Origin: Mizuhopecten yessoensis
Lineage: Eukaryota
Length of the DNA stretch: 64,000 nt
Direction of reading: 5' to 3'
Assembly: GCF_002113885.1 (NCBI RefSeq)
Contig: NW_018406654.1
Location: 298,957 to 362,956 of the forward strand
In this document: positions 1 to 64,000 of the stretch, one piece after another
Layout: each line of letters begins with the position of its first letter
Numbering within the stretch: position 1 is the first letter of the stretch
Notes under the pieces: generated by a model
Told to the model about the DNA's origin: nothing
Databases searched by the model: none
Seen by the model: only the letters and a program-made list of their open reading frames with translations
Made by a program: the position numbers and the translations under genes

Positions 1-1040
1 TAACGCTGACACTATCCCTATAACGCTGACAATATCCCTGTAACGCCGACAATATCCCTATAACGCTGACAATATCACTATAACGCTGACAATATCTCTA
101 TAACGCTGGCAATATGACTATAACGCTGACAATATCCCTATACCGCAGACAATATCCCTATAACGCTGACACTATCCCTATAACGCTGACAATATCCCTA
201 TACCGCTGACAATATCACTATAACGCTAACATTATCCCTATAACGCTGACAATATCCCTATAACGCTGACACTATCCCTATAGTGCTGACAATATCCCTA
301 TAACGCTGACATTATCAATATCCATATAAACGCTGACAATATCCCTATAACTCTGACACTATCCCTTATAACGCTGACAATATCTCTATAACGCTGACAT
401 TATCCATATAACGCTGACACTATCCCTTTAACGCTGACAATATTTATACAAACGCTGACAATATCCCTATAACGCTAATAATATCCCTATAACGCTGACA
501 ATATCCCTATAACGCTGACAATATCCCTATAACGCTGACAATATCCCTATAACGCTGACAATATCACTGTAACACAGACAATATCCCTATAACGCTGACA
601 ATATCCCTATAACACTGACAATATCCCTATAACGCTGACAATATCACTATAACGCTGACACTATCCCTATAACGCTGACAATATCCCTATAACGCTGACA
701 ATATTCCTATTACGCTGACAATATGCCTATAACGCTGACAATATCACTATAGCGATGACAATATCCCTATATTGCTGACATTATCCATCTAACGCTGACA
801 ATATCTCTATAACGCTGACATTATCCCTTTAACGCTGACACTATCCCTTATAACGCTGACAATATCCCTATAGTGCTGACAATATCCCTATAACGCTGAC
901 AATATCTCTATAACGCTTACATTATCCATATAACGCTGACAATATCCCTATAACGCTGACAATATGCCTATAACGCTGACAATATGCCTATAACGCTGAC
1001 ATTATCCCTATAACGCTGACAATATCCCTATAACGCTGAC
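1..1040. repeat. Minisatellite, 20-bp unit taacgctgacaatatcccta, about 52 copies (truncated by window start)
   Basis: Directly visible head-to-tail array with point variants. Confidence 0.98.
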
Positions 1041-1944
1041 ATACACAATTAAAACTAATAAAAATACGTACATGCAACGTCAACACAAACACGTTAGACT
1101 TGAAGTAGAAATAGAGACACGACATTTATAACAAATCATGATAGGACGCAAACAAGGCATTAGAAAAGAAACAAAATAACATAATACTTAATAGGTAGAG
1201 TGCTCTGAAATCGTAACCTTTTCTTCTCCCAAAAGTTTTTTTTTGGACTTGAACATACTTTTATCGTATGACCAAAATTGGTGTCTGTTACTGATCAATA
1301 CCATTCTAATAAGGAAAGGCATTCGTCATTATTCAATATTTACCATAGCATGGCATTACCATTATATAAACCTGCTATGACTCTGGCTTAACTGAATTAT
1401 TTCTGAAAACAAAACCAATGTTAGAGGATCTTTATGAAAAACAGTACAGATGCAATCAACGAAACATAATCAACAAGAGTGTTCTCAGTGTAGTATTATA
1501 CTGGGATTTTAACCACGGACTTCAGATTATTATTGCACTACAACATGAATGAGCTACTGAACTGTCTTACAGTTACATACATATATATATATATATCCAA
1601 AACGGAAGGTAAGGGTAGGTTACATTGCATACAAAAGACCACAGTGCAGTGAAACACCGATCATTAAGTCATTTATCTGAACGAATACGTGTTTACATTC
1701 ATGCAATAATGTTTACAGATTACAAAAAAAAACCATACACTTTCAACTTCGTCAATTTTGAAGCTACCGAAACAGTGTATTAATTTGATTGTATTATTCT
1801 TTTAACATTTATTAGAAATAACACTAGCTTTTCTTAATAACCTGCTCTCTTATGAGGTTCTTTTTAAAGATATTTAACGAAGGTTTGAATTACAATATTT
1901 CCGATAGTAAGGTTTGCGTTACGACTTAAGAACAAAGAAACTAT

Positions 1945-2066
1945 TTCGCGGACATTAACTGACACCAAGGGCTGTGTGTGAACTCCGGTTTCCCTCCACA
2001 AACAAAACCTGGCACGTCCTTAAATGAACAGGACATAAAACACAAACAAACCAAAACAAACCAAAC
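1945..2066 (+). mobile_element. SINE 3' fragment with (caaac)-type tail
   Basis: actccggtttccctccaca core, ggcacgtccttaaatga, aaacaaaccaaaac tail. Confidence 0.6.
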
Positions 2067-3423
2067 GTCTGACCAAAACGTAAGCTCAATGGTGTTCGTA
2101 TCTGTGTCCCAGGTAAACGGATGATTCATGCAAATAATTCACATTATGTATGTATCTTTGTTTATCATTTCAATAAACGTTAGCTCTAAACTACTGACTT
2201 ACATCGAATGCTGTCAGATCGTTATCCCACATGTCATTTTACACATGGAGTATTCGCCCGATCTTCTTGGGTGAAAATAAAGAGGGAAAGAAATGACACC
2301 GGTTACATTTTGATATGCATATGCCAATAACGACGCCGTAAAGCCTGGCTAATTATAATTAGGTACACACATAATACAATCAACAGAAGATCCCTTTAAT
2401 GCATTGATCGGTAGAGAGTACGACGCTTTAGTTCTCGTTGAGATCGAGGCTTTAATTCTTTACTATCATTACTTTTTACTGATATGCAACTTACTGTTAG
2501 TCTACAAATATGCTATGACGTCACAAACGATTGACAACGTTTTGACATGTAAAAAAGTTTCTACTTGAAATTTTATTAAAATATTAACTATATCGTTTTA
2601 ATTATATTACTCTTTTTGACAGAAAAGTGCATACAGGACTATTAATGAAACGAGGCCTCAAATTCACCACCTTGGAGCAATACTTCCCTAACACAAGTTC
2701 CTCTTGAGGAGGTACTGACATATCAGAAGTGTCATTATACAGTTTCCCCTCGTTTTATCGACAAGTAGTCGACCAAATCAAAACATCTAAAAGTACAAAA
2801 TGATAACCCTAAATGAGGTTGGTAGACGTTCTGGGAGAACACACATCAATAACAAATAACACACACTTCAGAACAATACGTTAGCTCAAAATGACATGTA
2901 TAATATTTTCAAACGTTACTTAACTGTCATATTTGCAGTGCATGGATGGTTACTAGAATTCGGTAATGACTGTATTGAAGAACATACAAAAAATTGTTAA
3001 CTCATGATACATTGTATGTGAATATTTGGTAAGCTTGCTGCTGTAAAAGCAGGTCTTTTTCGCGGTGTGTAAATGATCCCGTTTTCCGCGGGGAAGAAGT
3101 TATCGAAAAAATATCTCCAACGCGACTACATATTTTTTGATTTCATCGTGTATAGATATATATAGAATTTTCACATTCCAGTACCTCTCCTTTTGCTGAA
3201 GCGAAAACAGCAACACTGTGATCATTTAAAAGAGTCACAATACAAATATTTCTAAGCGAGATAATTAAGGGAAAGTAGCGAGATACAACTTGTTATTAAA
3301 AAAGCATCATTCGGCTCATTACCACCAGCATTTGACCTTAACAATAGTTTTACACGGATAGGGGAGAAAGAAGCTTGGAATTTGAAAGGAGAAGGAGGGG
3401 GGATTGACGAGGCACGTTTATTG

Positions 3424-3680
3424 TAATAATAATAATAATATACAACATTTGATATAGCGCCTTATCTAGCTAGCATAAGCCACTCTAAAGCGCTTTACAG
3501 TACATAGATATACAATTTTATACAGTCAATACAATTAGCATATATATTAATCAATACAATATTGAGGAGGAATTTGCAGGAGCTGCCTTATCAGGCGCTA
3601 ACTACTAGTCCTATGCCACCTGGCTAATATCTCCTTATGTGTGTATGCCTGTGTGTGTGCTGGAGATGTATTGTGTAAAC
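3424..3680 (-). mobile_element. Retroposon 3' end (L2/CR1-like tail ending in (ATT)n)
   Basis: Minus strand reads aaagcgctttagag...aaggcgctatatcaaat...attattattatt; second copy at 40058-40312. Confidence 0.7.
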
Positions 3681-5058
3681 ATGAACTAAATAAGAATCCG
3701 TTGGCTAAATGACTCATAACAAATGGATCGGATACATTTTTAGAACAAAAAATCATATGGAGTTAGGGAGGGGGAAGTTTTAAGGAAAGGGGAGGGGGGA
3801 GGGGAGTAAGGGAGAGGCAAATTCGTGATATCGTGTTACCAAATAAGCCTATTTGTGTCGAATGGCTCTTCACAAAATTATCAACATAAATCAAGGAAGG
3901 CTGGTGGGAGTGATAATCCACTGAGTTTGATATTAAAAAATTAATGTGAATTTAATACGTTTCATTGTAATTAATGCATGCATTCAGGGATAAATTATTG
4001 TATCTATTCAAAACTAAGTTTAAAAGTACGTTTAAAAATAAGTCAATAAAAAAACATTCCTCATTCAATTAAAACATACAAATACAAGTTAAAGAACATG
4101 TTTTGCTGTGACGACGGCATTGAGTGCATGTTATGTATTATTTCAATAGATATTTAACTGAGATTTCACACATACTAAGAAAATTCAAACAGAAAATAAC
4201 AATATCTAGCAATGACGTATTAATGTATTGACATAATTTAAAATAAATAACATACATCTTAGTGGTAAATATACTTTGGCGTGAGGATATTATTTTAGTG
4301 ATGTATTCAACTTTAGTTAAGGAACATCGCACCAAAACTGTAACTAAGTACTGGACACGGTTTTATCTTGTATGACTATAGCTTTGAAAAAATCATCTCT
4401 GAAAATAAAGCCGTACCTTGGAAATAATTAATGAGAGTTAAGTAAAATAAAATAATCCCAAAATAATCAACTACATTGTTTTCAGTGTTAAAAAACAGTA
4501 GGGAGTTATGTACCGGGATTAGAATGCTGAAGTTCAAATGATAATACTATTGCTCTAACCGATTGAGCTTTCTGGCCCAACCGTGCTACAGTTATATCCA
4601 AACAGAAGTTAGGGAAAGGTTACTGTACATGTATATAGAAAAAAGAATAAAAACAGAGTGTAGGGGACAGACATCCTTAATTCCAGATGAAACATGCAGT
4701 ATGAGTAATACATGCTTAAGTAAGATGTAAACATGTAAACAAAATAGGGGGAAGGAAACAAACAATGATGAATGATCTTGCATTAAACGACAGTTAAGTC
4801 GTTCCCTGCCATTAAAGGAGGCGTACGATTGATATTTAAACGATTAGATAATAGAAATATATATCACTGCAACGTAATTGCCGTTTCATGACTGTGTAGG
4901 TGTATCAATGATTGAATTGTAGCGGTCAAAACCCAATGAATACATCACTGCATTAATACATCCATGAAGTTCAAACATAGTTTTTCTATTATATGACTAT
5001 TTCGTATGGCATTAAAGTACACTTCTATATCAAAGTGACATCAGTTTTGTCTGTAACT

Positions 5059-5291
5059 GACCACAACTGGACATTAACATGACAATTTTGACAGAGTAAA
5101 CACAATTATCTTTTTATCCCATTATCTTGTTATTATAAGCCACGCAGGAAATCTGACCACAGGTAATTATGCATTGAACTGGGGCTTATGATGTGGTTTC
5201 TTAGAAGATCTGACCGCAGGTAATTTGAGGTCAGTGTGTTGCGGTCACCTAAAACAATTATAGGCCACTAGCTAGTGACATTGCTGTGGTG
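5059..5291. promoter_or_regulatory. Putative enhancer: Runx-type motif cluster with GATA and ETS cores
   Basis: gaccaca 5059 and 5155; tgtggtt 5192; gaccgca 5212; tgcggtc 5240; tgtggtg 5285; ttatct near 5106 and 5122; caggaaat near 5145. Confidence 0.4.
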
Positions 5292-6721
5292 CGTTTACTT
5301 TGAAATAAGGATTAAGAAGACAATGACACTAGCACGTATCGTATTACGTTTATTAAGGTGCGTAGATTGGGGTTAATAAGAACACATTTCAAATTTGCAG
5401 ACGTCTATACGTTTTATTACATTTAAATGATGCATAATTCGGATTGTGAAACCATTTAAAATCTCCCATTTCCCGAGTGTGTGGTTTTCTGGAATCCCAT
5501 TCGTAACTATATCCATTGATGTATTACCATCACGATTCAATTATCTTTTTTGAATGTATGAGGACCCTTGATCTAATGTCAGTTCGTTAATACAAAATAG
5601 TCGTCGACGCCCCGCAATTGTACGTACAAATATGACGTCATAATGGCTCTGTTTTTAATAACCGATTTTTTTAGTCCCGGATGATTAAGAGGAAGGCGAC
5701 CTTTAAGTAGTGCGATCCCGATATATAGGTGTTGCCGACCCACATTTCTACATAAACACACGAGTTAGTGGTCAGCTTTATTTTAGTGGAAACTTACTTT
5801 TCTCGACTCTAAACCGCTTGAAAACAATTCCCTAAGCCAGCTGTCAAACATCATTCAGACATTTTGTCCAATAATACTGCAGACCGTTAGGGAGACCGAT
5901 AACATTTTAACCCTTTTTGTCCCTTAGTGAATGTTAAATTGGGGTCATAAATATGACTCAACTGGTGCCTCCCTTCGTCTCTCATCAAATCTCCTTCCCT
6001 CCTAACCCTGATGCTTATACTTATACAACTGTAGTGACGTTTACATTTCATTACAAGTTTATGATAATATAAACTAACGGTGCAATACATTTTCCTGACA
6101 AAACTGTCCTACATTAACGACTACAGTTAAACAACAAATTATAATAAGTAATTGACACTAAGTTATGCAAAGTTTAAAGTATTATCAAAAATGACGTCAA
6201 CAGGACAATGCGATGACTTTGAAATTTTAATACAAAGACAAACAGATTTATTAAATCTAGCTAATCACAAAAATAATTCTATTTGTTCCATGTTTTACTT
6301 CAGAATGTAATACAAGATATGTAAAACTTTTTTTTGTAAACGGTCTACTTATAAAATTAAGGATATTTTATTAAAATGTGAAGAGCAGTCTACACTATAT
6401 TTAGCATAAACAGTATTTAATTACGCATAAATAAATACAACTTAATACGTTTAATTTTTTTAATTATATTATTTTAACGATACAATATCAAATCCCAGAC
6501 ATGTTTCAAATTAATATTTACATAGTTTACCTGATTCGAAGCCGAACGTAATTGTCAGATGATCCTCTTAAAGAAATTATCAAAAACGGAAAACAGACAT
6601 ATGTTTCAAGTGAATAATGCTCAAAAAATACGCAAGACATTTTTAACAGATTGGTATAAATAGTTAGGGAGATGCTGTAATGTTTCAATGTATGGTATAT
6701 TTATAGTATTTTCTTGTTAGT

Positions 6722-6900
6722 GTTTTACGTCCTATTAACAGCCATCGCCATTTAATGACTTTCTAGGTTTTCGGTGGTGAAGGAAAACCGGAGCACCATG
6801 AGAAAAAAATACAACGACCCGCGGCAAGTACCTTGGACTGCCCAACACAGGCATTGAAACCGCGACTCTTTGGCTGAGAACTATTGACTTCCAAACGTCA
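6722..6900 (-). mobile_element. Degenerate SINE (ggaaaaccggagcacc core)
   Basis: Core and 3' end (acgtcctattaacagcc) related to the fragment at 1945-2066. Confidence 0.6.
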
Positions 6901-9900
6901 AACCTGATGTAAACATATCCTGAAAGACAAGACAAAATGATGAATCTAGTCTAAAAGCGATCACCATTATTATTGTATATCCACAAAGCAAAATTTATTT
7001 TAAAGATATCATGTCTGTTAAAGGATAAACGTAAGACATGCACATATGTATGTTTGATAAGTTTCAGTAATAGGCACAGTAAGCAAAAACGTATTGCACT
7101 GCCCTAAATGTGTAAAAGTGATTGTAAGCGGTCAAAATTACTACTGAAAAAGAAAGGGGATGGGAAAATAAAACAAATTACATTAATTTTTTAATTGAGG
7201 AAAATTGATTAATCTCAGAATAATATCGTATGCGTATTTACAAATAGGCTACTAATCACACAGAGATTATTGAGACCCTCACGTTAACGCCAAACCACGC
7301 GGACTAAAAGAATCACTCTCAAACCTTCACCTGGGTGGTCTCTAGAGACACTTAATTGACCTGTGTAAAAGTTAAACTATATACTAACATAACGATTTCA
7401 TCAAAGCGTAACATCTTAATATAATATTTAAATTATTAATGAAAACTGATAAATTATTAATGAAAATGACAGATGAAAGACTGTAACAAAGGGGGAAGTA
7501 AAATATATATAAAAAAAAACATTCTGTCATACTTCGATTGAAGTTGATGTTTTTTTAATACACTTTACACATTGCAGGTTGAAATATTGGCATCGGCACG
7601 TGTTTCTGTCGTGTTTTTTTTTTTTAATTTCATTCTTTTTACACAAGTGTTCAGCATGTCCCTTATCACACAATTAAACTGTTTAATTTGTTTTGTTTTA
7701 GTTATTTGTTTTTGTTTTAGTTAGTTTGTTTGATCTTGTTCAGTTATATTATATTTAAAACTCTAGTAATTTCGTAGGTTGATTGTGGAATGCAAAACTC
7801 AGAAACCTTTCATGCATTGTCAGGAAACATTGTCCAACATGAGAACATAAAGCGTGTGATTACATATAGTAATTGCTATCTTATCAGTAACATATAAGGC
7901 TGAAAAATCAGCAAGTAAAGTTAGCGTGAACAATGGTAAATGATGCGTATTGTAAATTGTTATGACTTGGATGCACTTGGTTTATTTTGACTTTGCAATA
8001 CGGCATTTCTTTTATCTCATTTCACACAAAATTGATTTCCTCAGAAAACTTCTATATCGAGAAAACACGTAATAAGTGGAATATTCTTCGGTTCCGTGTG
8101 AAAACATGTATATTTCATTCGCAGGTTCAATATCTTTCTGTTTTTCCACGTGTGTAAATTAGGAATGATAAATATTCAACCACTTGAACATGGCACAGGG
8201 GCAGTAATATAAACAGGTGCCCATCAGGCGTTCTTTCTCAAGCCAGGAGGCGGTCTTTCTTCTCGGGTCTCCTTAGAATGGTCAATAGGTGACTGATTTG
8301 AAAAAGAAATATACTGTGTCAAACTTAAGAGAGAAAAGAACACTTGAAACTATTGCTATGAATTAATTTAATCCAGTATGCTTAAACAGTGATTTGAAAA
8401 TGATATTCTCCTTCACAATCAAAAACAAAACAAAATGATGGCTTAATGATGTATCATACAGTACCTTAATGTCAAGTTGATGGCGATTTCCCATTATGCT
8501 ATACTGTATATATAAATACGATTGTTGATGTGTTTATGACTAAACATAAATCACAAAATCAAGCTTATTGAATATTTAATTCAATTAACGCTCATTTGTG
8601 CTAATTATATCTCCAATACTATACACAGTTATCATCGATAGTGTTTAAGGGAGCACTAATTGATTTGTGTGCATATCATATCCTTAAAATGTAAATTCAT
8701 GAATCAATATGAATTATTACGAGCACAATAAATCAAACAGCATTTTCCTAATTGTGTACAGTAGTCAACATATCTTTATATACAGATTTATATGTTCTTA
8801 TTATCATAAATGCATATGATAGTATAAGATACAGATCACGAAATAACTTGTTATGTACAAATACCGGAAATACATTAAAGATTAACAAAATTAATCATAC
8901 GATACAAATAACGTGATCATGCATTACTAAAACAACATATCATTACATTTGGTCTATATTTACGCTTGAGAGTATTTCATGGAATGCATAAAATTATAAC
9001 TTGCTTGTAGCTAAAAACTTTGAAATATTGAAAATTAAAAGATAGATTTATTGAATGTCATATATCGAGTGACATTTTCCAATACAATAGCTAATTGAAA
9101 ACTCGAATATCCCAAAATGTAAGCACAAAACTCATTTTTCCTTTACATATTTGATATCTTAATTAAGTCAGTTTTCTCATGTAGTAAATTAAGTATTTAG
9201 CAAACCCATGACGTTATTGTTTATCAAAAATTTGAACGAACCTGCATATAGTAAACGGAATATTTACTGCAAAGGGTTATATGTGGAATTTAAAATGCAT
9301 ATATTAACTTACGCAACACTTTAATTAAGGCAATACGTTATCACGATTACATGAATGATGGATTCTTCCATCTAGGAGTGCCGAACGTTAATAGTTTACT
9401 TTTTATTCGGACATTCTAAATATAAGAAAGCGCAATCAGTTGACAAAGCGCACCTTTTTTATGTAAGTCCTATTAGCAATCATGTGTGAGAAAAATACGC
9501 ATGCATCAGTTTTGAAGGAGGTGTGCCCACTTTAATGCTCCAGTGAGTCATAACGAATAAGCTTGACATTTTTTTCTGCAAATAAAACATAGGGATATCT
9601 TGATATATGAAATGAGGCTTCTGTTCTGGATCAGTGAGTCCATGTTGAAAAAAGAGCAAAACATGGTATTTTATGGAGATGTATAAAGAAAAAACGTAAG
9701 CTCCGATTTTCAAAAGATTTATTTGGTGGTTACACCTTTAGATGACCTACTTGACAATATTGCTTTACATCATTTCAAATTCATTTGGTCATGTTTTAAA
9801 GATTTTTTTTTCGCTTCACTGTGGATTTTGCATTAACGTAACTTCTATTTTATTTGTATTTAACTGTAGCACATATCGGTCGACGAACCTCCGCTTACCC

Positions 9901-10322
9901 GGTAGCTCAGTTATCTGACACTATTTTCAGTAGAGTGACAGAGCGACAGTATTAACAATCTGAAGTCTAGGGTTCGAAACTTAATGTAGCATCAGCTTAA
10001 TTTGAAGCTTAGAACACTGTTTTTGATCATATTTGTATATTTCACATTTATTACTGCAGCAGGATATGATTTCTTTTCATTGATAATTTAACCAACTATG
10101 GTTTATGCAGAGACAATACAGTTTTTAGGCAGTGGTACAGGGGTCCTTAAACGGCATTTAAAACAATGGCAATCAAAAAAAAAAAGTCTTGCGGTTAACA
10201 ATTGCTCCCACATACAATACATCATCGAATAAATTACATAACATATACAGCAACTACAAAAATAAACATTATCAAAATTAAAATAACAGTTCCTATAATC
10301 ACCTATATACATTCAATAGTAT

Positions 10323-10799
10323 ACAGTTGTTTCATGCCTTATCAGTCAACAGTCAAAACCATTTTCCCTCGGAGTTGGGACCCACCAAATGAACTGTTTC
10401 CCTCGGCCTGCGGCCTCGGGAAACAGTTCATCTGGAGGGTCCCAACTCCTCGGGAAAATAGTTTTGACTGTTGACTAATAAGGCATGAAACAACTGTTTT
10501 GTTACTTGACCAATGAAAAACCAAAGTTCTATGTCGAATGTGATGTTTAGATCTACCGACAGACAACCGTCAACAATCCAGTACCAAAAACGCTTGGTCA
10601 TCGGGGTGCTTGTAATTATAGGTGCGTTCGATTACCTAACATGTGACCAGTCAACGGTTTCACGTGACCAGTCAACAGTTTTTCGGGGACTAGCCCACAG
10701 TTTTACGGTAGCACACATTAGCTATAGTTCGTTTGGTGAATTGTCTGGGAAACAGTCGAAGTTGATTAATATGCATTTATATAGCGAGTCAGGTAACAA
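10323..10799. mobile_element. Non-autonomous hairpin element (175-bp palindrome, then a short inverted repeat matching the far end)
   Basis: Palindrome 10323-10497 centred on cctcggcctgcggcctcggg; ttgttacttgac (~10499) pairs with gtcaggtaacaa (10788-10799). Confidence 0.75.
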
Positions 10800-13700
10800 C
10801 TTCCCCTTTTGAACTTCATCCCTCATTTTGTCTCTATGAAGGGACTTATTGATAAATACAAAAACAAAAAAAAATACCGATAACCACTTATAACATTTCA
10901 AGAGACTATATTTAATTAATACAAAGAAATAAATTGATCTATTATATCACACTTTCGGTAACTTTCATATTCCTCCTTTATCACTTTAGGTATTACAAAA
11001 CAATCTTCATATTGTGGATTGTTTTACGATATCAGTAGTTGATGCAACTAAGTCACGTACATTGTACATGACTTTGTTTAGCCTAATGATCACCTATGAA
11101 TCCTTGTTTCATTTAAGGCAAATACACAAAAAGAAAGAAACAGAGCCTCGTGAATTGTAAGTTTTTGTGCCCCATCCCATTGACTGTTTTATGTCAATAA
11201 AATGTGTTGTGAATGAAAATTAACAAAACGAGAAAACTGAAGTGTCACTATAACTGTACATCGACACACTATAGACAACATTATGGCAAAATATGAACTA
11301 ACGAATGCTATGTCTGTATGGTGACCCTTGAAATTTGTCAAATCGTCTGTGTGCATGTTACGTTCATCTTTAAATGTACATGACAATGAACCGTGCTGGT
11401 GAGCGTGCTATCCCCTGTGCATTGCAACATATGTATTACTTAAGTAGTGGAACTGTCATAATGCATACACTTTACACACTTATGATTTAAAATGTGAGAA
11501 AACTCGTCTAAGTTTTGAAATTCAAATAATTGAGAACTTTTCGCATAGCTGTAGCATGATTGAGCCATGGTTCTGCAGTTAACCATGCAGTTCAGTAAGT
11601 AAACCCGTTTCAATCCTGGTCTTTCCACTGATTCACATATAGAACAGTGTTGTTGAGTTGTTTTCGTATGTATTATCTTTAATAAGAAATCCGTAAAGAA
11701 TGATTTCCTTTTTAGAAGTTATTTGTTTAAGATTTCGTCCTACTGCTAATGATGTTACCGGTTGAAGCGAATAGAAAAAAAAACAGGAATTAATATCTAA
11801 CATACATACTTACGGATAACAAATGATAGTAGCTAGATAAATATTAAAATGGACAGAACATTTTGTAAGCGTTAATTTTTTTTTTCTCTCATATTTTTAT
11901 TTTTTATTTCTACTTCCTTAAAATAACCTTCTGGTATAACTATCATGATGGAATAACACTTTATCTAAAAATGATTCAACATGTCTCAGTCATTTACAGA
12001 AGACAAAATTTAATACATTTTTAAAACATATTTTTTAAATACAGAAAACTGTACACATGGAATATGTTTTCAGCTTGAGTTTGAGTTATGTGAGTTTCAT
12101 TTGAGAATGAAATCGAACTGTAAGCATAACTATGGAATTAAAAGTTGAACTAAAGCTCAGAATCTGAGTTTAGACTTAAGAATATATCTTGAGTTTGAGT
12201 CTAAGGACAGATAATGAGTTATCACTTCAGCCAAGCATCTTAGTTTGAGCTTGAACAATTTATTTGAATTGAGTGGAATATTTAATATATATTTTTAATA
12301 CCAATACATGTTATACTAATTTTACGACATAATATTGTCGATTTACTCTAATGCTTTGTTTAACGAAGCAAACTAAATTGGTAAATTATGCATTAAGATT
12401 ATCGGACTTTTCAGTCATGTTAAAACTGAAATAAAACACAAATGTTTTAGCTTTTAAAATAAGCATTCGAATCACTTTATACTCAGTTTTCTACATATAC
12501 AGAGACAGAGTGTATATCGAGGAAAATTAGCATAACGAATCAAAGCTAATACTCATTCATGCATAACGATTCATTGTATAGGAGTATTTTTGTCATGAAT
12601 TATCTATTTCAACAAGATATATATTCATTTATTTCTTTTGAATTTTCTAATTTCCTTTTTTTTTTAAGATAATGAATCGTCATAGACAGTAAAGTATTGC
12701 TCCTGCTTCATCATATCCGGGAACGAACCTTTCGAAACCGCATCAATTATCGACTAGTTTATAATAATGATCTTATAATTCATTTCAGTGATGGATATAT
12801 GTATATTCATCACCCGATTAACGTTAATATTCATGATAAGTTACGTCATTACCGCGAACGATCTTTATATATAATTATGTTAGCATAAGAACTTTTCGAA
12901 AACGCATCAATATAATATATTGTCTTGAAATTCAAAGTTATCGACACATTTTTAATAATGATCCAGCACTTCATTTAGTGATAGATATATGCATATTCAT
13001 CAACCGATTCACGTTGATTTTCAAAATAAGGTACGTCATTACCACCGAAGATTTATATTTAAGTTATATTACCGATAAATTATTTCATTTAACTAGTGAG
13101 TGGGTTTGTGCATTTATATATACATTTACTCTGAATAATTGTATATTCGAAAAAGGATTTCTTATCGATAAAAATGTATATGGTGATAGATTGATACATG
13201 AAATTATTGCATGTGTTGAGATCATATGATGTAAATTTCGAATATGCCACGCACTCATGATTTCACTAATAAACCTCTCCTAAACATTCGCAAAAGCTGT
13301 AATTTGGGTTTCACTCGATACGTACATGCATGCATGCGGTTGAGTATTAAGTAATACCCATAGGAATGGTGAATGTCAATAAGCAGGTATATATAATAAT
13401 TAAGCAGTGAACTGTTTTGTATGGTATTTATGATATATTTTTTTAATAACACAGCTTTGCAAGCAAACAACATAATACGCGCTAGCTAGATATCTGCATT
13501 TTGGCGGTGCTGGAAAATCATATCCGACACAGCTTTCAAAGAGGCTATATAGTGACAATGCCATGCAAATGTAAATATAACACATTAAAATGCAATATAC
13601 GAATATATATGGTATGCTATCATACATCGGTGTTAAGGAAGTTATCAGACTGAAAACCGTTTAAAATGCATTACAAAAGAAGAGTTATATGAACCTATGA

Positions 13701-15609
13701 AATATTTAAATTTTATACAATTTACATATTCCTAAAGATAAACTAGTACCGCAGAAAACATGCATTAACTCTTTCAAAAAAACAAGTCAATGCCATATTA
13801 ATTTGTTATCATTCCATGCAAGTGATGAACTCTTAATCATCAAGTGTAAATTTAGTTTCAACAACAAGACAAACATAGGTTAATCATAATTACGACCATA
13901 TTCCATCTCAGAAGTTCTATCCGTCAAAACGGGACTAAAACGTAACTACTGAATATGTAGCGACTGATGGGTTTTGCAGAATAGTAAGGATTCCCTGGCG
14001 ACAGTTTTGGCGCTCAATCAAACTGTTTCACGTACGTGAGGTTATTTATGGTTAAATGGATGTTATTTTCCATGGGGAGTGCAGGATAACTACTTGATGT
14101 TTAGCAGCATTTAGGAGGGTCATTGACGCTCTCTGTTTCGTTAAACTTTGTCTTGAATATGAATTGGTACAAAAAGTGAAAATGTTGATGAATAGGTAAG
14201 ATTATCTCAAAGACAACTGCAAACTTGTGAAGAAGTTACCCCATAAATTGCATTGCTTTTCGATGTTGAATGCCATTCATTTTAGCGGGGTTTTTTTTAT
14301 AGGCACGATTGTCGTCATGTACTCTTGTCTCTTGTTAAAAAACAACCTCTAACCAAGTTATTCTGTACTTTAAAAAAAAAATGTTGATTCTTTTAACCTT
14401 CACAATCAATAACACCTATGTAACAACCTGAATGTAAACATAACCTTTATTTATTATACGACGATTATGGGCGAACGCACAACATTAAAGCCAAAAGTAA
14501 GATATTGCCAAGCAAGGCGTTAGGTAATGAAAGAATGTAGAAGAAGAGGGAAAGATTAAGATCCCAAATATTGAAATAGGAGCAGCAGATTTGTTTTGGT
14601 CGTTTTTGAGTCCCCTACTTGAGGGCACAAACGCAAACATGGTGCTTGTGCCTACGCATCAATCAGTAATAAAAACATTAAGACTTCAAACTGAACAATA
14701 TTTTATGAAAATTAAAACACAACGAAATATTCATAAACCCTGACACACCTATACTTCCGTCTTAGACGCATGTGCTTAGCAAACGCTTTACAAATCCAAC
14801 ATTCAAAATACAACAGTGAACGTGCACACAGGACCAGATCACTGACTGACAAAGGGCTTTATACTTTCTTACTAGATCAGGTTAGATCTATTTCTGTTCG
14901 TTTTTCGTTTGGTTTCTTGTATACTAGACCAATATATCTGCATTTTGGCGGTGCTGGAAAATTATATCCCCCTAACAGTTCTAGGTCGCTTACACGCGCA
15001 GACTGGCAGGCAAATTAAAGTGACCTTTCTGGGTTACGCTATTGTTCGTGACGTCATTTATGACGTTTTTGTGTCATTCAGGGTCATCCACGTTATTAGC
15101 AATTGCCATCCGGGCTTCATATGCAAATGAGAAATGTGCGGACTGTTTACAACTTAACTAGAAAAGCAGCTGTTTTACGGGTTTTTAGTTAATAAGCAAT
15201 AAATTGAATCAAGCCATGATGTGAGATTTTGGGTCTCCTGCTCAATACGGTTTCCGGATAAGGTTTAAATGACCTTATCCGTAACTCATATCAGGGATGC
15301 ATTTTATTTGTCAACTGCGTTGCTAAGTTTGGTATCGCCAATAGTCCTACATTAACCTTATTACGTCTAAGATTCATCCCTGCAGGTCGGGGATCGTGAA
15401 ATACACCTGCTGGTATCCATGTTTGGGACCCCCGTTAGAATTGGGAATTTGCTTATGTGCCCCCTACTTGGTGACACAAAATCGACCAAAATGTCTGCTG
15501 AACCCACTGCAAAATTTAGGATGTTTATATTTCTTTCTACCTGTCTTCTATTTCCGCCTTGCTTGACATTACCTCACTTTTGACTTCTTCGATGTTGAAC
15601 ATTCGCCCA

Positions 15610-15922
15610 GGTGGGGAAGGTAATGGGTTTTATCCTCAGAGCGAGGCATTCCAAAGTCCTTCAACTTGTAGTTGTTATCCCCTGCTCGACATCCAGCATT
15701 TAGGGTGACAGGACGGAGTGCTGTGCTTGGTGCCTTCGGCATGGTATTTCAGTAAGATAGCACCATAAAGTCGTCATCAGATTCGCGTTATCACAAAGAT
15801 GCAAATACACCAACATACCCTGTCTCCTGCACGCATACACACATGTACAAATACATAACACATTGAGACACGACCTAACTGACCTTAGCTGTTAATGCGA
15901 CTTTAAACCCTATAACAACCAA
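15610..15922 (+). mobile_element. Degenerate SINE-like element
   Basis: ggcatggtatttcagtaagatagcaccataaag core and gaccttagctgttaat...taaacc 3' end shared with the other SINE tails. Confidence 0.55.
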
Positions 15923-16966
15923 CGTCTAGGTTTTCGTCATATCACCGCATTAAAGACGTTTAGATAAATTTGGATTATGATATTTTGATAGAATATACAA
16001 AATATGTGAAATGATAATAATAAAGTATTGCATCTAAATAAGATGTTCAAAATTTGCAACTTATTGAATTTTGGCTTCACCCGCGGATTAAAATGCAGTA
16101 TATAAAAAATGATCATCCAGATTGGTCAATATAAAAACGATACCGGAACGTATATCATTACATGTTTAAACAAAACATTTCGTACATTTAAGATATCAAA
16201 TTTGAATTTTCTTATTTCTAGCTGATAAACCGTATAAATTTAGACAAACAAATAATAGATAAACTGGTGAACTATACAATACTTGAATAATATAAAGGTG
16301 TTGTGGAGTGTAACAACAAATGCAAATAGTATTATAACATACTCATGATGTATACATATATGAATACTTTCAGGGTAAAAAAACACACAGCATGTCTCAC
16401 TCCATGTCATAAAGATCTAGAGCAAACCAAAAAATAATAGATCGGAAAATTATACAAAGGAAGAAAGAATGACAAAAACAAACACATTCAGAATATCTTT
16501 TACTGTTGACGTTTTTTTCGGAACCTTTGAACAAATCCTCTCATGAGAATATTGAAAGAGAAATATGCAATAATGGCTTAAAAACTATGACCTATATACT
16601 GTAAGGATGTGAAAAAAATATAAAATTAGTATGACAGTTCTTATTAAGCATTTTGCATTTTCTGCACCATTCATCTTGCTGTATTTTAAGTATGCAAATT
16701 ATGTTATACATAAATATAAATATTGCCAAAAATTAAAAAAAATATGTATATCTATATATATAAAATAAATCATAAATAAATATGTAATATTTCAGCTGCA
16801 AGAACACGGACGGTTACTTGTTTAGCTGAATTGTCTAAGTTGATGCCCATAGTATCACAGACGATTAAAACAGCTGTGTGTTGTACTGAAAATCAATTTT
16901 GTACTATAGTATGGTCACTTATGGGAGATGGGGGACTGGAAAGTCGTAAAAACGCAACAGAAATAC

Positions 16967-17260
16967 GTAATAACGAGGAAAAACACGTTATAACGAGTGA
17001 AAACACGTTATAATGAGGGAAAACGCATTATAACGAGGAAAAACACGTAATAACGAGGAAAAACACGTTATAACGAGGAAACCACACACTGCAACGAGGG
17101 AAACGCGTTATAACGAGGAAAAACACGTTATAACGAGGAAAACACGTTATAACGAGGGAAAACGCGTTATAACGTGGAAAAAAACCCACATTATAACGAG
17201 GAAAAACACTTTATTACCGAGGGAAAATACGTTATAACGAGGGAAAACACGTTATAACGC
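16967..17260. repeat. Minisatellite, 20-21-bp unit taacgaggaaaaacacgtta, about 14 copies
   Basis: Directly visible tandem array. Confidence 0.95.
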
Positions 17261-18839
17261 GAACAAACAAACATGTAATTACTAAAACATAACAAATTAC
17301 TTCATAACGCGAAAGCAATTCTTACCAGGTGGACTCAATGTAACCTGTTTCATTTGCCGATGAATTTGACCAGAAACGATTGATCAGCAACATATTATCA
17401 GCTCACGGTTGCTAGCGGTAGTGACAAGTCATGTACTGCCCTAGAAATTCTCCCTCCAGCTGCCCAATATGTATCTTATATCAGTATCAACCCCCCGGTA
17501 CAAATCGAAAACAACGAAGAAACATATGGTCCCGTCTTACATGAAATGCAGTCGAACAGCCAACTACCGTATCGAATGTTTTCGTCCTATCAAACCACGT
17601 CTGGTTTCCTGACTAACTCGCCATTCAATTACTTCAGCTTCAGATTCCAGAAAATGTAGAGCCTTGAAATTTAGCGGCTCTTCACTTCGAGCTAGTATAC
17701 ATACAGCTGCCGTAGTCTCGCAGCTGAGCCTGCGCACCGCGTCTAGACAGTATTCTTCCGCGATGACGCGTCAGACAATTTGATATCTTATTAATGCATA
17801 CAATATGGCATTTGAAATATGGTTTTGTTTCTACATAATTTAGCTGTATTGAACTGTCAACGTACGTGCATCATCATTTTGATGCTCCTTTATTGACGGA
17901 CTATATTTGTTTTACATTACGTCAATACGTAGAGACTTGCAAAAGCTCCAGAACCTCCAGAAAAATACACGTTGATTGAAATTTAGGGATTAAATCTTGA
18001 TTTGGTCGATTTCATGGGGTGTTGAATTGAGCTGGTATTGTCACAAATTCAACAAGACTGACTCTGATTCATCACCCAATGATTTAAGCAAAATTCTAGC
18101 CTTATATAACTAGAAAGGAAAAAAACCGCGTTTGTTTGCGTAATAATATTTGCATTGTGTTATTACGATTTTCTTGTATTTGTATTTCTTAAAAGTTACC
18201 CTAATAGTGTTTTTTTTGTAGTTTTGGAATACTTCATCTATTACCTAATATAACTGTGTGTGTGTTATGATCATCTGTCAGATTTACATGTAAACTGTAT
18301 CTGAAATAGATAACGGAAATTGTACAACCTAGATAACACAGTGAAGTAGTACACACAAGAGATATATAAGAAACATAACCCATGCGGAACCTCAAACGAC
18401 ACGTGGTTTTATGGATTAACACGTACGATAGGTATGGTGGAACATTGGTGACATCGACCTTTACTTACGAGTTACATATGTCGCCATATTTTCAAATATT
18501 TAACGACACCGTTTAAAAAGATGTCAACGCAATCAGTATAAACATGTACGGCGCAATAAAATGATTGAATATGTAAACATACTATCATATTTCTCGCGAT
18601 ATTTTGTCACAATAGTTGTCACTGATATTTTTTTGATTTTTTAATTAATTTGTCAAATTATCATGTTTGTGCTTATTGTGACATTTTCCGCTTATTTACA
18701 CAAAGCAGAAGATGAATATATAGCATTTTTGTCCTTATAAATTATCCTGTGCTGTACCTTTAACGTTTGTCTGCATTAAGCCTCGTTTTCGTTTTTTTAT
18801 TCCACCAATAATAACTAAGCATAAGCTATATATTTATTT

Positions 18840-19060
18840 TTATTTTATAACAATCGTGTAACAAGTTATGTCAATTTATATTAATAACTCTTGTTAGTCG
18901 GGATGTTAGCGCGCGATGTGTTAATGTGGCAGGAAACCGGAGTACACGTAACCGGCGATAGACCACGTGGATTTGGAGGTGACCTCAAACCGTTTCACGT
19001 CCGATCGGGGAATCAAACCCCGGCCGTCCGGGTAAAAGTGCGCTATACACTGCGCTACAC
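18840..19060 (-). mobile_element. SINE, same family as 24985, reverse orientation
   Basis: ttgttagtcgggatgttagcgc...ggaaaccggagtac...gggaatcaaacccc is the reverse complement of the 24985 layout. Confidence 0.72.
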
Positions 19061-21342
19061 GACCGACGAACTAAATCGATGCTACACCCGAGCACCCAAC
19101 AGTCGTTATAGTTCAAAAATATTGTGTTAAACTTGTCCCGGAAAAAGCGATCTTATGTCGACACAATAAATAAATCACATCGAGATAATCTGAGAATTTT
19201 TTCCATGACACACAAAAATCGTAAAGTAAGTTGCAAGTCGATTGCAGAAATACGCCGCCGTAGTTTAGATCAATATATCAAACGACACGTTTTCATTGCA
19301 AAATACCGATAGATGTCATACCAATCATCCAAAATCGATCACTTACAAGGACTGCCTGCGGACATTCTGATCGCCCAGGGCCAATCGTAACGGCTTCTGT
19401 TGTTCGCTTGACCACGCTACAAACGCTATGAGGCACACATATTCGTGAGCTGTCATTAGCTGTCTAGGAAGTGTACAATGATATGTCACACTGAAGGTAA
19501 CGAGTCACAGCGCTCTGCAATGTTTCTTTAACGAAAAAGAGTTCCAATGCTTTTATTTGTAATCAAACTTTTGTTCAAAGTGCTTTGGAGTATCCAGCAT
19601 GTTATAGCAAAGAATTACAGATTACAAACCGCGAAAACAGTTTGTAATAAAGTGTGTATCATCTTACATTCATAAACAAGTGGGGTAAACAAGAACAATC
19701 CGCTTTCAGGCCTGATGATCATAGAATAGAGACAATCGGTCAGTGACAAATGTTAAGAAACACAAGTTCTGCGTGAAGAAAACCTTTAAACTTTGTCGTC
19801 ACTATTTTCAGAACATGCAATTTGTCATTGGCTTCGGCGCTCGCACATTTTCTTAAAAAATGGTAATTAGTTGTGTTCTTTTGTTTTTGTTTGCTTGCCT
19901 GTGTGTGGTTTCTTTGTTTTTCTATTTTGTGGTGTTTTTTATGTTTTCTTGTTTTTATTGTATAATATTATAGCATTTTATTTATTTTTACAGACTATTG
20001 TCTTGCACGGAAAGCTCTTGTTTGGATACAAATGCCTGCACCTGACGTCACCTGGCGCAATATACATTCTCAACTTATCGAAAATTTCCATACTGACAAC
20101 TCGTGATAATGCATTGAGCATGCTGGTGCACACAAAGCAAACACGCATATACTAATAATACTTCTAAGAGACATGACTAGAAATATCTCAAAATAAAGTA
20201 ACGTCCTTAATAAACACGGCAACCGATACATGACGCAAACTTTATGGGGAAATAACTTTTTGGGGTTCGCATACAGTCTAGATCCTTGTAAATGTGACAG
20301 ACACTTTCTGTGCATATGTTCTTTAATTCCTAAACGTTCTCCCAGTTTTTTAGCGCCCGTGTGTGATGTTGAACGTGGGTTCGATTTCAGGTGCTTTGCA
20401 CAACACGCTCGTTATTTCATTTTAACACCACGTATGCCAATGTGCATCCTATTGTATTTGACTATTATTGTATACACGCATCATTGTAAATTTGTAATAT
20501 ATTGTACTATTTGTATGCCATTGTGCTGTGTGTCTTCTCTCCGATGTGTCTTACACAAGGAATACAAAAATCTGGATCGGAATAAATAAAGAAATATAAC
20601 CATACTTCTGAAACATACATTGTGCAAGTTCAAGTTTGGTTTTGCCTTGATCAATCAGCTCAGGTATGGCACTATAAGCTGTTTACAGTGATATGCATAC
20701 TTATTTTTTTTTACAATAGAAAAGCACCATTGAAGGCCAAAACCAGCACCTGGGGAATTGTATTGTATGCAACAGTGCTCACATGCTATCCACCTCGTGT
20801 TTACATGCATATTTTAGATATATATACGGCCGTTGGTTATGAAATTTATATAACATATATATAAATTACCGGAAATAAACTCAATTTTAACAAAGTGCAG
20901 GGCAGATCTAGACCATTCTGGTTGAAAGCTTCAATGTGATAAAGTATACAGTTCAAGTTCAAGTTCCAAAAGAGATTTGACAATGTATGAACACTGCGTT
21001 GTTTAAGCTGTGGGCTCCGAAACTGATACCACAGTGAATATCATAAGTGATGAAGCTCTAAGCGAACACAAACAACGACACTTTATGTATAAAACGATCT
21101 CTTGATCCTTCGGGCAAGTGGGCTAAAAATGATAGAATCGCGTTAAGAAGCCCGTTCAAAATGGCACATAGTCTTAAGCTTGTTGTCAAGCGTGACGTTA
21201 TAAGCGTTAAATATAAAGCTATTTATTCCCGAACTTTTTGATGACGCGATATTGTCCTCGTGTTACTTTGGAATATGTAATAAAAAAGAAAAAGAACAAG
21301 ATTTTCATGTTAAATACCAAATACAGATGTGAACATCTCTGG

Positions 21343-21442
21343 TATTCCGTCTTTGCGTATTTCACCCATGACATATACATGACGTAACAACCAATACCTG
21401 CTCTCAAGAGAAGATAACTCTGCAATACGCAAAGACGGAATA
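21343..21442. mobile_element. Internally deleted copy of the same MITE
   Basis: tattccgtctttgcgtatt ... gagaagataactctgcaatacgcaaagacggaata. Confidence 0.8.
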
Positions 21443-21744
21443 GCAGAATGTAACGTTATTTTCACCTATGACATATACACGGTATTCAACAGATATATTT
21501 ATATCTGATTAGTTACAACGTTAATAAGAAAAAGAAAGATCCGCCTCATAAAGCGTTGTTTCGCCTCCTCCTGACAATTCATTCTGTATCGTTATTGACA
21601 GCTTTTGAGTCTTGAATCAAATTCATTATCTTACTATTAATTTCCTTTACGAATCAAATCGTTTACGTACGCGTTTTTCCGTTCGTGTTTCCTGTAGACG
21701 TCAAAGTGTCGATGCAGACCCGGATTAGCAGGTTTTGCAAGTGT

Positions 21745-22620
21745 AGGATGCCGATGCTGACTGATATAACCGGAAGAGGGTGATGTGACCGGATGCTGGC
21801 TAATATAACCGAAAGAGGGTGATGCCACCGGGTGCTGGCTAATATAACCGGAAGAGGGCGATGTCACCGGATGCTTGCTGGTATAACCAGAAGAGGGTGA
21901 TGTCACCGGATGCTGACTGATATAACCGGAAGAGGGTGATGTCAACGGATGCTGGCTAATATAACCGAAAGAGGGTGATGTCAACGGATGTTGGCTGGTA
22001 TAACCGGAAGAGGGTGATGTCACCGGATGCTGGCTAATATAACCGGAAGAGTGTGATGTCACCGGATGCTGGCTGGTGTAACCGGAAGAGGGCGATATCA
22101 CCGGATGCGGGCTGATAAAACAGGTAGAGTGCGATATCACCGAATGCTTTCTGGTATAACTAGAAGAGGGTGATGTCACCGGATGCTGGCTGGTATAACC
22201 AGAAGAGTGAGATGTCACCGGATGCTGGCTGGTATAACCGGAAGAGGGCGATATCACCGGATGCTGGCTAATATAATCGGAAGAGGGTGATGTCACCGGA
22301 TGCTGGCTGGTATAACTAGAAGAGGGTGATGTCACCGGATGCTGGCTGGTATAACCGGAAGAGGGCGATATCACCGGATGCGGGCTGATAAAACAGAAAG
22401 AGTGCGATATCACCGAATGCTGGCTGGTATAACTAGAAGAGGGTGATGTCACCGGATGCTGGCTAATATAACCGGAAGGGGGTGATGACACCGGATGCTT
22501 GCTGGTATAACTAGAAGAGGGTGATGTCACCGGATGCTTGCTGGTATAACTAGAAGAGGGTGATGACACCGGATGCTGGCTGGTATAACAGGAAGAATGC
22601 GATATCACCGGATGCGGGCT
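21745..22620. repeat. Minisatellite, 39-bp unit gatgtcaccggatgctggctggtataaccggaagagggt, about 22 copies; accounts for the 323-aa minus-strand ORF
   Basis: Tandem array without visible indels; the minus frame reads (SQHPVTSPSSGYT)n. Confidence 0.97.
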
Positions 22621-24199
22621 GAAGCCAATAGTTTATCTTTTATTCAATTTGATTTATATCATAAAAAATCCCTAATTTGACAGCAATATTTCGAATACAA
22701 AGTTACCTCCCTTAGATGTCCTTTTCGAGAGACTGCTTTAGGGTACTTACCTTGTTTAAGAAGATGAATTGTGGTTGGAGCAAAAGTTAAACTAGATGAG
22801 GTCAAGGGTTCAATCTCCTGCCTAGCAAAGTGTAATTTGTTACATTAAAACACTGTTTTTGATTATTTGTGTTCTTTTATCCTCCTTTTTGGTTTTAAAT
22901 AGTTCCACAAGTAAGATTTCGTTTAAGAAATGATTGATATAAAACCTATTGTCATGCCAGACACACAGGTTTCCAATGCATAATTACAGGGATTTGGCAA
23001 TGCCATAGGGATTCTTAAGCAAATACATGATGAATATGTACATACTTATATACGTTAATGTCTCTTCTACAAAGCTTACCACATAATTATACATAACAAC
23101 GTGCTAACATAGCAATGATCTAATGTCATCACGCATGCCTACGCTTAACGTTACAACATCATAATGTCACGGAGGTTGCAGTTTGTCGTTCATTATTGCG
23201 CAACGCCTTGCAATTTATTTTAATAGATTACAGTGAGAATCAACCGTGTTCATTTTGAAATAGAGATGAATGTTATTGCACTTGAAATTGATTTAAAACC
23301 TTATCACATATCGCTAGATTTCTCACCTTGATAAAACAATACTAATGAATTCGGCATTCCTTTTGGAGAACAGATAAATGAAAAGGCGGGAAGAATGCCT
23401 CCACAAAATATTAAGCAGTGCACTCTCTAACGGAAATAATTATTAATATTCATAAAAATGAAATTCATCTTTTTAACTTTTACAATGGTATGAAATACAG
23501 TTATGTTCAAACATTTCAATGCTACGCAATATTGTTCATTGGAAATTATGTCTGAATGGAACTATCCTTACTTTATCATTCGCGGGAAAAAACCCCAAAA
23601 ACATTTTGTTTAAAAATCACGTTCTTTATTATTTTATGCGGTTGAAACTGTTTGTTAATACAAACTGTTAATCAATTGATTGAACAGCCACTTTGGCGGG
23701 AACAAGATCGTGGTTATTATGGTTACCAGTTTCCTCCAGTGGCGAACGAAAATCGGAAAACCATTCGGGAATTTCCGTCATACTTTGAATTAGACAACAC
23801 GCCACGATTGGTCCACGAATATTCAAATTATCAAAGGGAAGACCCGAACAGTTCACGATTGATAATTAGTATTGGCATGTAATAGCTCTTGCTGTTATCA
23901 CCTTACGACTATGGATAGCGAAGGTAAATAAAAGGGTTCTCTCTAACAATTTTATTTTATTTTGATATAGCATTTTCCGAGCAGAGTCATAATGGCGTAA
24001 TACTTAAATTAACATTAAAGTAGGCGTACAAAAAGCTATACTATTTGTGTTGCAAGACTTTTTTCACATATAATGAAGTTTTATAGAGATTTTCAACACT
24101 TATTTTTCTCATGTCTACTATTCAAAATCATATATTCCACTTTCTCAGCCTCATCAACTGGCACCATCTTGACATGTAAAGGGTCCCGTATCGGAGATG

Positions 24200-24612
24200 T
24201 GGGTGTTCTAAATTAACCCCGGTGACCATCTGTCCGTCCGTCTGTCCGTCAATACTTTCATTTCCGGAGATTATCTCGGAAACCGAAATATCAATCTGGC
24301 TAAAAATATGACATGTTGATATGTATACAGTGATTTGTAAATGTGCAACAGGGTTTGAAAACAGTTTTGAAAAATGTCAAGGTTAAGTTCACTGTAACTA
24401 ATATAACATATACCCTAGGATTATGGTCGGAATTCAAAACTGTAATCTCTTGAAATGTTTCACATAGAGATACGTTGCGATATATAAATGCGTAATAGGG
24501 GTGTATTCATGTTGTAAGGTCAAGGTAAAGGTTAGTGTTACTTAATATAGACTTGGAAGGGTGGGTGTTCGGTAAGGCGCATGAAAAGATCCTTGCTGAC
24601 AAGTGTTCTAGT
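24200..24612. mobile_element. Degenerate interspersed repeat with (GTCY)n microsatellite and aaggtcaagg motifs (HINE/pearl-like; related fragment at 60590-60790)
   Basis: ctgtccgtccgtctgtccgtc at ~24230; aaggtcaaggt motifs recur; family assignment is inference. Confidence 0.45.
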
Positions 24613-24984
24613 CTATATACTTTCACGTGAAGAAAACATATATTGCATACCGTGAACCTGCAGCATTATTGTTCTAGAATAAAAAAAGAAAAAGACGTCA
24701 AAATTGAGACTTATGCGTGTACAATATAAGTACGTTCATTTAATATCGGCCATACACTAACTAAGTTAACATCTGCGGAGATAATACGCGTAAAACATAA
24801 GCTATATATAATTCTGTTATAACTTGAATATTGGGCTATGTGCAGCGTACCCCTGTAGCTCTATATGACGTAGTTATGATAATAATGTGGTGTTCGATAC
24901 CTGAAACAGAAGAAGTAACAAAGGAACGCCGAAGTTATGTTCCTTTATTAATTGTTCATTTTTGTTAATTAAAAAAAGGAGAGG

Positions 24985-25215
24985 TGATAGTTTGCGCAGT
25001 TGATAACGCACTCGTCTCACACCAAGGCGACTGGGGTTCGATTCGTCGATCAGACGTGAGCAGGTGTAGGGTCACCTGCCCGACCACGTTGGTTTCCGCC
25101 GGGTGCTCCGGCTTTCCTCGCACAATAACTCTCCTAGTGCGCTAACATCCTGACCAACAAAATCGATTTATATAATTTGTAACAACTTCTTTCATAATTG
25201 TTGTAAAACATATAT
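24985..25215 (+). mobile_element. tRNA-derived SINE with V-domain-like core
   Basis: B-box ggttcgattc, core ggtttccgccgggtgctccggctttcctcgcaca, AT-rich tail; related to 18840-19060. Confidence 0.75.
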
Positions 25216-25772
25216 AGATATATAGTTTACAAGTAATGATTCGATAATTGTGCCACTGAATATGTTCTAGGGAATACTAAAACCCATCTTAGTCAAGATA
25301 CTGTAAAAGTTTGTTTTTTCGCAGTTTGGAAATGTTTTACCTCGAAAATGTCCAAACGCGTGTATAAAGATAGATTATTTAGACTGTATGTAGAAAGAGA
25401 ATGAAGACTTAAGAACAGCTGTCAACGCAATGAAATTAAATCATTATCAGTTTTGAAAGTAACAACGCGAAAATTTCCGCACGCGAAAACATCTTTGGTT
25501 TCAGTAGAAAACGGAAAACAAGTATACACATACATGTACACATGTACGCACTACACTTAATATTTAAGGTACAGGCGCTCATACTAACAATCTGAAGCAC
25601 ATGCACTTACTATTTCTTAAACAGTGTTATCTAAATATAAAAGAAGGTTAAAAAATTAAAATTAAGAGTAAATAAATGAAATTTAATTATGCACGCAAAA
25701 AAATAACCGTTCATTCTAGTGCCTGTCCAGCTGTCACTGTGGGCTTAATAAGTGTTATTGATGTCCGCCACG

Positions 25773-25920
25773 CCAATCGCTACAGGTATATTACAGGTAA
25801 CTCACAGGTATAGCTCAAGTAAATCTCAGGTAAGCGCTGGAAGGTATATGACGGAGACCTTTGGGACAGGTATATAAGGAGGACCGTCAGACTTGAATAG
25901 GGTTCGTCGGAGCCAGTTCT
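25773..25920 (+). promoter_or_regulatory. Core promoter of the micro-exon gene: CCAAT, 5x CAGGTA, TATA box
   Basis: ccaat 25773; caggta at 25783, 25794, 25805, 25827, 25867; tatataag 25871-25878; Inr-like ccagtt near 25913; ATG 25983. Confidence 0.7.
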
Positions 25921-25982
25921 GCTTATCAACTCTTTCACGGGAATTACACGTTTGCATTGTCTTGTGTCTCGCATCAGGAAAA

Positions 25983-26016
25983 ATGCTTTCGTTGGTAGTT
26001 ACAGTGGTCCTTCTCG
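25983..26016 (+). CDS. Exon 1 coding part, signal peptide MLSLVVTVVLL(G)
   Basis: aaaATG at 25983, hydrophobic run, donor g|gtaagt at 26017, phase 1; TATA box about 110 nt upstream. Confidence 0.88.
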
Positions 26017-29000
26017 GTAAGTATACTTTACGAATTTTAATTTTAATTTATAAAAAAACGAAACGATATAATATAAGACTTGAAATATATGCGAAAAAAT
26101 ATTTGAAAATATACTGATTTTTTTAATTGATATGTTTTAGTTACCTGTATATACATTTGAAATAATAAAAACAATAGCACAATGTGGAAAAGGATATACA
26201 ATTATGATCTTAATTTGTAATTGGTTTTTAACAATAGTTGGTGTTTTACCGGACTTTTAACAGATTTGCATAACTCATTAAATCATTGCAAAATATAGTG
26301 TTAGGTATCCTGTAGCTACTATCGTGATATATTAATGGATGTTTCCTATACAAATCATGTCTTTTACTCTTATCATTGGATAAGGTATATACATGTAATT
26401 GCAAGGGGAAATCAAACATAATACATATATAAAAAGGCCACTGAACTGAAAATCAGACTAACTCTGCGCTCTTTTTTGCGAGAGTCGAACAGATAAAACA
26501 AAATGTACTAACACGTTTTCATCTCTCAACATTAACCTGCAAACATATAAAAAAAAAAAGTTTGCAACGCTATTTGAAACAAAACTATAACCTGGCCATA
26601 TGTTTAACCAAACCCCAATTGAAGTAGCCCAAAATGGAATTATGGCATTATATAGTTTAAATTGTCTAGCATTATGAGGATTCCCTTTCCAACACAGGAT
26701 ATGCTTGTAAGTTATGAAATAATATGTTTAAATAAGAAAATGTCCATATCTTCATAAGCGAAAATGATTTCTAATATGCAAATATTTGCCAAATATAGGG
26801 TTTTAATAGCTAAAGGGAGATCAATTATAAATGTATATGCATATATATAAATGAGTATGAACGGGTCAAAAAAGCAATGCATCGTCTTGCTTCGCTAGCT
26901 TCGTACTTATACTTTTACATAGACATATTGCGAATGGACACACCCACATCTATAACGAGAAGGAATGACAAAAGTATCCCTTATCTTTCTGCATTAAAAT
27001 GTATAACCAAACAATTACCTCGAGATCGCTAAATCGTGTTAATAAAAAAAGTATCTCTAAAGCAAAAAAGTAAAGTCACGTTCACACACTCTTTAAGTTA
27101 ATAACCTTCTTATCTATTTGTTGGAATGTGTCTGTCTCTTCCATCTAGCCCTTGGTAATATTCATATGTTTCTCTAACACCTGAGACCACATTATTTACA
27201 ATTTGAAAACGAGTCACTAACAACTAATTTAGCATATTGTATAAAAGAGAAGGGAGTCTCTAAAACATTGGTCAAGTATACTTTAAAACAGGGAGCGCCT
27301 TAACTAAACATAGTTTACTTAGTTTAGTTTAGAATCTCAAATTTAATCCCGTACATTTTAAAAAGGATAATTATGTTTGTTAAACCTAATGCTGTAAACT
27401 ATAAAACAGGGGAAGGCATTATCAAAAGGTACGTCTAAAAGTTGGTTAATTTTTAAGACTTAATTGAGTTACAACGGAGAAGGGAGTCTATAAAGGCTAG
27501 TTAAGTAGATTGAGTTAAAACTGAGAAGGGAGTCTCTGAAAGCGAGTGAAGTAGATTGAGTTAAAACTGAGAAGGGAGTCTCGGAAAGCGAGTGAAGTAG
27601 ATTGAGTTAAAACCGAGAAGAGAGTCTCTAAAAGCGAGTGAAGTAAATTGAGTTACAACGGAGAAGCTGGTCTCTAAACTCTGCTCAGTGCATTATATAA
27701 CAGAAATGAGTTTTTTTTCAAATTAGCCCGATGTTTTTCCCAACACACAAATAACACAACATTATACCGAAGTGTTACTGAAATCATAGTACACGGAGAA
27801 AACAATCTCCCTTAAATCTAGATATGTATAAATTACAACAGAGAAGGTTTTTTTTAAATCTTGTCCAGCATATTTGAGAATGGAAAGGGTCGAAAAATGG
27901 TCAGTATATTGTAAGCTAGTTAGGTTAGTGTGTAACGTTTATTTTGTATACTTTATTATATAGATAGGAGTCACTAAGATCTAGTCAAGTATACTTTACA
28001 ACCGAAAAGGGAGTCAATGAAAAATAAACTAGTACATACATCGACCGAAACAAAAACGTGAATCCAAAAACTCGTCTAGTACATGTTACGACGTCGAAGA
28101 GAGTCTGCTTAATCGTGTTCGGTGTTACTTAGAAAGTTGAGGGAACCTCCATATTGTTTAAAAAAATGACAGATGCAGCCATAAGGAGTCATCTTTTCAT
28201 GTGTTTATAATCTGTATACAGTGATATGTTATACAAATCTGTTAGGTATATTAGGTGTTTAATAGAACTAGAAATGTTCGTAAGTTTACATTAATTGATT
28301 AATTCGTATTTAATAAAATGTCATATTGCATTTGTTGTAGGCCTGGCCGCAAGTGGTAAGTTTTATTGTCTTACAGAATTTTATATGTATTCTTAAAGTC
28401 AAGTTTTTCAAATTTCAATTTTTAAGTGTAAAACAAGTGATTTTGCAAGATTTATATAACAATTAAATCACTCGCATTTTTGTTTTATAAATAAGATGTT
28501 TGCTTTATAAAAGTTATTATTTTGATTTTGTCATAATTGATTTGTATTACTGTATTCAAATTCAATTAAATTTTAATTCAATGCGTTTTTATATGGTCAA
28601 CAACCTATAAAACAAAAAACGCTGTGTGGTGTACCTTTTATCGATTGGAAACTTCAAGGGAAGGAATATGCAGCATTTATATCTACATGTATACCTTTCT
28701 GAAAGTGTAATCCATTTTAAAAAGGAACACTTTTAGTATTGATACAGAGCAATATGTCATACCAAACAATGTTACACAATGATACCAACACCACACAGCC
28801 TTAAACAGGTCTAAGTTTTCTGCAGTATACACAACATAGCACTACTACTAAATTGATTCTTTTCTTCCATATTGGAAAATTGTTAAAACACATATTTTTG
28901 GAACCAGAACATGCTTTGGTAAGATCTGTCCACTCAGAAACACACTCTACAATGTACCTGCGTCTGAAAACTAGGATATGTCACACATACGAACATATAT

Positions 29001-29750
29001 ATAATAGTAAACTGCGAGATAACACTAAACTAAATATGTTGACCTCGTTGCAACACCTGCGATCTGTCCTATTCTTTTCCTTCTTCTCTGCCCATTCATT
29101 TCAGTTGTGTCTTCATATGCACATTATTTCCAATGATCTGAGCTGAAGAACTCGTAATTTACAAAATTACAAACAGTTTTTAAGGTTGCAATATTAAGGA
29201 CACATTGATATAGCCATAACGGCATGCGTATATTGGGTTCTTATTGGAATAAACCACATTTGTTTATTTCTAAAGATAACATATGGCGCATTTGTTTCTG
29301 TATGTGACTTTCTTAATCCGAGATTCCCCGACAGTTTCGAATAGCGTTAGTCCAGTTTTTAATACATGCTTGCAATATCCAAATCTGTTCAAAAAGTGGT
29401 TACTTTGATCGCACCTAAAGATGACGTCATGCTATTGTTTTGAATGAGACGTCATCATCCAAACATGTCATAATGAGAAGGAGTTCTTTCAAAAAGCTTA
29501 TGATATGAGCACCCATTCCCCTTTTAATGGAAGCAATTGATTGTGTTACTTGACACAAACAAATATTTTAAATAATCAAAGCAAAACTTTTGCATGTTTG
29601 GCCCATATTTTCGGAATTTTCAATGTTAATCATTAATATTTCTTCAGTCTTTAATAAGGTCAATACAGGCATTTAGTTCAAACAAAAATAGCCAGCACAA
29701 GTGTTCCAGTCGTTCTTCACGAAACAGAGTTATGTTTTTTCTTCAAGCTT

Positions 29751-29797
<47 letters not shown>

Positions 29798-32700
29798 AAT
29801 ATACAGCCGATGATTTGTTATTTTATAACGATTTAGGAAAAACGTATTACATGGCAATAGTTTTAGGTTAGAAATCTTTTTTTGGAAGATCCCGACTCAA
29901 ACATTGCCATCAGGTCTATTGGCAAAATTTCCCCACTACACAGCATTACCGTTAACATTCTCGACCCCTTACCTAGATATATTAATATGTCGTGTGTCGG
30001 TTACCTTGGTTTTACACGACGAACATATGTGGACTACCTCAGCCCTATGTGGTTCTCTGCGAATTTTTTAATGTGTGTCAATGATCCGTTTTAATGATAG
30101 TGTGACGCCTTAACTTTAATGATATGCCATTATGTGTTGACGCTATGACATTTCACAAAAGGTAATATAATAATATTACTGCACTCGCGTATTATTAAAC
30201 AATATGTTACTGTACTCACGAACTATTTAATTAAACGAACGGAATATTGATAGCTATAGGAAATAAATATTCTGATATAGAGTATTATTGCTTACTCAGC
30301 AATAAAGCTTAATGGCGTCAGTGTAACGTTCATGGCGTTTCAGACGTAGAGACTGACCTATGATTAATATATTTGACAACACGAGAATAAAAATTGATTA
30401 CACAAAAAACATGCAGGTGTAAGAGATGTCATCTTAGCTTCCGTGTATTACGAATGAATCGAATTTAGCAAGGTAAGCATGTACTGAGTATGTGTCATGC
30501 TTATTTGATTTAATATGTATATATTTATGGTGTAAAAACAAATATACTAAAACCAGATGTATTATGTTTCATATCTAAATATATATGCAAATTAACCGAA
30601 GAAGTGTTTTTTTGTAAACTTTGTGTCTTTCGTTACTGTTAAAAATATATACCAAGAATTAGATGATCAATATACTTGCAATTTTATAAGTATAATAACG
30701 ATTACCTATTTACAATAGATATATAAGTACAATGGCCAAATTGAAAAATAAGAGGTAGATAAACGATGTCAAAGAAAAGTTTATCAGGAATAGGATTCAT
30801 ACAATAGGAAAATTAATATCACTAATTAAAAAAATACCATAGCTATATGCAAAACGAAGGCGAGATATTGTTCTAAGGGGTAGATACACACATTGTTCTA
30901 GTTTCTAACAGGGATTAGATAAATACTATAGCCAATATCATCTGTTATGGAAAATATATATAACACACATTTATCAGAACCAGGGCACATGTCTGACTTC
31001 ACTTGATTCGTAATAAATGTATATAGCTACACCCTTTTTTACGTGACAGAGATGTCATTATTTGAATTAAAAGGAAATAACTCTTTGGCTTCTTTCGTTT
31101 GACAGTTAAAATAGTCTATCGTGTTCATGGTATCGTATTTGTCAAGTTATGAAACCATTTTGAGTGACATTTGACCTCAACAAATTAATTGATGTCCTCT
31201 TTAACTTAATACAGCAAGTGATTGTTGACCTTAAAATTAACATAATTTAGTTTGATGTGTATGTAGATGTTATGTTGTTCATTGTGGCTTGCCCTTTCCG
31301 TCACGACGATAGTAAAATAATTAACGGATTAAATTATTAGAGGATGAAAAATAGACGACAGATTGAGCCTAATTGTTAATGTATGTAAATTATTTTTATT
31401 CGTTTCTGTCACCAAACACGGAGGTAAACGTCGTGTTAAGATATGTATCGTGTGGTAAAAGAAATATAATAATCTGAAATTGAACGGTGAGTGTTAAACG
31501 ATGATAAAATGTCCAATATCTGAATAATTGAACAACGAAAAGTATAATACAACGGTAATGTGATATACAAATTAAAAAAAGTAACGCACAAAATCAAATA
31601 AAGATTAAAGACCATTAAGTACATGCTTGAATATATAATTTAATCAACATTTATATATCACTCATTAAGCCTCATTTAACTGAAAGTGATATCGTGTTAC
31701 AGGTTTAATTAACACAAAAAACAGCGATGGGGAGATTTAAACTGGACTCCTAGAGGAAATTTTCTTTAAGTAGAGATTGTTTGGTGTATATGTTGAACTG
31801 CATATTATTACATTTAACCTAGTTTTGCTGCTGTATTATTTGTGGTTTTACTCTACCACGAAATAATATATGAATAGGAACAATTTAATTTAGTGTAGGA
31901 TAATGCACATTATTACATTTAACCAAGTTTTGCTGCTGTAATATTCGTGGTTTTACTCTACCACGAAATAATAGGAATACGAACAGTTTAATTTAGTGTA
32001 GGATAATGCGTATCGCCTATGTTAGCATAATCGACTTTTAGATGGACATACCTATTGCGATTTAGTATGCACTGAATTCTTTATAAAACTAGTGATGCAA
32101 TTCTTTTAGCTATTTTTTGTTTTACGTCAGCATTTGTTTGTTGACATTCACTAAGCTTAAAGTTAATTTATGCACAGTTTCAACATTTTTTTAACATCAG
32201 ATAATTCATTTTTCGAAATGCAATTTGTTGTAATTGACCACACCACAAACCACACATAAATAACACCGTGTCAATGCATCACTGTAATCAATTTCAAACT
32301 CGAAGAACAACGTTAATGCTTTATCACTTGTAAAACCACAGAGCGCGTCATCCTATTGTGCATACGGACATGTGGTTGATCAATTTTTATGTGGATCAAT
32401 GCAAAATCTGCCTACTAAGACACATAAACACAGCATATATATAAATTGATAGACGAGTGTTTGGACAGTTACGAGAATAGATAACAATGAACGCACAATC
32501 TCCCGGGGCCCTTGGTTTGTTATACGATCCAGTTATTGCAATTGTACATGCCTTATTGACACTTTATGGCATGCGCATTGGCCTCTTTCATTAACGATGG
32601 TCGGCTCTACTCATAAAACGTTAACGGCCGACGACGAGGACAACCTGGGCCCGTCAACCATACATCAGACCACTGATCATATGATATAAGAGCAGACCTT

Positions 32701-35700
32701 TGTCTGACAACAGCTTATCAATCAGGGTCGCCTTTATGACATTTTACCGAATCGTTTTATTGCATAACTGTTCGTCCTCTTTTCAAATATATATTTTGAT
32801 ATAATGGCATCAGAAATAATATACCGGGACAATTTTGTCCATTGAATGTCTCGCCCTTTACCGTCTTAATCCATATTGAACTAACTTTGAAGTTGAAATG
32901 AAGACAATAGGGAAAATTAATTTTTGCAATCTATATATATATATATAATTTTAATTTAATATAAATTTATTGGAAGACTAAACATAATAAAGATAAAAAT
33001 ATAAGGCACTAGTTATTTTATTTTATGGTAGGGTATCATGTATACTACAGAGATTGTTTTAGTGTAAACACCCAATAACAAAATCAGAAATCCTATCACA
33101 AGATGATATCAAAAAGATAAGAAACAGCAAAACAACTGGAAAAACACATTATTTGATAAATAACGACACTTGAAACCACTGTAAGATGAAAGAGTTTGAG
33201 AAGATAATGTGCCGATAAAGACACAGCTGTCTGGCTTTACACTTACCCTGGGGCGCGTATCACCAACCATGTAACTCTGTTATTGATCAGGTGACAAGGT
33301 TGACACACCTGAATGCTAAAATTGATAGCATCATCTATATTATTTAGGATCACTAGTGGTGTGTATGACATTAGTGATTTCACGTGTGGGAGGGACCTGT
33401 CAATCAATCCCACCATTAACTTGATTTGACATTTTGTTTGTAGCGTCAGCATGTAATGCTTGTTGTTAGATACTTAACATTTTGTTACCTGTCGGTGCAT
33501 TGTGATGTGTCATTATATGTTTTACTGTTTCTGTAGTAAGCATAAGAACGAATATGATCGTTATCATTTAATAAATATATATAAGATCTACCACTAGGCC
33601 TTTCTGTTGTCTAGGCCTCAGACTCATAGGGAAAAATGGCATTGCCATTAAGCTATCGCGTACTTATCATTTCTGTCCAGCATACCTAATTCCTTACCAA
33701 ATTATACAAAGATATCTATGGTATGTCGTACTTTGTGTTGTAACCGATGTTACAAGTAATTCAATGCCCATTTAATGACAGGAGATATGCTTCAGCATGA
33801 CACGAATAGCAAACGATGTATATTTTACTAACGCATGATAGTTCAAACGAAATGTCCATTTGATGAAACTGTTAAAAACGACTTGTCAACTGCTTGGTTG
33901 TAATCGTCTGAGACATAACTTTTCGGATTTGATGAGTTTTCCNGGGGGGGGGGGGGGGGGGGGGGGGGGGATTGTTGCCATGTCCCAAATGCTTCTGCTC
34001 TAAGGTTTTTACATATGTCTTGAAGTGTTGACAATTTTTGTGTGTATTTCTATTTAAATTCGAGTCATTTGTTGATGGGCAGCAAATTTATTTGAACACA
34101 AGCACTAAAAAAAGACTACCGCTTAATATGTACATTTACAATGACCTCTATTCAGTTTATAATATGATACCAGTAGAAATTTGAGAGTCAAGAACACTCG
34201 TATTACGCAAACAGTTGTCTGTCCTATTCAAACAGGAATACAAGTCATCCAGCAACTATCGTAGCATTACAAGTAATAGTAACGATACAACAATCATATT
34301 ATTCAAAAACAAAGCACCACCATTGAAACATTGCTGCTAGTGGAGGCGATTATAAAATACAACAGCCCTTGGATACACGACACCTTGATTTACTAATTTA
34401 TAAACTCTAGACCCCTCACCACCGAAATCTAGAAGATATGGACACAATGGTAAGTTGATGATCCTCGGATCAAACAAGGCTTCAACACGTTGTTAATGAC
34501 AGACGCTTCTGTAACAGCTCACAAGCACCATGACTACACACAAATTTCACCTCTGTCTGGAAGAGCAACATTTTGAGCAGCGCTTAATTGGATATGTTAA
34601 TCCATTTCGGTTGAAGCAAGTTCCATTAGGCAAATATTTTATTTAATCTTTTTGTTTTATTGTTTTGTTTATAAGAAATGTGAGTAATTTTTTTTTTTTT
34701 TTTTTTTTTGCTTTTGGACTGAAATATAAATCAGAATAGCTTAAAAAAAACTCGATTTGATGTCCCTAATTATATTTGCCACCTTGCTAACCGCCAACAA
34801 ATTTCCTGAAAAAATCATCTCAATTTAGCACAAAACGTAATAACGCCGACATCTGCGGACAAAATGCGTAACTATAACTAGGTGTCTCTGGATTTCCTAT
34901 TCATGTTTCATATAGATCGGGAAGGCTATGGACATTGCTTCAACTGAGTCATTCACACAATGTTCAACACGGCTTTATGTAATTCCACATCTGCAAAATG
35001 AATTCATTACCATTTTGAATCATCCATTAACATTTTCATCAAATCGAATACCATGTCATTGCATTACACAACTGCAGCTTTCCACAGCGAGTTTTTATAT
35101 TCGTTAAGTGACCGTAGTATCAAATTAAAGTTCAGCAGGTCATCATAAATAATCATTGATTTGAAGGATTTATAAAATGTTTCGTTTAATAGTATGAGTT
35201 GTAACGTATAATGCTTACTCAGGCCCAACATTCCCCATTGGTAAGTACATTATATATATATATCATAGAAGACCTGTAGATGCTTATTTTTTTAATCTGT
35301 TACAGTGAACATTATGAACATCGTTAATTTATGCATTTTAGTTTAAATTAGTATAAGCGTTAGATATTGCTCTTACTTAAATGTATTATAGCATATCTTC
35401 AAGTTATTAGATGCAAAGTTATACACAATCTTTTCACAAACATGATCAGTAGTTGGATAGTTTCGTATTTTATCCTTGTGTATATTGGAAAATCGGCATG
35501 TCGTATGCATGTTCTATGTAAATTGCTACTAGGAATTTCCCTTATATAATCTGAAGTATTATTATATGGCTTATAGTCATTAGATGCGAAATTATTTCAA
35601 CTATATTAGTGCGGGATTAAAGCTATATTTGTACATTATAGAATGATATGACAGATTTAAATTCGCATACGTCCTTAGTGTTCCTGTATGTCTGCTTTAC

Positions 35701-38700
35701 CTTAGCAAGTCGTTTGTTATTGATTTTACTAGTTAAGAAAATATGTTGATCACGTGACTATCCTCTAACCACATTGCTTTTTAATAGCTTTCACCTATTT
35801 GCCAGCAGATTGTTTTTAATCAAAGGTTTTGATCTTAGCTTGTGTTTTACCAACATAATGTATGCATCCTTGCATACAGGGATGTAATACAATTTGGGGA
35901 AATGTTATATTTGAAACAGATATGTTAAAAAAATCCTGAAAATCAGATTTACCTTAAAAAGTTTGTGAGTTAAATGTTCTTACGAGTCTACAAAATTCAA
36001 CGTGGGTTTGTCATACTCTTTTAACAATATAAATGAGGATAGGGCAATTGACAAACTTTTTATAATTACAACTACAATTCAAACATGGAATAATAAATAC
36101 ACAAACTGTTAATAATTAGATTAAAGAAATAGCTTCATCAATACTTAAGACAATACTTTTGTTGGTACCTTAATATGCTGAGAATCAAATAACGTTTATT
36201 TGAAGAAGAGATATTCCGTCTTTGCGTATTGCAGAGTTATCTTCTCCTGGAAGCAGGTATTGATTGTTACGTCACTTGTTTGTGAGAGTAACTTCATCAA
36301 CTTTTGAGAAAACGACGTAATTTTCTCACACAAACCAATGACGTAACAATCAATCCCTGCTCCAAAGAGAAGATAACTCTGCAATACGCAAAAACGGAAT
36401 AAGGCATCGATGATAGGCTACCATGATGTAAAAAAAAGAAAAGAAGAATGCATCAATAGAAAAGGGGAAAAGCAGTATATTAAAACCATGTAGATGAAGA
36501 GGAAATGAGGTTACGGTGACCCAGTTGTTCATCAGCATCGATTAATCGTTCACGTTTTCAAATAAAACTGCACCAATATAGCATATAAACAAAGTATATA
36601 TTAAAAAAGTGATAATTATCACTTAAATAGTTATGATATATATTCATATATACTTCAACAGATTTTACCCAAATTTAATTTACAAGACGGTAATAGCGAT
36701 ACGTTTCAACATGGAATTAATGACGTGGCAACGCCTTTTGCTGGTCACGTCAAGAGGAATAACTCTGATTTAGATCAGTGTGACATCTACGAATTCATAA
36801 AATAAATGACAGATACATCCAATTGTGATAACAATGATTTAAATATTCTGAACTATTATTTTACCCCCCAAAAAAATATAATCCTCAGATCCCTTTCCTG
36901 GACCCCAACGTGAGTATAAGAGTATTGATATAGATTGGTGTACCCCTCCTAAAATCACAATGTTGTTATAAGGTAGAAAGTAGTGCATGGAGAATGTGTG
37001 GATAATATATGCTACCTTATCGTGAAAAAACCTACACTCAAAAAGAACTCCACAAACATATCACATACAGAAAATAAATTTAACTTTTACTGTTTTATCT
37101 TTGAAAAATGATTATGTGAATCATATTTTGCTAATAGTATATGGGAGTTAACTGACCTAAATCTTATGTATTATGTGTAAGGTGGCATATAAATTAGATT
37201 AGTTTTCAGTTGAATACTGTTGATGATAAATAGTATACTCTACACGTTTTATTATTTATATGTTAAATTCATTTAGAAAAAAATATTCATATCATGTTTA
37301 TTTGATTTCAATAAATTCTATAACATTACAGATATTATGCAAATCCTATATTACATTAACAAGTACAAATTTCAAGTGCAGTGTAAAAACATACTTACTT
37401 AACAATGATAACGTTTTCAAGTAAATGCAATAATGATATATATATTAAATTACTGATAAAATACTATCTTTAAATGATCATGCGACTGTAAATCACGATG
37501 TGTATCATCATGTAAGTCACAATTACTCAAAATTACTTATATGCATGAATATCATAACCTGATATTATGTAAATACAGCTTAAGAATGAGGACGTCTGTT
37601 GTTTAATACGTCAAGGGGTATAACTCTAATTTGAACAAATATATATAAAACAAAATATAACTATTTGAAAAAACTACTAAAATAATTGAACAACTACTTT
37701 ACCTACCGAAAATTGTAATCCCCAGATCCTTATCGTGGACAACGACGTGAGTATAAGTTCATGGAGCTAGATGTCCTAGCAACAAAATACTTTTGGTAAA
37801 AGTTGTTGAGAAAGAAGTGCATTTACAAATATTGGTTGTATATGCCACACTATAGTGAAATAAAACTATGCTTAAAAGAACTACGCTGATGAATAGAATT
37901 TACTTCACGCATACTATTGAGAAGTAATTGTGAATCCTATTATGCTAAAAGTCTAGGGGAGATAATACTGACTTAAATCATATGAATAATTTGTAAGGTA
38001 GCATATAATTCAAATTACTTTTCAGTTGAATATTGTTGTTAATTTTTGAAAAGTAATACATTTATCATTAACTTCCAGCCAATTTATATTTTTTTTAATA
38101 CAAACTTATTTTATTTCAATAAATGATATAACATTATAGAAAGGTTGCCAATCCTATATAAAGTTATAAATACACATTTAAGGTGTAGTTTAGAAATAAA
38201 AAAAAAATACTTACCAATGATATTTGTTAAGTTATTTGATTAATGATTTATGTATTGAGTTACTGATAAATGCATTTTTTGAATAATAATGCAAATATAA
38301 ACCAGAAGGAATATCATGATGTAGCGAAACGTACTCATACATTACGTGTGAACATATATCTTAAGAGAGGCGATATTGGCTGTTGAATACTGCAAGAGAT
38401 ATACCTCGAACCTTAACAAATATATGAAATCATTAGTAACTCTATGTAGAACTACTAACAATAAGTGGACAACTACATTACCTAGCCAAAACTGTAATGA
38501 TCATATACATATCCTGGAATCCGACGTGAGTATATAAGTAGGAAGACATTAAGTGATTACTGATATTAACAAAAACACTGAATTTGTAGGCAATGTCGAT
38601 AGATTGAGTGTTCTGGGATATTTGAAGGTTACATGCTACCTTTTGTACATACTATTTACATTGAGGAAACCTGTCAATTATTTGAATTCCGATTTTTAGA

Positions 38701-41700
38701 TTGTTTTTGATAAAACTATAAATGAAATATGTATTTTTTGAATTTTGAATTACTGCATATCATATATCAAAATTCAATATGAAGGCAGGTAACTCTTTAT
38801 ATGTCACGGTTATTATGTGTAAGGTGGCATATAACCTTAAACTGACTTGTATTGGGATGATTTTGATGAGAAATGCTCGTATTTTCGACATAGTTTAAAT
38901 GCATTTAATCTAAGGTATTGCCGTTTGTACATTGGATTTGTGTTTGTCTAACACAGACATGTGCAAATTGTACTTTTTTACCTATAATCTAAAACATAAT
39001 TTTAAACTGCTTATTTTTTGCAGACCCGATCATTCCAGGTAAATATGACATATTATTTTTTTCCTCGTTAATGCAAATAAAGAAACTGATCTGAACTGAT
39101 CATGGATTCTGTATAACAGTTGCTGCCTATCGATACTGAATTGATTGGGTTTTTTTCATTTGATATTTAATTATACAATAACATACATGTACACTATTTA
39201 TATTTACGTCATATGTTTTCAGCAAGGGGACATTCGAATACCAAGGTTATAAGTAAGTACACATTTTGATACATTTATGCCACATATACCCTGTGCTATA
39301 TTTTACTAAGGAAATAACATTTACGGGAGATTATAATTTAAAGCTCCATTTCCGAATACAAATAGGAATTAGGTGTATATTTAATATTAATATCACATTT
39401 TCTGCACTGTATTTCAATTATTATAATGATTAATGTGATAGAAAAATAATGCTGACGAGCAAATCAACCACAAATGTCTCCGAATAATGCACTCTGATAA
39501 AGATATAGGGCCGTCATCACATAAATTATCAATATGGTGTATACTTACCAAGTGCCATGGAGTAAACTCAAAACATTTTGTTTACAATATCATCATGGCT
39601 GATAATGGTACATCCAGAGTACATTGTCAAAGATTTACATTTATAGATGTCAAAATAAATCTATTTGAGATGTTGAACCAAAACAGTGATTTTTATTTAG
39701 ACACAATTGCTATTCGTGTTGAACGTATGTCTGAAAAACACAGTATTTTAGTTACGAACCCTTTCTTCACTTCGGTCACACTTCGTATTATATTTGTGTT
39801 ATTTTGACCAACTGATTTAATCAGTCGTTCCATTTGCTCTGCTTTCTCATGAATCAAAACGAATATATACACCTAACAAACGAAAAAAGTAGAAAATTAT
39901 AATATGTTTTGTCTTATTTTTAAGCTGTACCGAAAGTTCATCGTGAACAAGTTGGTATACTCCACCAGGAAGCGGGTAAGTTATGTAAAACATTCCACAT
40001 CGAACGGTTATTTGCGAAGTGTATAATTCACCGTTTTGCTATTTTACAGTCCAGTATAATAAAAATGATGATAATAATAATATACAATATTTACTATTGC
40101 GCCCTATCTAGCTAGAATAAGCCACTCTGAAGCGCTTTAGAGTACATAGATATATAATTTATACAATCAAAACAACTAGCATGTACATTAATCAATGCAA
40201 TTTTGAGGAATTCGCAGGGGCTGCCTTATCAGGCGCTTACTACTGGTCCTATGCCACCTGGCTAATAGCTTATTATGTGATTGCGTGTGTGCTGGAGATG
40301 TAATGTGTAAAACAGTATTTGTCATTTTTAAGTGTTTGTATTGATTTGAAAAGCAATTATTATAACCAGTTAACTATGTGTAATGTATAATTAAAACATT
40401 GCTGTCTATCATGTAATTAAGGCGAAAAATGTGGTTATCTGTTAATGATGTAGATATGTATGTATTTTAACTTTGTGTTCACAAATAAGCAAATCAAAAT
40501 ACTTTTGCAGGGTTTTAAACAAGATAATCTGAAAATATATCAGTTTTATGGCTTATGTATATTATTTAAGAAAAACAGCTATCGTATAAAAAACAAAATT
40601 AATGGGAACGTTGTTCAAACGTGTTCAATGAAAGAACAAAATACAACAAAGAGAAAGTAAAAGCTATTGTTCAACACGTATACTAACTACATTCTTCTTT
40701 TGTAGTCCCTGTCCATCAGACACAGGTCGTGACCAATGAACGTAAGTTTAACGTATTTATTTTATACATCACAACCATTGAACACAGTGTTCATTTTTAT
40801 TGAAGTGATATTGTTCATCCAATTTAGTCTTTATTTTCGTTAACCGGCGTTATACGTTTTTTTCATTATTCAAACAGGTTGGTACTTTATATGTAATTAA
40901 CTGTTAAAGTAGATATTCTTGCGTATTAACTCACTGAACACTGAACATTTCCTGATATGCATTCACACAGATTGTTTTATAATGAGAATGCTATCATATA
41001 CGTTTAAATAGGATGACGTATCAGCTACGTCAGCATGTTTTACATGGGTACATTGTCTCACAAGTTCTGCATTTGAACAACTTTTTAATTGGAAGATAAT
41101 TTGTAATGTGTTGTTTGATTTTTTCAGGGGTGAAAATTGTAACACAAAAACAGCCTGTTCTCGTCCCACAAACCAGTAAGTAGAATTATGGTATTATTTA
41201 TCTATTAATGTAGTTATTGCAAAACATTTCTATCTCTTTGTGGAGTAGTTTTGGAGAAAGGTAACATCGGAGTATCATAATATAACCTTTTTCTTTTTCT
41301 TTTACAGGGGTTCAAAAGATTCTCCAGCAGGTACCTGTGCAAACTGTTAGTAAGTAAACATTTGTCATTTCAATTGTAAGAAAACATATAGATAATGGCG
41401 GAAATGCATCGTTTGATCTAATGTATTGCATCACAGATGGTCGAGTCCTTAATGACGAAGAAATGGTATTATTTGTGTCGCAAGTACTAATAATGAACAT
41501 TTTTTTAAATTTTTAATTACAGAAAAAGTTGCAGCGCCAATGATCTTCAAGCATAAAGGTAAACAATCCCTTGCAACGATATGTTTTATTGAATCATTTA
41601 TATACAAGTATTAATATAATAATCGTTCGATTCTGCTATAAATATTCTGGTTGCATATACCGTCTTTGCGTATTGCAGAGTTATCTTTTCTTGAGAGCAG

Positions 41701-44700
41701 GTATTGATTGTAACGTCACTTGTTTGTGAGAGTAACGTCATCATCAATTCTTGAGAAAACGACGTAATTTTCTCACACAAACCAATGACGTAACAATCAA
41801 TACATGCTCCCTAGGGAAGATAACTCGGCAATACGCAAAGACGGAATATGTACAATAAGATTATGATATCTTCGGTAAATGCTAATTCTTTGTTCATGTG
41901 ATTTGACAATAACGTTTTTCATTATGTTAATTGAGGTGTCTTTTTAATTTGTTGTCACTTTCCCTTTTCCGTATTCGAAAACGTGATATTACTTGTATTT
42001 CATAACGGATGTCTCCTTGCTATTCATTTCATTGATTATATCTTGCCCTAGTCTCATCGAGTTTAAGGTCGAACAACGGTTTTTATTTCATTTCCTTGTG
42101 ATAATTTTAGTCAAAAGGGGGATAAAAATCAATTTAAAATCTTGAAACGTAATTTTCATTTGATAGCATGCCAAATATGTCTACTATTTCAAAACGAATA
42201 ATTTCACGTAAACGGCTTTCTCCCAAAGAAAGGTTTTCGGGGGTTCGCACTAGAGTGTATGATCCATTTTCGATGGGTGCGACATGTCGTGCAGGAAATA
42301 GCTAAATGGTTATCGTGTTGGATCACTTGATGTAGTATCTATACCTTTGTGGATATTCCGGATATCTTACCTTTTCTGTTCATGGGCAAATTTTTAAAGT
42401 TTGTCTTTTTATCGGTTATTCATTGTATTCTTCAGGTTGGCGTTGTTGTACTTGCTGTGTATTGTAGTTTATAGACCCCCAAACCCCCCATGTTTTTTGT
42501 TTTTTGTTTTTTTTTAATATTTACTGACCAAAATGTGTCACTGGCAATATAATGTTACGACACCTAATTTAGATATATATTCCACTCAGATGTCATTATT
42601 CTTTATGGACAATATAGTTGTATAATATGAACATTATGGCATGGCTGTCTCATAACTTCATAACTAAATGTTGTTGATTTTGTAAATATCATTGGTCCCG
42701 TTAAATTTATGAGCCGTTGTGTTTCCGCTACGTCATGTTTTGGTGTGCTGGCTATTAATTTCTTATATTTGTTGCTTCATTTTCTTTAATTACAAATTGC
42801 TTGCATGTTGTCTATTTTTTCATTCAGAAATTGTTCCCTTCATCAAGGAAAGAACAAATCACGGTGAGTAGCTTCATCCAAGTATATACATACATAACAT
42901 TTCCCAATTTCTCAATAATATTTTTTTATCATTGATAATTTTCTCGTCCACAAATGATAATGTTGGCCTCATATCTAGATAACCTAGTTACCTAGAAAGT
43001 CTTCAATGATCTGGTCTCTCTTACGTAAAACCTCATTATATTATTTAAAGATATTGCTATCAATTAGCATTCACAATAACTACCATTTGTGTCATAATTA
43101 AACTATATATATAAGTAATATATTACTTGTATCTGCCAATTACAAACTTATTAATGTATTTTCCTTTGTGTTGTATTGCAGTTGTTCATAAAAGTAAGTA
43201 ATTTAACACAAGAAATGATAAATCTAATGAAAAGGAATTCAAAATAATGCAAACGAAATGTAACCAGCGATACTTGAATATATAATGTTCCAATCAAAAT
43301 AGTATGAAATTAATTTAAATGGTAGGGACCATTACTTTAGTCTACGGTAGACATTAAGAAACAGTACCGATAAAAATAATCGTATTTTGCAAAAAGCATA
43401 AATTACCTTCACGAATATGTTCCATGATACACAGCATATAATTATTCTTTGTTTGATTGAATGTAATGTCGTTAATTGTTAAATGGCATTGATTTGCATG
43501 GCCATGCATGTGTTGTTATTGTGTGACTGATTTTGTTTTCGTATTTATCTGCTCAAGTTGAAATTTGTTGAATTCATGTTTAATTCCTTGAAAAATATGA
43601 ATCCCTGTACCAATGCAGGCAAATACAAGGGTACCCACCTCTGTTTCTTATACATGCTGTTATTGACCTTCATCTTGTTAAGGATATGACTTAAATGCCC
43701 TATAAAAACGGAAAATAATGTGTGAACAGCTCTGAGATGACCTACGAACTATTGTATGATAAAGCGGTATATAAGAACTCGAATTATTATTATAATCATT
43801 ATTTGTTATCTTTTGTTCCCAGTTAAAGTGCCTAAGTACATAACAAACACTGTCGTGCGTAAAGGTAAGTTTTATCTATATAATTCTATATGCATGTACA
43901 TAAACAAAATCATAGCTGATGACGAAATAAGACCTGTGGTGACGTAATGCCGGATCGCAAAGGGTGCGAGATATAGTGTTATAGTTGGCTATAGAGTCTG
44001 TCTTACAAGAGTAAATTCAAGTTTTACCGCGTGTCATTTGCAATTTAGAAATTAATAATCAAGAAATGATAAGCGTGAAAACCAACTGTCTCGAGTTTGG
44101 GTTGTTTTTCCTCAAATTACGTTTATGTTGTATTTAGAAAAAAGATGATTATCTTAATTATGATGTCGCAAAATATGACGTTGAAAGTAGTGTTACTTAA
44201 CTTCATGATTAACAGATTGACCAATGAAATAACCATGTGCCAGTGGGGTCGGGTTCGACTTTCAGTTGTCATTATAATAGGTATAGGGGTGTCTTGGTCG
44301 TTTATCATTTCTCGTTGATACTAATTCCTAAATAATGGTTATAAATTTAAACTGAACGTTATTTTAAAGAATCTGATTCACAGACTGTAAAATATCAAGA
44401 GGTTTTTAAATTGATATGTTCATTGTCAAGTTGTATATGTTAGGATATTTTACCATTGTTATTTAAATTATTTGTTTCATCAAATTCCTTTGTTTTTATT
44501 TATTTTGCATTTTCATATATTTCAGTTCCCGAACCTGTTGCAATTCCAAAAATCCGTACGTATACATTGAGCTATTCAAATTGCTTATTGAACATATTTG
44601 TGAAAAATCGTTACATTTTAAGTCTTGCAGAATAGTGTCTTAACATTTTAACGTGGGTTTTCCAGGCCCTAAAATGTCTGATAGATATTTGTTGTTATGT

Positions 44701-47700
44701 CAATCTGCCATTACGCTATTTATTAAATGTGTACACAAAGTTAAAAATATTTAAAGTCATAAATGGGTTTTTTTGGAAAAGATCAAGAAGCTTTGTATGG
44801 AGAAATGTTATAACAGTGTTGTAAATGCTATGTTTTATATATTTCCGAAGCCAATATTATTATGGAACATCTTGGTTATGATTTTTCTTTTTATTCCAGA
44901 AACCAAGCACGGTGAGTAAAAAGGAACGATAATTTAAGAGGGGAAAAGTTTAAAATACGTCTTCGTTATACTTTGAAGGAAATTGGTTACAGTCCGAATT
45001 TTGACATTGTTTTTTTACCTTTAAGCAACATATATCATATTCATTTCTGGGTTCCTTATTTTGGCAGTTTAATATCTGACGATTTCTCAATACAGCATTT
45101 TGAAAATAATATCTTTGACAAATATTTCCATATTCAAAATAGTAAAACCTATTTTTGATCCGATATTCATTGTTAGTTTTTCATTTCGAGGTAATTGTAA
45201 GAAAATTTGACATGAAAAAATACACCTTTTGAAAACAACTGTAATGCGAAATTGACTTTAGTCTGGTACATATTTTAATTTGATTGAAGACGGTTCAAAC
45301 AAGAAAGCAGTTTTAGATAGGGGCTGTCTTACTATAATTTGAAATGTTTCGCCCAGAAATGAATCATGGTTAAATCTATTTCGTCTGTGATTTTAGTATC
45401 ACAATCGTAACTGAGTTAGTTGTACATTTAATCCTAACGTTCATAAAAAGGCCCATAAGGATATATTTCAATAACTGACTAAGTCAATGAGCACTGAACG
45501 AATACGTGTCTGTTTCAAACCCTGAAGTACGATATGAATAGAACAGCCAATTTGGTCCAGCGTGATGACGTTTAAGACTATTTTTCACTATCTCCTTTCT
45601 CAAGTTCATATCAATGCAATCTAGACAGTACTTCTAGAGTTACATATGTATTCAAGCTTTTGAAAACAGAGATAAGAAAAGCATCTGTTTATATATATAT
45701 GGATGTATATCAAATATTATTTTGGAAATCATATTAAATATATTATATTTCATTGTGTCATAAACAGCATGTGCATCTACTCATTTCAGTCCATCATGTT
45801 CGGACAAAGGTTGTGCATAAACACGTTCCATCTCCATGTAAGTATGAAGTACTTGCATATTAATTGTGTTATTAATTTTAAAAATGTGTATGATAATTTA
45901 TGTTGTTTATACTCAAGGGGACAAACAAATTGAGTCAATGTTCGAAAATAACGTTCAGGGTTAAGCAGATAAGTTTATAACTAGGATCATAACAGGTCAT
46001 CACGAGCTGGATATTATCTTATATGACATAACAGTGAGACATTGCAATGAAATTGTCAAAAATGTAAATCATACAAGTAATCTACCAAAACGTAAGTGGT
46101 GGTGAATTTGTATTCTTTGTAACAATATAGAAATAACCACCATACACAGAAAAATTAACAAGACAAGTGGTTCGTGTTCACATTCTAAGACCATTCATAG
46201 ATGAGTAAATCGGCATGACATTCACATCGTGAACATGAAAATACGGGTATCGTCGATATCACATCACGATAGAACATTTCGCTACAGTTTAACGTTAGTC
46301 ATGTTTGCCCTCTTCAATGAGGAAGAATTTATCATAATAGAGAATATAAGTACACAATATGTAATATTTCGTTATTACACTTGAGGCGCCAAATCAACAC
46401 TTGGCGAACATGAATGCTATCGGCAAATTGCGAAATTTACTGGGCGAAAGTTTTCTTGCATATAGTATTAATTCATAATGAATGTGTTTTGAGATCAGTT
46501 TAAAACGATATATAAATGAATAAATATTAATGGCTATTATATTGGTCCATCTGCGTATTGTTGTTTTGATATTTTACAAAAAAACGAATGTTGATTTCAT
46601 TCTCATTTCTGTTTTGTTCACAGATCGTGTCGACAGTGAGTATATTATTACGCTGAAGACTTTTTTCAATAAATAATATTCGGGACGTCATTAACATTCT
46701 AGTGATACGTAAATTAACACATGATTTGTATGATTCGTCCAAGCTCAAATTTACGCAATTAAAAGTATTAATTAATAATTTCAGGAAAAAAACTTATTTA
46801 TAAAGAATAAATTGAATCAATGTCAGTTCATGTATTTAATTAAAAATGGAACTTTGATGAACTTATTAATATTATCAAATCTATCACGTGATGCAAAAAA
46901 AGGTGTCATTTTTTTTTGTATAACCATACATAGGTTATTACATTGCTATACTCGATCAAATGTACATATCAAATCATATTTCTACTTTTAATAATACATA
47001 ATGTTCATGTTGCGTTTGTTACAGATTATGTCAAAGGTAAGTACTACTACACGAATCATTCTCGCAGAACGGCATCAACCATGTCTAAAAATTAACTAAG
47101 TCAATTGTTTTAAGAACAATCATCTTTTGATGTGATAAATTTGAACGATTTTGTAAATGTGCTGATTTTAATGCACCCTCAATATATGCTGTTGGTGATA
47201 ATCACAATGGTAATGCTCTATACTAAAAGCGCGGTAAGCGCTGAAATAAACCTACGGTTAACATTTGTTCAATTTCAGGATAAAAAAGGTTAATTTAAAA
47301 AGTCAAAGTCAATAATTTTATACTTTATCAATTTTCCTTTCAAATCACGAAATCAGGATTTTCTTTAAATATATTTGTATGCAAATATCTTTCGTGTGAC
47401 CTATGCCTGCTAATAATTAATTTTGTTTTTGTTTATTCTTCTACAGTACCAAAGCACAGTAAGTAGAGTTATCTATCTTTTATGTATATGATATATGAAA
47501 AAAAGAGAGTGAAGAGAAAAGACCTATGGAAGCTCTGAAGACCAGAACTACATTACATTAAGCGGAACATTTAAGATTTGCTAACCTGAATCTGTTCTTA
47601 AAGGACCAGCGCATTCTTAATCACGTACCTGCACATGTAAATGTAATCATTTCATAGGGAAAAATCGATTGAAAGAAGTATTTTTTTCCCTGAATTAACC

Positions 47701-50700
47701 TTATGTACTCCGTAGTGAAATTCTGTGAAACAATGCCGGGTAATACATTGTTGTACACTGTGACGTTTCTTTGTGCAAGTAAGACTATATAAGACTGCAT
47801 AATACTATTTACTTGTTAAACATAAATAGTTTACAGCTACAATTTGAGTGAAACATTTTAACTGTGAACCATTTAAGATCAATTTTGTAATCATGAATTG
47901 GATATTTCGAACGAAACGCTTTGATTCGATGAAGCGTCTCCTTTTATTAAGTTTATAAGCTTCTTACGTATCAGCACATCCGGAAGGTTCCGGTAAATGG
48001 AACACGTTATAAAGTTGTCATTTTAATTAAATAATGTTATTTATTTTTCTGTTTGACGTCAAAATATATAATACTACAAGAAGTAACATTGCATTGTATC
48101 TTAAACTTTACATTTCGTAGAATCAAATTACATTTTTGATATAGTTTCCCAGTATATGTCAATTTCATATTTAATTAATGTCGTTTTATATTGAAAAATA
48201 ATAGTATAACTTTGCTTGGTATGATTATATACAAATGTCATATTATAACTTATATTCGTTTCTGTTTCTCCCTTTGTAGTTATTAGAAATTGTAAGTATA
48301 CTTTTGATCATCCACGAGACATACTATTTTAAAGCGTGTGCAGTTATTTCATTACTAGCATTACCATACGAAAACAAACTTTAAACAAACAAGTAATATA
48401 ACAATAGTGAGTTGTAGATTTATACAATGCACGGATGTGATGTAGAAAGCATTATCATTATCGCACACGTTATCCTAATGCATAAATGTTTTAGAGAGAG
48501 AACTTTAGTTTCAATACATAAAACTTAATTAATTACTCTCAAATATGTTAACAACTAAGAAAAACACACACTTTGTAATCATTGCAATTCTTCAAAAATA
48601 TCACAATGATTGTTTATTTAAATGATGATGTCCCCATATTCTTATATCTCTTCTTTATTTTATGAACAGCTCCTTCCCCGGGTAAGTCAACAAAACTGAT
48701 CATTTTCATATTACTCCATAATTTAACTTTACATGACGGAAATTTGTACATCGATATTTGAAATCAAACAATTATTTTCTATTAATATGCCGAACACCTT
48801 AGGGCAATGTTATATCCCAATTCCATCGCATAGTGAACATTACTTCAACATCATTGTCGCATTTCATGCAATATATAAGCCTTTGTATATAATAGTAATA
48901 TTGAACTACAATATACTGTAATTGTTTACACTAATATACATATATACGCGATGTATTAACTGATATTACGATATGAAGATTTTATATCACAATTTGTCAG
49001 CATTAATTTGAATTTTTCATACCTGGTTATCAGTATAAAATGACTGATGACAGGTCTACAAACAACAATGCATATTATATGTTCATATTGAAATATTTTA
49101 TTGATTTCTTTATTTTTCCTCCAACAGTTCCAGTGAAGGGTGAGTGTGTTCTTTCAAATATACGTGATGCATGCTATATTAAACAACTACGTAATACATA
49201 ATCTAATAATAATGTTATTAATAATTTATTGTTAAGATAATACAAATGACGACACTTGTTGAGTATCTTTAAAACTTGTACATGAGAAAGATACGATTTT
49301 TCTACTACAATAAGATAATATAATTTATTAAAATATGATTTTTGTATGAACTAACATCTCATAGACACGTCGTTCAAGTCGCATCAACTTGAAATGCAGT
49401 CAATTTGTATGTAGTTGATGGTTCCTAGTCCTTGAAGTTAGCGTGTTAACAATTGTCAATGCATCTGTTATATCATTGAAGTATAATGGTGAGGTTGGGG
49501 AGAATTTCCCATTGATTTTAAAACAACTATAATAAAAAAAATCGTTATCTTATCTTTACAGTTGCCGATCCTAAGTACATCGACCGTGTGCGTAAGTAAT
49601 TATGTTTTATAAGTTGATTCCTGTAAACACAATCATATTTTTTCACTTATCTTGTGAATAGAAATATCTTTGTTTAAAACAATATATAGAGAGAGAATAA
49701 TTCATGTCTTTTTCCATATCACACCCAGTATCAACCCGATACTGCAATATCAGCCCGAGGGCCCGAGGGCCCGAGGGCTGATATTGCATGGTCGAGGGAT
49801 GATACTGGGTGTGATATGGAAAAAGGCATGGTTTATTCTGTTTATTACATACTTTTCACCTTCTTAAAGTCCTTATTTCTGAGAAAAAAACATCATTAAA
49901 TTAGTCTTTACATGAATCAGAAAGAGAAGTATTTTTGTTGTGTAATTTTAGACAATTGACTTTTTTTTAAAACACAAATAAATATATTGTCTTATTACAT
50001 ACTTACTAATAAAAGTTACTACCTTATGATCTATTTTTCTTTTGAACTATTGAAAAACGATTTTTTTTCCAAGAAAGGGTGTGATACGGGTTTTTGCGGG
50101 CTGATACGAGTTTTGGGGTGTGATACGGCGGGGGCTGATACGGGTTTTGGGGTGTGATACTGCGAGGGCTGATATGGGTTAGAGCAATTGTGTCGTATCG
50201 CATATACAAAAAAAAACGTATTTATTATTAAGTATGTAATAAATATCTATAAATGGTGTAGATATTTCTAAGCGTGTCCATATCTTTGCTAGTTAACGTT
50301 TTTAAGCTGGTGTCTTAAACACAAAATAAGCGAAACTGTATTTCACTTCAAGACATTACATTAATCCAATCAACTAAAATTACTGAAATATTTGAAGATT
50401 AACATGTGTAGATTGCTTAAGGAAACGGGTTGTACGAAGTAAGGCCATACATGAATCTATTTTGTTCAAGCTTAAATAATACAGAACTTTAATATTTTAC
50501 TTGGAGGTCCGCTCTCGTAATATATACGTTTAAACTTCGTATCATTTCAAATAGTAAATACATCCTATTTTCACCTGTTTTTTGTTTATTATTTTGCAGA
50601 TGTAAAGACACAGATTGTTCCAAAACACAGTAGGTTTATAAGAATGTTACCTATTTACTTATTTTTTTTCATATATTGATAAGATACAGCAAGCTTGTGT

Positions 50701-51428
50701 CATTTGTTTTGAGATGGTCACACATCTAACTACAGATTCACTAAAATAAAATAAAAAAAGTTGTGAGAAACGTTTTATAAATCTCATGTAAAAAGGATTC
50801 CGAGGTTATGTCGTTTATCTTATTTTTGTTTGTACATGTAATTACTTTGCAAGTTAGCGCTTCGATAATTCAATAATTCTAAGTTTTTTTAACGTTCAAA
50901 ATATACATTACTGATATTTTAACAGTGTACACATTTTTCTAATATCATTTTTTTTCTTTCTTTCAGTCGTCCACACTGGTAAAAGCAGTTATTCCTTTTA
51001 ATCTTACACATCTATAATAAAAATAAAAATAAAATAAAGATATTATTCGATGCAACTCTACTTCCATTTTGACTTGGTGCGCATGCTTGTTTAATTCTAA
51101 ACGTGGAAAATGATAAATCCAAACATCTATTTTTGTCGAAATATCTGAATAAGGACTTATGTTTGTTGTCTATATAGCTGTAAAAGCAATAAAATATGAT
51201 TTTGTTTTAGTGTTTTATCTAACTACATATTATTTTTAATTTTGTTTTATTTCAGTCGCTAAGCCAATTACCAGTAAGTATTGTTTACGTCGTTTTAATT
51301 TCTTACACATTTGAGATGTATAATATATATATATAAGCCCTAGAAGGCAGAAAGGCCTAGCGGACGATCTGAAAAATTTGTTTTTATTCTATATTTTCCT
51401 TCGCAAGGACTTATTTATTTATCTATTA

Positions 51429-51472
<44 letters not shown>

Positions 51473-54400
51473 GATTCTTATTAACAAATTTCTATTTCAA
51501 GTTGACCAATTCAAGCTATGTTAAAATGGTTTATTTATTACTGAGAGCCATATTTAAACTATTTACGATAGACGTATAATAAATCATTGGTGTGTGCAAT
51601 ATATATAACATACTTAATCTAATTACGTTTTTGGTTTATTTTTTATTTTACAGAGATCAAAACAGGTAAGAATATATTTTAAAATTTATCATTGTCCCAA
51701 ACAGTCTTTTGTTCGCTCAATCCTGCAACATATTTGAAAAGTAATTGTTAAAGTAACTCGGATTGTAATGTTTTATAGTATAAATAGTGTCGTCACTGTT
51801 CAAATAAAAGCACGTTTATATACTTCTATTCTGGAATATCTATAATACTATAATACATTTTTTTCCTTATATTATTATGTTTTCACTTTAAAAACTGTTC
51901 TGTTTGACTTTTTTTCAGAATATAAAACCATTCACAGTAAGTATTTTTGAATCAGTCTTCAATATGGTAAACTTTAAAATCAAATAGAGGTAAATAAGCG
52001 ACTATTTACTCATACGGTCTGTCATCGTTAAATGAACTATTCGATTCGATATGTGTGTTCTGTATGCACTATACCACCCGAAAGTTTTATCTTCAACGTT
52101 ATTTCCTGATAACTAAGTACAATATGCACGTTAGAAAAACGACATTATAAAAACTGAGGAATTTGATATATGTCTATGATTGTTTATGTTTTCCATTTCT
52201 TAATTAGAGTACATGTATGTACATTATTTTTAACGAGGATTGATTTTGTGATTTTCTTTCTTCAAGAAACCGTCCCTATCCCATCACCCATGCCTAAACA
52301 CTGTGAGTATATAATCACATATCTATTATTATGCTAGATCAGTTTTACATATTTCGCCAGGTGTATCAATGACGCCATTAAGTGACAAAGAAAATCTGTA
52401 CCTTTAAATGTGTATGTTAAATTGCTAACATTCATGTAGTCCTAATTTCACAAACACGTGTTTGATTTCATTGGCGATACAATCAGGTTGTAACGTACGC
52501 AACGTGATTACCTATGTTTTATATGAATACTTAATTATAACTGTATCACTATTAATCATAATACAAAGCTTTTTGAACAAAACTAATACGATCACGCAAA
52601 AGTAACTTAACCAATGGTATTGAGCAGAAATTAACTAGAACGTTTACTGTTGATAAATATAGACTTTATCTATTTTACAACAATTATAAAACAAGTAAGT
52701 TCAACTTGAATATTAATCACTGTTAAGTTTATAAACATGTGTGTTAGAGGCGATTTACAAAATCCTTCTTTTATCATTGAATATGTTTAATCATTTCAGT
52801 TCACCACGTGAAACACGGTAAGTATGGAGAAGAGGATGGTAATGTGAACGATTAATTCATCAGAATATCATTATACTATAATGTAGTTTTTGACCACATT
52901 AATTCAAATAATCAGTAACAATGCTAGTATTTAGTTGATGTTAATAGATTATCTAAATTATACAGCTCGCACAAGCAGATGAATGAAAAGCAAAAACAAT
53001 TGGTTATATGCTATTTTTGTACTTTTTATACAGAAAAATAGTATCATTTGAACAATTATATTGCTTTTTTTTATATGAAGAAGATTATCGTAATATTTAC
53101 ATTGATATGGAATATAGAGATAGAGAGTAGTGCGGCTAAGGAATTTGGGAATTCAATCTACTGCAAAAGAGTGAAAAAATAACGACCACAAAAGCAACAT
53201 GCTATATAGGCATACATATTGAGACATTTATCCCGTTTTCACATACTTAATTTACCCCAAAATACAGTTTTGTCATTTTAAATGTACGTTTCCGGTGTTT
53301 TTTTTAAATATCACTGTTATCATTTTCAAAACTAGTGGTGTTTTATTAGAAATTATCGTCTCTTAGACAAAGAAAACTATAGAAATGCCGCAACACACCT
53401 CAAGCAATGACATTGTAATACAATAGTGATAATGATATAAATACATTGATTTTTAGAAAATGCATCCAGTCATTTAATTTACGAAAATTCAGTCGCAGCG
53501 CCGACGTGAACCTTTTCATGCATTGTTCAATGCATGCTTGCCAATATACCGTTGATGCTTTGCTGTCAAAACGAATTCAGTTCATAACTTTTACTTTACA
53601 GTTTCTAGTCTCTATGATTATTTTGATATGGGATGCAATTTCATATCAAATATATAATCAAAGTGTACTGTATAACCCGAATTGTTCCTTTGGCACTTTC
53701 CTTTGTTATTTGAAGCTATGCAAATGTTTCGTGGTGCAAACTTTCCTGGATATCCTATATTAACAAACAGTAGCCACGCGTATCATTCAGATTTGTTGTA
53801 TTTATTTTCGTGGTTCAATAGCAACCACGAAAACCACGAATGTTTATACACAACGAACCTTACTGACATCTATTGGAGATGATACACGGTTTTATCAACC
53901 CTAGAAAGTTAAAGGTTATGAACCAATCTTTTAATATATATATATATCGCATATGTAATCTGTTTAGAAGTATTTGGATTTGTTTTCAAATTTTAATATT
54001 TGTGCCTTTTTCCCTTAACAGTCGACAGACCTATTCATCATACAAGAACAGGTAAGACAATTCGTTTTAACAAAAGAGACAAATTATATCTTTGCATTCA
54101 ATACAGGTCTTCGTTTCAATACATTTCTCATAAACACTATGAAACGTAACAAGCATCCTGTGAACAAATGTAGTTTACTTTAAATCGTTAAAGCAGGCAT
54201 GATTTGTTTTAAATTGCGTCGAATAACATACACCTTTATCATAATACTATAAATAGGTGTTTAATCGTAATATGTATTTGATTTACTGACAGTGATGCTA
54301 ACTGACTCAAATTTCCCTCATTTCAGTGATCAAGAAAGTGGATGGTAAGTATTTTAGAAACTTTCATGGTGCACACATTACTACTGAAAGCGTTTGCTTT

Positions 54401-57400
54401 TAATTAAATGATATCCAATAAAAAAAACAATTCGAAATATTTCTATTAATAACTATATTTTATCTATATATAGATATCGGTTCTTCTGGAAACAAACCTT
54501 GAAATTAAATAGCACTTATTTCGAACCTTTAAAAATATAACTAGTTTCATTGTTGATTTGAGAATTTATACTTAATATCTGATTTTTAATTCATGGAATA
54601 ATTAAAAAGAAAGTTAAAAACAAATTGACTTTACTCCAAACCTTCAATAAACGTATGCAGTAAAACAAGTTAATATGTTTTGTATTGACATGTTATTTGT
54701 TGAAAAACATTTAAATAAGTATATACTTTTATTCTATATGAAATAATGATGTACTTCATATATATCACAAATCATAATCATACTTTAGAGATTTGTCTTT
54801 TCACAGGTACACAGCCGAATACAATTATGTTTAAGGCTTTTAGTTTAAACGATGATTTGACAATAGAAAAAAAAAATCAAGACGTTAAGACGAAATATTA
54901 TGCGATCTATGTTTAACCTAATATATATATATGATGCAAATATTTATTAATGTTATCCTTGCTTCATTTCAGTACCCAAGATCGGTAAGTAAAACCTTGT
55001 TTAGTGATGTAAAAATCTATTTGAGACTATATACATAACAAAATTGAATTGCTTAAATTATATAGCAGGAAAACCGGTGCATGAAAAAACATGATACTAA
55101 CCGAAAAATGGCATAAGGCGACGTGATATGAAGTGAAATGTATGCATCAACCTAAGCATACATTCCGTTTGTATGACAATTGTGTCGACGAATTTAATTA
55201 TAAAATGATTTGTTTATGTATGTCAATATAAAATATTGAAATTTAAAATAGATAACGTTATAACAAGAATAGTTTCCTTAAATTGTTTCTTTTAATCTAA
55301 CTAATAACTATTTGCTGTAACTGTATTAACGCTGTGTGATATGTTGTCTGTACAAAGAAAATATCAAGTCATTTACACCATGATTACATGTTGAATTATA
55401 ATACTTCCTTTTAACATAAAATCTCATTTCTGTTTTGCAGTTGAGAAGACACGTAAGTTTTGCCAGTGTAAAATCAAAGATGCAATAAACTTCATTAAAT
55501 GTCACATTTATATGAAAAGGTGCAATTGTTAAAGCATGGAATATTTTTGGACGATTACATTTCATAGAGATAAATATCTCAATATTTTTTTCTTGTCAAA
55601 GCTTGTTTATTTTATTCATTATGCTTTAGATATTTATTTACATATTCAAACGACAAAAAAAAATGTATTCTGATACTGCTAAATGCAATATGTATTTATC
55701 ATAAGTTTGATCAATGTTTCTTTTTCTTAACAGGCTACCATGCAGTTGGAGGTGAGAAATGCATAAAAGTTAAATTATCTTACTGTATCATATACAAAGA
55801 GTATATCATCCATTAATTCAATTATACCAGAGGGTTGATTAGGTCTATACATTTAATGCATTTTAATATTAATGAACCGATTCAGAAATTAACGAGATAT
55901 GTCAGCGTATCGCATTATGTGTTATATCTGGGTAAGGAGAGGTCTACGGGCTCATAGACCCCGTCTGGTCTTTATCGACCCCGGGCCAAAGACGATGGGT
56001 CTATACATACCAAAGGGGTCTTTAAACCTGAAGACCACGCCAAACCCAGAAATAACGAATCTGTCACCCTGATAATCTATGATCACTTTTTTCTGCTAAG
56101 GCACTTTATGAGTTTAAGTTGTACTCGATTGCTACCAGAATAGCCCATCTTTGAAATTAACACCCTACGGCCCCCTAATCTCCTGTTTTGTTGAAATTTC
56201 TGTCGTTTTATATTGCTTGTAGGCTATTACATCATGCGAATGATTGGCAAACTTCGAACGCTTGAGTGTTTCACGGACGCTATCTTTGTTGTTATGCAGA
56301 AATGTTTTAGTTTGAGTTATCTCCACTGGCACATGCTATTATAGACCCCGACAGAACAGGGTCTATAGCAATATAGATCCCGGCAAAATATCCAATCAGA
56401 AAGGGTGTTACAAATGAGAAGGGTGACAAAGTATATTGTGTCCATTGCATTTGTCAAAGATAACTAGTGAAAAGGAAGCTTGATCCTGTTAACCTGGCTA
56501 ACTGATGGGGCTTAGGGGCTCACCAAAAATGGTTTACATGATTACCAGAAGAATGAAAGGGCCAACTTATTTGGTCTTAAGTAATAAGTCAACCAATAAT
56601 ATAAGTTAATTGAGTGCATAGGTGTTCAACATAAAAAAATAACCAATATATATTGGAAATGTGTGTACAATTGCCTGTAAAACATAATTGCATATTTACA
56701 ATAAGGAATACAGCTTTGAACACACACTTCGTTACGTTTAGTTTATTAAAGAAATTAATATAAGCGCAGTGTAGAGTTACCGGTTGCGTCTGTGTGTGTT
56801 TGTGTGTTTGTGTGTTTGTTTATTTGTTTACGGATCCTATTGATCAGGCCGTTGTAGAGTGACGGTTCACTTAAGTAGGTCACAGTGTCCTTTACTACAT
56901 CTACTACGATTTTGCAGCAAAATAAATACAGCGTTTCTGAAAACCCTATGAACCAAGTAATTATAAAAGAGTGTAAATGGGGATAGTACGCAGTTTTTTC
57001 ATGTCTTTAATGGCGATTGGAACATAAAAAATTAAACTCTCGACATATCGGTCTCGAGTTCAAACCAGATATCATGTTATAATCGTCAACACTAGTCATT
57101 TAAACGACGTAATGTGTTTATCATAAACTGCTTAACATTGTTTTTATTATCTTTCAGTACCTGTAGTCAAGACTAATACCGTGGTAAAAACTAGTAAGTA
57201 AAATATTACTTGTGTCATAATATTTTGTTTTTTAATAATAATATTTTTTGTGTCATAATATTTTTTTATCAATGTTTAATCTTCATTTAAATTAATTTGT
57301 TCTTTCCGTTTCATCAAATTAATTTTGTTATCGACTAAATTTACACACTGTCACCGTAGAAACGGATATATAATAACACTTTCATAGCGTTAATACTGTA

Positions 57401-60400
57401 TGCCTGTTTATTATGTGAACATATTATAAGACAGTGACATTTTTTTTATTCTTAACTTAATAGATGTCGTGGATCGGCCGAGTAAGTAAACTTGATTTTA
57501 TCCAATGTACTTATTAACGCTCAGTTTCAATACTTAACGACATTCTGGTTGAAAATTCGATATATTGATAATCGAGAGCTGTGCATGACATCAGTTTGTG
57601 GCAACAACGTTGGTATAACTTTCGTCATTAAGAAATATAACTAAAAAAAAACAACTAATCGAAAATATGTTGTCGGTAATGTTAAAAATGTGCCTTTGTT
57701 TATGTATAAATCCTGTTATATTGCGGGGTCCGTCGCTTATTATAATTTATAATATGCAGATATGTTTTGAATGATAGTTGTTATTGGAGTAGGTAGATAT
57801 ATATTCTCCAAAGGATCATTATTATTTTTTAGGAAGTTGATAATTCAAAATAATCATATGCAAACAAAAGTCTGTTTTTATAAAAATATAATGATAGTTT
57901 AGGGGAAATAGGAGATACGAGTTCGAGCTTTGACAATTGGCTAAATTAAGACCTGTCAGTATACCTGTATGTATTTGTTTTAATATCATGCTGTTTTTCT
58001 AATCCACAGTCCCAAAAATCTGTAAGTACTAAATCAACATCAGCCTTTTTAATACAAATACCATAATATGTGATATCCTTAATATTATATATTTATATAT
58101 ATATATGGGTCTATGAGAACGTTCATGTTGTATTGGGTGCTCTTAAGATTTCTGTCGTCGATATTGACTTAAAATTAGTTTTTATACATGTAAACCGGGT
58201 AATTTTTTGTTAATTTTTTTTTAATGTTTTTAATATCTTTCTTTATACTATACATACTATGCGTTTGCCATAATTAAGTTCATACATTGTATCTTAATAC
58301 AAGTTTTATTATTTTGCTTCTTCATTTTCTACATGATTCGTACAAAAGTACTGTTATTCTTGTTAAGTAAATTCTTACTTCCTTTTGTTCAATTTCCATA
58401 TATAGCACATTTTAAAACATGTTCAAATTATATATTTCTATTATAATTGCATGTTTTATATGAATTAATATTGGTTTTTGAATGAAACACTAATTAGTTT
58501 AAAGGTAAAGTGTATCAAATTAAATCGGGAGAAGAACTCCACGCAGAAATTTGAGTGGGAGTTTTCTTCAGTCTATATAGTATTAGTAAAGGATGTGCAT
58601 CTGGCTAAGAGTAACTTCCCATATCAAGTTCCTCTTAAACTGTGTGACCTTTGAATGAGATCTTCATTTTGACGCCTTTCCTTAATAATTCATGGATCGT
58701 AAAATGTTTGAAGTGAAACATTTGCAATGTATGAGTCTTGAGTTGGACGCCTTCAGTGTTTGTGTGTTTTTAAATAAGTTACAATCATTAATTGTTTTAT
58801 CAATCATCACTCTGTAAAATGGTTCCCAGCATGTGATTTGTATGGAATACTTTCTGTGTAAAAGAGCTGTAACATATATTTTACAATAGTGGCAAAGGTA
58901 TCCTTAACACTCACTTTGCCTGCATTTAATTTTCAACCATCGCATAAGCTTACATGATTAGCTGTTTAAATATGCATTTTTGTTACGTTTTAGTTAAGAA
59001 TGATCACCATACTCAAGCGTATATTGAGATAACCAACGACTGTAACACTATGACATTATAACTTTCACATACGTTTATTATAATGTAAATATGATATAAC
59101 TTAGACACATTGAGTAGACAGCGTTATAATGATAAGGTAAAATGGGCATGGCATACCAATTGAATAGCATAACTACAATGAGAATGTATCTTTCGTAGAA
59201 TATACTATCATATTGAACTTTGATGAAACCTAACAAAAACTGTATTGTTTTTGCACAAATATTTTAACTGGTTTCATTTATTCATTTCAGTCAATCGAAT
59301 TCACACTGGTAAGTAATTATGTCGATATTTTTATTATTGTACATCTTTTAATTTTGTCTTTTTATCTAAAAGTGATACCTTCCTGTTGAGTAAATATCGA
59401 GATACATTGGTTATATCTATATCACAGGAATAAAATTGACTTACATGCAGTATAACTTGCACACAAAATATATATTTTTTTATTTAAATATATGATTGTA
59501 AATGATTTATAATCCTCCTTAATGAAACATGACATACAATATAAAAAAGGAAGAGACACGTGAGCATTATGTCAATTTAGGCTGTTTGTATTTATGCAAT
59601 TACTTTACTTGTTTATGGAAATCTGTCCCGTGTTTACAGACATTACAATTTAAATCTTAGAAATTCTTTCAAAATAATTCACTATTTATCAGGTTGAAGT
59701 TTTAAGGTTCTATACCCTCTGTATGTTATCATTGGTAATATTTGTTCTTGATCTGTAAATGCATTTGAGTTATTTCTCATTCAGATATCTGTTTTTAATT
59801 GTTGAAATTGATTTATATGTAACTGTCATTCATATTAATAATTAAGTATAATCAATGTTCTCGTTTTCTTTGAAATCTCCATGAGGTTTTTAATTCCGTT
59901 GCGTGTGTTAAAACTTTTTACTCACGACTTATGGTAGGTCCACGTAGTGATTACAAAATAAAACTATTATCCGTTTGAGTGGGTACTCGTAATCCACGAA
60001 AGTATATACCCGCGAATATACCTTTTAGGGAAACCACGAAAGTTGGTTCTCACAAAAATATCTGACGTCACCGAATGTACAATGCTGTTTGTTTATTAGC
60101 GAAATAAGAGAACCCGAATATATTATAAATACGCGATGTAGTATTCTCGTGAGATGTGCAATGATTGCACGTGTTCCAATTGAACCTATTAATTGGGATT
60201 GGTAAGAAACTTTAAAGTGAGCAGTCTCTTAACAATGATATAAAAATACAGTTGCTTAAAACTGGGATAAACCTCACGACCCAACTCACGTGGATTTGTA
60301 AATTGACTTTGATTCTTTTATTCAATTGTAAGCCTCTTACTGTTATGCATTTGTTAACTTTTATATCTAATTGTATTTTTTTTTTAAATTTCAGTTAGAG

Positions 60401-63400
60401 AAAAAATTCCAGGTAAGCATACTTTTTTTTCGCTTTTAGTCGTATTAAATGAATCATTTCATACTTATCCATTCGCCCTATATTAATGGATATATCTTTA
60501 ACATTCCATTCGTTTTCATTAGTCCATATACTCACTTTTAATGTGACATGATGATGTAAATGTTCAAAAAGGACTGAATTATTTGGATAAGATCAAGGTC
60601 AAGGTAACTGTTATTCAATATAGTTCAAGATGTTACGATTCTTGTCTCCTAATTCAAGAGATACTTACGTTTTTGAAGTATGAAATTGAGTTAAACGGTG
60701 GCAAAAGAGTTGTTTTTCTAAGGTCAAAGTCAAGGTTACTGTTACTAAAATTGGGCCATTTGGGTACAGTCAGACTTAATATGGAGTCGCAGAGACCTGA
60801 TAGTAACATTTTCATTCCCTAAATACATTATCAGACTTAGCTCTCATGAGAATCTGGAAAAAAAAGATAAAAGTAAAAGAAAGCATGACATAATTTGCAT
60901 AGTTTATACATACTATATAGTGCATTGTATATCCAATTGATATTGAACAAACGGTGACATTTAAGTCAAATAGAATACCAAATTTACCAAATACCCAAGT
61001 GATAAAAAAAAATATCACTTCGTCGTCTTGAAATTCAAAATTGGCAGATAGAAAAAGCAGAAACGTTCTAAAAAGCAACGGTAAATACATCGTACTTTCT
61101 ATTAAATAAACCATTTTTTTTTTTCATTAATTGTGTTTATTTATGTATGTATTTATGTATTTATTTATTTTTCAGTTCCATACAAGCAAACCGTGGTTCA
61201 ACAACGACCATGTAAGTTGATAAGCTCTATTGATGTGTGTGTATGCAAAATTGCTTTAAAACAAACCGGACATGGAAAAATATCAAGTTACAACCTACTT
61301 GTATCGAAATAACAATTTCTATTATATAGGCAACATATTTCTGAGATAATATATCAGTAAGAAGTATATTTTTATTTTATTTTGGAAAGTGAATGAAAAC
61401 GCTTAATTTGGTTGAAATGGTTAATTGATAAGGTTATACACTAATTTAATATCAATAATGTCATGATTCAGTTTACCTCATCTTAACAGTGTTATAATTC
61501 GATATTATTTATTATTTTACAGTTCCAGGTAAAGATGCACTCCTTCCTTGCACAGAATCACGTCAATATTTTGCCTCATGGTATATGTATCATATCAATG
61601 TGGAAAGTAATAAGGATCACTAATAAATAGTACACGAACAAAATAATGTTATTCAGATTATATAATAGTTTTCATATATGCAGCATGTTATTGAATTTTA
61701 TAGCAGCATTTTCCAAGTCCTTACCTTAGCTGCCGTGTTGTTTCTGTTATAATTAAAGATGAGTTTTACTTGCTGGTGGTATTTTATAAGTATAACACAA
61801 AATCAATCACATTTTCATTTAAAATACTATTTCAGAAATTATCCCATAGATATTTGTATATGTTAATGTTGAATTTTCTAAATGTAGTTTCATATGTAAT
61901 CCTTTGAAACGTTTTCCCCATATAATATCTTTGTATGTCGATGCATTGTATACTATTGTTTTTAATTATTTTTCTGATTTGTGTATTTATTTATGTTTCA
62001 GTTGTGCAAACAAGTAAGTATTTTCTAAATAACACAGGGCATAGTTACTATTGAAAGATCATGTGATACAAAGAGTACACAACGACAAATAGTTCTGCAT
62101 ATTTGAATAGGGAAAATGAAAAATATTGCTAAAGTACAATAGTGTAATATGCAATATTTTATATTCATTGGAAGATATCATTAACACCAAGTTACTGTTA
62201 AATACATAGATGCTACACAACGAGTACCGGGTTGATATCGTATTTATCTCACTCGAGTTAGATAATTTTCGAAAGTCACAAAAGATACGAGCTTTACTAT
62301 TATCATTTATTAATGTCATTATTGTATTACTACTTAAGCGGTGCATTCACTTTATGATCTTATTAAATGAAAAAACAATAAGAGCCACTGAACTTCATTT
62401 GAGTGTATGTGTATGGCATGGTATACCAGCCCCACATTTATACCAACACCGTCCAGCCATTACTTCATTGAACATAAACTCATTTACATAATATTAAGTA
62501 TAGTAGTTAAACCTCAGTACAGTGTCACTTGTTCTCTCGTGTATTGCCATCATATTACAGGTGCTCTTTTTCTTGAGGATCCATTCCTTTGTTTTCTTCT
62601 TAATGATTGTCAAACCCTTTTATAATGCCAAATTAAATATGGTGACGGTATAACGAGGTTTTCGTGGATCAGTTTTCTGTTTTATATTTATAACCGTTTG
62701 TATTTCTTATTTTTTTACAGAGGTGGTAGAAAGTAAGTATAGATCAATGCCGACAGTACTATATTAAAAATAGCGTTGCATGAAATATAACAAACAAATT
62801 AAGTAACTTATCAAGTAGATGTTATGTTTTTATCGGATAATTTTGCAACGAAAATTGTAAACACGAAAATCAGATGAATCGTTTGTTCCTCACCTAACAT
62901 ATCAAATATTCATTTAAGATACTCATTAGACATTGATGAGAAACATTGGTTACCTAACAGGCCTATATTTGCCTTTTTGAAATGATTAAATACACTATAT
63001 TATATAACACAATCATTTATCTGTGTAAAATATTTTGGTTTTATGATAATCATTAGATATTAATGAGAAACATTGGTTACCTAACAGGCCTATATTTGTC
63101 TTTTTGAAATGAATAAATACACTATATTATATTACACAATCATTTATCTGTGTAAATCTAAAAAGCATGTTTGAAATATGCAAAAAATTATGTATCCAAA
63201 TCAGGATTTACAAATCATAAGTCTAAGCATGTACGTGAGGAATTGGAAATCCTTTATATGAAAATATTTGTTTTGCACAAGTTGTACAATGGTATCTCAT
63301 AATCATATTTTCACATTTCTACTTTTCAGAACATATTAACCATGTACAGAAGGGTGAGTGTTAAGCCCATTAAAGTTTATTTATTATTTGTAACAAAGAT

Positions 63401-63987
63401 GTTGGGATCAATAAATAAAGTTATAGATGATGTTTGAATTTATAAATATAAAACTTTCTTTAAAAAAGAAAAGTTAAAAATAGTCGTTTGGTGTTTAAAA
63501 TCTGCCATCAATTACAACATAAATATTAACATAACAAAATTGATTGTCTTTTGATAATAATTCCGTCTTTGCGTATTGCAGAGTTATCTTCTCTTGGGAA
63601 CAGGTATTGATTGTTACGTCATTGGTTTGTGCGAGAAAATTACGTCGTTTTCTCAAAAATTGATGACGTTACTCTCGCAAACAAGTTACGTATCAATCAA
63701 TACCTGCTCCCAAGAGAAGATAACTCTGCAATAAGCAAAGACGGAATATCTCTAGGAGCGACACGATGTTAACATTTATAAAAATGACGTCATCTTAAAA
63801 AAAATGTGTTTACGGAAAGCTATGGTTTTTAAGCTTTAAATACATTTTCACTTGTAAAAAGAAATACGACAACGTTTTTTTTTTAAATTTTTGGATGCGC
63901 AATATGTTATTGATATGCTGAACCATAATTGACTCATTGTTTAATTTCTTTTTTCAGTTCCAGTAGTCCGTAATCATGTTCAAACAG
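25983..63987 (+). CDS. Micro-exon gene (at least 49 exons, 3' end beyond window) encoding a secreted Val/Lys/Pro/His-rich, articulin/alveolin-like repeat protein
   Basis: All internal exons are AG/GT-bounded, phase 1-1 and multiples of 3 nt. Spliced product (exons separated by spaces): MLSLVVTVVLL GLAAS DPSPPKSRRYGHN GPTFPI DPFPGPQ HPYRGQR HPIIP ARGHSNTKVI TVPKVHREQVGILHQEA VPVHQTQVVTNE RVKIVTQKQPVLVPQT RVQKILQQVPVQTV KKVAAPMIFKHK EIVPFIKERTNH VVHK IKVPKYITNTVVRK VPEPVAIPKI QTKH VHHVRTKVVHKHVPSP YRVD NYVK VPKH IIRN SPSP VPVK VADPKYIDRV HVKTQIVPKH IVHT VAKPIT KIKT EYKTIH KTVPIPSPMPKH FHHVKH VDRPIHHTRT VIKKVD VPKI VEKT RYHAVG VPVVKTNTVVKT NVVDRP IPKI FNRIHT VREKIP VPYKQTVVQQRP FP VVQT KVVE KHINHVQK VPVVRNHVQT. 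No stop in 1144 nt. The family label is by composition only. Confidence 0.92.
27475..27680. repeat. 46-bp tandem repeat (gagaagggagtctc...gattgagttaaaact), about 4.5 copies, with degenerate flanking copies
   Basis: Units start at 27521 and 27567; related motifs at ~27248 and ~28005. Confidence 0.9.
28341..28355 (+). CDS. Exon 2, 15 nt, GLAAS (end of signal peptide)
   Basis: tttgttgtag|gcctggccgcaagtg|gtaagt. Confidence 0.88.
31801..32010. repeat. Local tandem duplication of ~107 bp
   Basis: tattacatttaacc.agttttgctgctgta...gtgtaggataatgc occurs twice. Confidence 0.9.
33943..33970. other. Assembly ambiguity (N) next to a poly-G run
   Basis: ccn followed by 27 G; sequence, possibly including exons, could be missing here. 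Confidence 0.9.
34411..34449 (+). CDS. Exon 3, 39 nt, DPSPPKSRRYGHN
   Basis: branch-like tactaat, aaactctag|...cacaatg|gtaagt; weak pyrimidine tract. Confidence 0.7.
35223..35240 (+). CDS. Exon 4, 18 nt, GPTFPI
   Basis: cttactcag|gcccaacattccccattg|gtaagt. Confidence 0.75.
36212..36401. mobile_element. Palindromic MITE (~190 bp), TA-flanked
   Basis: Long TIRs ttccgtctttgcgtattgcagagttatcttctc / gagaagataactctgcaatacgcaaa.acggaa; four copies in the window. Confidence 0.88.
36889..36909 (+). CDS. Exon 5, 21 nt, DPFPGPQ (cassette copy 1)
   Basis: atcctcag|atccctttcctggaccccaac|gtgagt; weak acceptor. Confidence 0.65.
37726..37746 (+). CDS. Exon 6, 21 nt, HPYRGQR (cassette copy 2)
   Basis: atccccag|atccttatcgtggacaacgac|gtgagt; paralogous to exon 5. 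Confidence 0.65.
38505..38525 (+). pseudogene. Pseudo-exon, 21 nt, HTYPGIR (cassette copy 3; acceptor CAG changed to CAT)
   Basis: atgatcat|atacatatcctggaatccgac|gtgagt aligns to exons 5 and 6 but lacks the AG. Confidence 0.65.
39024..39038 (+). CDS. Exon 7, 15 nt, HPIIP
   Basis: ttttttgcag|acccgatcattccag|gtaaat. Confidence 0.85.
39223..39252 (+). CDS. Exon 8, 30 nt, ARGHSNTKVI
   Basis: gttttcag|caagg...gttataa|gtaagt. Confidence 0.87.
   Translation, partial: QGDIRIPRL
39925..39975 (+). CDS. Exon 9, 51 nt, TVPKVHREQVGILHQEA
   Basis: tatttttaag|ctgtac...gaagcgg|gtaagt. Confidence 0.87.
40058..40312 (-). mobile_element. Second copy of the L2/CR1-tail retroposon, in the intron between exons 9 and 10
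   Basis: Aligns along its length to 3424-3680; flanked by possible TSD cagtat (40052 and 40313). Confidence 0.75.
40706..40741 (+). CDS. Exon 10, 36 nt, VPVHQTQVVTNE
   Basis: tactaac branch; ttcttttgtag|tccct...gaac|gtaagt. Confidence 0.92.
41128..41175 (+). CDS. Exon 11, 48 nt, RVKIVTQKQPVLVPQT
   Basis: ttttttcag|gggtg...aacca|gtaagt. Confidence 0.92.
41308..41349 (+). CDS. Exon 12, 42 nt, RVQKILQQVPVQTV
   Basis: tcttttacag|gggtt...ctgtta|gtaagt. Confidence 0.92.
41523..41558 (+). CDS. Exon 13, 36 nt, KKVAAPMIFKHK
   Basis: ttaattacag|aaaaag...cataaag|gtaaac. Confidence 0.88.
41656..41848. mobile_element. Palindromic MITE, same family as 36212
   Basis: Same TIRs and interior. Confidence 0.88.
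42828..42863 (+). CDS. Exon 14, 36 nt, EIVPFIKERTNH
   Basis: tttcattcag|aaatt...atcacg|gtgagt. Confidence 0.92.
43182..43193 (+). CDS. Exon 15, 12 nt, VVHK
   Basis: gtattgcag|ttgttcataaaa|gtaagt. Confidence 0.88.
43823..43864 (+). CDS. Exon 16, 42 nt, IKVPKYITNTVVRK
   Basis: ttgttcccag|ttaaa...cgtaaag|gtaagt. Confidence 0.93.
44526..44555 (+). CDS. Exon 17, 30 nt, VPEPVAIPKI
   Basis: atatttcag|ttccc...aaatcc|gtacgt. Confidence 0.9.
44900..44911 (+). CDS. Exon 18, 12 nt, QTKH
   Basis: ttattccag|aaaccaagcacg|gtgagt. Confidence 0.9.
45790..45837 (+). CDS. Exon 19, 48 nt, VHHVRTKVVHKHVPSP
   Basis: ctcatttcag|tccat...tctccat|gtaagt. Confidence 0.93.
46624..46635 (+). CDS. Exon 20, 12 nt, YRVD
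   Basis: ttgttcacag|atcgtgtcgaca|gtgagt. Confidence 0.88.
47025..47036 (+). CDS. Exon 21, 12 nt, NYVK
   Basis: ttgttacag|attatgtcaaag|gtaagt. Confidence 0.9.
47447..47458 (+). CDS. Exon 22, 12 nt, VPKH
   Basis: cttctacag|taccaaagcaca|gtaagt. Confidence 0.9.
48280..48291 (+). CDS. Exon 23, 12 nt, IIRN
   Basis: ccctttgtag|ttattagaaatt|gtaagt. Confidence 0.87.
48670..48681 (+). CDS. Exon 24, 12 nt, SPSP
   Basis: ttatgaacag|ctccttccccgg|gtaagt. Confidence 0.9.
49128..49139 (+). CDS. Exon 25, 12 nt, VPVK
   Basis: cctccaacag|ttccagtgaagg|gtgagt. Confidence 0.9.
49562..49591 (+). CDS. Exon 26, 30 nt, VADPKYIDRV
   Basis: atctttacag|ttgcc...gtgtgc|gtaagt. Confidence 0.92.
49694..50243. mobile_element. 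Non-autonomous hairpin element of the same architecture, in the intron between exons 26 and 27
   Basis: Palindrome 49694-49839 centred on (cccgaggg)3; tttattacatactt 49841-49854 pairs with aagtatgtaataaa 50230-50243. Confidence 0.78.
50600..50629 (+). CDS. Exon 27, 30 nt, HVKTQIVPKH
   Basis: attttgcag|atgta...aacaca|gtaggt. Confidence 0.9.
50967..50978 (+). CDS. Exon 28, 12 nt, IVHT
   Basis: ttctttcag|tcgtccacactg|gtaaaa. Confidence 0.87.
51256..51273 (+). CDS. Exon 29, 18 nt, VAKPIT
   Basis: ttatttcag|tcgctaagccaattacca|gtaagt. Confidence 0.9.
51654..51665 (+). CDS. Exon 30, 12 nt, KIKT
   Basis: attttacag|agatcaaaacag|gtaaga. Confidence 0.88.
51919..51936 (+). CDS. Exon 31, 18 nt, EYKTIH
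   Basis: tttttttcag|aatataaaaccattcaca|gtaagt. Confidence 0.9.
52267..52302 (+). CDS. Exon 32, 36 nt, KTVPIPSPMPKH
   Basis: ttcttcaag|aaacc...aacact|gtgagt. Confidence 0.9.
52800..52817 (+). CDS. Exon 33, 18 nt, (F/I)HHVKH
   Basis: atcatttcag|ttcaccacgtgaaacacg|gtaagt. Confidence 0.9.
54022..54051 (+). CDS. Exon 34, 30 nt, VDRPIHHTRT
   Basis: cccttaacag|tcgac...gaacag|gtaaga. Confidence 0.92.
54327..54344 (+). CDS. Exon 35, 18 nt, VIKKVD
   Basis: ctcatttcag|tgatcaagaaagtggatg|gtaagt. Confidence 0.9.
54973..54984 (+). CDS. Exon 36, 12 nt, VPKI
   Basis: ttcatttcag|tacccaagatcg|gtaagt. Confidence 0.9.
55441..55452 (+). CDS. Exon 37, 12 nt, VEKT
   Basis: tgttttgcag|ttgagaagacac|gtaagt. Confidence 0.9.
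55734..55751 (+). CDS. Exon 38, 18 nt, RYHAVG
   Basis: ttcttaacag|gctaccatgcagttggag|gtgaga. Confidence 0.88.
55921..56428. mobile_element. Diverged hairpin element of the same architecture, in the intron between exons 38 and 39
   Basis: Imperfect palindrome 55921-56056; tgtcaccct 56062-56070 pairs with agggtgaca 56420-56428. Confidence 0.65.
57158..57193 (+). CDS. Exon 39, 36 nt, VPVVKTNTVVKT
   Basis: tatctttcag|tacct...aaacta|gtaagt. Confidence 0.92.
57464..57481 (+). CDS. Exon 40, 18 nt, NVVDRP
   Basis: acttaatag|atgtcgtggatcggccga|gtaagt. Confidence 0.9.
58010..58021 (+). CDS. Exon 41, 12 nt, IPKI
   Basis: aatccacag|tcccaaaaatct|gtaagt. Confidence 0.9.
59291..59308 (+). CDS. Exon 42, 18 nt, FNRIHT
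   Basis: ttcatttcag|tcaatcgaattcacactg|gtaagt. Confidence 0.9.
60395..60412 (+). CDS. Exon 43, 18 nt, VREKIP
   Basis: aaatttcag|ttagagaaaaaattccag|gtaagc. Confidence 0.9.
61176..61211 (+). CDS. Exon 44, 36 nt, VPYKQTVVQQRP
   Basis: atttttcag|ttcca...gaccat|gtaagt. Confidence 0.92.
61523..61528 (+). CDS. Exon 45, 6 nt, FP
   Basis: attttacag|ttccag|gtaaag; gives RP-FP-VV in register. Confidence 0.78.
62002..62013 (+). CDS. Exon 46, 12 nt, VVQT
   Basis: atgtttcag|ttgtgcaaacaa|gtaagt. Confidence 0.9.
62721..62732 (+). CDS. Exon 47, 12 nt, KVVE
   Basis: ttttttacag|aggtggtagaaa|gtaagt. Confidence 0.9.
62925..63156. repeat. Local tandem duplication of ~127 bp
   Basis: gagaaacattggttacctaacaggcctatatttg...tctgtgtaaa at 62938 and 63065. 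Confidence 0.92.
63330..63353 (+). CDS. Exon 48, 24 nt, KHINHVQK
   Basis: acttttcag|aacat...cagaagg|gtgagt. Confidence 0.9.
63559..63748. mobile_element. Palindromic MITE, same family, opposite orientation
   Basis: Same TIRs; interior is the reverse complement of the 36212 and 41656 copies. Confidence 0.88.
63958..63987 (+). CDS. Exon 49, 30 nt, VPVVRNHVQT
   Basis: tttttttcag-type acceptor|ttcca...caaacag|gtaata; the gene continues past the window. Confidence 0.9.
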
Positions 63988-64000
63988 GTAATATACAAAT

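Follow-up and report, generated by a model that had tools for sequence, protein, structure and literature searches.

Gene model and read-confirmed exons

The window, a 64,000-nucleotide stretch of the Mizuhopecten yessoensis genome, holds a real, expressed, single-copy gene on the + strand, in which about 1.3 kb of coding sequence is divided among some 45-56 tiny in-frame exons across 42 kb. Our model comprises 50 exons in the window (1186 nt of coding sequence, ending at 63987 as in the preliminary description) and 56 when extended downstream. All of them are phase 1-1, with lengths that are multiples of 3. Strong support exists for 40 of the 50 in-window exons: 15 by RNA reads, 23 by splice scores, and exons 1 and 2 by content. 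The read-confirmed part covers 39223-47458; exon 1, exon 2, their joins to the array and the 3' end are predicted. All coordinates below refer to the + strand.

Fifteen consecutive predicted exons (39223-47458) are joined exactly at their predicted GT..AG borders in RNA-seq run X11, with several hundred reads per junction and an intron depth of zero outside repeats. A second study, X1, yielded one spliced contig with an identical path. The first exon of the series (39223..39252, 30 nt) is represented by exactly these 30 letters before 39925 in 418 X11 reads, and the following one, the largest, has 51 nt (39925..39975; joint 39975>40706 in 499 reads, also in the X1 contig). These are followed by exons of 36 nt (40706..40741; joint 40741>41128, 720 reads), 48 nt (41128..41175; joint 41175>41308, 526 reads with two alleles), 42 nt (41308..41349; joint 41349>41523, 434 reads), whose first base is polymorphic G/A (Arg/Lys), and 36 nt with the weak donor GTAAAC (41523..41558; joint 41558>42828, 385 reads). 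A 36-nt exon seen in X11 reads (42828..42863) comes next, and 404 of 409 reads then run through the letters of a 12-nt exon (43182..43193, VVHK) before reaching 43823. The series continues with exons of 42 nt (43823..43864; joint 43864>44526, 482 reads) and 30 nt (44526..44555, X11 reads), and with a second 12-nt exon (44900..44911, QTKH), which 455 of 456 reads contain between 44555 and 45790. After the 48-nt exon VHHVRTKVVHKHVPSP (45790..45837, X11 reads), a loose end found in 568 reads contains the 12-nt exons 46624..46635 and 47025..47036 and the first 6 nt of a further one (47447..47458, VPKH; splice scores 16.9 and 12.5). The 12-nt exons, five among the fifteen, show up in the RNA reads only where letters between two joints stay unaligned.

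A 6-nt candidate at 45191-45196 is unused, being skipped in 455 of 456 reads; of the 6-51 nt size range claimed in the preliminary description, 12-51 nt is confirmed by reads. The same description named the absence of any transcript with the predicted junctions as grounds against the gene, and reads with such junctions were found for 15 exons. It also counted at least 49 exons, and our independent model has 50 in the window; its exons at 34411, 35199, 36889 and 37726 are chance-level picks. As a whole, its proposal of a hidden gene built almost entirely of symmetric phase-1 micro-exons is borne out by the reads and by an excess of splice scores, with a signal-peptide-like first exon predicted in front of them.

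Expression is restricted, with an exon depth of approximately 100-185 in X11 and of 0 in X14 and X16. In X11 the micro-exons are included nearly always, along one dominant path. Real junctions draw about 400-700 reads and, among the joints listed, all the well-supported ones connect neighbouring exons; 26 further minor joints rank below rows of about 15 reads or fewer. These results cover one expressing raw-read run (X11) and one contig set (X1), over 6 kb and 11 internal exons. Diversification by combinatorial skipping of micro-exons, which would let one secreted protein occur in many forms of differing length and sequence, had been proposed for the locus and was not borne out. Any subset of phase 1-1 exons with lengths that are multiples of 3 stays in frame, the architecture matches that of schistosome micro-exon genes (MEGs) (PMC10526429), and tropoelastin, likewise phase 1:1 throughout, is alternatively spliced in such a manner (10.1101/2024.12.03.626628). 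Against these parallels, the two 12-nt exons are retained in 404/409 and 455/456 reads, the substantial joints listed run from neighbour to neighbour, and the contig of the second study was assembled as a single path. Even considering that the evidence comes from 11 internal exons in a single expressing run, and that 26 minor joints occur among the lower-ranking rows, we regard this diversification as unlikely.

Predicted exons, splice sites and reading frame

Downstream of the confirmed part, the array goes on for 28 further exons, out to 4.2 kb beyond the window. Their splice sites are near-consensus, and such exons occur at a density of about 16 per 10 kb versus 0-2 in controls. Using splice-site scores we predict 23 exons in the window between 48280 and 63353. 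Nine have 12 nt: 48280..48291, 48670..48681, 49128..49139 (an alternative acceptor at 49134 would leave 6 nt), 51654..51665, 54973..54984 (VPKI), 55441..55452, 58010..58021 (IPKI), 62002..62013 and 62721..62732. Those of 18 nt lie at 51256..51273, 51919..51936, 52800..52817, 54327..54344 (scores 7.9 and 12.6), 57464..57481, 59291..59308 and 60395..60412, and the longer ones at 63330..63353 (24 nt), 49562..49591, 50600..50629 and 54022..54051 (30 nt each), and 52267..52302, 57158..57193 and 61176..61211 (36 nt each). Weaker candidates are 47975..47992 (18 nt, scores 5.2 and 8.4), 50967..50978 (12 nt, an excellent acceptor of 16.5 with donor GTAAAA), 55734..55751 (18 nt, scores 8.4 and 4.6) and 63958..63987 (30 nt, VPVVRNHVQT), which has a strong acceptor and a GTAATA donor and was the last exon previously described. 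A weak 6-nt candidate picked by splice scores (61523..61528) is doubtful because the similar one at 45191 is unused. In the adjoining stretch (L002) the model places exons at 334-345, 1251-1280, 1607-1630, 2578-2589, 3233-3250 and 4217-4240. Extension past the window, suggested earlier as the way to the stop codon, carried the array 4.2 kb further and led to three candidate 3' ends, the best-scoring acceptor of which sits in a repeat that is interspersed through the genome in more than 150 copies.

The excess of exon candidates over controls is at least tenfold. With the splice PWM, 48 phase-1-open candidates scoring at least 16 were obtained in 39.0-68.3 kb, versus 0, 5 and 1 in three controls. 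Among short AG..GT segments with strong sites on the + strand of 39-64 kb, 46 have a length divisible by 3, and the other two classes hold 14 and 5; the same count in controls (the - strand and 0-39 kb) gives 3-9. In 39-68 kb a strong acceptor almost always has a strong donor downstream of it, at a distance divisible by 3. The donors are GTAAGT in 31 of 43 cases and GTGAGT in 6 of 43, and on the acceptor side the array exons are preceded by a long U-rich tract and CAG. No similarity between cassettes was found in the introns of 39-64 kb, and for this reason we judge the array to be old.

At the 5' end, a TATA-like box read directly from the sequence (TATATAAGG, 25872..25880) lies about 100 nt upstream of the ATG and may serve as promoter; five CAGGTA motifs (25783-25873) are located upstream of it. 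The coding part of the predicted exon 1 (25983..26016) starts with this ATG, encodes MLSLVVTVVLL and ends in phase 1 at a GTAAGT donor scoring 13.4. No other phase-1 exon in 15-39.2 kb both starts with ATG and encodes a hydrophobic leader. A probable exon 2 (28341..28355, GLAAS), chosen by content and with a splice score at background level (12.0), would complete a signal-peptide-like leader, which reads MLSLVVTVVLLGLAAS across the predicted exon 1-2 join. Between 26.0 and 39.0 kb the splice PWM gave no scores above background, and none of the five candidate exons in 34.4-39.0 kb does better than chance. The candidate DPSPPKSRRYGHN (34411..34449) has an acceptor score of 1.5, VVTYNAYSGPTFPI lies at 35199..35240, and two 21-nt candidates with poor acceptors occupy copy 1 (36889..36909, score -8.3) and copy 2 (37726..37746) of a cassette. 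This cassette, of about 0.8 kb, is triplicated, and in its third copy (38505-38525) CAT replaces CAG. A likely 15-nt exon (HPIIP) is predicted at 39024..39038, with acceptor and donor scores of 8.0 and 9.7.

With joins of exons 1 and 2 that are predicted, chance-level candidates in 26-39 kb and a confirmed ORF that lacks an early ATG and runs open to its 5' end, one could also read the array as a low-complexity spacer inside a gene that starts elsewhere or has further domain-coding exons outside the examined stretch, and whose product need not be small and secreted. Searches of the surroundings argue against this reading, which we consider improbable: apart from one 3-codon exon, 15-39 kb contains no second phase-1 exon that starts with ATG and ends at a good donor, neither long ORFs nor dense strong exons were found in 0-25.9 kb or 68.3-94 kb, and exon 1 itself has the TATA-like box and a high-scoring donor.

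Over the confirmed 459 nt the predicted frame has no stop codon and the two alternative frames have 6 and 9; over the whole model it has none versus 15-26. The stop-free ORF claimed previously holds as a single open frame in the confirmed part, but it has no power to separate real from false exons, because every exon is phase 1-1. Three exonic SNPs in the reads, with positions placed by hand, comprise two synonymous third-position changes and one Arg/Lys replacement. Phase 1-1 chains can always be constructed in AT-rich DNA and the N-terminal candidates score no better than chance, but a chance AG..GT chain, or a spliced non-coding or decaying transcript, is effectively refuted by the exact read-supported junctions and by one open frame of three over the confirmed sequence and 1.05-1.3 kb of model, with the at least tenfold excess over controls and the recurring peptide modules also against it.

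Encoded protein and proposed organization

The predicted product has approximately 350-435 aa, a hydrophobic leader and a pI of about 10.6. Valine (19%), lysine (12%), proline (11%) and histidine (8%) are prominent, Ile, Thr and Gln are also abundant, glycine and alanine are scarce (2.1% and 2.8%), and Cys and Trp are absent. Short modules recur (VPKH, VPKI, HHV.K and V.K), with enrichment of VPK (z = 4.6) and PK[HI] (z = 6.0). Single exons encode at most 17 aa. The amino acid composition suggests that the product is secreted and that it may be an extracellular structural or matrix component.

We find it probable that the locus is a single-copy + strand gene of tissue- or stage-restricted expression, with a leader, a constitutively spliced phase 1-1 micro-exon array and a secreted, basic, Cys-free product. 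Exon 1 (ATG at 25983) would supply the hydrophobic secretion leader and be followed by long introns. The array, which begins near 39.0 kb and extends 4.2 kb beyond the window, would hold no fewer than 43 and as many as about 54 micro-exons, each phase 1-1 and 12-51 nt long. The exons have near-consensus sites (GTAAGT/GTGAGT donors, a long U-rich tract and CAG), and splicing is serial and constitutive, into one dominant mRNA. What the data establish is the gene, how it is spliced, its frame and its restricted expression; that the product is secreted and belongs to an extracellular structure or matrix is inferred. The strongly basic protein, in which V/K/P/I/T/H abound and short modules recur, would be proline-interrupted and beta-strand-prone, with histidine and lysine possibly available for metal coordination, cross-linking or polyanion binding. 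Its symmetric micro-exon layout probably arose long ago, as exons of a modular repeat protein were duplicated, and allows cassette splicing, a purpose for which it is unused in the examined sample.

Comparison with known systems and significance

In its architecture the gene is MEG-like, most of its coding sequence lying in symmetric exons of at most 36 nt (40 of the 45 core exons, 78% of the coding sequence; 49 of all 56, 76%); the threshold for this share was reportedly set at 75% by DeMarco et al. in 2010. As in Schistosoma MEGs, a leader-encoding exon 1 precedes a run of very short symmetric exons, introns span 0.1-5 kb and the product is of low complexity and secreted, secretion being predicted here (PMC10526429). 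Schistosome MEGs have 10-20 exons and encode small proteins, and genes of this type are overlooked by gene finders (PMC10526429). Unlike them, the present gene has 45-56 exons and 350-435 aa, its modal exon is of 12 rather than 15 nt, and it gives no sign in X11 and X1, over 6 kb, of the exon skipping typical of MEG transcripts. Phylum and protein composition also differ, and the likeness is one of architecture. In the literature searched we found no comparable micro-exon gene in any mollusc.

In tropoelastin (ELN) every splice site is phase 1:1 and the transcripts are alternatively spliced (10.1101/2024.12.03.626628). The present gene shares the phase 1:1 of all introns, a signal peptide at the start and an extracellular product (both predicted here), and a V/P/K-rich modular protein with one small exon per short module. 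Elastin exons are larger, of 27-186 nt. The domains of elastin are by turns hydrophobic (G/V/P) and cross-linking (KA/KP). The micro-exon gene protein, with 2.1% G and 2.8% A, is not organized in this way, is rich in I, T, H and Q and contains no poly-Ala-Lys stretches; nor is the gene heavily alternatively spliced, as elastin is, in the sample seen. Its P+G content would be far below that of elastomeric proteins, for which Rauscher et al. (2006) is said to be the source. By description only, the protein can also be likened to the PEVK segment of titin, where many small in-frame exons encode P/V/K-rich modules of an intracellular, Glu-rich protein, and to mussel foot protein 4 (mfp-4), a secreted byssal material protein of bivalves with His/Val/Lys-rich decapeptide-like motifs; mfp-4 is not known to have a micro-exon gene.

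Gene finders and short-read aligners are known to overlook runs of micro-exons, and annotation pipelines can be put to a hard test on this gene. The occurrence of about 50 phase-1 micro-exons in a row outside flatworms shows that a layout of the MEG or elastin type arises in other phyla and with other types of protein. The result also shows that symmetric micro-exons need not mean diversification, tempting as that conclusion is. The locus also allows one to ask how 12-nt exons are defined constitutively, here apparently with near-perfect U1-complementary donors and long U-tracts. If the protein belongs to byssus, shell, ligament or another matrix, its His/Lys/Val/Pro module design would be relevant to biomaterials research.

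A tentative, broader reading would unite a convergent giant micro-exon gene of bivalves, a new polycationic His/Val/Lys/Pro material protein and possible cassette use elsewhere. Were it true, the gene would, with or without such cassette use, be a natural model for how the spliceosome defines extended series of 12-nt exons in non-neural tissue. Other tissues, stages or individuals might then use the symmetric exons as cassettes that tune protein length. On this reading the exon number is about three times that of any schistosome MEG, and some 17 12-nt exons would be spliced serially with more than 99% fidelity.

Density of splice-site pairs and the exon model

AT-rich DNA will always yield some stop-free chain of phase 1-1 AG..GT segments. 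The open reading frame alone is therefore no proof of a gene, and what has to be tested is how densely strong splice-site pairs occur. The window (298957-362956 of a 1.33-Mb contig, in an assembly of 987.6 Mb and 82,659 contigs) is AT-rich eukaryotic DNA with a GC content of about 0.28-0.39 and a single N, at 33943. We counted short AG..GT segments that combine a GTAAGT-like donor with a pyrimidine tract. On the plus strand between 39 and 64 kb, 46 of them have a length divisible by 3, versus 14 and 5 in the other classes; the same count in the controls (minus strand; 0-39 kb) gave 3-9. With a splice-site matrix trained on the 39-64 kb array segments and a cut-off of at least 16, the stretch 39.0-68.3 kb yielded 48 phase-1-open candidates (16 per 10 kb), compared with none in the upstream control, 5 downstream and 1 on the entire minus strand. 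Downstream of nearly all strong acceptors in the array, a strong donor stands at a multiple-of-three distance. Between 26.0 and 39.0 kb, splice-candidate scores stay at background level, and an apparent excess of lengths divisible by 3 farther upstream (0-25.9 kb), considered as a second micro-exon gene, fell apart into unrelated weak candidates.

The gene model comprises 56 exons: exon 1, a probable exon 2, 5 uncertain N-terminal candidates, 15 exons confirmed by reads, 28 that are strongly predicted and 6 weaker ones. Its in-window part (50 exons, 1186 nt) ends at 63987, in line with the preliminary description of at least 49 symmetric micro-exons; the density over chance and the RNA joints at predicted borders confirm the array. 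Exon sizes range from 12 to 51 nt, the commonest being 12 nt (16 of the 44 core exons that follow exon 1, uncertain and weaker candidates being set aside), and array introns measure 132-1705 nt. Donors are GTAAGT in 31/43 cases and GTGAGT in 6/43, and acceptors are CAG in 38/43, preceded by a tract that is 73% pyrimidine, figures that are partly circular for the 28 exons chosen by score; in the read-confirmed set of 15, GTAAGT occurs 10 times and GTGAGT 3 times. The split codon encodes Val in 15/44. A search for intronic enhancer k-mers near the micro-exons gave nothing clear.

The locus is single-copy: no paralogues or haplotigs were found with exon-plus-flank DNA and 5.3 kb of the array as queries, the sole match besides the locus itself being an intronic interspersed repeat (~46272-46470, at least 40 genomic copies). 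No intron-intron similarity was detected across 39-64 kb, and a tandem-duplication origin of the main array was rejected on this ground; the duplications that built it are therefore old.

Splicing in RNA reads

RNA was examined over 39900-45899, which holds the largest exons, using three raw-read runs from different studies (X11, X14 and X16) and one contig set from another study (X1). In X11, coverage is confined to the predicted exons and reaches a depth of about 100-185 with both mate directions summed; intron depth is zero except at repeats. The run gives GT..AG joints with borders exactly as predicted: 39975 to 40706 (499 reads), 40741 to 41128 (720), 41175 to 41308 (526, in two alleles), 41349 to 41523 (434), 41558 to 42828 (385) and 43864 to 44526 (482). 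The 12-nt exons at 43182-43193 and 44900-44911 could not be placed by the aligner and were read as letters between the flanking joints, where they appear in 404/409 and 455/456 reads, respectively. Loose read ends contain the whole 30-nt exon 39223-39252 on the upstream side and three further 12-nt exons (46624, 47025 and 47447) on the downstream side. X1 provides one spliced contig following the same path at a depth of 154-205, plus thin intronic contigs, so that the predicted junctions are carried by both data sets. X14 and X16 show no exon coverage in this interval, implying that expression of the gene is restricted. A 6-nt candidate exon at 45191-45196 (scores 9.7 and 6.3) is absent from 455/456 junction reads and was rejected as unused.

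Over the read-confirmed 459 nt the predicted frame is free of stops and the other two have 6 and 9; the full model has none versus 15-26. Three exonic polymorphisms are present in the X11 reads; by codon assignments counted by hand, 39962 C/T and 45827 T/C are synonymous changes at third codon positions, and 41308 G/A, at the first base of its exon beside the acceptor, is Arg/Lys.

The symmetric layout would permit cassette splicing, and the preliminary description had proposed that exon skipping diversifies the protein. The available RNA does not support a variant generator of this kind: inclusion exceeds 99% at the two 12-nt exons, and no well-supported skipping joint was found among the 11 internal exons of the interval, where 26 further minor joints rank below those with about 15 reads or fewer.

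Several repeats lie within the introns. Interspersed repeats at 40100-40300 and 43700-43800 are transcribed in all RNA runs. A palindromic MITE-like element of ~190 nt with two inverted arms occurs at 41657-41849 and 63560-63749, with further copies near L002:8275 (L002 being the DNA directly past the window end, in its own numbering) and, on two further stretches, near L012:4074 and L003:1799. All four RNA data sets contain it in very high abundance, with a depth in the hundreds and joints between opposite strands, independently of host-gene expression.

The predicted protein and known micro-exon genes

The predicted protein has ~350-435 residues and a computed pI of 10.6, with 74 Lys and Arg versus 23 Asp and Glu. 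It is composed of V (19%), K (12-14%), P (10-11%), I (8-9%), T (8%), H (8%) and Q (6%), and contains no Cys, Trp or N-glycosylation sequon. Short modules recur (VPKH, VPKI, IPKI, VPVK, VVHK, VHKH and HHV.K), as do the longer pairs VPVVKTNTVVKT/VPVVRNHVQT and HVKTQIVPKH/HVEKVAVPKI; over shuffled sequences, VPK is enriched with z = 4.6 and PK[HI] with z = 6.0.

The RNA data show dozens of micro-exons with near-consensus sites spliced constitutively and in order into a tissue-restricted mRNA. In the working that we propose for the gene, the encoded leader would direct secretion. The mature polycationic, proline-interrupted and V/I/T-rich chain would be an extracellular structural or matrix protein, with histidine and lysine free for metal coordination, cross-linking or binding of an acidic partner. 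Published rules hold that a low Pro+Gly content favours beta-rich over elastomeric chains, and since this content is low here, we infer a beta-rich rather than elastomeric behaviour.

Schistosome micro-exon genes consist of 10-20 exons, which measure 6-81 bp and are mostly divisible by 3; their introns span 0.1-5 kb and their products are secreted (PMC10526429). The scallop gene is alike in architecture, which supports the micro-exon-gene-like layout first suggested for it, but in the RNA examined it lacks their exon skipping, and it exceeds them in size and in number of exons. In the case of tropoelastin, every splice site is phase 1:1 (10.1101/2024.12.03.626628), as in the scallop gene, whose product however lacks the alternating G/V/P and KA/KP domains. 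Literature searches on mollusc and scallop micro-exon genes returned nothing relevant, and no mollusc gene of this kind was found described.

Gene ends and flanking sequence

Within 15-39.2 kb, no ATG-started phase-1 exon other than exon 1 (25983-26016, plus strand, MLSLVVTVVLL) combines a good donor with a hydrophobic peptide. A TATA-like box lies ~100 nt upstream of it. Exon 1 probably joins to exon 2 (28341-28355, plus strand, GLAAS) and on to the array; between exon 2 and the array the intron could measure up to 10.9 kb, according to which N-terminal candidates are used. Directly upstream of the TATA-like box and overlapping it, five CAGGTA motifs fall within 90 nt (25783-25880) and may be grouped transcription-factor sites. 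Between 36600 and 38900 lies a triplicated cassette of ~0.8 kb (67-83% identity), the only triplication and unlike the 39-64 kb array. In every copy, a 21-nt segment is open in phase 1 and is followed by a GTGAGT donor; CAT replaces CAG in copy 3, and the acceptors of the intact copies 1 and 2 score only -8.3 and -2.0, which makes use of these exons doubtful.

Beyond the window the array continues to its last model exon, L002:4217-4240, 4.2 kb past the window end, and there are three options for the 3' end. A weak acceptor at L002:4342 would add seven residues before a stop, with AATAAA at L002:4397, and reading through the donor at L002:4240 would lead to a stop at L002:4375-4377. The third, a strong acceptor at L002:4496 (score 11.7), would open a terminal exon at L002:4496-4650 with a 50-aa tail and AATAAA 208 nt on. 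It was rejected because a 1.2-kb interspersed repeat (L002:4461-5647, by blastn) contains both exon and acceptor in full and the tail peptide matches >150 genomic loci at 72-93% protein-level identity over the 50-aa query; a protein search with it returned three weak low-complexity matches only. This repeat places a strong acceptor-like site and a 50-codon open frame right behind the last array exon, and may represent either an exonised terminal exon or a decoy. Over 26 kb 3' of the array, neither domain-coding exons nor long open frames were found. Isolated strong splice-site pairs farther downstream (L003:2061-2093, L003:2554-2565 and L002:9283-9323), encoding phase-1 Gly/Ala/Ser-rich peptides, may be part of another small-exon gene.

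Two 20-nt satellites occupy 1-1041 (51 copies, strong GC skew) and 16961-17259 (15 copies). A 39-nt minisatellite of 22 copies at 21637-22621 has on its minus strand a 323-codon open frame of mucin-like, Ser/Pro/Thr/His-rich 13-aa repeats, which may either encode protein or be open by chance.

What the first reader, a model, noticed from the sequence alone, without database searches (positions are those of the whole stretch)
36600..38900. Micro-exon birth and death: triplicated ~0.8-kb cassette with two intact exons and one acceptor-dead copy
Seen: three diverged intron+exon units each contain a 21-nt exon ending in ac|gtgagt: DPFPGPQ (36889), HPYRGQR (37726) and HTYPGIR (38505). The third has CAT instead of CAG at the acceptor. 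The differences between copies mostly change amino acids. Inference: this shows how the array grows by tandem duplication of symmetric exons with flanking intron, followed by divergence or loss. Copies 1 and 2 have poor pyrimidine tracts and could be skipped or mutually exclusive.
Basis: seen in the sequence. Interest (0 to 1): 0.72.

Follow-up and report, generated by a model that had tools for sequence, protein, structure and literature searches.

The report
Triplicated micro-exon cassette, two copies spliced
A 0.8-kb piece of intron carrying a 21-base exon was copied three times inside a (probably scallop) gene for a secreted repetitive protein; RNA reads show two copies are optional exons in roughly 15-25% of transcripts, while the third, which lacks a splice acceptor, is unused: a clean but ordinary case of exon duplication.

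Summary
Window 36552-39023 is three diverged tandem units (A-B 65% identity over 1231 nt, E=1e-102), found nowhere else in the 988-Mb genome. Each unit carries a 21-nt phase 1-1 segment ending AC|GTGAGTAT. Copies 1 and 2 have a CAG acceptor; copy 3 has CAT.

RNA-seq from one run (X15) shows GT..AG junctions 36909->37726 (81 reads), copy 1 -> exon 39024 (46) and copy 2 -> exon 39024 (70). A further 407 reads join exon 28341-28355 straight to exon 39024. So both copies are real but minority cassette exons, included in about 22-24% and 13-15% of transcripts. They are co-included, not mutually exclusive, and copy 2 appears almost only together with copy 1. Copy 3 has no spliced reads.

The host gene starts at ATG 25983 with a signal-peptide-like exon. 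It continues as at least 40 predicted phase-1 micro-exons (mostly 12-18 nt) past the window end. The cassette sits at the 3' end of its 10.7-kb second intron, so inclusion adds 7 or 14 residues just after the likely signal-peptide cleavage site.

Loss versus never-gained for copy 3's acceptor, copy-number variation and any function remain untested. This is a known kind of event (tandem exon duplication with a pseudo-exon) in an unusual gene that resembles schistosome micro-exon genes (MEGs).

The parts
25870..25879 (+). TATA-like box (gtatataagg) about 110 nt upstream of the start codon of the host gene
   Evidence: Read. Promoter role is inferred, not tested.
25983..26016 (+). Coding part of exon 1: ATG plus hydrophobic MLSLVVTVVLL, ending in phase 1 at a gtaagt donor
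   Evidence: Its last bases TCG appear upstream of exon 2 in the 407-read loose-end consensus.
28341..28355 (+). Exon 2 (15 nt, GCCTGGCCGCAAGTG, completes the signal-peptide-like ..GLAAS), phase 1-1
   Evidence: The loose-end consensus TCG|GCCTGGCCGCAAGTG|ACCCGATCATTC (407 reads, agreement 0.99) shows it spliced directly to exon 39024.
36552..37410 (+). Tandem unit A (upstream intron, cassette exon a, downstream intron)
   Evidence: Self-BLAST and alignment A1.
36889..36909 (+). Cassette micro-exon a (21 nt, phase 1-1, x-PFPGPQ). Weak acceptor, consensus GTGAGT donor. Included in about 22-24% of transcripts in run X15.
   Evidence: Joints 36909->37726 (81 reads, GT..AG) and 36909->exon 39024 (46 reads). 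Acceptor pyrimidines 10 of 20.
37411..38229 (+). Tandem unit B. It looks mosaic: the exon and downstream flank group with A, while the upstream flank is as close to C as to A.
37726..37746 (+). Cassette micro-exon b (21 nt, phase 1-1, x-PYRGQR). Included in about 13-15% of transcripts, essentially only together with exon a.
   Evidence: Joints 36909->37726 (81 reads) and 37746->exon 39024 (70 reads). Acceptor pyrimidines 11 of 20.
38230..39023 (+). Tandem unit C, the most diverged. It ends at the acceptor of exon 39024.
38505..38525 (+). Pseudo-exon (copy 3): open 21-nt homologue with intact GTGAGT donor but CAT in place of CAG (T at 38504) and TGATC in place of the TCCYC pyrimidine run
   Evidence: Sequence. 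No joints, and depth 0 / 0.72 (about one unspliced read) in the 38400-38599 bin of the expressing run.
39024..39038 (+). Constitutive 15-nt exon (x-PIIP) that receives exon 2, exon a or exon b
   Evidence: Its letters ACCCGATCATTC lie between both sides of the joints to 39220 and in the 407-read loose end.
39223..39252 (+). Constitutive 30-nt exon
   Evidence: Joint 39252->39925, GT..AG, 457 reads.
39925..39975 (+). Constitutive 51-nt exon. Carries a synonymous C>T variant at 39962 in the RNA sample.
   Evidence: Joint 39252->39925. The loose end behind 39975 (512 reads) reads into exon 40706.
40706..40741 (+). Next exon (36 nt), first of the long downstream array of predicted phase-1 micro-exons
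   Evidence: The loose-end consensus TCCCTGTCCATCAGACACAGGTCGTGACCA behind 39975 matches this exon.

Best explanation
A roughly 0.8-kb unit (about 300 nt of intron, a 21-nt phase 1-1 exon and about 480 nt of intron) was duplicated in tandem twice. The array sits at the 3' end of the 10.7-kb second intron of a gene for a secreted V/K/T/P/H-rich protein built almost wholly of phase-1 micro-exons.

The duplications most likely arose by unequal crossing-over, which would also explain the mosaic middle unit.

Copies 1 and 2 keep a CAG acceptor with a poor pyrimidine tract and a consensus GTGAGT donor, so they behave as weak cassette exons. In the one expressing RNA sample about 78% of transcripts skip both, about 9% carry copy 1 alone and about 13-15% carry both. 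Copy 2 is hardly ever seen without copy 1.

Because every exon is 21 nt and phase 1-1, each combination stays in frame. Inclusion inserts 7 or 14 residues directly behind the predicted signal-peptide cleavage site (..AAS|D).

Copy 3 lacks the AG and the short pyrimidine run, is not spliced in, and is a pseudo-exon.

Shown here: the duplication, the splice junctions, the isoform proportions in one sample and the silence of copy 3. Inferred: the unequal-crossover mechanism, the signal-peptide cleavage site, exon 2 as the partner upstream of copy 1, and that copy 3 was once functional.
For: - Duplication: in-register repeat families; E=6e-104 and 2e-11; alignment; K2P 0.48 to 0.76. The unit is unique to this locus.
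- Splicing (run X15): joints 36909->37726 (81 reads, 54 start positions, GT..AG), 36909->exon 39024->39223 (46), 37746->exon 39024->39223 (70) and 39252->39925 (457). A loose end before 39220 (407 reads, 0.99 agreement) gives exon 2 joined to exon 39024.
- Depth per base agrees with the junction counts: about 134 for exon a and 114 for exon b against about 640 for the 30-nt exon (derived from the depth bins).
- Weak acceptors: 10 and 11 pyrimidines in 20 against a mean of 15.1.
- Copy 3: CAT plus TGATC, and no spliced reads.
- Mosaic middle unit: informative sites are AB 52 / BC 64 upstream and AB 131 / BC 22 downstream, Fisher p=2e-12. Pairwise z-scores: upstream B-C 19.8 and A-B 14.5; downstream A-B 29.5 and B-C -1.0.
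- Gene context: TATA box, ATG and a hydrophobic exon 1, exon 2, and 17/15/10 strict phase-1 exon candidates per 10 kb on the + strand against 0-1 on the - strand.
Against: - Expression was seen in only one of four RNA runs from four studies, so the isoform proportions come from a single sample of unknown tissue.
- The library is unstranded. The strand rests on GT..AG orientation.
- The junction upstream of exon a was not displayed. Exon 2 is inferred because no joint or depth lies between 34400 and 36888.
- The junction 'exon 2 -> exon b' could not be counted directly. Its rarity is inferred from the balance 81 versus 70.
- The mosaic signal depends on alignments of about 55-65% identical AT-rich sequence. 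A gap-permissive re-alignment gave a weaker picture.
- The exons are no better conserved between copies than the flanking intron, so nothing shows that the inserted peptides matter.
Confidence: 0.85

Rival explanations
1. Copy 3 was never an exon. The acceptor arose in the common ancestor of copies 1 and 2 after the first duplication, making this exon birth followed by duplication, not birth followed by death.
For: The exon and downstream flank give the grouping ((A,B),C). On that tree, a gain on the A/B stem is as parsimonious as a loss in C. Copy 3's acceptor region differs at three positions, not one.
Against: The longest three-way invariant run in the whole alignment is ACGTGAGTATA, the exon end plus donor. 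The block around the exon is the best conserved part of unit C (columns 300-400: 0.64-0.76 identity against 0.3-0.55 in most of the rest). The frame is still open. All this hints at past constraint on copy 3. However, another invariant block (the satellite 24-mer) shows that such runs can arise for other reasons.
Confidence: 0.3
2. Inclusion of copies 1 and 2 is tolerated splicing noise from decaying or nascent exons. The extra 7 or 14 residues have no function.
For: Both are minority isoforms with weak acceptors. Exon divergence between copies (29%) equals that of the flanking intron. Frame-neutral 21-nt inserts in a low-complexity protein would escape nonsense-mediated decay and selection.
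Against: Inclusion of 13-24% is well above usual noise levels. Donors are perfect consensus and invariant. Inclusion of the two exons is strongly coupled (about 64% of exon-a transcripts also carry exon b, against about 0 without exon a), which suggests regulated recognition rather than random leakage.
Confidence: 0.35
3. Copies 1 and 2 are mutually exclusive alternative exons, as in many tandem exon duplications.
For: They have the same length and phase and are adjacent duplicates.
Against: 81 reads from 54 start positions join copy 1 directly to copy 2. The commonest form contains neither.
Confidence: 0.02
4. The similarity of the three units reflects dispersed repeats (transposon or satellite insertions) rather than a local duplication, and the '21-nt exons' are chance.
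For: Each unit contains a piece of a dispersed satellite (the 24-mer has 224 genomic hits), and an abundant MITE (miniature inverted-repeat transposable element) lies 150 nt upstream.
Against: A whole-genome search with unit A finds only this locus, and the exon-plus-donor motif occurs only here. Homology runs through about 800 nt in register, including the exon. Junction reads prove two of the exons.
Confidence: 0.02

Closest known systems
Tandem exon duplication giving alternatively spliced exons (the general phenomenon; e.g. PMC8373072 on human tandem-exon-duplication-derived isoforms, PMC5589949 for an oyster AOX example)
   Same: Adjacent exons of equal length and phase arose by local duplication of an exon plus intron, and both are used alternatively in mRNA.
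   Different: Classical cases are mostly mutually exclusive substitutions of ordinary-sized exons. Here the duplicates are 21-nt micro-exons that are skipped or co-included, so they act as additive cassettes, and a third copy is a silent pseudo-exon.
Schistosome micro-exon genes (MEGs; bioRxiv 10.1101/2023.06.21.545858, read)
   Same: A secreted protein whose coding region is a chain of very short symmetric exons (MEGs: 6-81 bp, many of 15 bp) separated by much longer introns, with transcript variants generated by leaving exons out.
   Different: MEGs are described as specific to Schistosomatidae and have 10-20 exons. This gene is in a mollusc genome, has at least 40 predicted micro-exons, and skipping is shown only for the two duplicated exons at the N-terminus. 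Sequence homology was not tested (no exon is long enough, and the joined protein was not searched). This is a resemblance in architecture, not membership.
Correlated adjacent cassette exons (PMC2432081)
   Same: Two neighbouring cassette exons whose inclusion is positively coupled: exon b is seen essentially only with exon a.
   Different: That study concerns human and mouse genes and ordinary exons. The coupling here is inferred from junction counts in one sample.
One-motif-per-exon repetitive structural genes (titin PEVK, elastin, collagen; from general knowledge, not tested)
   Same: Long arrays of short symmetric exons each encoding a short repeat, thought to have grown by exon duplication and prone to exon skipping.
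   Different: Those exons are typically 27-84 nt or more. Here the modal length is 12 nt and the composition is V/K/T/P/H-rich. No homology has been established.

Membership tests
Tandemly duplicated exons | Neighbouring exons in one gene are homologous by local duplication | tested here: met
   Units align over about 800-1200 nt including the exon. They are unique to this locus.
Tandemly duplicated exons | Same length and same intron phase, so that exchange or addition keeps the frame | tested here: met
   All three are 21 nt. The phase 1-1 frame is open in all three.
Tandemly duplicated exons | More than one copy is present in mature mRNA | tested here: met
   GT..AG junction reads for copies 1 and 2. 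One RNA run only.
Mutually exclusive exon pair (subclass of the above) | Transcripts carry one copy or the other, never both or neither | tested here: not met
   81 reads join copy 1 to copy 2, and 407 reads skip both.
Pseudo-exon (decayed duplicate) | Homologous to a functional exon but lacking a canonical splice site and absent from mRNA | tested here: met
   CAT instead of CAG at 38502-38504. No joints and about one unspliced read in the expressing run. Absence rests on one sample.
Pseudo-exon (decayed duplicate) | Was functional in an ancestor (loss rather than never gained) | not testable with these tools
   Needs orthologous loci from other pectinids. No eukaryotic relatives are available here (one search states that G000 has no relatives).
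Schistosome MEG family | Most of the coding sequence lies in symmetric micro-exons (multiples of 3, at most about 81 bp) between long introns | tested here: met
   At least 40 strict candidates of 6-63 nt, modal length 12 nt, all phase 1-1, strongly strand-specific. Seven micro-exons confirmed by RNA: 28341, the two cassette exons, 39024, 39223, 39925 and 40706.
Schistosome MEG family | N-terminal signal peptide (secreted product) | tested here: inconclusive
   Exons 1 and 2 read MLSLVVTVVLL-GLAAS, which looks like a signal peptide by eye. No predictor was run.
Schistosome MEG family | Sequence relationship to a named MEG, within Schistosomatidae | not tested
The largest exon encodes 17 residues, below every search tool's minimum.

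The most novel reading that the evidence does not exclude
The host gene represents an undescribed bivalve counterpart of schistosome micro-exon genes. It would be a secreted protein assembled from 40-60 symmetric 12-51-nt exons, in which duplication of exon-plus-intron units and combinatorial, coupled skipping of the copies produce a set of mature N-terminal variants that are used biologically. The same genome holds other phase-1 micro-exon arrays according to two earlier notes.
Probability: 0.2. Interest if true: 0.6.

Novelty: new member of a known kind. Interest (0 to 1): 0.4.

Why it matters
The locus preserves several stages of exon-array evolution side by side, with transcript evidence: two duplicated micro-exons in use at different, coupled inclusion levels, and a third copy that is silent. 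The introns are still alignable enough to see the duplication units.

It also shows that 21-nt exons with poor pyrimidine tracts are recognised in a bivalve, and it flags a gene made almost wholly of 12-18-nt exons that automated annotation could easily mis-model.

The principle itself (tandem exon duplication feeding alternative splicing, with pseudo-exons as by-products) has long been known, so the value is as a well-documented example, not a new mechanism.

Tried and rejected
- **Dispersed-repeat origin.** Whole-genome searches with unit A and with the exon-plus-donor motif found only this locus.
- **Upstream exon candidates.** 34411-34449 and 35222-35239 have good splice consensus (and sequence) but zero RNA depth in the expressing run. 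They are rejected as exons in that sample.
- **Other RNA runs.** X18, X19 and X20 showed no expression of the gene, only repeat-derived reads on the MITE, the satellite piece and 40.0-40.4 kb.
- **Other exon-plus-intron duplicates in the gene.** Self-BLAST of 45 kb found none apart from this cassette, MITE copies and small intronic tandem repeats.
- **Structured RNAs in the duplicated introns.** Rfam gave only a sub-threshold hit on the MITE hairpin. Tandem Repeats Finder gave nothing relevant, because the unit exceeds its period limit.
- **Re-alignment test of the mosaic unit.** A gap-permissive pairwise re-alignment gave inflated background identity and only weak confirmation. I therefore call the mosaic suggestive, not proven.
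- **Protein family identification.** No single exon reaches the minimum length of any protein tool (largest is 17 residues).
- **Candidate terminal exon.** A possible last exon at L005:4496-4650 was read but has no RNA support and was not pursued.
- **Literature.** Searches for micro-exon genes in scallops or bivalves returned nothing relevant.
- **Polymorphism and copy number.** Position 38504 and copy-number variation could not be examined, because the single read-laying run went to RNA.
Full report
**1. The observation**

Reading 36300-39200 confirms three 21-nt segments.
- Copy 1: 36889-36909, ATCCCTTTCCTGGACCCCAAC.
- Copy 2: 37726-37746, ATCCTTATCGTGGACAACGAC.
- Copy 3: 38505-38525, ATACATATCCTGGAATCCGAC.

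Each ends ..AC and is followed by GTGAGTAT. Copies 1 and 2 are preceded by CAG; copy 3 is preceded by CAT, with T at 38504.

The repeat structure is well beyond chance.
- The repeat finder puts the three in one 64-nt family with spacings of 837 and 779 nt, and finds several more in-register families in the flanks.
- A sensitive self-BLAST aligns 36552-37755 with 37411-38534 (65% over 1231 nt, E=6e-104) and 36849-37375 with 38466-39005 (59%, E=2e-11).
- I set the units as A 36552-37410, B 37411-38229 and C 38230-39023 and aligned them (alignment A1). K2P distances are A-B 0.48, A-C 0.76 and B-C 0.75.
- A whole-genome search with unit A finds only this locus. The exon-plus-donor motif with 2 mismatches finds only copies 1 and 2.

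So this is an old, local, tandem triplication, not a dispersed element and not an assembly artefact.

**2. The host gene**

A scan for AG|..|GT segments that are multiples of 3 and open in phase 1 reveals a striking array on the + strand. There are 17, 15 and 10 strict candidates per 10 kb between 40 and 70 kb, against 0-1 on the - strand. The modal length is 12 nt (15 exons), then 18 nt (7). The inner codons are rich in V 15.5%, K 14%, T 12%, P 9%, H 8% and I 8%.

The 5' end has these features.
- A TATA-like box lies at 25870.
- ATG at 25983 opens a hydrophobic exon (MLSLVVTVVLL) that ends in phase 1 at 26016.
- A 15-nt exon at 28341-28355 follows (..GLAAS).

The cassette therefore lies at the 3' end of a 10.7-kb intron (28356-39023).

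The assembly has 987.6 Mb in 82,659 contigs. From memory the statistics match the Yesso scallop assembly, but I did not test this.

**3. RNA evidence**

The look-up of sequencing runs offered raw RNA-seq runs of the same species. I laid four runs, from four studies, on 34400-40399. Only X15 expresses the gene. Its junctions are as follows.

| Junction | Reads |
|---|---|
| 36909->37726 (GT..AG, 54 start positions) | 81 |
| 36909->39220 with ACCCGATCATTC between (copy 1 -> exon 39024-39038 -> exon 39223) | 46 |
| 37746->39220 with the same letters between | 70 |
| 39252->39925 | 457 |
| Loose end before 39220 reading TCG\|GCCTGGCCGCAAGTG\|ACCCGATCATTC (agreement 0.99): exon 1 end, exon 2, exon 39024 | 407 |

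Taking the three junctions into exon 39024 (407 : 46 : 70), about 78% of transcripts skip both copies, about 9% carry copy 1 alone and about 13% carry copy 2.

Since 36909->37726 (81 reads) is at least as frequent as 37746->exon 39024 (70 reads), copy 2 is practically always preceded by copy 1. Inclusion is coupled: about 64% of copy-1 transcripts also have copy 2.

Depth converted to per-base values (about 134 and 114 against about 640 for the 30-nt exon) gives the same picture.

Copy 3 has no joint, and depth in its bin is about one unspliced read. The candidate exons at 34411-34449 and 35222-35239 have zero depth.

No joint or depth lies between 34400 and 36888. So the exon upstream of copy 1 must lie outside the laid stretch. 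Exon 2 is the frame-compatible candidate, but this is an inference.

**4. Why the copies behave differently**

Pyrimidine counts in the 20 nt before the acceptor are 10 (copy 1), 11 (copy 2) and 9 (copy 3). The confirmed neighbours have 13-15, and the predicted array has a mean of 15.1. All three donors are the consensus GTGAGT.

Copy 3 differs from TAATCCYCAG by three changes (TAATGATCAT). It has lost the short pyrimidine run as well as the G. No in-frame alternative AG exists in the 30 nt upstream.

Weak acceptor plus strong donor fits low, context-dependent inclusion. No AG fits silence.

**5. Coding consequences**

All junction codons stay open.
- Exon 2 ends in G: G|AT gives Asp before copy 1, and G|AC gives Asp before exon 39024.
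- Copies 1 and 2 end in C: C|AT or C|AC gives His.

The per-exon peptides are x-PFPGPQ, x-PYRGQR and x-PIIP. The variants therefore differ by 7 or 14 residues right after ..AAS, the likely signal-peptidase site (by eye; no predictor was run).

Between copies, 6 of 21 bases differ in every pair and only one change is synonymous. But exon identity (71%) equals that of the flanking 50 nt (62-77%). The peptide shows no constraint beyond the neutral level. 'Mostly amino-acid-changing' is what random substitution would give and is not evidence of diversifying selection.

**6. How the triplication arose**

Informative sites are heterogeneous along the unit.
- Upstream of the exon: A=B 52, B=C 64, A=C 22.
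- Downstream of the exon: A=B 131, B=C 22, A=C 64.
- Fisher p=2e-12, with the best breakpoint about 10-20 nt before the exon.

Independent pairwise alignments against shuffles agree.
- Upstream z-scores: B-C 19.8, A-B 14.5, A-C 0.9.
- Downstream z-scores: A-B 29.5, A-C 7.0, B-C -1.0.

A middle unit whose 5' part is C-like and whose 3' part is A-like is what unequal crossing-over between two misaligned units produces. Later gene conversion would also fit.

A gap-permissive re-alignment was less clear, so I rate this as suggestive.

**7. Birth or death of copy 3**

The longest three-way invariant run in the alignment is ACGTGAGTATA, the exon end plus donor. The exon block is also the best conserved part of unit C. 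This hints that copy 3 was once under splicing constraint.

But the ((A,B),C) grouping makes a gain on the A/B stem equally parsimonious. Another invariant block exists for unrelated reasons (section 9). An outgroup is needed, and none is reachable with these tools.

**8. Does the case show how the array grows?**

Only partly. Self-BLAST of 45 kb of the gene finds no other exon-plus-intron duplicate. If the rest of the array grew this way, the traces are gone.

**9. Things that could mislead**

- Each unit carries, in register, a piece of a dispersed satellite. The 24-mer TATTATGTGTAAGGTGGCATATAA has 224 genomic hits, often in arrays at multiples of about 49 nt or at 75 nt. It attracts low-level reads in all four runs, with 'goes back' joints.
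- A young, very abundant 190-nt MITE lies at 36212-36401. It has at least 1576 first-look candidates with copies 95-97% identical, and about 1000-2000x RNA depth in every run. It sits 150 nt upstream of unit A.

Neither explains the cassette.

**10. Comparison with known systems**

Tandem exon duplication feeding alternative splicing is well established (e.g. PMC8373072; an oyster case is PMC5589949; both listed). This locus is a new example. Its particulars are micro-exon size, additive and coupled cassette behaviour rather than mutual exclusion, and a pseudo-exon.

The host gene's architecture resembles schistosome MEGs: 6-81-bp symmetric exons, long introns and secreted products. Those are described as specific to Schistosomatidae, and no homology could be tested here.

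Literature searches found no micro-exon gene report for scallops or other bivalves. That is weak evidence of absence.

**Verdict**

This is a new member of a known kind, of moderate interest (0.4).

Noticed in passing
window 36212-36401; also 41655-41849 and 63560-63749: A 190-nt MITE (miniature inverted-repeat transposable element) with 83-nt inverted arms (88% complementary). It has three copies in introns of this gene and at least 1576 first-look candidates genome-wide, with scored copies 95-97% identical. RNA depth is about 1000-2000x in all four runs on both strands, with hairpin-type 'opposite strands' joints. It gives a sub-threshold Rfam hit to a MITE-like miRNA family (MIR4387, 31.9 bits against a gathering score of 84).
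   Followed up: partly
window 37169-37192, 37985-38008, 38811-38834: The 24-mer TATTATGTGTAAGGTGGCATATAA is identical in units A and C and 83% identical in B. It belongs to a dispersed satellite: 224 genomic matches at up to 2 mismatches, often in arrays spaced at multiples of about 49 nt (49, 98, 147) or at 75 nt. It draws low-level reads from elsewhere in all RNA runs.
   Followed up: partly
window 40000-40399: This intronic stretch is covered at 10-45x in all four RNA runs, including the three that do not express the gene, with many fixed differences. It is presumably a transcribed dispersed repeat.
   Followed up: no
window 39000-64000 and L005:1-4240: The rest of the host gene has at least 40 predicted phase 1-1 micro-exons (15 of them only 12 nt) with strong acceptors and GTAAGT or GTGAGT donors, encoding V/K/T/P/H/I-rich short motifs (e.g. 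x-TKH, x-PKH, x-PKI, x-VHK). How 12-nt exons are recognised constitutively, and what the protein is, remain open.
   Followed up: partly
window 39962: A C>T variant appears in about 75% of X15 reads (438 of 582). It falls at a third codon position (CTC/CTT, Leu), so it is synonymous. The fraction suggests pooled individuals or allelic imbalance.
   Followed up: no
window 31799-32009 and 62913-63156: Two small intronic tandem duplications: 108 nt at 92% identity and 117 nt at 94% identity.
   Followed up: no
window 49615-49919: A self-complementary stretch of about 320 nt (69% identity to its own reverse complement) sits inside an intron of the gene. It may be another hairpin element.
   Followed up: no
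window 33943-33970: A single N followed by a run of about 27 G. This is an assembly or homopolymer problem. It was left as is.
   Followed up: no
L006:850-2570 (about 20-22 kb beyond the window end): Phase-1 candidate exons of a different, Gly/Ala-rich composition, possibly a neighbouring repetitive-protein gene. Another copy of the MITE lies at about L006:1780-1845.
   Followed up: no

Follow-up and report, generated by a model that had tools for sequence, protein, structure and literature searches.

Exon lengths that track the structural period of a protein are textbook material for collagen and have shaped ideas on the evolution of repetitive structural genes. The 54-bp exon rule of collagen has been explained by duplication, or amplification of a primordial exon (PMC2852846). 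The scallop gene analysed here resembles fibrillar collagen genes, since each exon spans an integral number of structural repeats and a common start position keeps the register over dozens of exons: all 42 exons of our model are multiples of 6 nt, with all introns in the codon of an odd site at phase 1. However, the collagen repeat is Gly-X-Y (9 nt), whereas that of the scallop is two residues (6 nt); collagen introns lie between intact Gly and Y codons, whereas the scallop introns split a codon; and collagen exons, at 54 bp or some other multiple of 9 bp, measure 45-162 nt, compared with 12-48 nt here. With no Gly in 320 residues, the scallop protein is not a Gly-X-Y protein.

In the schistosome micro-exon genes (MEGs), an exon for the signal peptide precedes numerous symmetric micro-exons, and the latter carry the bulk of what codes for a secreted protein (PMC4015677). 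The coding sequence of the scallop gene likewise consists mostly of symmetric micro-exons (multiples of 3, mostly no longer than 36 nt). In schistosome MEGs, however, multiples of 3 suffice and skipping is typical, whereas the scallop gene displays multiples of 6 and constitutive inclusion. The host is a mollusc instead of a flatworm, and the product is periodic and much longer (>320 residues) than MEG products.

Elastin is a Val/Pro/Lys-rich extracellular structural protein whose gene contains cassette exons of phase 1-1, every junction splitting a codon; it is also Gly-rich, its exons of 27-186 nt follow no mod-6 rule, hydrophobic and cross-linking exons alternate, and alternative splicing is extensive. 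The phase 1-1 split-codon exons and the Val/Pro/Lys richness are shared by the scallop gene, but it shows no alternation between hydrophobic Gly/Val/Pro-rich exons and cross-linking ones of the Lys-Ala or Lys-Pro kind, Gly being absent and Ala numbering 6. The PEVK region of titin, part of a giant intracellular Ig/Fn3 gene, combines many small symmetric exons (~75-84 nt) with a Pro/Val/Lys-rich extended segment of 28-residue repeats. Small symmetric exons and what would be an extended Pro/Val/Lys-rich segment are found in the scallop gene as well, but Pro+Glu+Val+Lys amount to 48% of residues and not to the >=70% expected with such 28-residue repeats, a signal peptide is predicted, and six-frame ORF lists gave no larger coding exons or flanking Ig exons in the window (the whole stretch of 64,000 nt that was analysed).

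The Glu-Pro/Lys-Pro rods of TonB, like the scallop run VPIPSPMP, have Pro at every second position, for which an extended conformation is expected (references in PMC7098700). The TonB repeats are short, pure and intronless; in the scallop protein Pro occupies 34 of the 160 even sites, and the period-2 rule holds for Thr, Gln, Arg and Val too. Literature searches on micro-exons of scallops and on exon lengths in "multiples of six" returned no match.

Gene structure and RNA support

The chain of phase-1 micro-exons (12-48 nt) runs on the + strand from 40706 to ~67250 (window-equivalent coordinates), beyond the window end. It belongs to a real, highly expressed and tissue-restricted bivalve gene. 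Expression was detected in one of four RNA runs (X14), where each junction among verified exons is represented by hundreds of reads. X14 reads were aligned over 40700-46699, and the RNA comparison extends to the exon ending at 47458. Both borders of 12 exons, two 12-nt ones included, are backed by this run. The RNA-supported part of the chain is as follows.

40706-40741, +, exon, 36 nt (VPVHQTQVVTNE); RNA junctions on both sides
41128-41175, +, exon, 48 nt; RNA junctions, 720 reads upstream and 526 downstream
41308-41349, +, exon, 42 nt; RNA junctions
41523-41558, +, exon, 36 nt, weak GTAAAC donor; RNA junctions 41349>41523 and 41558>42828
42828-42863, +, exon, 36 nt; RNA junctions
43182-43193, +, micro-exon, 12 nt (VVHK); inside the 42863>43823 joint in 404/409 reads
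43823-43864, +, exon, 42 nt; RNA junctions
44526-44555, +, exon, 30 nt (VPEPVAIPKI); RNA junctions
44900-44911, +, micro-exon, 12 nt (QTKH); inside the 44555>45790 joint in 455/456 reads
45790-45837, +, exon, 48 nt (VHHVRTKVVHKHVPSP); upstream RNA junction and downstream 568-read overhang
46624-46635, +, micro-exon, 12 nt (YRVD); read overhang consensus, agreement 1.0
47025-47036, +, micro-exon, 12 nt (NYVK); read overhang consensus
47447-47458, +, micro-exon, 12 nt (VPKH); first 6 nt in read overhang, strong splice signals

The 568-read overhang 3' of 45837 corresponds exactly to 46624-46635 and 47025-47036 followed by the beginning of 47447-47458. The exon at 41308-41349 shows a G/A polymorphism at its first base (Arg/Lys). 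The exons are constitutive in X14, the sole expressing run: 12-nt exons were included in ~99% of reads, and no exon-skipping joint at >=10% was found among exons 9-21. The proposal of an earlier note on this DNA that any exon subset keeps the register implies skipping, and these reads argue against it. According to the X14 junctions, no extra exon lies between the RNA-verified exons from 40706 on. A 6-nt exon candidate at 45191-45196 was refuted by the same RNA.

In total, 30 of the 42 model exons are placed by splice signals alone. Once joined, the exons have 0 stops in the coding frame, whereas the two alternative frames contain 15 and 22. The exons and candidates downstream of the RNA-supported part, with scan scores in bits where available, are listed below.

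48280-48291, +, micro-exon, 12 nt (IIRN); splice signals, 19.9 bits out of sample
48670-48681, +, micro-exon, 12 nt (SPSP), acceptor weaker; splice signals
49128-49139, +, micro-exon, 12 nt (VPVK), second AG 6 nt inside; splice scan
49562-49591, +, exon, 30 nt; 22.7 bits
50600-50629, +, exon, 30 nt; 19.2 bits
51256-51273, +, exon, 18 nt; 21.8 bits
51654-51665, +, micro-exon, 12 nt; 19.2 bits
51919-51936, +, exon, 18 nt; 21.0 bits
52267-52302, +, exon, 36 nt (KTVPIPSPMPKH); 16.7 bits
52800-52817, +, probable exon, 18 nt (FHHVKH); 14.5 bits
54022-54051, +, exon, 30 nt; splice signals
54327-54344, +, exon, 18 nt; 15.8 bits
54973-54984, +, micro-exon, 12 nt (VPKI); 19.6 bits
55441-55452, +, micro-exon, 12 nt; 18.9 bits
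55734-55751, +, weak or optional exon; multiple of 6
57158-57193, +, exon, 36 nt; 22.7 bits
57464-57481, +, exon, 18 nt (NVVDRP); splice signals
58010-58021, +, micro-exon, 12 nt (IPKI); 16.3 bits
58581-58610, +, probable exon, 30 nt, or 24 nt via second acceptor 58587, GTAACT donor; weakest member of the chain
59291-59308, +, exon, 18 nt; 22.2 bits
60395-60412, +, exon, 18 nt (VREKIP), weak or optional; 18.9 bits
61176-61211, +, exon, 36 nt; 19.4 bits
62002-62013, +, micro-exon, 12 nt; 19.9 bits
62721-62732, +, micro-exon, 12 nt; 23.8 bits
63330-63353, +, exon, 24 nt; 16.1 bits
63958-63987, +, probable exon, 30 nt (VPVVRNHVQT), or 12 nt with GT at 63970 as donor; splice signals
L004:334-345, past the window end, exon, 12 nt; splice signals
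L004:1251-1280, past the window end, weaker candidate, 30 nt; splice signals
L004:1607-1630, past the window end, exon, 24 nt; splice signals
L004:2578-2589, past the window end, exon, 12 nt; splice signals
L004:3233-3250, past the window end, exon, 18 nt; splice signals

A 3' terminal exon of the chain was sought and none was identified. No neighbouring chain of the same micro-exon type emerged when both strands of 114 kb were scanned for splice sites, and Rfam gave no match within the window.

Upstream of 40706, signal scans recovered exons 2-8 in part. The candidates of this part of the gene have odd numbers of codons and include Gly, and their prolines occur at even as well as odd positions.

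25983-26016, +, putative exon 1, ATG and hydrophobic signal-peptide start (MLSLVVTVVLL), ends in phase 1; sequence and GTAAGT donor
28341-28355, +, putative exon 2, 15 nt, signal peptide continued (GLAAS); splice signals only
~36888-36908, +, sister copy of the 21-nt cassette exon; splice signals only
37726-37746, +, putative 21-nt exon within a repeated 0.8-kb cassette; splice signals only
39024, +, putative 15-nt exon; splice signals only
39925-39975, +, exon 9, 51 nt, 17 codons, the last odd-codon exon; 543 reads connect its 3' end with 40706, splice signal only for the 5' border

Upstream exons with odd codon counts had been reported by the earlier note; reads confirm the 3' end of the 51-nt exon, and the 15-nt and 21-nt exons stand as splice-signal candidates. 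A third copy of the 0.8-kb cassette, near 38520, has CAT instead of the CAG acceptor. The peptides of putative exons 1-2 are signal-peptide-like; if these exons are joined to exon 9, the product is probably secreted, to judge from this sequence. A single N occurs at 33943.

The multiple-of-6 rule

The model comprises 42 exons (38 inside the window and 4-5 beyond), all phase-1/phase-1 and all multiples of 6 nt in length, 16 of them belonging to the 12-nt class. Inside the window they total 38 exons, 894 nt and 32 Pro, compared with 40 exons, 900 nt and 33 Pro in the earlier note. The chain itself was confirmed; two putative 6-nt exons set the earlier count apart, and the 6-nt candidate covered by RNA is unused. 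This discrepancy leaves the length claim intact, because the weak or optional exons (52800-52817, 55734-55751, 58581/58587-58610, 60395-60412 and 63958-63987) are multiples of 6 too. A splice-site scan trained solely on RNA-verified exons, with strong candidates counted out of sample, yielded 24 in multiples of 6 and 0 in odd multiples of 3; among the weak noise candidates both length classes were represented. If even and odd codon counts are taken as equally probable, the chance of all-even counts is 2^-12 when only the RNA-verified exons are considered and 2^-42 when the whole model is.

The codon interrupted by each intron lies at an odd position and is cut behind its first base; valine codons, cut as G|TN, are the most frequent. 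Each exon is a whole number of dipeptide units, which is why all lengths are multiples of 6; and because the introns share this position and the exons hold whole two-residue units, the period-2 pattern is unbroken through at least 320 residues. Seven length classes occur among the exons, and many length changes must therefore have taken place, all by multiples of 6. In addition, tandem acceptors 6 nt apart were found at four exons (43823/43829, 49128/49134, 58581/58587 and 63958/63964).

Composition and rhythm of the protein

From the end of exon 9 onward, the two-residue repeat continues uninterrupted. All prolines share one parity, as had been claimed before: 34/34 are at even positions, including 12/12 in the RNA-verified part. 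Thr is even in 25/26, whereas Gln is odd in 17/20 and Arg in 14/16, and Val favours odd sites. Odd sites hold mainly Val, Lys, Gln, Arg and Ile, and even sites Pro, Thr, His, Val, Lys and Ile. In the Fourier spectra of Pro, Thr, Val/Ile and Lys/Arg/Gln, no peak exceeds that at period 2. Leave-one-out tests that ignored Pro recovered the same register in 37/42 exons (p = 2e-7), and in 14/17 (p = 0.006) of the exons free of Pro.

The micro-exon-encoded protein is very basic, rich in Val, Lys, Pro, Thr, Ile, His and Gln, and devoid of Cys and Trp as well as Gly over the 320 residues. Mean hydropathy is equal on the two faces (odd vs even sites), and the chain is therefore not a classical amphipathic strand. 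The gene would indicate that a class of extracellular proteins, basic, glycine-free and proline-phased, has so far gone undescribed; the product might be part of a biomaterial.

Divergence and search for relatives

Same-length exons share a mean identity of 33%, against a chance expectation of 27%, and only one exon pair reached the 67% identity cut-off. No similarity between introns was detectable except for one 60-nt stretch. Since exons and introns are almost without mutual similarity, recent duplication does not explain the pattern, and the earlier worry that shared descent weakens the argument is largely answered by this divergence together with the seven length classes. Cassette duplication is ongoing upstream of the chain, in the 0.8-kb repeat.

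A paralogue search with a degenerate pattern of a VPK-type 12-nt exon and its splice sites returned only the gene's own exon and one site in C1673, where no micro-exon chain is present; the latter was therefore rejected as a chance match. At the DNA level, a 9.6-kb query across the gene gave only copies of an intronic transposon among the 40 candidates scored.

Origin and maintenance of the rule

We regard as fairly probable a dipeptide-repeat gene in which a primordial phase-1 cassette was amplified, odd-codon changes were purged by selection, and the product forms an extended chain. The gene would have originated by amplification of a cassette of 12 or 18 nt, followed by length change and sequence divergence, and would be maintained by purifying selection against length changes of odd codon number, because such changes would put everything downstream out of register. 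The logic would be that of the 54-bp/9n exon rule of fibrillar collagen, moved to a period of two, and a two-residue "structural frame" of this kind, by analogy with the 9-nt rule, is the best reading and partly supported. The chain may adopt a beta or polyproline-II-like extended conformation, with alternate residues on opposite sides and prolines along one edge. Against this account, the equal hydropathy of the faces leaves it without an evident structural ground for keeping register over long distances, and even lengths would likewise result from alternation that is purely local, given exon-border residue types passed on by descent. That the 6-nt unit is a second, structural reading frame of a new fibrous extracellular beta-type chain of >300 residues, with all prolines on one edge and register selection policing exon length, is a tentative idea to which we give rather little weight. 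If true, such a chain could pair with one partner only, its register held along the whole length, and the gene would be the first non-collagen case of a structural period written in exon lengths over dozens of independent micro-exons. A period-2 counterpart of collagen would give a second, independent system for structure selection versus frozen duplication history.

The multiples of 6 might also be a frozen accident of inheritance, in which founders of 12 or 18 nt transmitted a common phase and common border residues with no selection on long-range register; we think this unlikely. Lengths would then have changed in whole units only, for instance by fusion of neighbour exons through intron loss, by 6-nt slippage or by an acceptor shift to an AG 6 nt away. 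The phase and parity common to all introns, the split Val codon at the start of 16/42 exons, the four tandem acceptors and the ongoing cassette duplication upstream are in its favour, and the collagen rule itself is classically ascribed to duplication (PMC2852846). However, 0 3-nt changes are seen in 42 exons, although divergence has left exons, like introns, with little more than random resemblance to one another; lengths of 18, 30 and 42 nt are unreachable by fusing 12-nt units alone; and a slippage bias of the sort expected in a 6-nt microsatellite finds no basis in this DNA, Pro being encoded by CCA 16, CCT 12, CCC 4 and CCG 2 times. Short in-frame indels of 3 nt are as a rule no rarer than those of 6 nt, which counts against inheritance alone as well. 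An artefact, with AG...GT pairs picked to suit the earlier idea, is barely credible: the earlier note was written without tools, and its putative 6-nt exons and the unused candidate at 45191-45196 would fit an artefact, but RNA junctions equal the predicted borders exactly, the out-of-sample scan gave 24 to 0, the exons past the window follow the rule and a single frame is open, and the junctions, scan and frame have already refuted it.

The model favoured by the earlier note was a two-stranded antiparallel beta ribbon (within or between chains), with Pro at non-H-bonded sites and skipped isoforms in register. Such a ribbon is physically consistent, and its sequence prerequisites, a period of exactly 2 and Pro at one parity only, are present. 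Together, Val, Ile and Thr account for 38% of residues, and Lys and Arg are plentiful; placing prolines and charges on long edge strands is an established form of negative design against strand stacking (bioRxiv 10.1101/850982). We nevertheless consider the model doubtful, and equally so the suggestion that prolines would block one edge against further sheet growth. The faces lack hydrophobic/polar asymmetry, and a hairpin with 2-residue turns would, by our reasoning, put the non-bonded sites at opposite parities on its strands. Runs such as VPIPSPMP fit polyproline-II rods equally well, judging by what is said of TonB X-Pro repeats in references cited in PMC7098700, and an extended X-Pro rod fits as well as the antiparallel ribbon. 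The skipped isoforms find no counterpart at >=10% in the expressing run. Of the earlier interpretation as a whole, the linked length rule and residue parity hold, and exon skipping finds no support in X14. The same reads weigh against a variation generator of the schistosome MEG type, whose symmetric micro-exons would serve combinatorial skipping into many secreted variants and whose mod-6 lengths would be incidental. The signal-peptide exon followed by a long symmetric micro-exon run matches micro-exon genes (PMC4015677), but inclusion is constitutive in X14, with no skipping joints at the 10% threshold, and symmetry alone asks for multiples of 3 and not of 6; we consider this explanation highly improbable.

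The gene would also offer a natural set of very short, efficiently spliced exons for studies of micro-exon recognition. Gene predictors are likely to overlook such genes, as the coding fraction is 3.7% over 27 kb. Recognition of these tiny exons may depend on near-consensus splice sites, that is, GTAAGT donors, long pyrimidine tracts and CAG acceptors; donors read GT[AG]AGT in 35/43 cases and acceptors CAG in 37/43.

Exon chain and RNA support

The chain exons of this micro-exon gene are confirmed to be multiples of 6 nt in length, with every proline of their product at one parity; the regularity extends past the window and lies far beyond chance. The model runs on the forward strand between 40706 and window-equivalent 67250 and comprises 42 exons, totaling 960 nt (320 codons). 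The window itself is AT-rich (GC about 30%), contains no long ORF on the plus strand and has no Rfam match anywhere; the base N at 33943 was kept as is. A naive first-pass scan for AG...GT pairs that required a GTAAGT-like donor as well as a pyrimidine tract was enough to display a regular series of tiny open segments on the plus strand. Exon flanks were near-consensus, with donors GT[AG]AGT at 35 and acceptors CAG at 37 of 43 sites and a pyrimidine share of 78% in the tract upstream of acceptors. Introns ranged from 132 to 1705 nt (median 600), leaving a coding fraction of 3.7%. All chain exons are in phase 1 at both ends, and the joined exons hold 0, 15 and 22 stops in the three frames, that is, a single open frame. 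Examination of 30 kb past the window (L004 being DNA downstream of it) continued the chain:

L004:334-345, 1607-1630, 2578-2589 and 3233-3250, forward strand: downstream exons, from chain continuation and scan
L004:1251-1280, forward strand: probable downstream exon, from scan

Alignment of four RNA-seq runs, drawn from four studies, to 40700-46699 tested 12 exons at both borders; the other 30 of 42 were placed by splice signals. One run, X14, showed strong expression: about a fifth of its reads gave 385-720 reads at each junction. The other three were silent on the exons, their coverage being confined to repeat elements. X14 junctions fell exactly at predicted borders:

40741>41128, 41175>41308, 41349>41523, 41558>42828 and 43864>44526, forward strand: RNA-seq junctions

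In X14, longer joints carried the exact letters of two 12-nt exons, 43182-43193 (404 of 409 reads) and 44900-44911 (455 of 456 reads). Re-checked X14 overhangs extended both ends: that past 45837 (568 reads) equals 46624-46635 plus 47025-47036 plus the start of 47447-47458, and that preceding 40706 matches the last bases of exon 9 (51 nt). Since RNA matched at all tested borders, signal-based prediction was right for 12 of 12 exons, and none was missed between them. The 6-nt candidate exon 45191-45196 was unused in RNA. X14 reads also carried a G/A polymorphism at the first base of the exon at 41308 (Arg/Lys, split codon; 393 of 526 junction reads) and a synonymous T/C polymorphism at 45827 (about half of reads), with no exonic indels at 10% or more.

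Length and residue rules

Exon lengths were 12 nt (16 exons), 18 (8), 24 (2), 30 (6), 36 (6), 42 (2) and 48 (2), so that the rule put forward in the earlier note held for 42 of 42 exons, including those past the window. To avoid circularity, splice-site matrices trained on RNA-verified exons only were used to scan 47100-68000; at 16 bits or more, the open candidates comprised 24 multiples of 6 and no odd multiple of 3, and at low score thresholds noise candidates appeared in both length classes. A similar scan beyond the gene, covering 114 kb and both strands, yielded hardly any candidates. The earlier note had counted 40 exons, 900 nt and 33 prolines; our in-window model holds 38, 894 nt and 32, the gap being two unverifiable 6-nt exons. 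Several exons of the model are uncertain:

52800, 55734, 58581/58587, 60395, 63958 and L004:1251, forward strand: uncertain exons, from splice signals, each a multiple of 6

Being multiples of 6 as well, they leave parity unaffected whether included or removed. A second AG lies exactly 6 nt inside the exon at 43823/43829, 49128/49134, 58581/58587 and 63958/63964; these inner acceptors, if used, would likewise preserve the two-residue register. At 43823/43829 the upstream site alone was used in RNA.

Counted from each exon's split codon, proline occupied even positions in 34 of 34 cases, 12 of 12 in the RNA-verified part. Thr was likewise even (25 vs. 1 odd), Gln (17 vs. 3), Arg (14 vs. 2) and Val (44 vs. 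22) were mostly odd, and Phe, Ser and Met stood at odd sites only. Pro, Thr, Val/Ile and Lys/Arg/Gln each gave their strongest Fourier signal at period 2.0. A leave-one-out model that disregarded Pro recovered the common register for 37 of 42 exons (p = 2e-7), and for 14 of 17 Pro-free exons (p = 0.006). The chain protein lacks Gly, Cys and Trp and has 62 Lys+Arg vs. 16 Asp+Glu, with 26 His. Mean hydropathy is similar on the two faces (-0.23 and -0.49), so the chain does not qualify as an amphipathic strand of the classical kind.

Origin and meaning of the register

The most economical explanation of the whole pattern is that exons encode whole numbers of two-residue units, with every intron splitting the first codon of a unit. 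Any duplications behind the chain must be old, given low exon and intron similarity and mixed Pro codons: same-length exons averaged 33% identity vs. 27% expected, with one pair alone at the 67% cut-off, and self-comparison of 25-70 kb revealed, as sole cassette similarity in mod-6 region introns, a single stretch of 60 nt shared between the vicinities of 61130 and 61955, remaining matches being transposon copies or an upstream 0.8-kb cassette. No close paralogue was found genome-wide (987.6 Mb, 82,659 contigs) with a degenerate exon pattern or among the 40 candidates scored for a 9.6-kb DNA query. The seven length classes imply that many length changes occurred, each by multiples of 6. We think it rather probable that the register persisted through purifying selection on its continuity, because 3-nt changes, if tolerated, would be expected after such divergence. 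Inheritance plus unit-wise mutation, which would also yield steps of 6 nt, is a serious if less likely rival. Collagen offers the parallel, exon lengths following a structural repeat in both: its exons of 54 bp or other 9-bp multiples start at the same Gly-X-Y position, classically explained by primordial exon amplification (PMC2852846).

The earlier note had proposed that a beta-strand register constrains exon gain, loss and skipping. The tie between exon length and a two-residue repeat was borne out; exon skipping, a hallmark of the schistosome micro-exon genes of otherwise similar architecture (PMC4015677), was not seen, with no skipping joints at a 10% threshold in X14 across 40700-46699. 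A beta ribbon would agree with known edge-strand negative design, which employs prolines and charges (bioRxiv 10.1101/850982), but the X-Pro runs fit extended TonB-type polyproline-II rods equally well (references in PMC7098700). As a guess, the product may serve a structural or adhesive role in the extracellular matrix and be made in one tissue. A known principle, by which a structural repeat sets exon lengths, appears here in an unusual micro-exon gene.

Upstream exons, repeats and neighbors

Putative exons preceding the chain differ in composition, with odd codon counts, Gly present and Pro at both parities:

15, 21, 21, 15 and 51 nt, forward strand: putative upstream exons, from splice signals, the 3' end of exon 9 being RNA-backed

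The 21-nt putative exons are borne by a tandem cassette at 36552-38534 (unit 0.8 kb, copies about 65% identical), with CAG + 21 nt + GTGAGT in two copies and acceptor CAT in the third.

A 39-bp tandem repeat (22 copies, 21753-22621; unit SSGYTSQHPVTSP) leaves the minus strand free of stops over 323 codons (ORF 21637-22608). As pieces of 1-4 units are dispersed at 24 or more other genomic places, a minisatellite from a dispersed element is more likely than a coding exon. Three gene introns (41655-41894, 36207-36401 and 63516-63753) harbor a palindromic MITE-like element, roughly 190-240 bp long. It has many genomic copies, and in all four RNA runs, the three non-expressing ones among them, hundreds of variant reads cover it. 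Another intronic transposon-like element, 49683-50255, has dozens of genomic copies at 77-94% identity. At the window start (1-1041), a 20-bp unit is repeated in tandem about 51 times, and the GC skew is strongly negative. Further downstream, L006 about 851-3566 (downstream DNA, window-equivalent 84851-87566) holds strong-signal micro-exon candidates for Gly/Ala-rich peptides (GAAGGSIGAM, MRSNAGHQGGFAQGAG), which may belong to a separate neighboring gene for a glycine-rich secreted protein.

What the first reader, a model, noticed from the sequence alone, without database searches (positions are those of the whole stretch)
39223..63987. Product resembles a secreted, basic, His-rich articulin/alveolin-like structural protein
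Seen (hand count over exons 10-49, 300 aa): about 65 Val, 41 Lys, 33 Pro, 25 His, one Gly, no Cys or Trp, with recurring VPK, VPV, VDRP, KVVE and HHV motifs. Established: VPV and KVVEVP-type repeats typify protist articulins, alveolins and epiplasmins, and Val-rich alveolin-like proteins have been reported from bivalve shell matrix. Inference: this is an extracellular scaffold (shell, periostracum, byssus or ligament) in which His residues may give pH- or metal-dependent assembly. Similarity to the protist proteins may be convergent.
Basis: partly seen in the sequence, partly recalled or inferred. Interest (0 to 1): 0.7.

Follow-up and report, generated by a model that had tools for sequence, protein, structure and literature searches.

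The report
Scallop alveoline-like secreted matrix protein gene
This stretch holds most of a scallop gene made of about 50 tiny exons; it is strongly expressed in one of four RNA samples and encodes a secreted, very basic Val/Lys/Pro/His-rich protein that closely matches the pearl-oyster shell protein Alv in composition and keeps a strict two-residue rhythm.

Summary
On the + strand, 39223-63987 carries 42 phase-1 micro-exons (12-51 nt) of a gene that starts at 25983 and runs about 4.5 kb past the window.

RNA reads from one of four runs confirm exons 2-15, plus the last three bases of exon 1 joined to exon 2. A 12-nt exon is present in 403 of 406 reads. The other three runs show no exon reads.

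The product has a 16-residue signal peptide and no membrane segment. The mature core is 380 aa: V 20%, K 14%, P 10%, I 10%, H 8%, T 8%, no Cys or Trp, pI 10.6. Its composition correlates at r = 0.96 with Pinctada fucata Alveoline-like protein (Alv), an insoluble mantle-made shell matrix protein.

New here: every exon after exon 5 (46 of 46) is a multiple of 6 nt. All 35 Pro and 26 of 28 Thr sit in one alternate-residue register over 347 aa.

It does not have the 12-residue repeat of articulins and alveolins.

Tissue, presence in shell, sequence homology to Alv, exons 16-51, the 3' end and any role of His are untested. The joined model could not be sent to search tools. The scan noted this gene before (s1-507881).

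The parts
25872..25880 (+). TATA-like box (TATATAAGG) about 110 nt upstream of the start codon
   Evidence: read directly from the sequence; not tested
25983..26016 (+). exon 1 coding part: start codon and first 11 residues of the signal peptide, ends in phase 1
   Evidence: its last 3 bases precede exon 2 in the 498-read loose-end consensus
28341..28355 (+). exon 2, 15 nt, end of the signal peptide (..GLAAS)
   Evidence: located with the loose-end letters; AG/GTAAGT
39024..39038 (+). exon 3, 15 nt
   Evidence: RNA: loose end before 39220, 498 reads
   Evidence: RNA joint 39252>39925, 457 reads
   Evidence: RNA joints on both sides
40706..40741 (+). exon 6, 36 nt; the two-residue register starts here
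   Evidence: RNA joints; register
41128..41175 (+). exon 7, 48 nt
   Evidence: RNA joints
41308..41349 (+). exon 8, 42 nt; G>A at 41308 turns the junction codon Arg into Lys in about 75% of reads
   Evidence: RNA joints and tables 5/5c
41523..41558 (+). exon 9, 36 nt
   Evidence: RNA joints
42828..42863 (+). exon 10, 36 nt
   Evidence: RNA joints
43182..43193 (+). exon 11, 12 nt micro-exon, included in nearly all transcripts
   Evidence: its 12 letters lie between 42863 and 43823 in 403 of 406 reads (tables 5 and 5c)
43823..43864 (+). exon 12, 42 nt
   Evidence: RNA joints
44526..44555 (+). exon 13, 30 nt
   Evidence: RNA joint 43864>44526
44900..44911 (+). exon 14, 12 nt
   Evidence: RNA: loose end behind 44555, 478 reads, reads exon 14 then exon 15
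45790..45837 (+). exon 15, 48 nt (its first 18 nt seen in RNA)
   Evidence: loose end
46624..46635 (+). exon 16, 12 nt, predicted
   Evidence: splice sites, phase, composition, register
47025..47036 (+). exon 17, 12 nt, predicted
47447..47458 (+). exon 18, 12 nt, predicted
48280..48291 (+). exon 19, 12 nt, predicted
48670..48681 (+). exon 20, 12 nt, predicted
49128..49139 (+). exon 21, 12 nt, predicted
49562..49591 (+). exon 22, 30 nt, predicted
50600..50629 (+). exon 23, 30 nt, predicted (donor GTAGGT)
50967..50978 (+). exon 24, 12 nt, predicted, weaker donor GTAAAA
51256..51273 (+). exon 25, 18 nt, predicted
51654..51665 (+). exon 26, 12 nt, predicted
51919..51936 (+). exon 27, 18 nt, predicted
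52267..52302 (+). exon 28, 36 nt, predicted (four Pro, all in one register)
52800..52817 (+). exon 29, 18 nt, predicted
54022..54051 (+). exon 30, 30 nt, predicted
54327..54344 (+). exon 31, 18 nt, predicted
54973..54984 (+). exon 32, 12 nt, predicted
55441..55452 (+). exon 33, 12 nt, predicted
55734..55751 (+). exon 34, 18 nt, predicted
57158..57193 (+). exon 35, 36 nt, predicted (a weaker alternative acceptor at 57167 would give 27 nt)
57464..57481 (+). exon 36, 18 nt, predicted
58010..58021 (+). exon 37, 12 nt, predicted
58581..58610 (+). exon 38, 30 nt, predicted; the least certain (TAG acceptor, donor GTAACT)
59291..59308 (+). exon 39, 18 nt, predicted
60395..60412 (+). exon 40, 18 nt, predicted
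61176..61211 (+). exon 41, 36 nt, predicted
62002..62013 (+). exon 42, 12 nt, predicted
62721..62732 (+). exon 43, 12 nt, predicted
63330..63353 (+). exon 44, 24 nt, predicted
63958..63987 (+). exon 45, 30 nt, predicted; last exon inside the window. Six more predicted exons follow at window-equivalent 64334-68240, and a possible last exon from 68496

Best explanation
The stretch holds exons 4-45 of a single-copy scallop gene with 51 coding micro-exons plus a probable last exon. The gene spans window 25983 to about 68.5 kb, roughly 42 kb for about 1.2 kb of coding sequence.

Its product is a secreted protein. It has a 16-residue signal peptide, a 33-residue head, and a 347-residue core made almost only of V, K, P, I, H, T, Q and R. 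It has no Cys or Trp and almost no Gly. pI is 10.6, with K+R 71 against D+E 22 (His not counted).

I read it as the scallop counterpart of the bivalve Alveoline-like (Alv) shell matrix proteins. These are made by mantle epithelium, secreted, and built into the EDTA-insoluble organic framework of calcitic shell layers.

The core follows a strict two-residue register. One set of alternate positions holds all the Pro and nearly all the Thr. The other holds most of the Val, Gln and Arg and about two thirds of the Lys. The genome keeps this register because every exon after exon 5 is a multiple of 6 nt. Any exon gain, loss or skipping therefore changes length by whole dipeptide steps, in the way fibrillar collagen exons come in multiples of 9 nt.

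The likely physical meaning is a chain of short extended (beta) segments with two different faces and edges. One edge is interrupted by Pro. The other is free for backbone hydrogen bonds and carries Val and cationic side chains that can pair with other chains, acidic matrix proteins, chitin or carbonate.

Shown here: splicing of exons 1-15, strong sample-specific expression, the signal-peptide features, the composition and the register.

Inferred: mantle origin, deposition in shell, beta structure, binding partners, and homology (as opposed to likeness) to Alv.
For: Gene and splicing:
- 51 phase 1-1 candidate exons on the + strand against 8 on the - strand.
- In run X11 every junction between 39252 and 44526 is GT..AG with 130-720 reads each. 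The 12-nt exon 43182-43193 is present in 403 of 406 reads.
- Loose ends extend the chain to exons 1-3 and 14-15.

Expression:
- 2294 reads in X11, roughly 380 reads per kb per million by my arithmetic.
- No exon reads in X14, X16 or X21.

Secretion:
- A hydrophobic 13-residue h-region followed by A-A-S.
- The highest 19-residue hydropathy window is 2.14 in the signal peptide but only 0.83 in the mature core.

Composition and likeness to Alv:
- Composition and pI.
- P. fucata Alv has V 23.0, P 12.9, K 12.0, I 10.1, R 8.3 and H 7.8 mol%, pI 11.34, a 16-residue signal peptide and about 80% predicted beta strand. It is highly expressed in mantle and found in the EDTA-insoluble matrix (PMC6095885).
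- Pearson r between the two compositions is 0.96, against 0.23 to an average protein.
- Alv-like Val/Pro/Lys-rich proteins also occur in the calcitic fibrous prism of Mytilus (PMC4517812).

Register:
- 46 of 46 exons after exon 5 are multiples of 6 nt, in 7 distinct lengths.
- Pro splits 35:0, Thr 26:2, Gln 3:17, Arg 2:15 and Val 24:48 between the two registers (chi-square p = 3e-15).
- The RNA-confirmed part alone (exons 6-15) shows Pro 12:0 and Thr 9:1.
- 25 of the 35 Pro are internal to exons.
- The dominant spectral period of Pro, Thr and K+R is 2.0.

Age and copy number:
- No intron similarity between exon cassettes inside 39-64 kb, so the array is old.
- One copy in the genome at DNA level.
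Against: - No sequence-level homology test with Alv was possible. The spliced model has no reference, and no exon exceeds 17 codons.
- Similar composition can arise by convergence.
- The tissue of the one expressing sample is unknown, because run and sample names are coded.
- Exons 16-51 and the 3' end are predictions without RNA support.
- The candidate 51-residue tail differs in composition (it contains Cys and Trp) and has no relatives.
- The model is 1.7 times longer than P. fucata Alv, richer in Thr and Gln, and poorer in Arg.
- No open-library paper reports Alv-like proteins from scallop shell.
- Simple propensity scoring favours beta only mildly (mean 1.10 against 1.01 for helix).
- V/I do not alternate with polar residues in the manner of a classic amphipathic strand.
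Confidence: 0.62

Rival explanations
1. It is the same kind of secreted basic structural protein, but it is deposited somewhere other than the shell: byssus or foot secretion, periostracum, hinge ligament, larval shell or egg coat.
For: Only one of four RNA samples expresses it, and its tissue is unknown. Neighbouring loci on the contig carry Gly-rich small exons of the kind seen in ligament or matrix proteins. His- and Lys-rich proteins are typical substrates of quinone tanning in several molluscan secretions (my knowledge, not tested).
Against: The closest compositional match by far is a shell protein. It lacks Tyr/DOPA-rich, Gly-rich or Cys-rich features typical of byssal, periostracal and ligament proteins (Y 2.1%, G 0.8%, C 0).
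Confidence: 0.2
2. The two-residue register has no structural role. It is an inherited by-product of building the gene by amplifying primordial exons of 6n nt.
For: Micro-exon arrays grow by duplication. Exon lengths cluster at 12 and 18 nt.
Against: No intron similarity is left between cassettes in 39-64 kb, so there has been ample time for frame-preserving 3-nt changes. Yet 46 exons in 7 length classes, and 25 exon-internal Pro, never break the register. Residue classes other than Pro (Thr, Gln, Arg, Val) are partitioned as well.
Confidence: 0.25
3. It is a soluble secreted cationic His-rich effector, for example an antimicrobial or immune peptide precursor, and not a scaffold.
For: It is strongly cationic, His-rich, secreted and switched on in only one sample.
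Against: At about 380 residues it has only three dibasic sites and no Cys. It is not amphipathic. The characterised protein closest in composition, Alv, is an insoluble framework component.
Confidence: 0.07
4. It is a schistosome-type micro-exon gene whose purpose is to generate protein variants by exon skipping.
For: Signal peptide in the first exons, followed by symmetric micro-exons with long introns, as in MEGs.
Against: Inclusion is constitutive where tested: 403 of 406 reads contain the 12-nt exon, and no skipping joint reached the listing threshold. MEGs are specific to Schistosomatidae, have 10-20 exons and make proteins of up to 189 aa.
Confidence: 0.03
5. It is a true member of the articulin/alveolin (epiplastin) cytoskeletal family.
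For: VPV occurs 5 times, V+I is 30%, A+G is 3.4%, and acid-base dyads are enriched at 16 against 8.2 expected. These match descriptors in PMC6212826.
Against: It has a signal peptide. It has no 12-residue periodicity. It has no balanced acid/base content. Animals yielded no IMCp hits in the survey of PMC6212826.
Confidence: 0.02

Closest known systems
Alveoline-like protein (Alv) of pearl oysters (Pinctada fucata GenBank KP852356; P. margaritifera UniProt H2A0K6)
   Same: Both have a 16-residue signal peptide, no membrane segment, and are Val/Pro/Lys/Ile/His-rich with VP motifs. Both have almost no Gly or Ser and no Cys or Trp, and both are extremely basic (pI 11.34 against 10.6). Composition r = 0.96.
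   Different: The scallop model is about 1.7 times longer (380+ against 217 aa), has more Thr and Gln and less Arg. Sequence identity, mantle expression and presence in shell are untested here. The exon structure and residue register of Alv are not described in the papers read (no mention of exons in PMC6095885).
Alveoline-like proteins of Mytilus galloprovincialis fibrous prism (PMC4517812)
   Same: Val/Pro/Lys-rich proteins of the insoluble matrix of a calcitic layer in another pteriomorph bivalve. They share 30-40% identity with Pinctada Alv.
   Different: They are known only from ESTs and peptides. No comparison with the scallop model was possible.
Articulins, alveolins, plateins (epiplastins) of protists
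   Same: Val/Ile/Pro/Lys-rich and Ala/Gly-poor low-complexity proteins predicted to be beta strand and coil. They have VPV motifs and acid-base dyads, and plateins even carry signal peptides.
   Different: Their hallmark 12-residue repeat (VPVPV--V-- consensus, over 30 copies in Euglena articulin) is absent here. They are cytoskeletal with balanced charge, whereas this protein is secreted and polycationic. The likeness is probably convergent.
Schistosoma micro-exon genes (MEGs)
   Same: Secreted products; signal peptide first, then symmetric micro-exons separated by much longer introns; hard for gene predictors.
   Different: MEGs have 10-20 exons, mostly of 15 nt, and use alternative splicing for variation. 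This gene has 51 exons quantised in 6-nt steps and included constitutively where tested.
Fibrillar collagen genes (54-bp exon rule; my knowledge, not tested here)
   Same: Exon lengths are whole multiples of the structural repeat of the protein: 9 nt for Gly-X-Y there, 6 nt for a two-residue step here. Exon changes therefore never break the register.
   Different: The repeat, the fold and the intron phase differ (collagen exons are phase 0; these are phase 1). There is no sequence relation.

Membership tests
Bivalve Alveoline-like (Alv) shell matrix proteins | N-terminal signal peptide, no transmembrane segment | tested here: met
   16-residue signal peptide spread over exons 1-2. Maximum hydropathy window of the mature core is 0.83. 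Alv: 16 residues, no TM.
Bivalve Alveoline-like (Alv) shell matrix proteins | Val-rich, VP-repeat composition with high Lys/Arg/His and low Asp/Glu/Gly; extreme basic pI | tested here: met
   V 20.3, P 10.0, K 13.7, H 8.4, G 0.8%; VP occurs 18 times against 7.7 expected; pI 10.6; r = 0.96 with Alv Table 2.
Bivalve Alveoline-like (Alv) shell matrix proteins | Alignable sequence similarity to Pinctada Alv (30-40% identity in Mytilus members) | not testable with these tools
   The joined spliced model has no reference and may not be typed in. The longest exon is 17 codons. No Alv sequence could be obtained.
Bivalve Alveoline-like (Alv) shell matrix proteins | High, specific expression in mantle | tested here: inconclusive
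   Very high in 1 of 4 RNA runs and zero in 3, but sample names are coded, so the tissue is unknown.
Bivalve Alveoline-like (Alv) shell matrix proteins | Protein present in the (EDTA-insoluble) shell matrix | not testable with these tools
   Needs shell proteomics or antibodies.
Articulins | Core of many tandem 12-residue repeats, consensus VPVPV--V-- | tested here: not met
   Power spectra of Pro, Val, Thr and K+R peak at period 2.0. There is no peak near 12.
Articulins | More than 3 VPV modules in the low-complexity domain (threshold of PMC6212826) | tested here: met
   VPV occurs 5 times.
Epiplastins (PMC6212826) | Medial domain rich in V/I, poor in A/G, with enriched acid-base dyads | tested here: met
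   V+I 30.0%, A+G 3.4%. Dyads 16 against 8.2 expected (17 of 5000 shuffles reach it), though only 4.2 per 100 aa because acids are scarce.
Epiplastins (PMC6212826) | Encoded by an organism that builds an epiplast; cytoskeletal location | tested here: not met
   The organism is a scallop, identified from earlier scan notes, not from a check of my own. The protein has a signal peptide.
Alveolins (Pfam IMCp, PF12314) | Significant match to the IMCp profile | not tested
   The joined model could not be submitted to the family scan.
Schistosome micro-exon genes | Most of the coding sequence in symmetric micro-exons behind a signal-peptide exon | tested here: met
   All 50 junctions are phase 1. Exons are 12-51 nt, with a median intron of 559 nt.
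Schistosome micro-exon genes | Variant proteins by skipping of micro-exons; family restricted to Schistosomatidae | tested here: not met
   403 of 406 reads include the 12-nt exon, and no skipping joints are listed. The family is described as schistosome-specific.

The most novel reading that the evidence does not exclude
This is a period-2 structural protein whose register is enforced at genome level by micro-exons quantised in 6-nt steps, a beta-strand counterpart of the collagen 9-nt exon rule. The register would be functionally required for an extended, two-faced ribbon with a Pro/Thr side and a Val/Lys/Gln/Arg side that assembles into, or templates, the calcitic shell framework. The same hidden architecture may underlie Alv-like genes across bivalves, which would explain why gene predictors miss them.
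Probability: 0.3. Interest if true: 0.8.

Novelty: new variant of a known kind. Interest (0 to 1): 0.6.

Why it matters
Alv is among the most abundant proteins of the pearl-oyster prismatic layer, and blocking it disturbs prism and nacre growth (PMC6095885). One 2015 paper still described it as known only from Pinctada. A scallop counterpart would extend the family to a shell made mainly of foliated calcite (my knowledge).

The finding gives the first concrete rule for such a low-complexity matrix protein: an unbroken two-residue register written into exon lengths. That rule is directly testable in three ways: parity in orthologues, register-shift mutants, and spectroscopy. It suggests how these proteins can change length quickly without losing their structure.

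It is also a warning for annotation. A gene at several hundred reads per kb per million in one sample consists of exons as short as 12 nt.

Tried and rejected
- Homology search of the product. The joined spliced model was built and analysed only inside scripts. No single exon is long enough (at most 17 codons) for those tools.
- Candidate last exon (window-equivalent 68496 onward, 51 codons, sent by reference). It has no Pfam match. The only hits among 1.84 billion representatives are three unrelated repeat proteins. The 3' end therefore stays open, and no orthologue could be pulled in this way.
- Paralogues and haplotigs. A DNA search of the whole genome with 40690-41580 found only the locus itself. 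A scan of 100 kb on each side found no second Val/Lys/Pro/His micro-exon cluster.
- Whole-genome pattern for VPK-type 12-nt exons. It found the three expected exons here plus eight hits at C5451:41606-42684.
- Recent exon-cassette duplication inside 39-64 kb. None was found, only transposon copies.
- Literature. No paper links alveoline-like proteins with scallops, or micro-exons with bivalve shell proteins. The supplement of PMC4660305 holds no Alv sequence.
- Rejected ideas. A titin PEVK-like segment (the gene has a signal peptide and is small and self-contained). A 12-residue articulin repeat. A classic amphipathic beta strand, because V/I-x-V/I is depleted, 20 against 33.7 expected.
Full report
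**What is there**

The window is AT-rich animal DNA. It is G000:C3327:298957-362956 of a 988-Mb, 82,659-contig assembly. Earlier notes of this scan call the organism a scallop. From memory, the assembly size fits the Yesso scallop, but I did not check this.

A mechanical splice-site scan found 51 short phase 1-1 candidate exons on the + strand and 8 on the - strand. These are AG-flanked, GTRAGT-type donor, length divisible by 3, and open in the +2 frame. About 40 of the + strand candidates lie in 39223-63987.

**RNA evidence**

Four raw-read RNA runs from four studies were laid on 39000-44999.

- Run X11 gave 2294 reads confined to the predicted exons.
- Each junction is GT..AG with roughly 130-720 reads: 39252>39925, 39975>40706, 40741>41128, 41175>41308, 41349>41523, 41558>42828, 42863>43823, 43864>44526.
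- The 12 letters of micro-exon 43182-43193 lie between 42863 and 43823 in 403 of 406 reads. This 12-nt exon is therefore included in nearly all transcripts.
- The loose end behind 44555 (478 reads) reads exon 44900-44911 and then the start of exon 45790-45837.
- The loose end before 39220 (498 reads) reads the end of exon 1, then exon 2, then 39024-39038.
- I located exon 2 at 28341-28355 with those letters and read exon 1 at 25983-26016, behind a TATA-like box.
- Runs X14, X16 and X21 have no reads on any exon. Their reads lie only on transposon copies.

Expression is thus on in one sample and off in three. By my arithmetic it is about 380 reads per kb per million in X11. Sample names are coded, so the tissue is unknown. 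The library is unstranded, so the strand follows from the splice sites.

**Gene model**

With 40 kb of downstream sequence, the chain continues for six more exons, to window-equivalent 68217-68240.

A strong acceptor at 68496 would add a 51-residue tail, a stop codon and an AATAAA about 370 nt further on. This tail has no Pfam hit and no real relatives, so the 3' end is open.

In total there are 51 coding exons of 12-51 nt. All 50 junctions are phase 1. Of the donors, 39 of 51 are GTAAGT or GTGAGT. The median intron is 559 nt. GC content is 42% in exons against 30% in introns. Exons 16-51 rest on splice signals, phase, composition and register only.

The gene is single-copy at DNA level. There is no similar cluster within 100 kb on either side, and there are no recent cassette duplications inside 39-64 kb.

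**The product**

I joined the exons only inside scripts, from referenced files.

- The N-terminus has a 13-residue hydrophobic stretch followed by A-A-S. This is a standard 16-residue signal peptide, and the mature protein starts at Asp17.
- The mature core is 380 aa: V 20.3, K 13.7, P 10.0, I 9.7, H 8.4, T 7.9, Q 5.8, R 5.0, G 0.8%. It has no Cys or Trp. pI is 10.6, with K+R 71 against D+E 22.
- No 19-residue window of the mature core is hydrophobic enough for a membrane span. There are no N-glycosylation sequons and only three dibasic sites.

**The new observation**

All 46 exons after exon 5 are multiples of 6 nt, in seven different lengths (12, 18, 24, 30, 36, 42, 48). Among exons divisible by 3, half would be expected to be multiples of 6.

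Accordingly, the 347-residue core keeps one unbroken two-residue register.

| Residue | Register A | Register B |
|---|---|---|
| Pro | 35 | 0 |
| Thr | 26 | 2 |
| Val | 24 | 48 |
| Lys | 18 | 32 |
| Gln | 3 | 17 |
| Arg | 2 | 15 |

- The chi-square p value for the partition is 3e-15. The Lys split on its own is not significant (binomial p 0.065).
- The pattern holds separately in the RNA-confirmed exons 6-15 (Pro 12:0, Thr 9:1) and in the predicted part (Pro 23:0, Thr 17:1).
- 25 of the 35 Pro are internal to exons, so the pattern is not an artefact of exon starts.
- Power spectra of Pro, Thr and K+R peak at period 2.0, and nothing stands out near 12.
- I chose exons on splice strength, divisibility by 3 and composition, not on parity. 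Candidates of 6n+3 nt in the region all have weak sites or are weaker alternative acceptors inside chosen exons.
- Because the introns no longer resemble each other, the array is old, and unbroken parity points to selection. I give 25% to the rival view that it is an inherited accident.

**What it most likely is**

The closest known protein is the Alveoline-like protein (Alv) of pearl oysters.

- Alv has a 16-residue signal peptide and 217 mature residues, with V 23.0, P 12.9, K 12.0, I 10.1, R 8.3, H 7.8 and G 1.4 mol%. Cys and Trp are not listed.
- Its pI is 11.34, it has VP repeats, and about 80% of it is predicted as beta strand.
- It is 1000 to 10000 times higher in mantle than in muscle and among the most abundant proteins of the prismatic layer. 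It is located in the EDTA-insoluble matrix, and antibody injection disrupts prisms (PMC6095885 and PMC4660305).
- The scallop composition correlates with Alv Table 2 at r = 0.96. Both correlate at under 0.3 with an average protein.
- Val/Pro/Lys-rich Alv-like proteins are also abundant in the calcitic fibrous prism of Mytilus (PMC4517812).

I therefore read this gene as the scallop counterpart: a polycationic, beta-prone framework protein of the shell matrix.

The register suggests short extended segments with two unlike sides, separated by Pro about every ten residues. In a beta strand, alternate residues point to opposite faces and hydrogen-bond to opposite neighbours (textbook knowledge). 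Putting every Pro on one side would therefore leave the other side free for pairing. This is inference.

The many Lys and His could equally serve charge pairing with acidic matrix proteins, metal binding, or quinone cross-linking. Nothing here tests that. Only H..H spacing is enriched.

**Comparison with the protist proteins**

The model meets loose epiplastin descriptors:

- V+I is 30% and A+G is 3.4%.
- VPV occurs 5 times.
- Acid-base dyads number 16 against 8.2 expected.

It fails the defining features:

- It has no 12-residue repeat.
- It is secreted, not cytoskeletal.
- It is strongly basic.
- A published IMCp survey recovered no animal proteins.

In gene architecture it resembles schistosome micro-exon genes. 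However, it has far more exons, a 6-nt quantum, and constitutive inclusion where tested. The nearest analogy for exon lengths matching a structural repeat is the collagen 9-nt rule (my knowledge).

**Limits**

- The joined model was not sent to any search, family or fold tool, so homology to Alv and the IMCp test remain open.
- One N at 33943, beside a poly-G run, was left untouched.

Noticed in passing
window 36220-36400, 41657-41849, 63560-63749: Copies of a short inverted-repeat (MITE-like) element lie in introns of the gene. They are transcribed in all four RNA runs (depth 8-26), with 'opposite strands' joints that suggest hairpin transcripts, independently of the host gene.
   Followed up: partly
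same contig, window-equivalent -64262..-64146 and +85324..+87567: Small phase-1 exons encode Gly/Ser/Leu/Ile-rich and Gly/Ala/Met-rich peptides. The neighbours may be other low-complexity secreted structural genes.
   Followed up: no
G000:C5451:41606-42684: Eight copies of CAG|TACCAAAACCTG|GTGAGT, which would read (V)PKP as 12-nt phase-1 exons, are spaced by multiples of 44 nt. This is either another micro-exon array or a minisatellite that mimics one. It could not be fetched.
   Followed up: no
window 39962 and 41308: The expressing sample differs from the assembly at two places. C>T at 39962 is synonymous (Leu). G>A at 41308 turns the split junction codon AGG (Arg) into AAG (Lys) in about 75% of reads.
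   Followed up: partly
window 35213-35240, 36889-36909, 37725-37745: Exon-like pieces in the 10.7-kb intron 2 (the triplicated cassette of note s1-507965) are not part of the transcript consensus in run X11. Two of them are 21 nt, not a multiple of 6.
   Followed up: partly
window 25782-25832: A 22-nt motif is repeated 2.3 times about 50-100 nt upstream of the TATA-like box of the gene. It is a possible regulatory site.
   Followed up: no
window 1-1041 and 21753-22621: There is a 20-nt satellite (51 copies) at the window start. A 39-nt tandem repeat (22 copies) carries a 323-codon open frame on the - strand. Neither is related to the gene.
   Followed up: no
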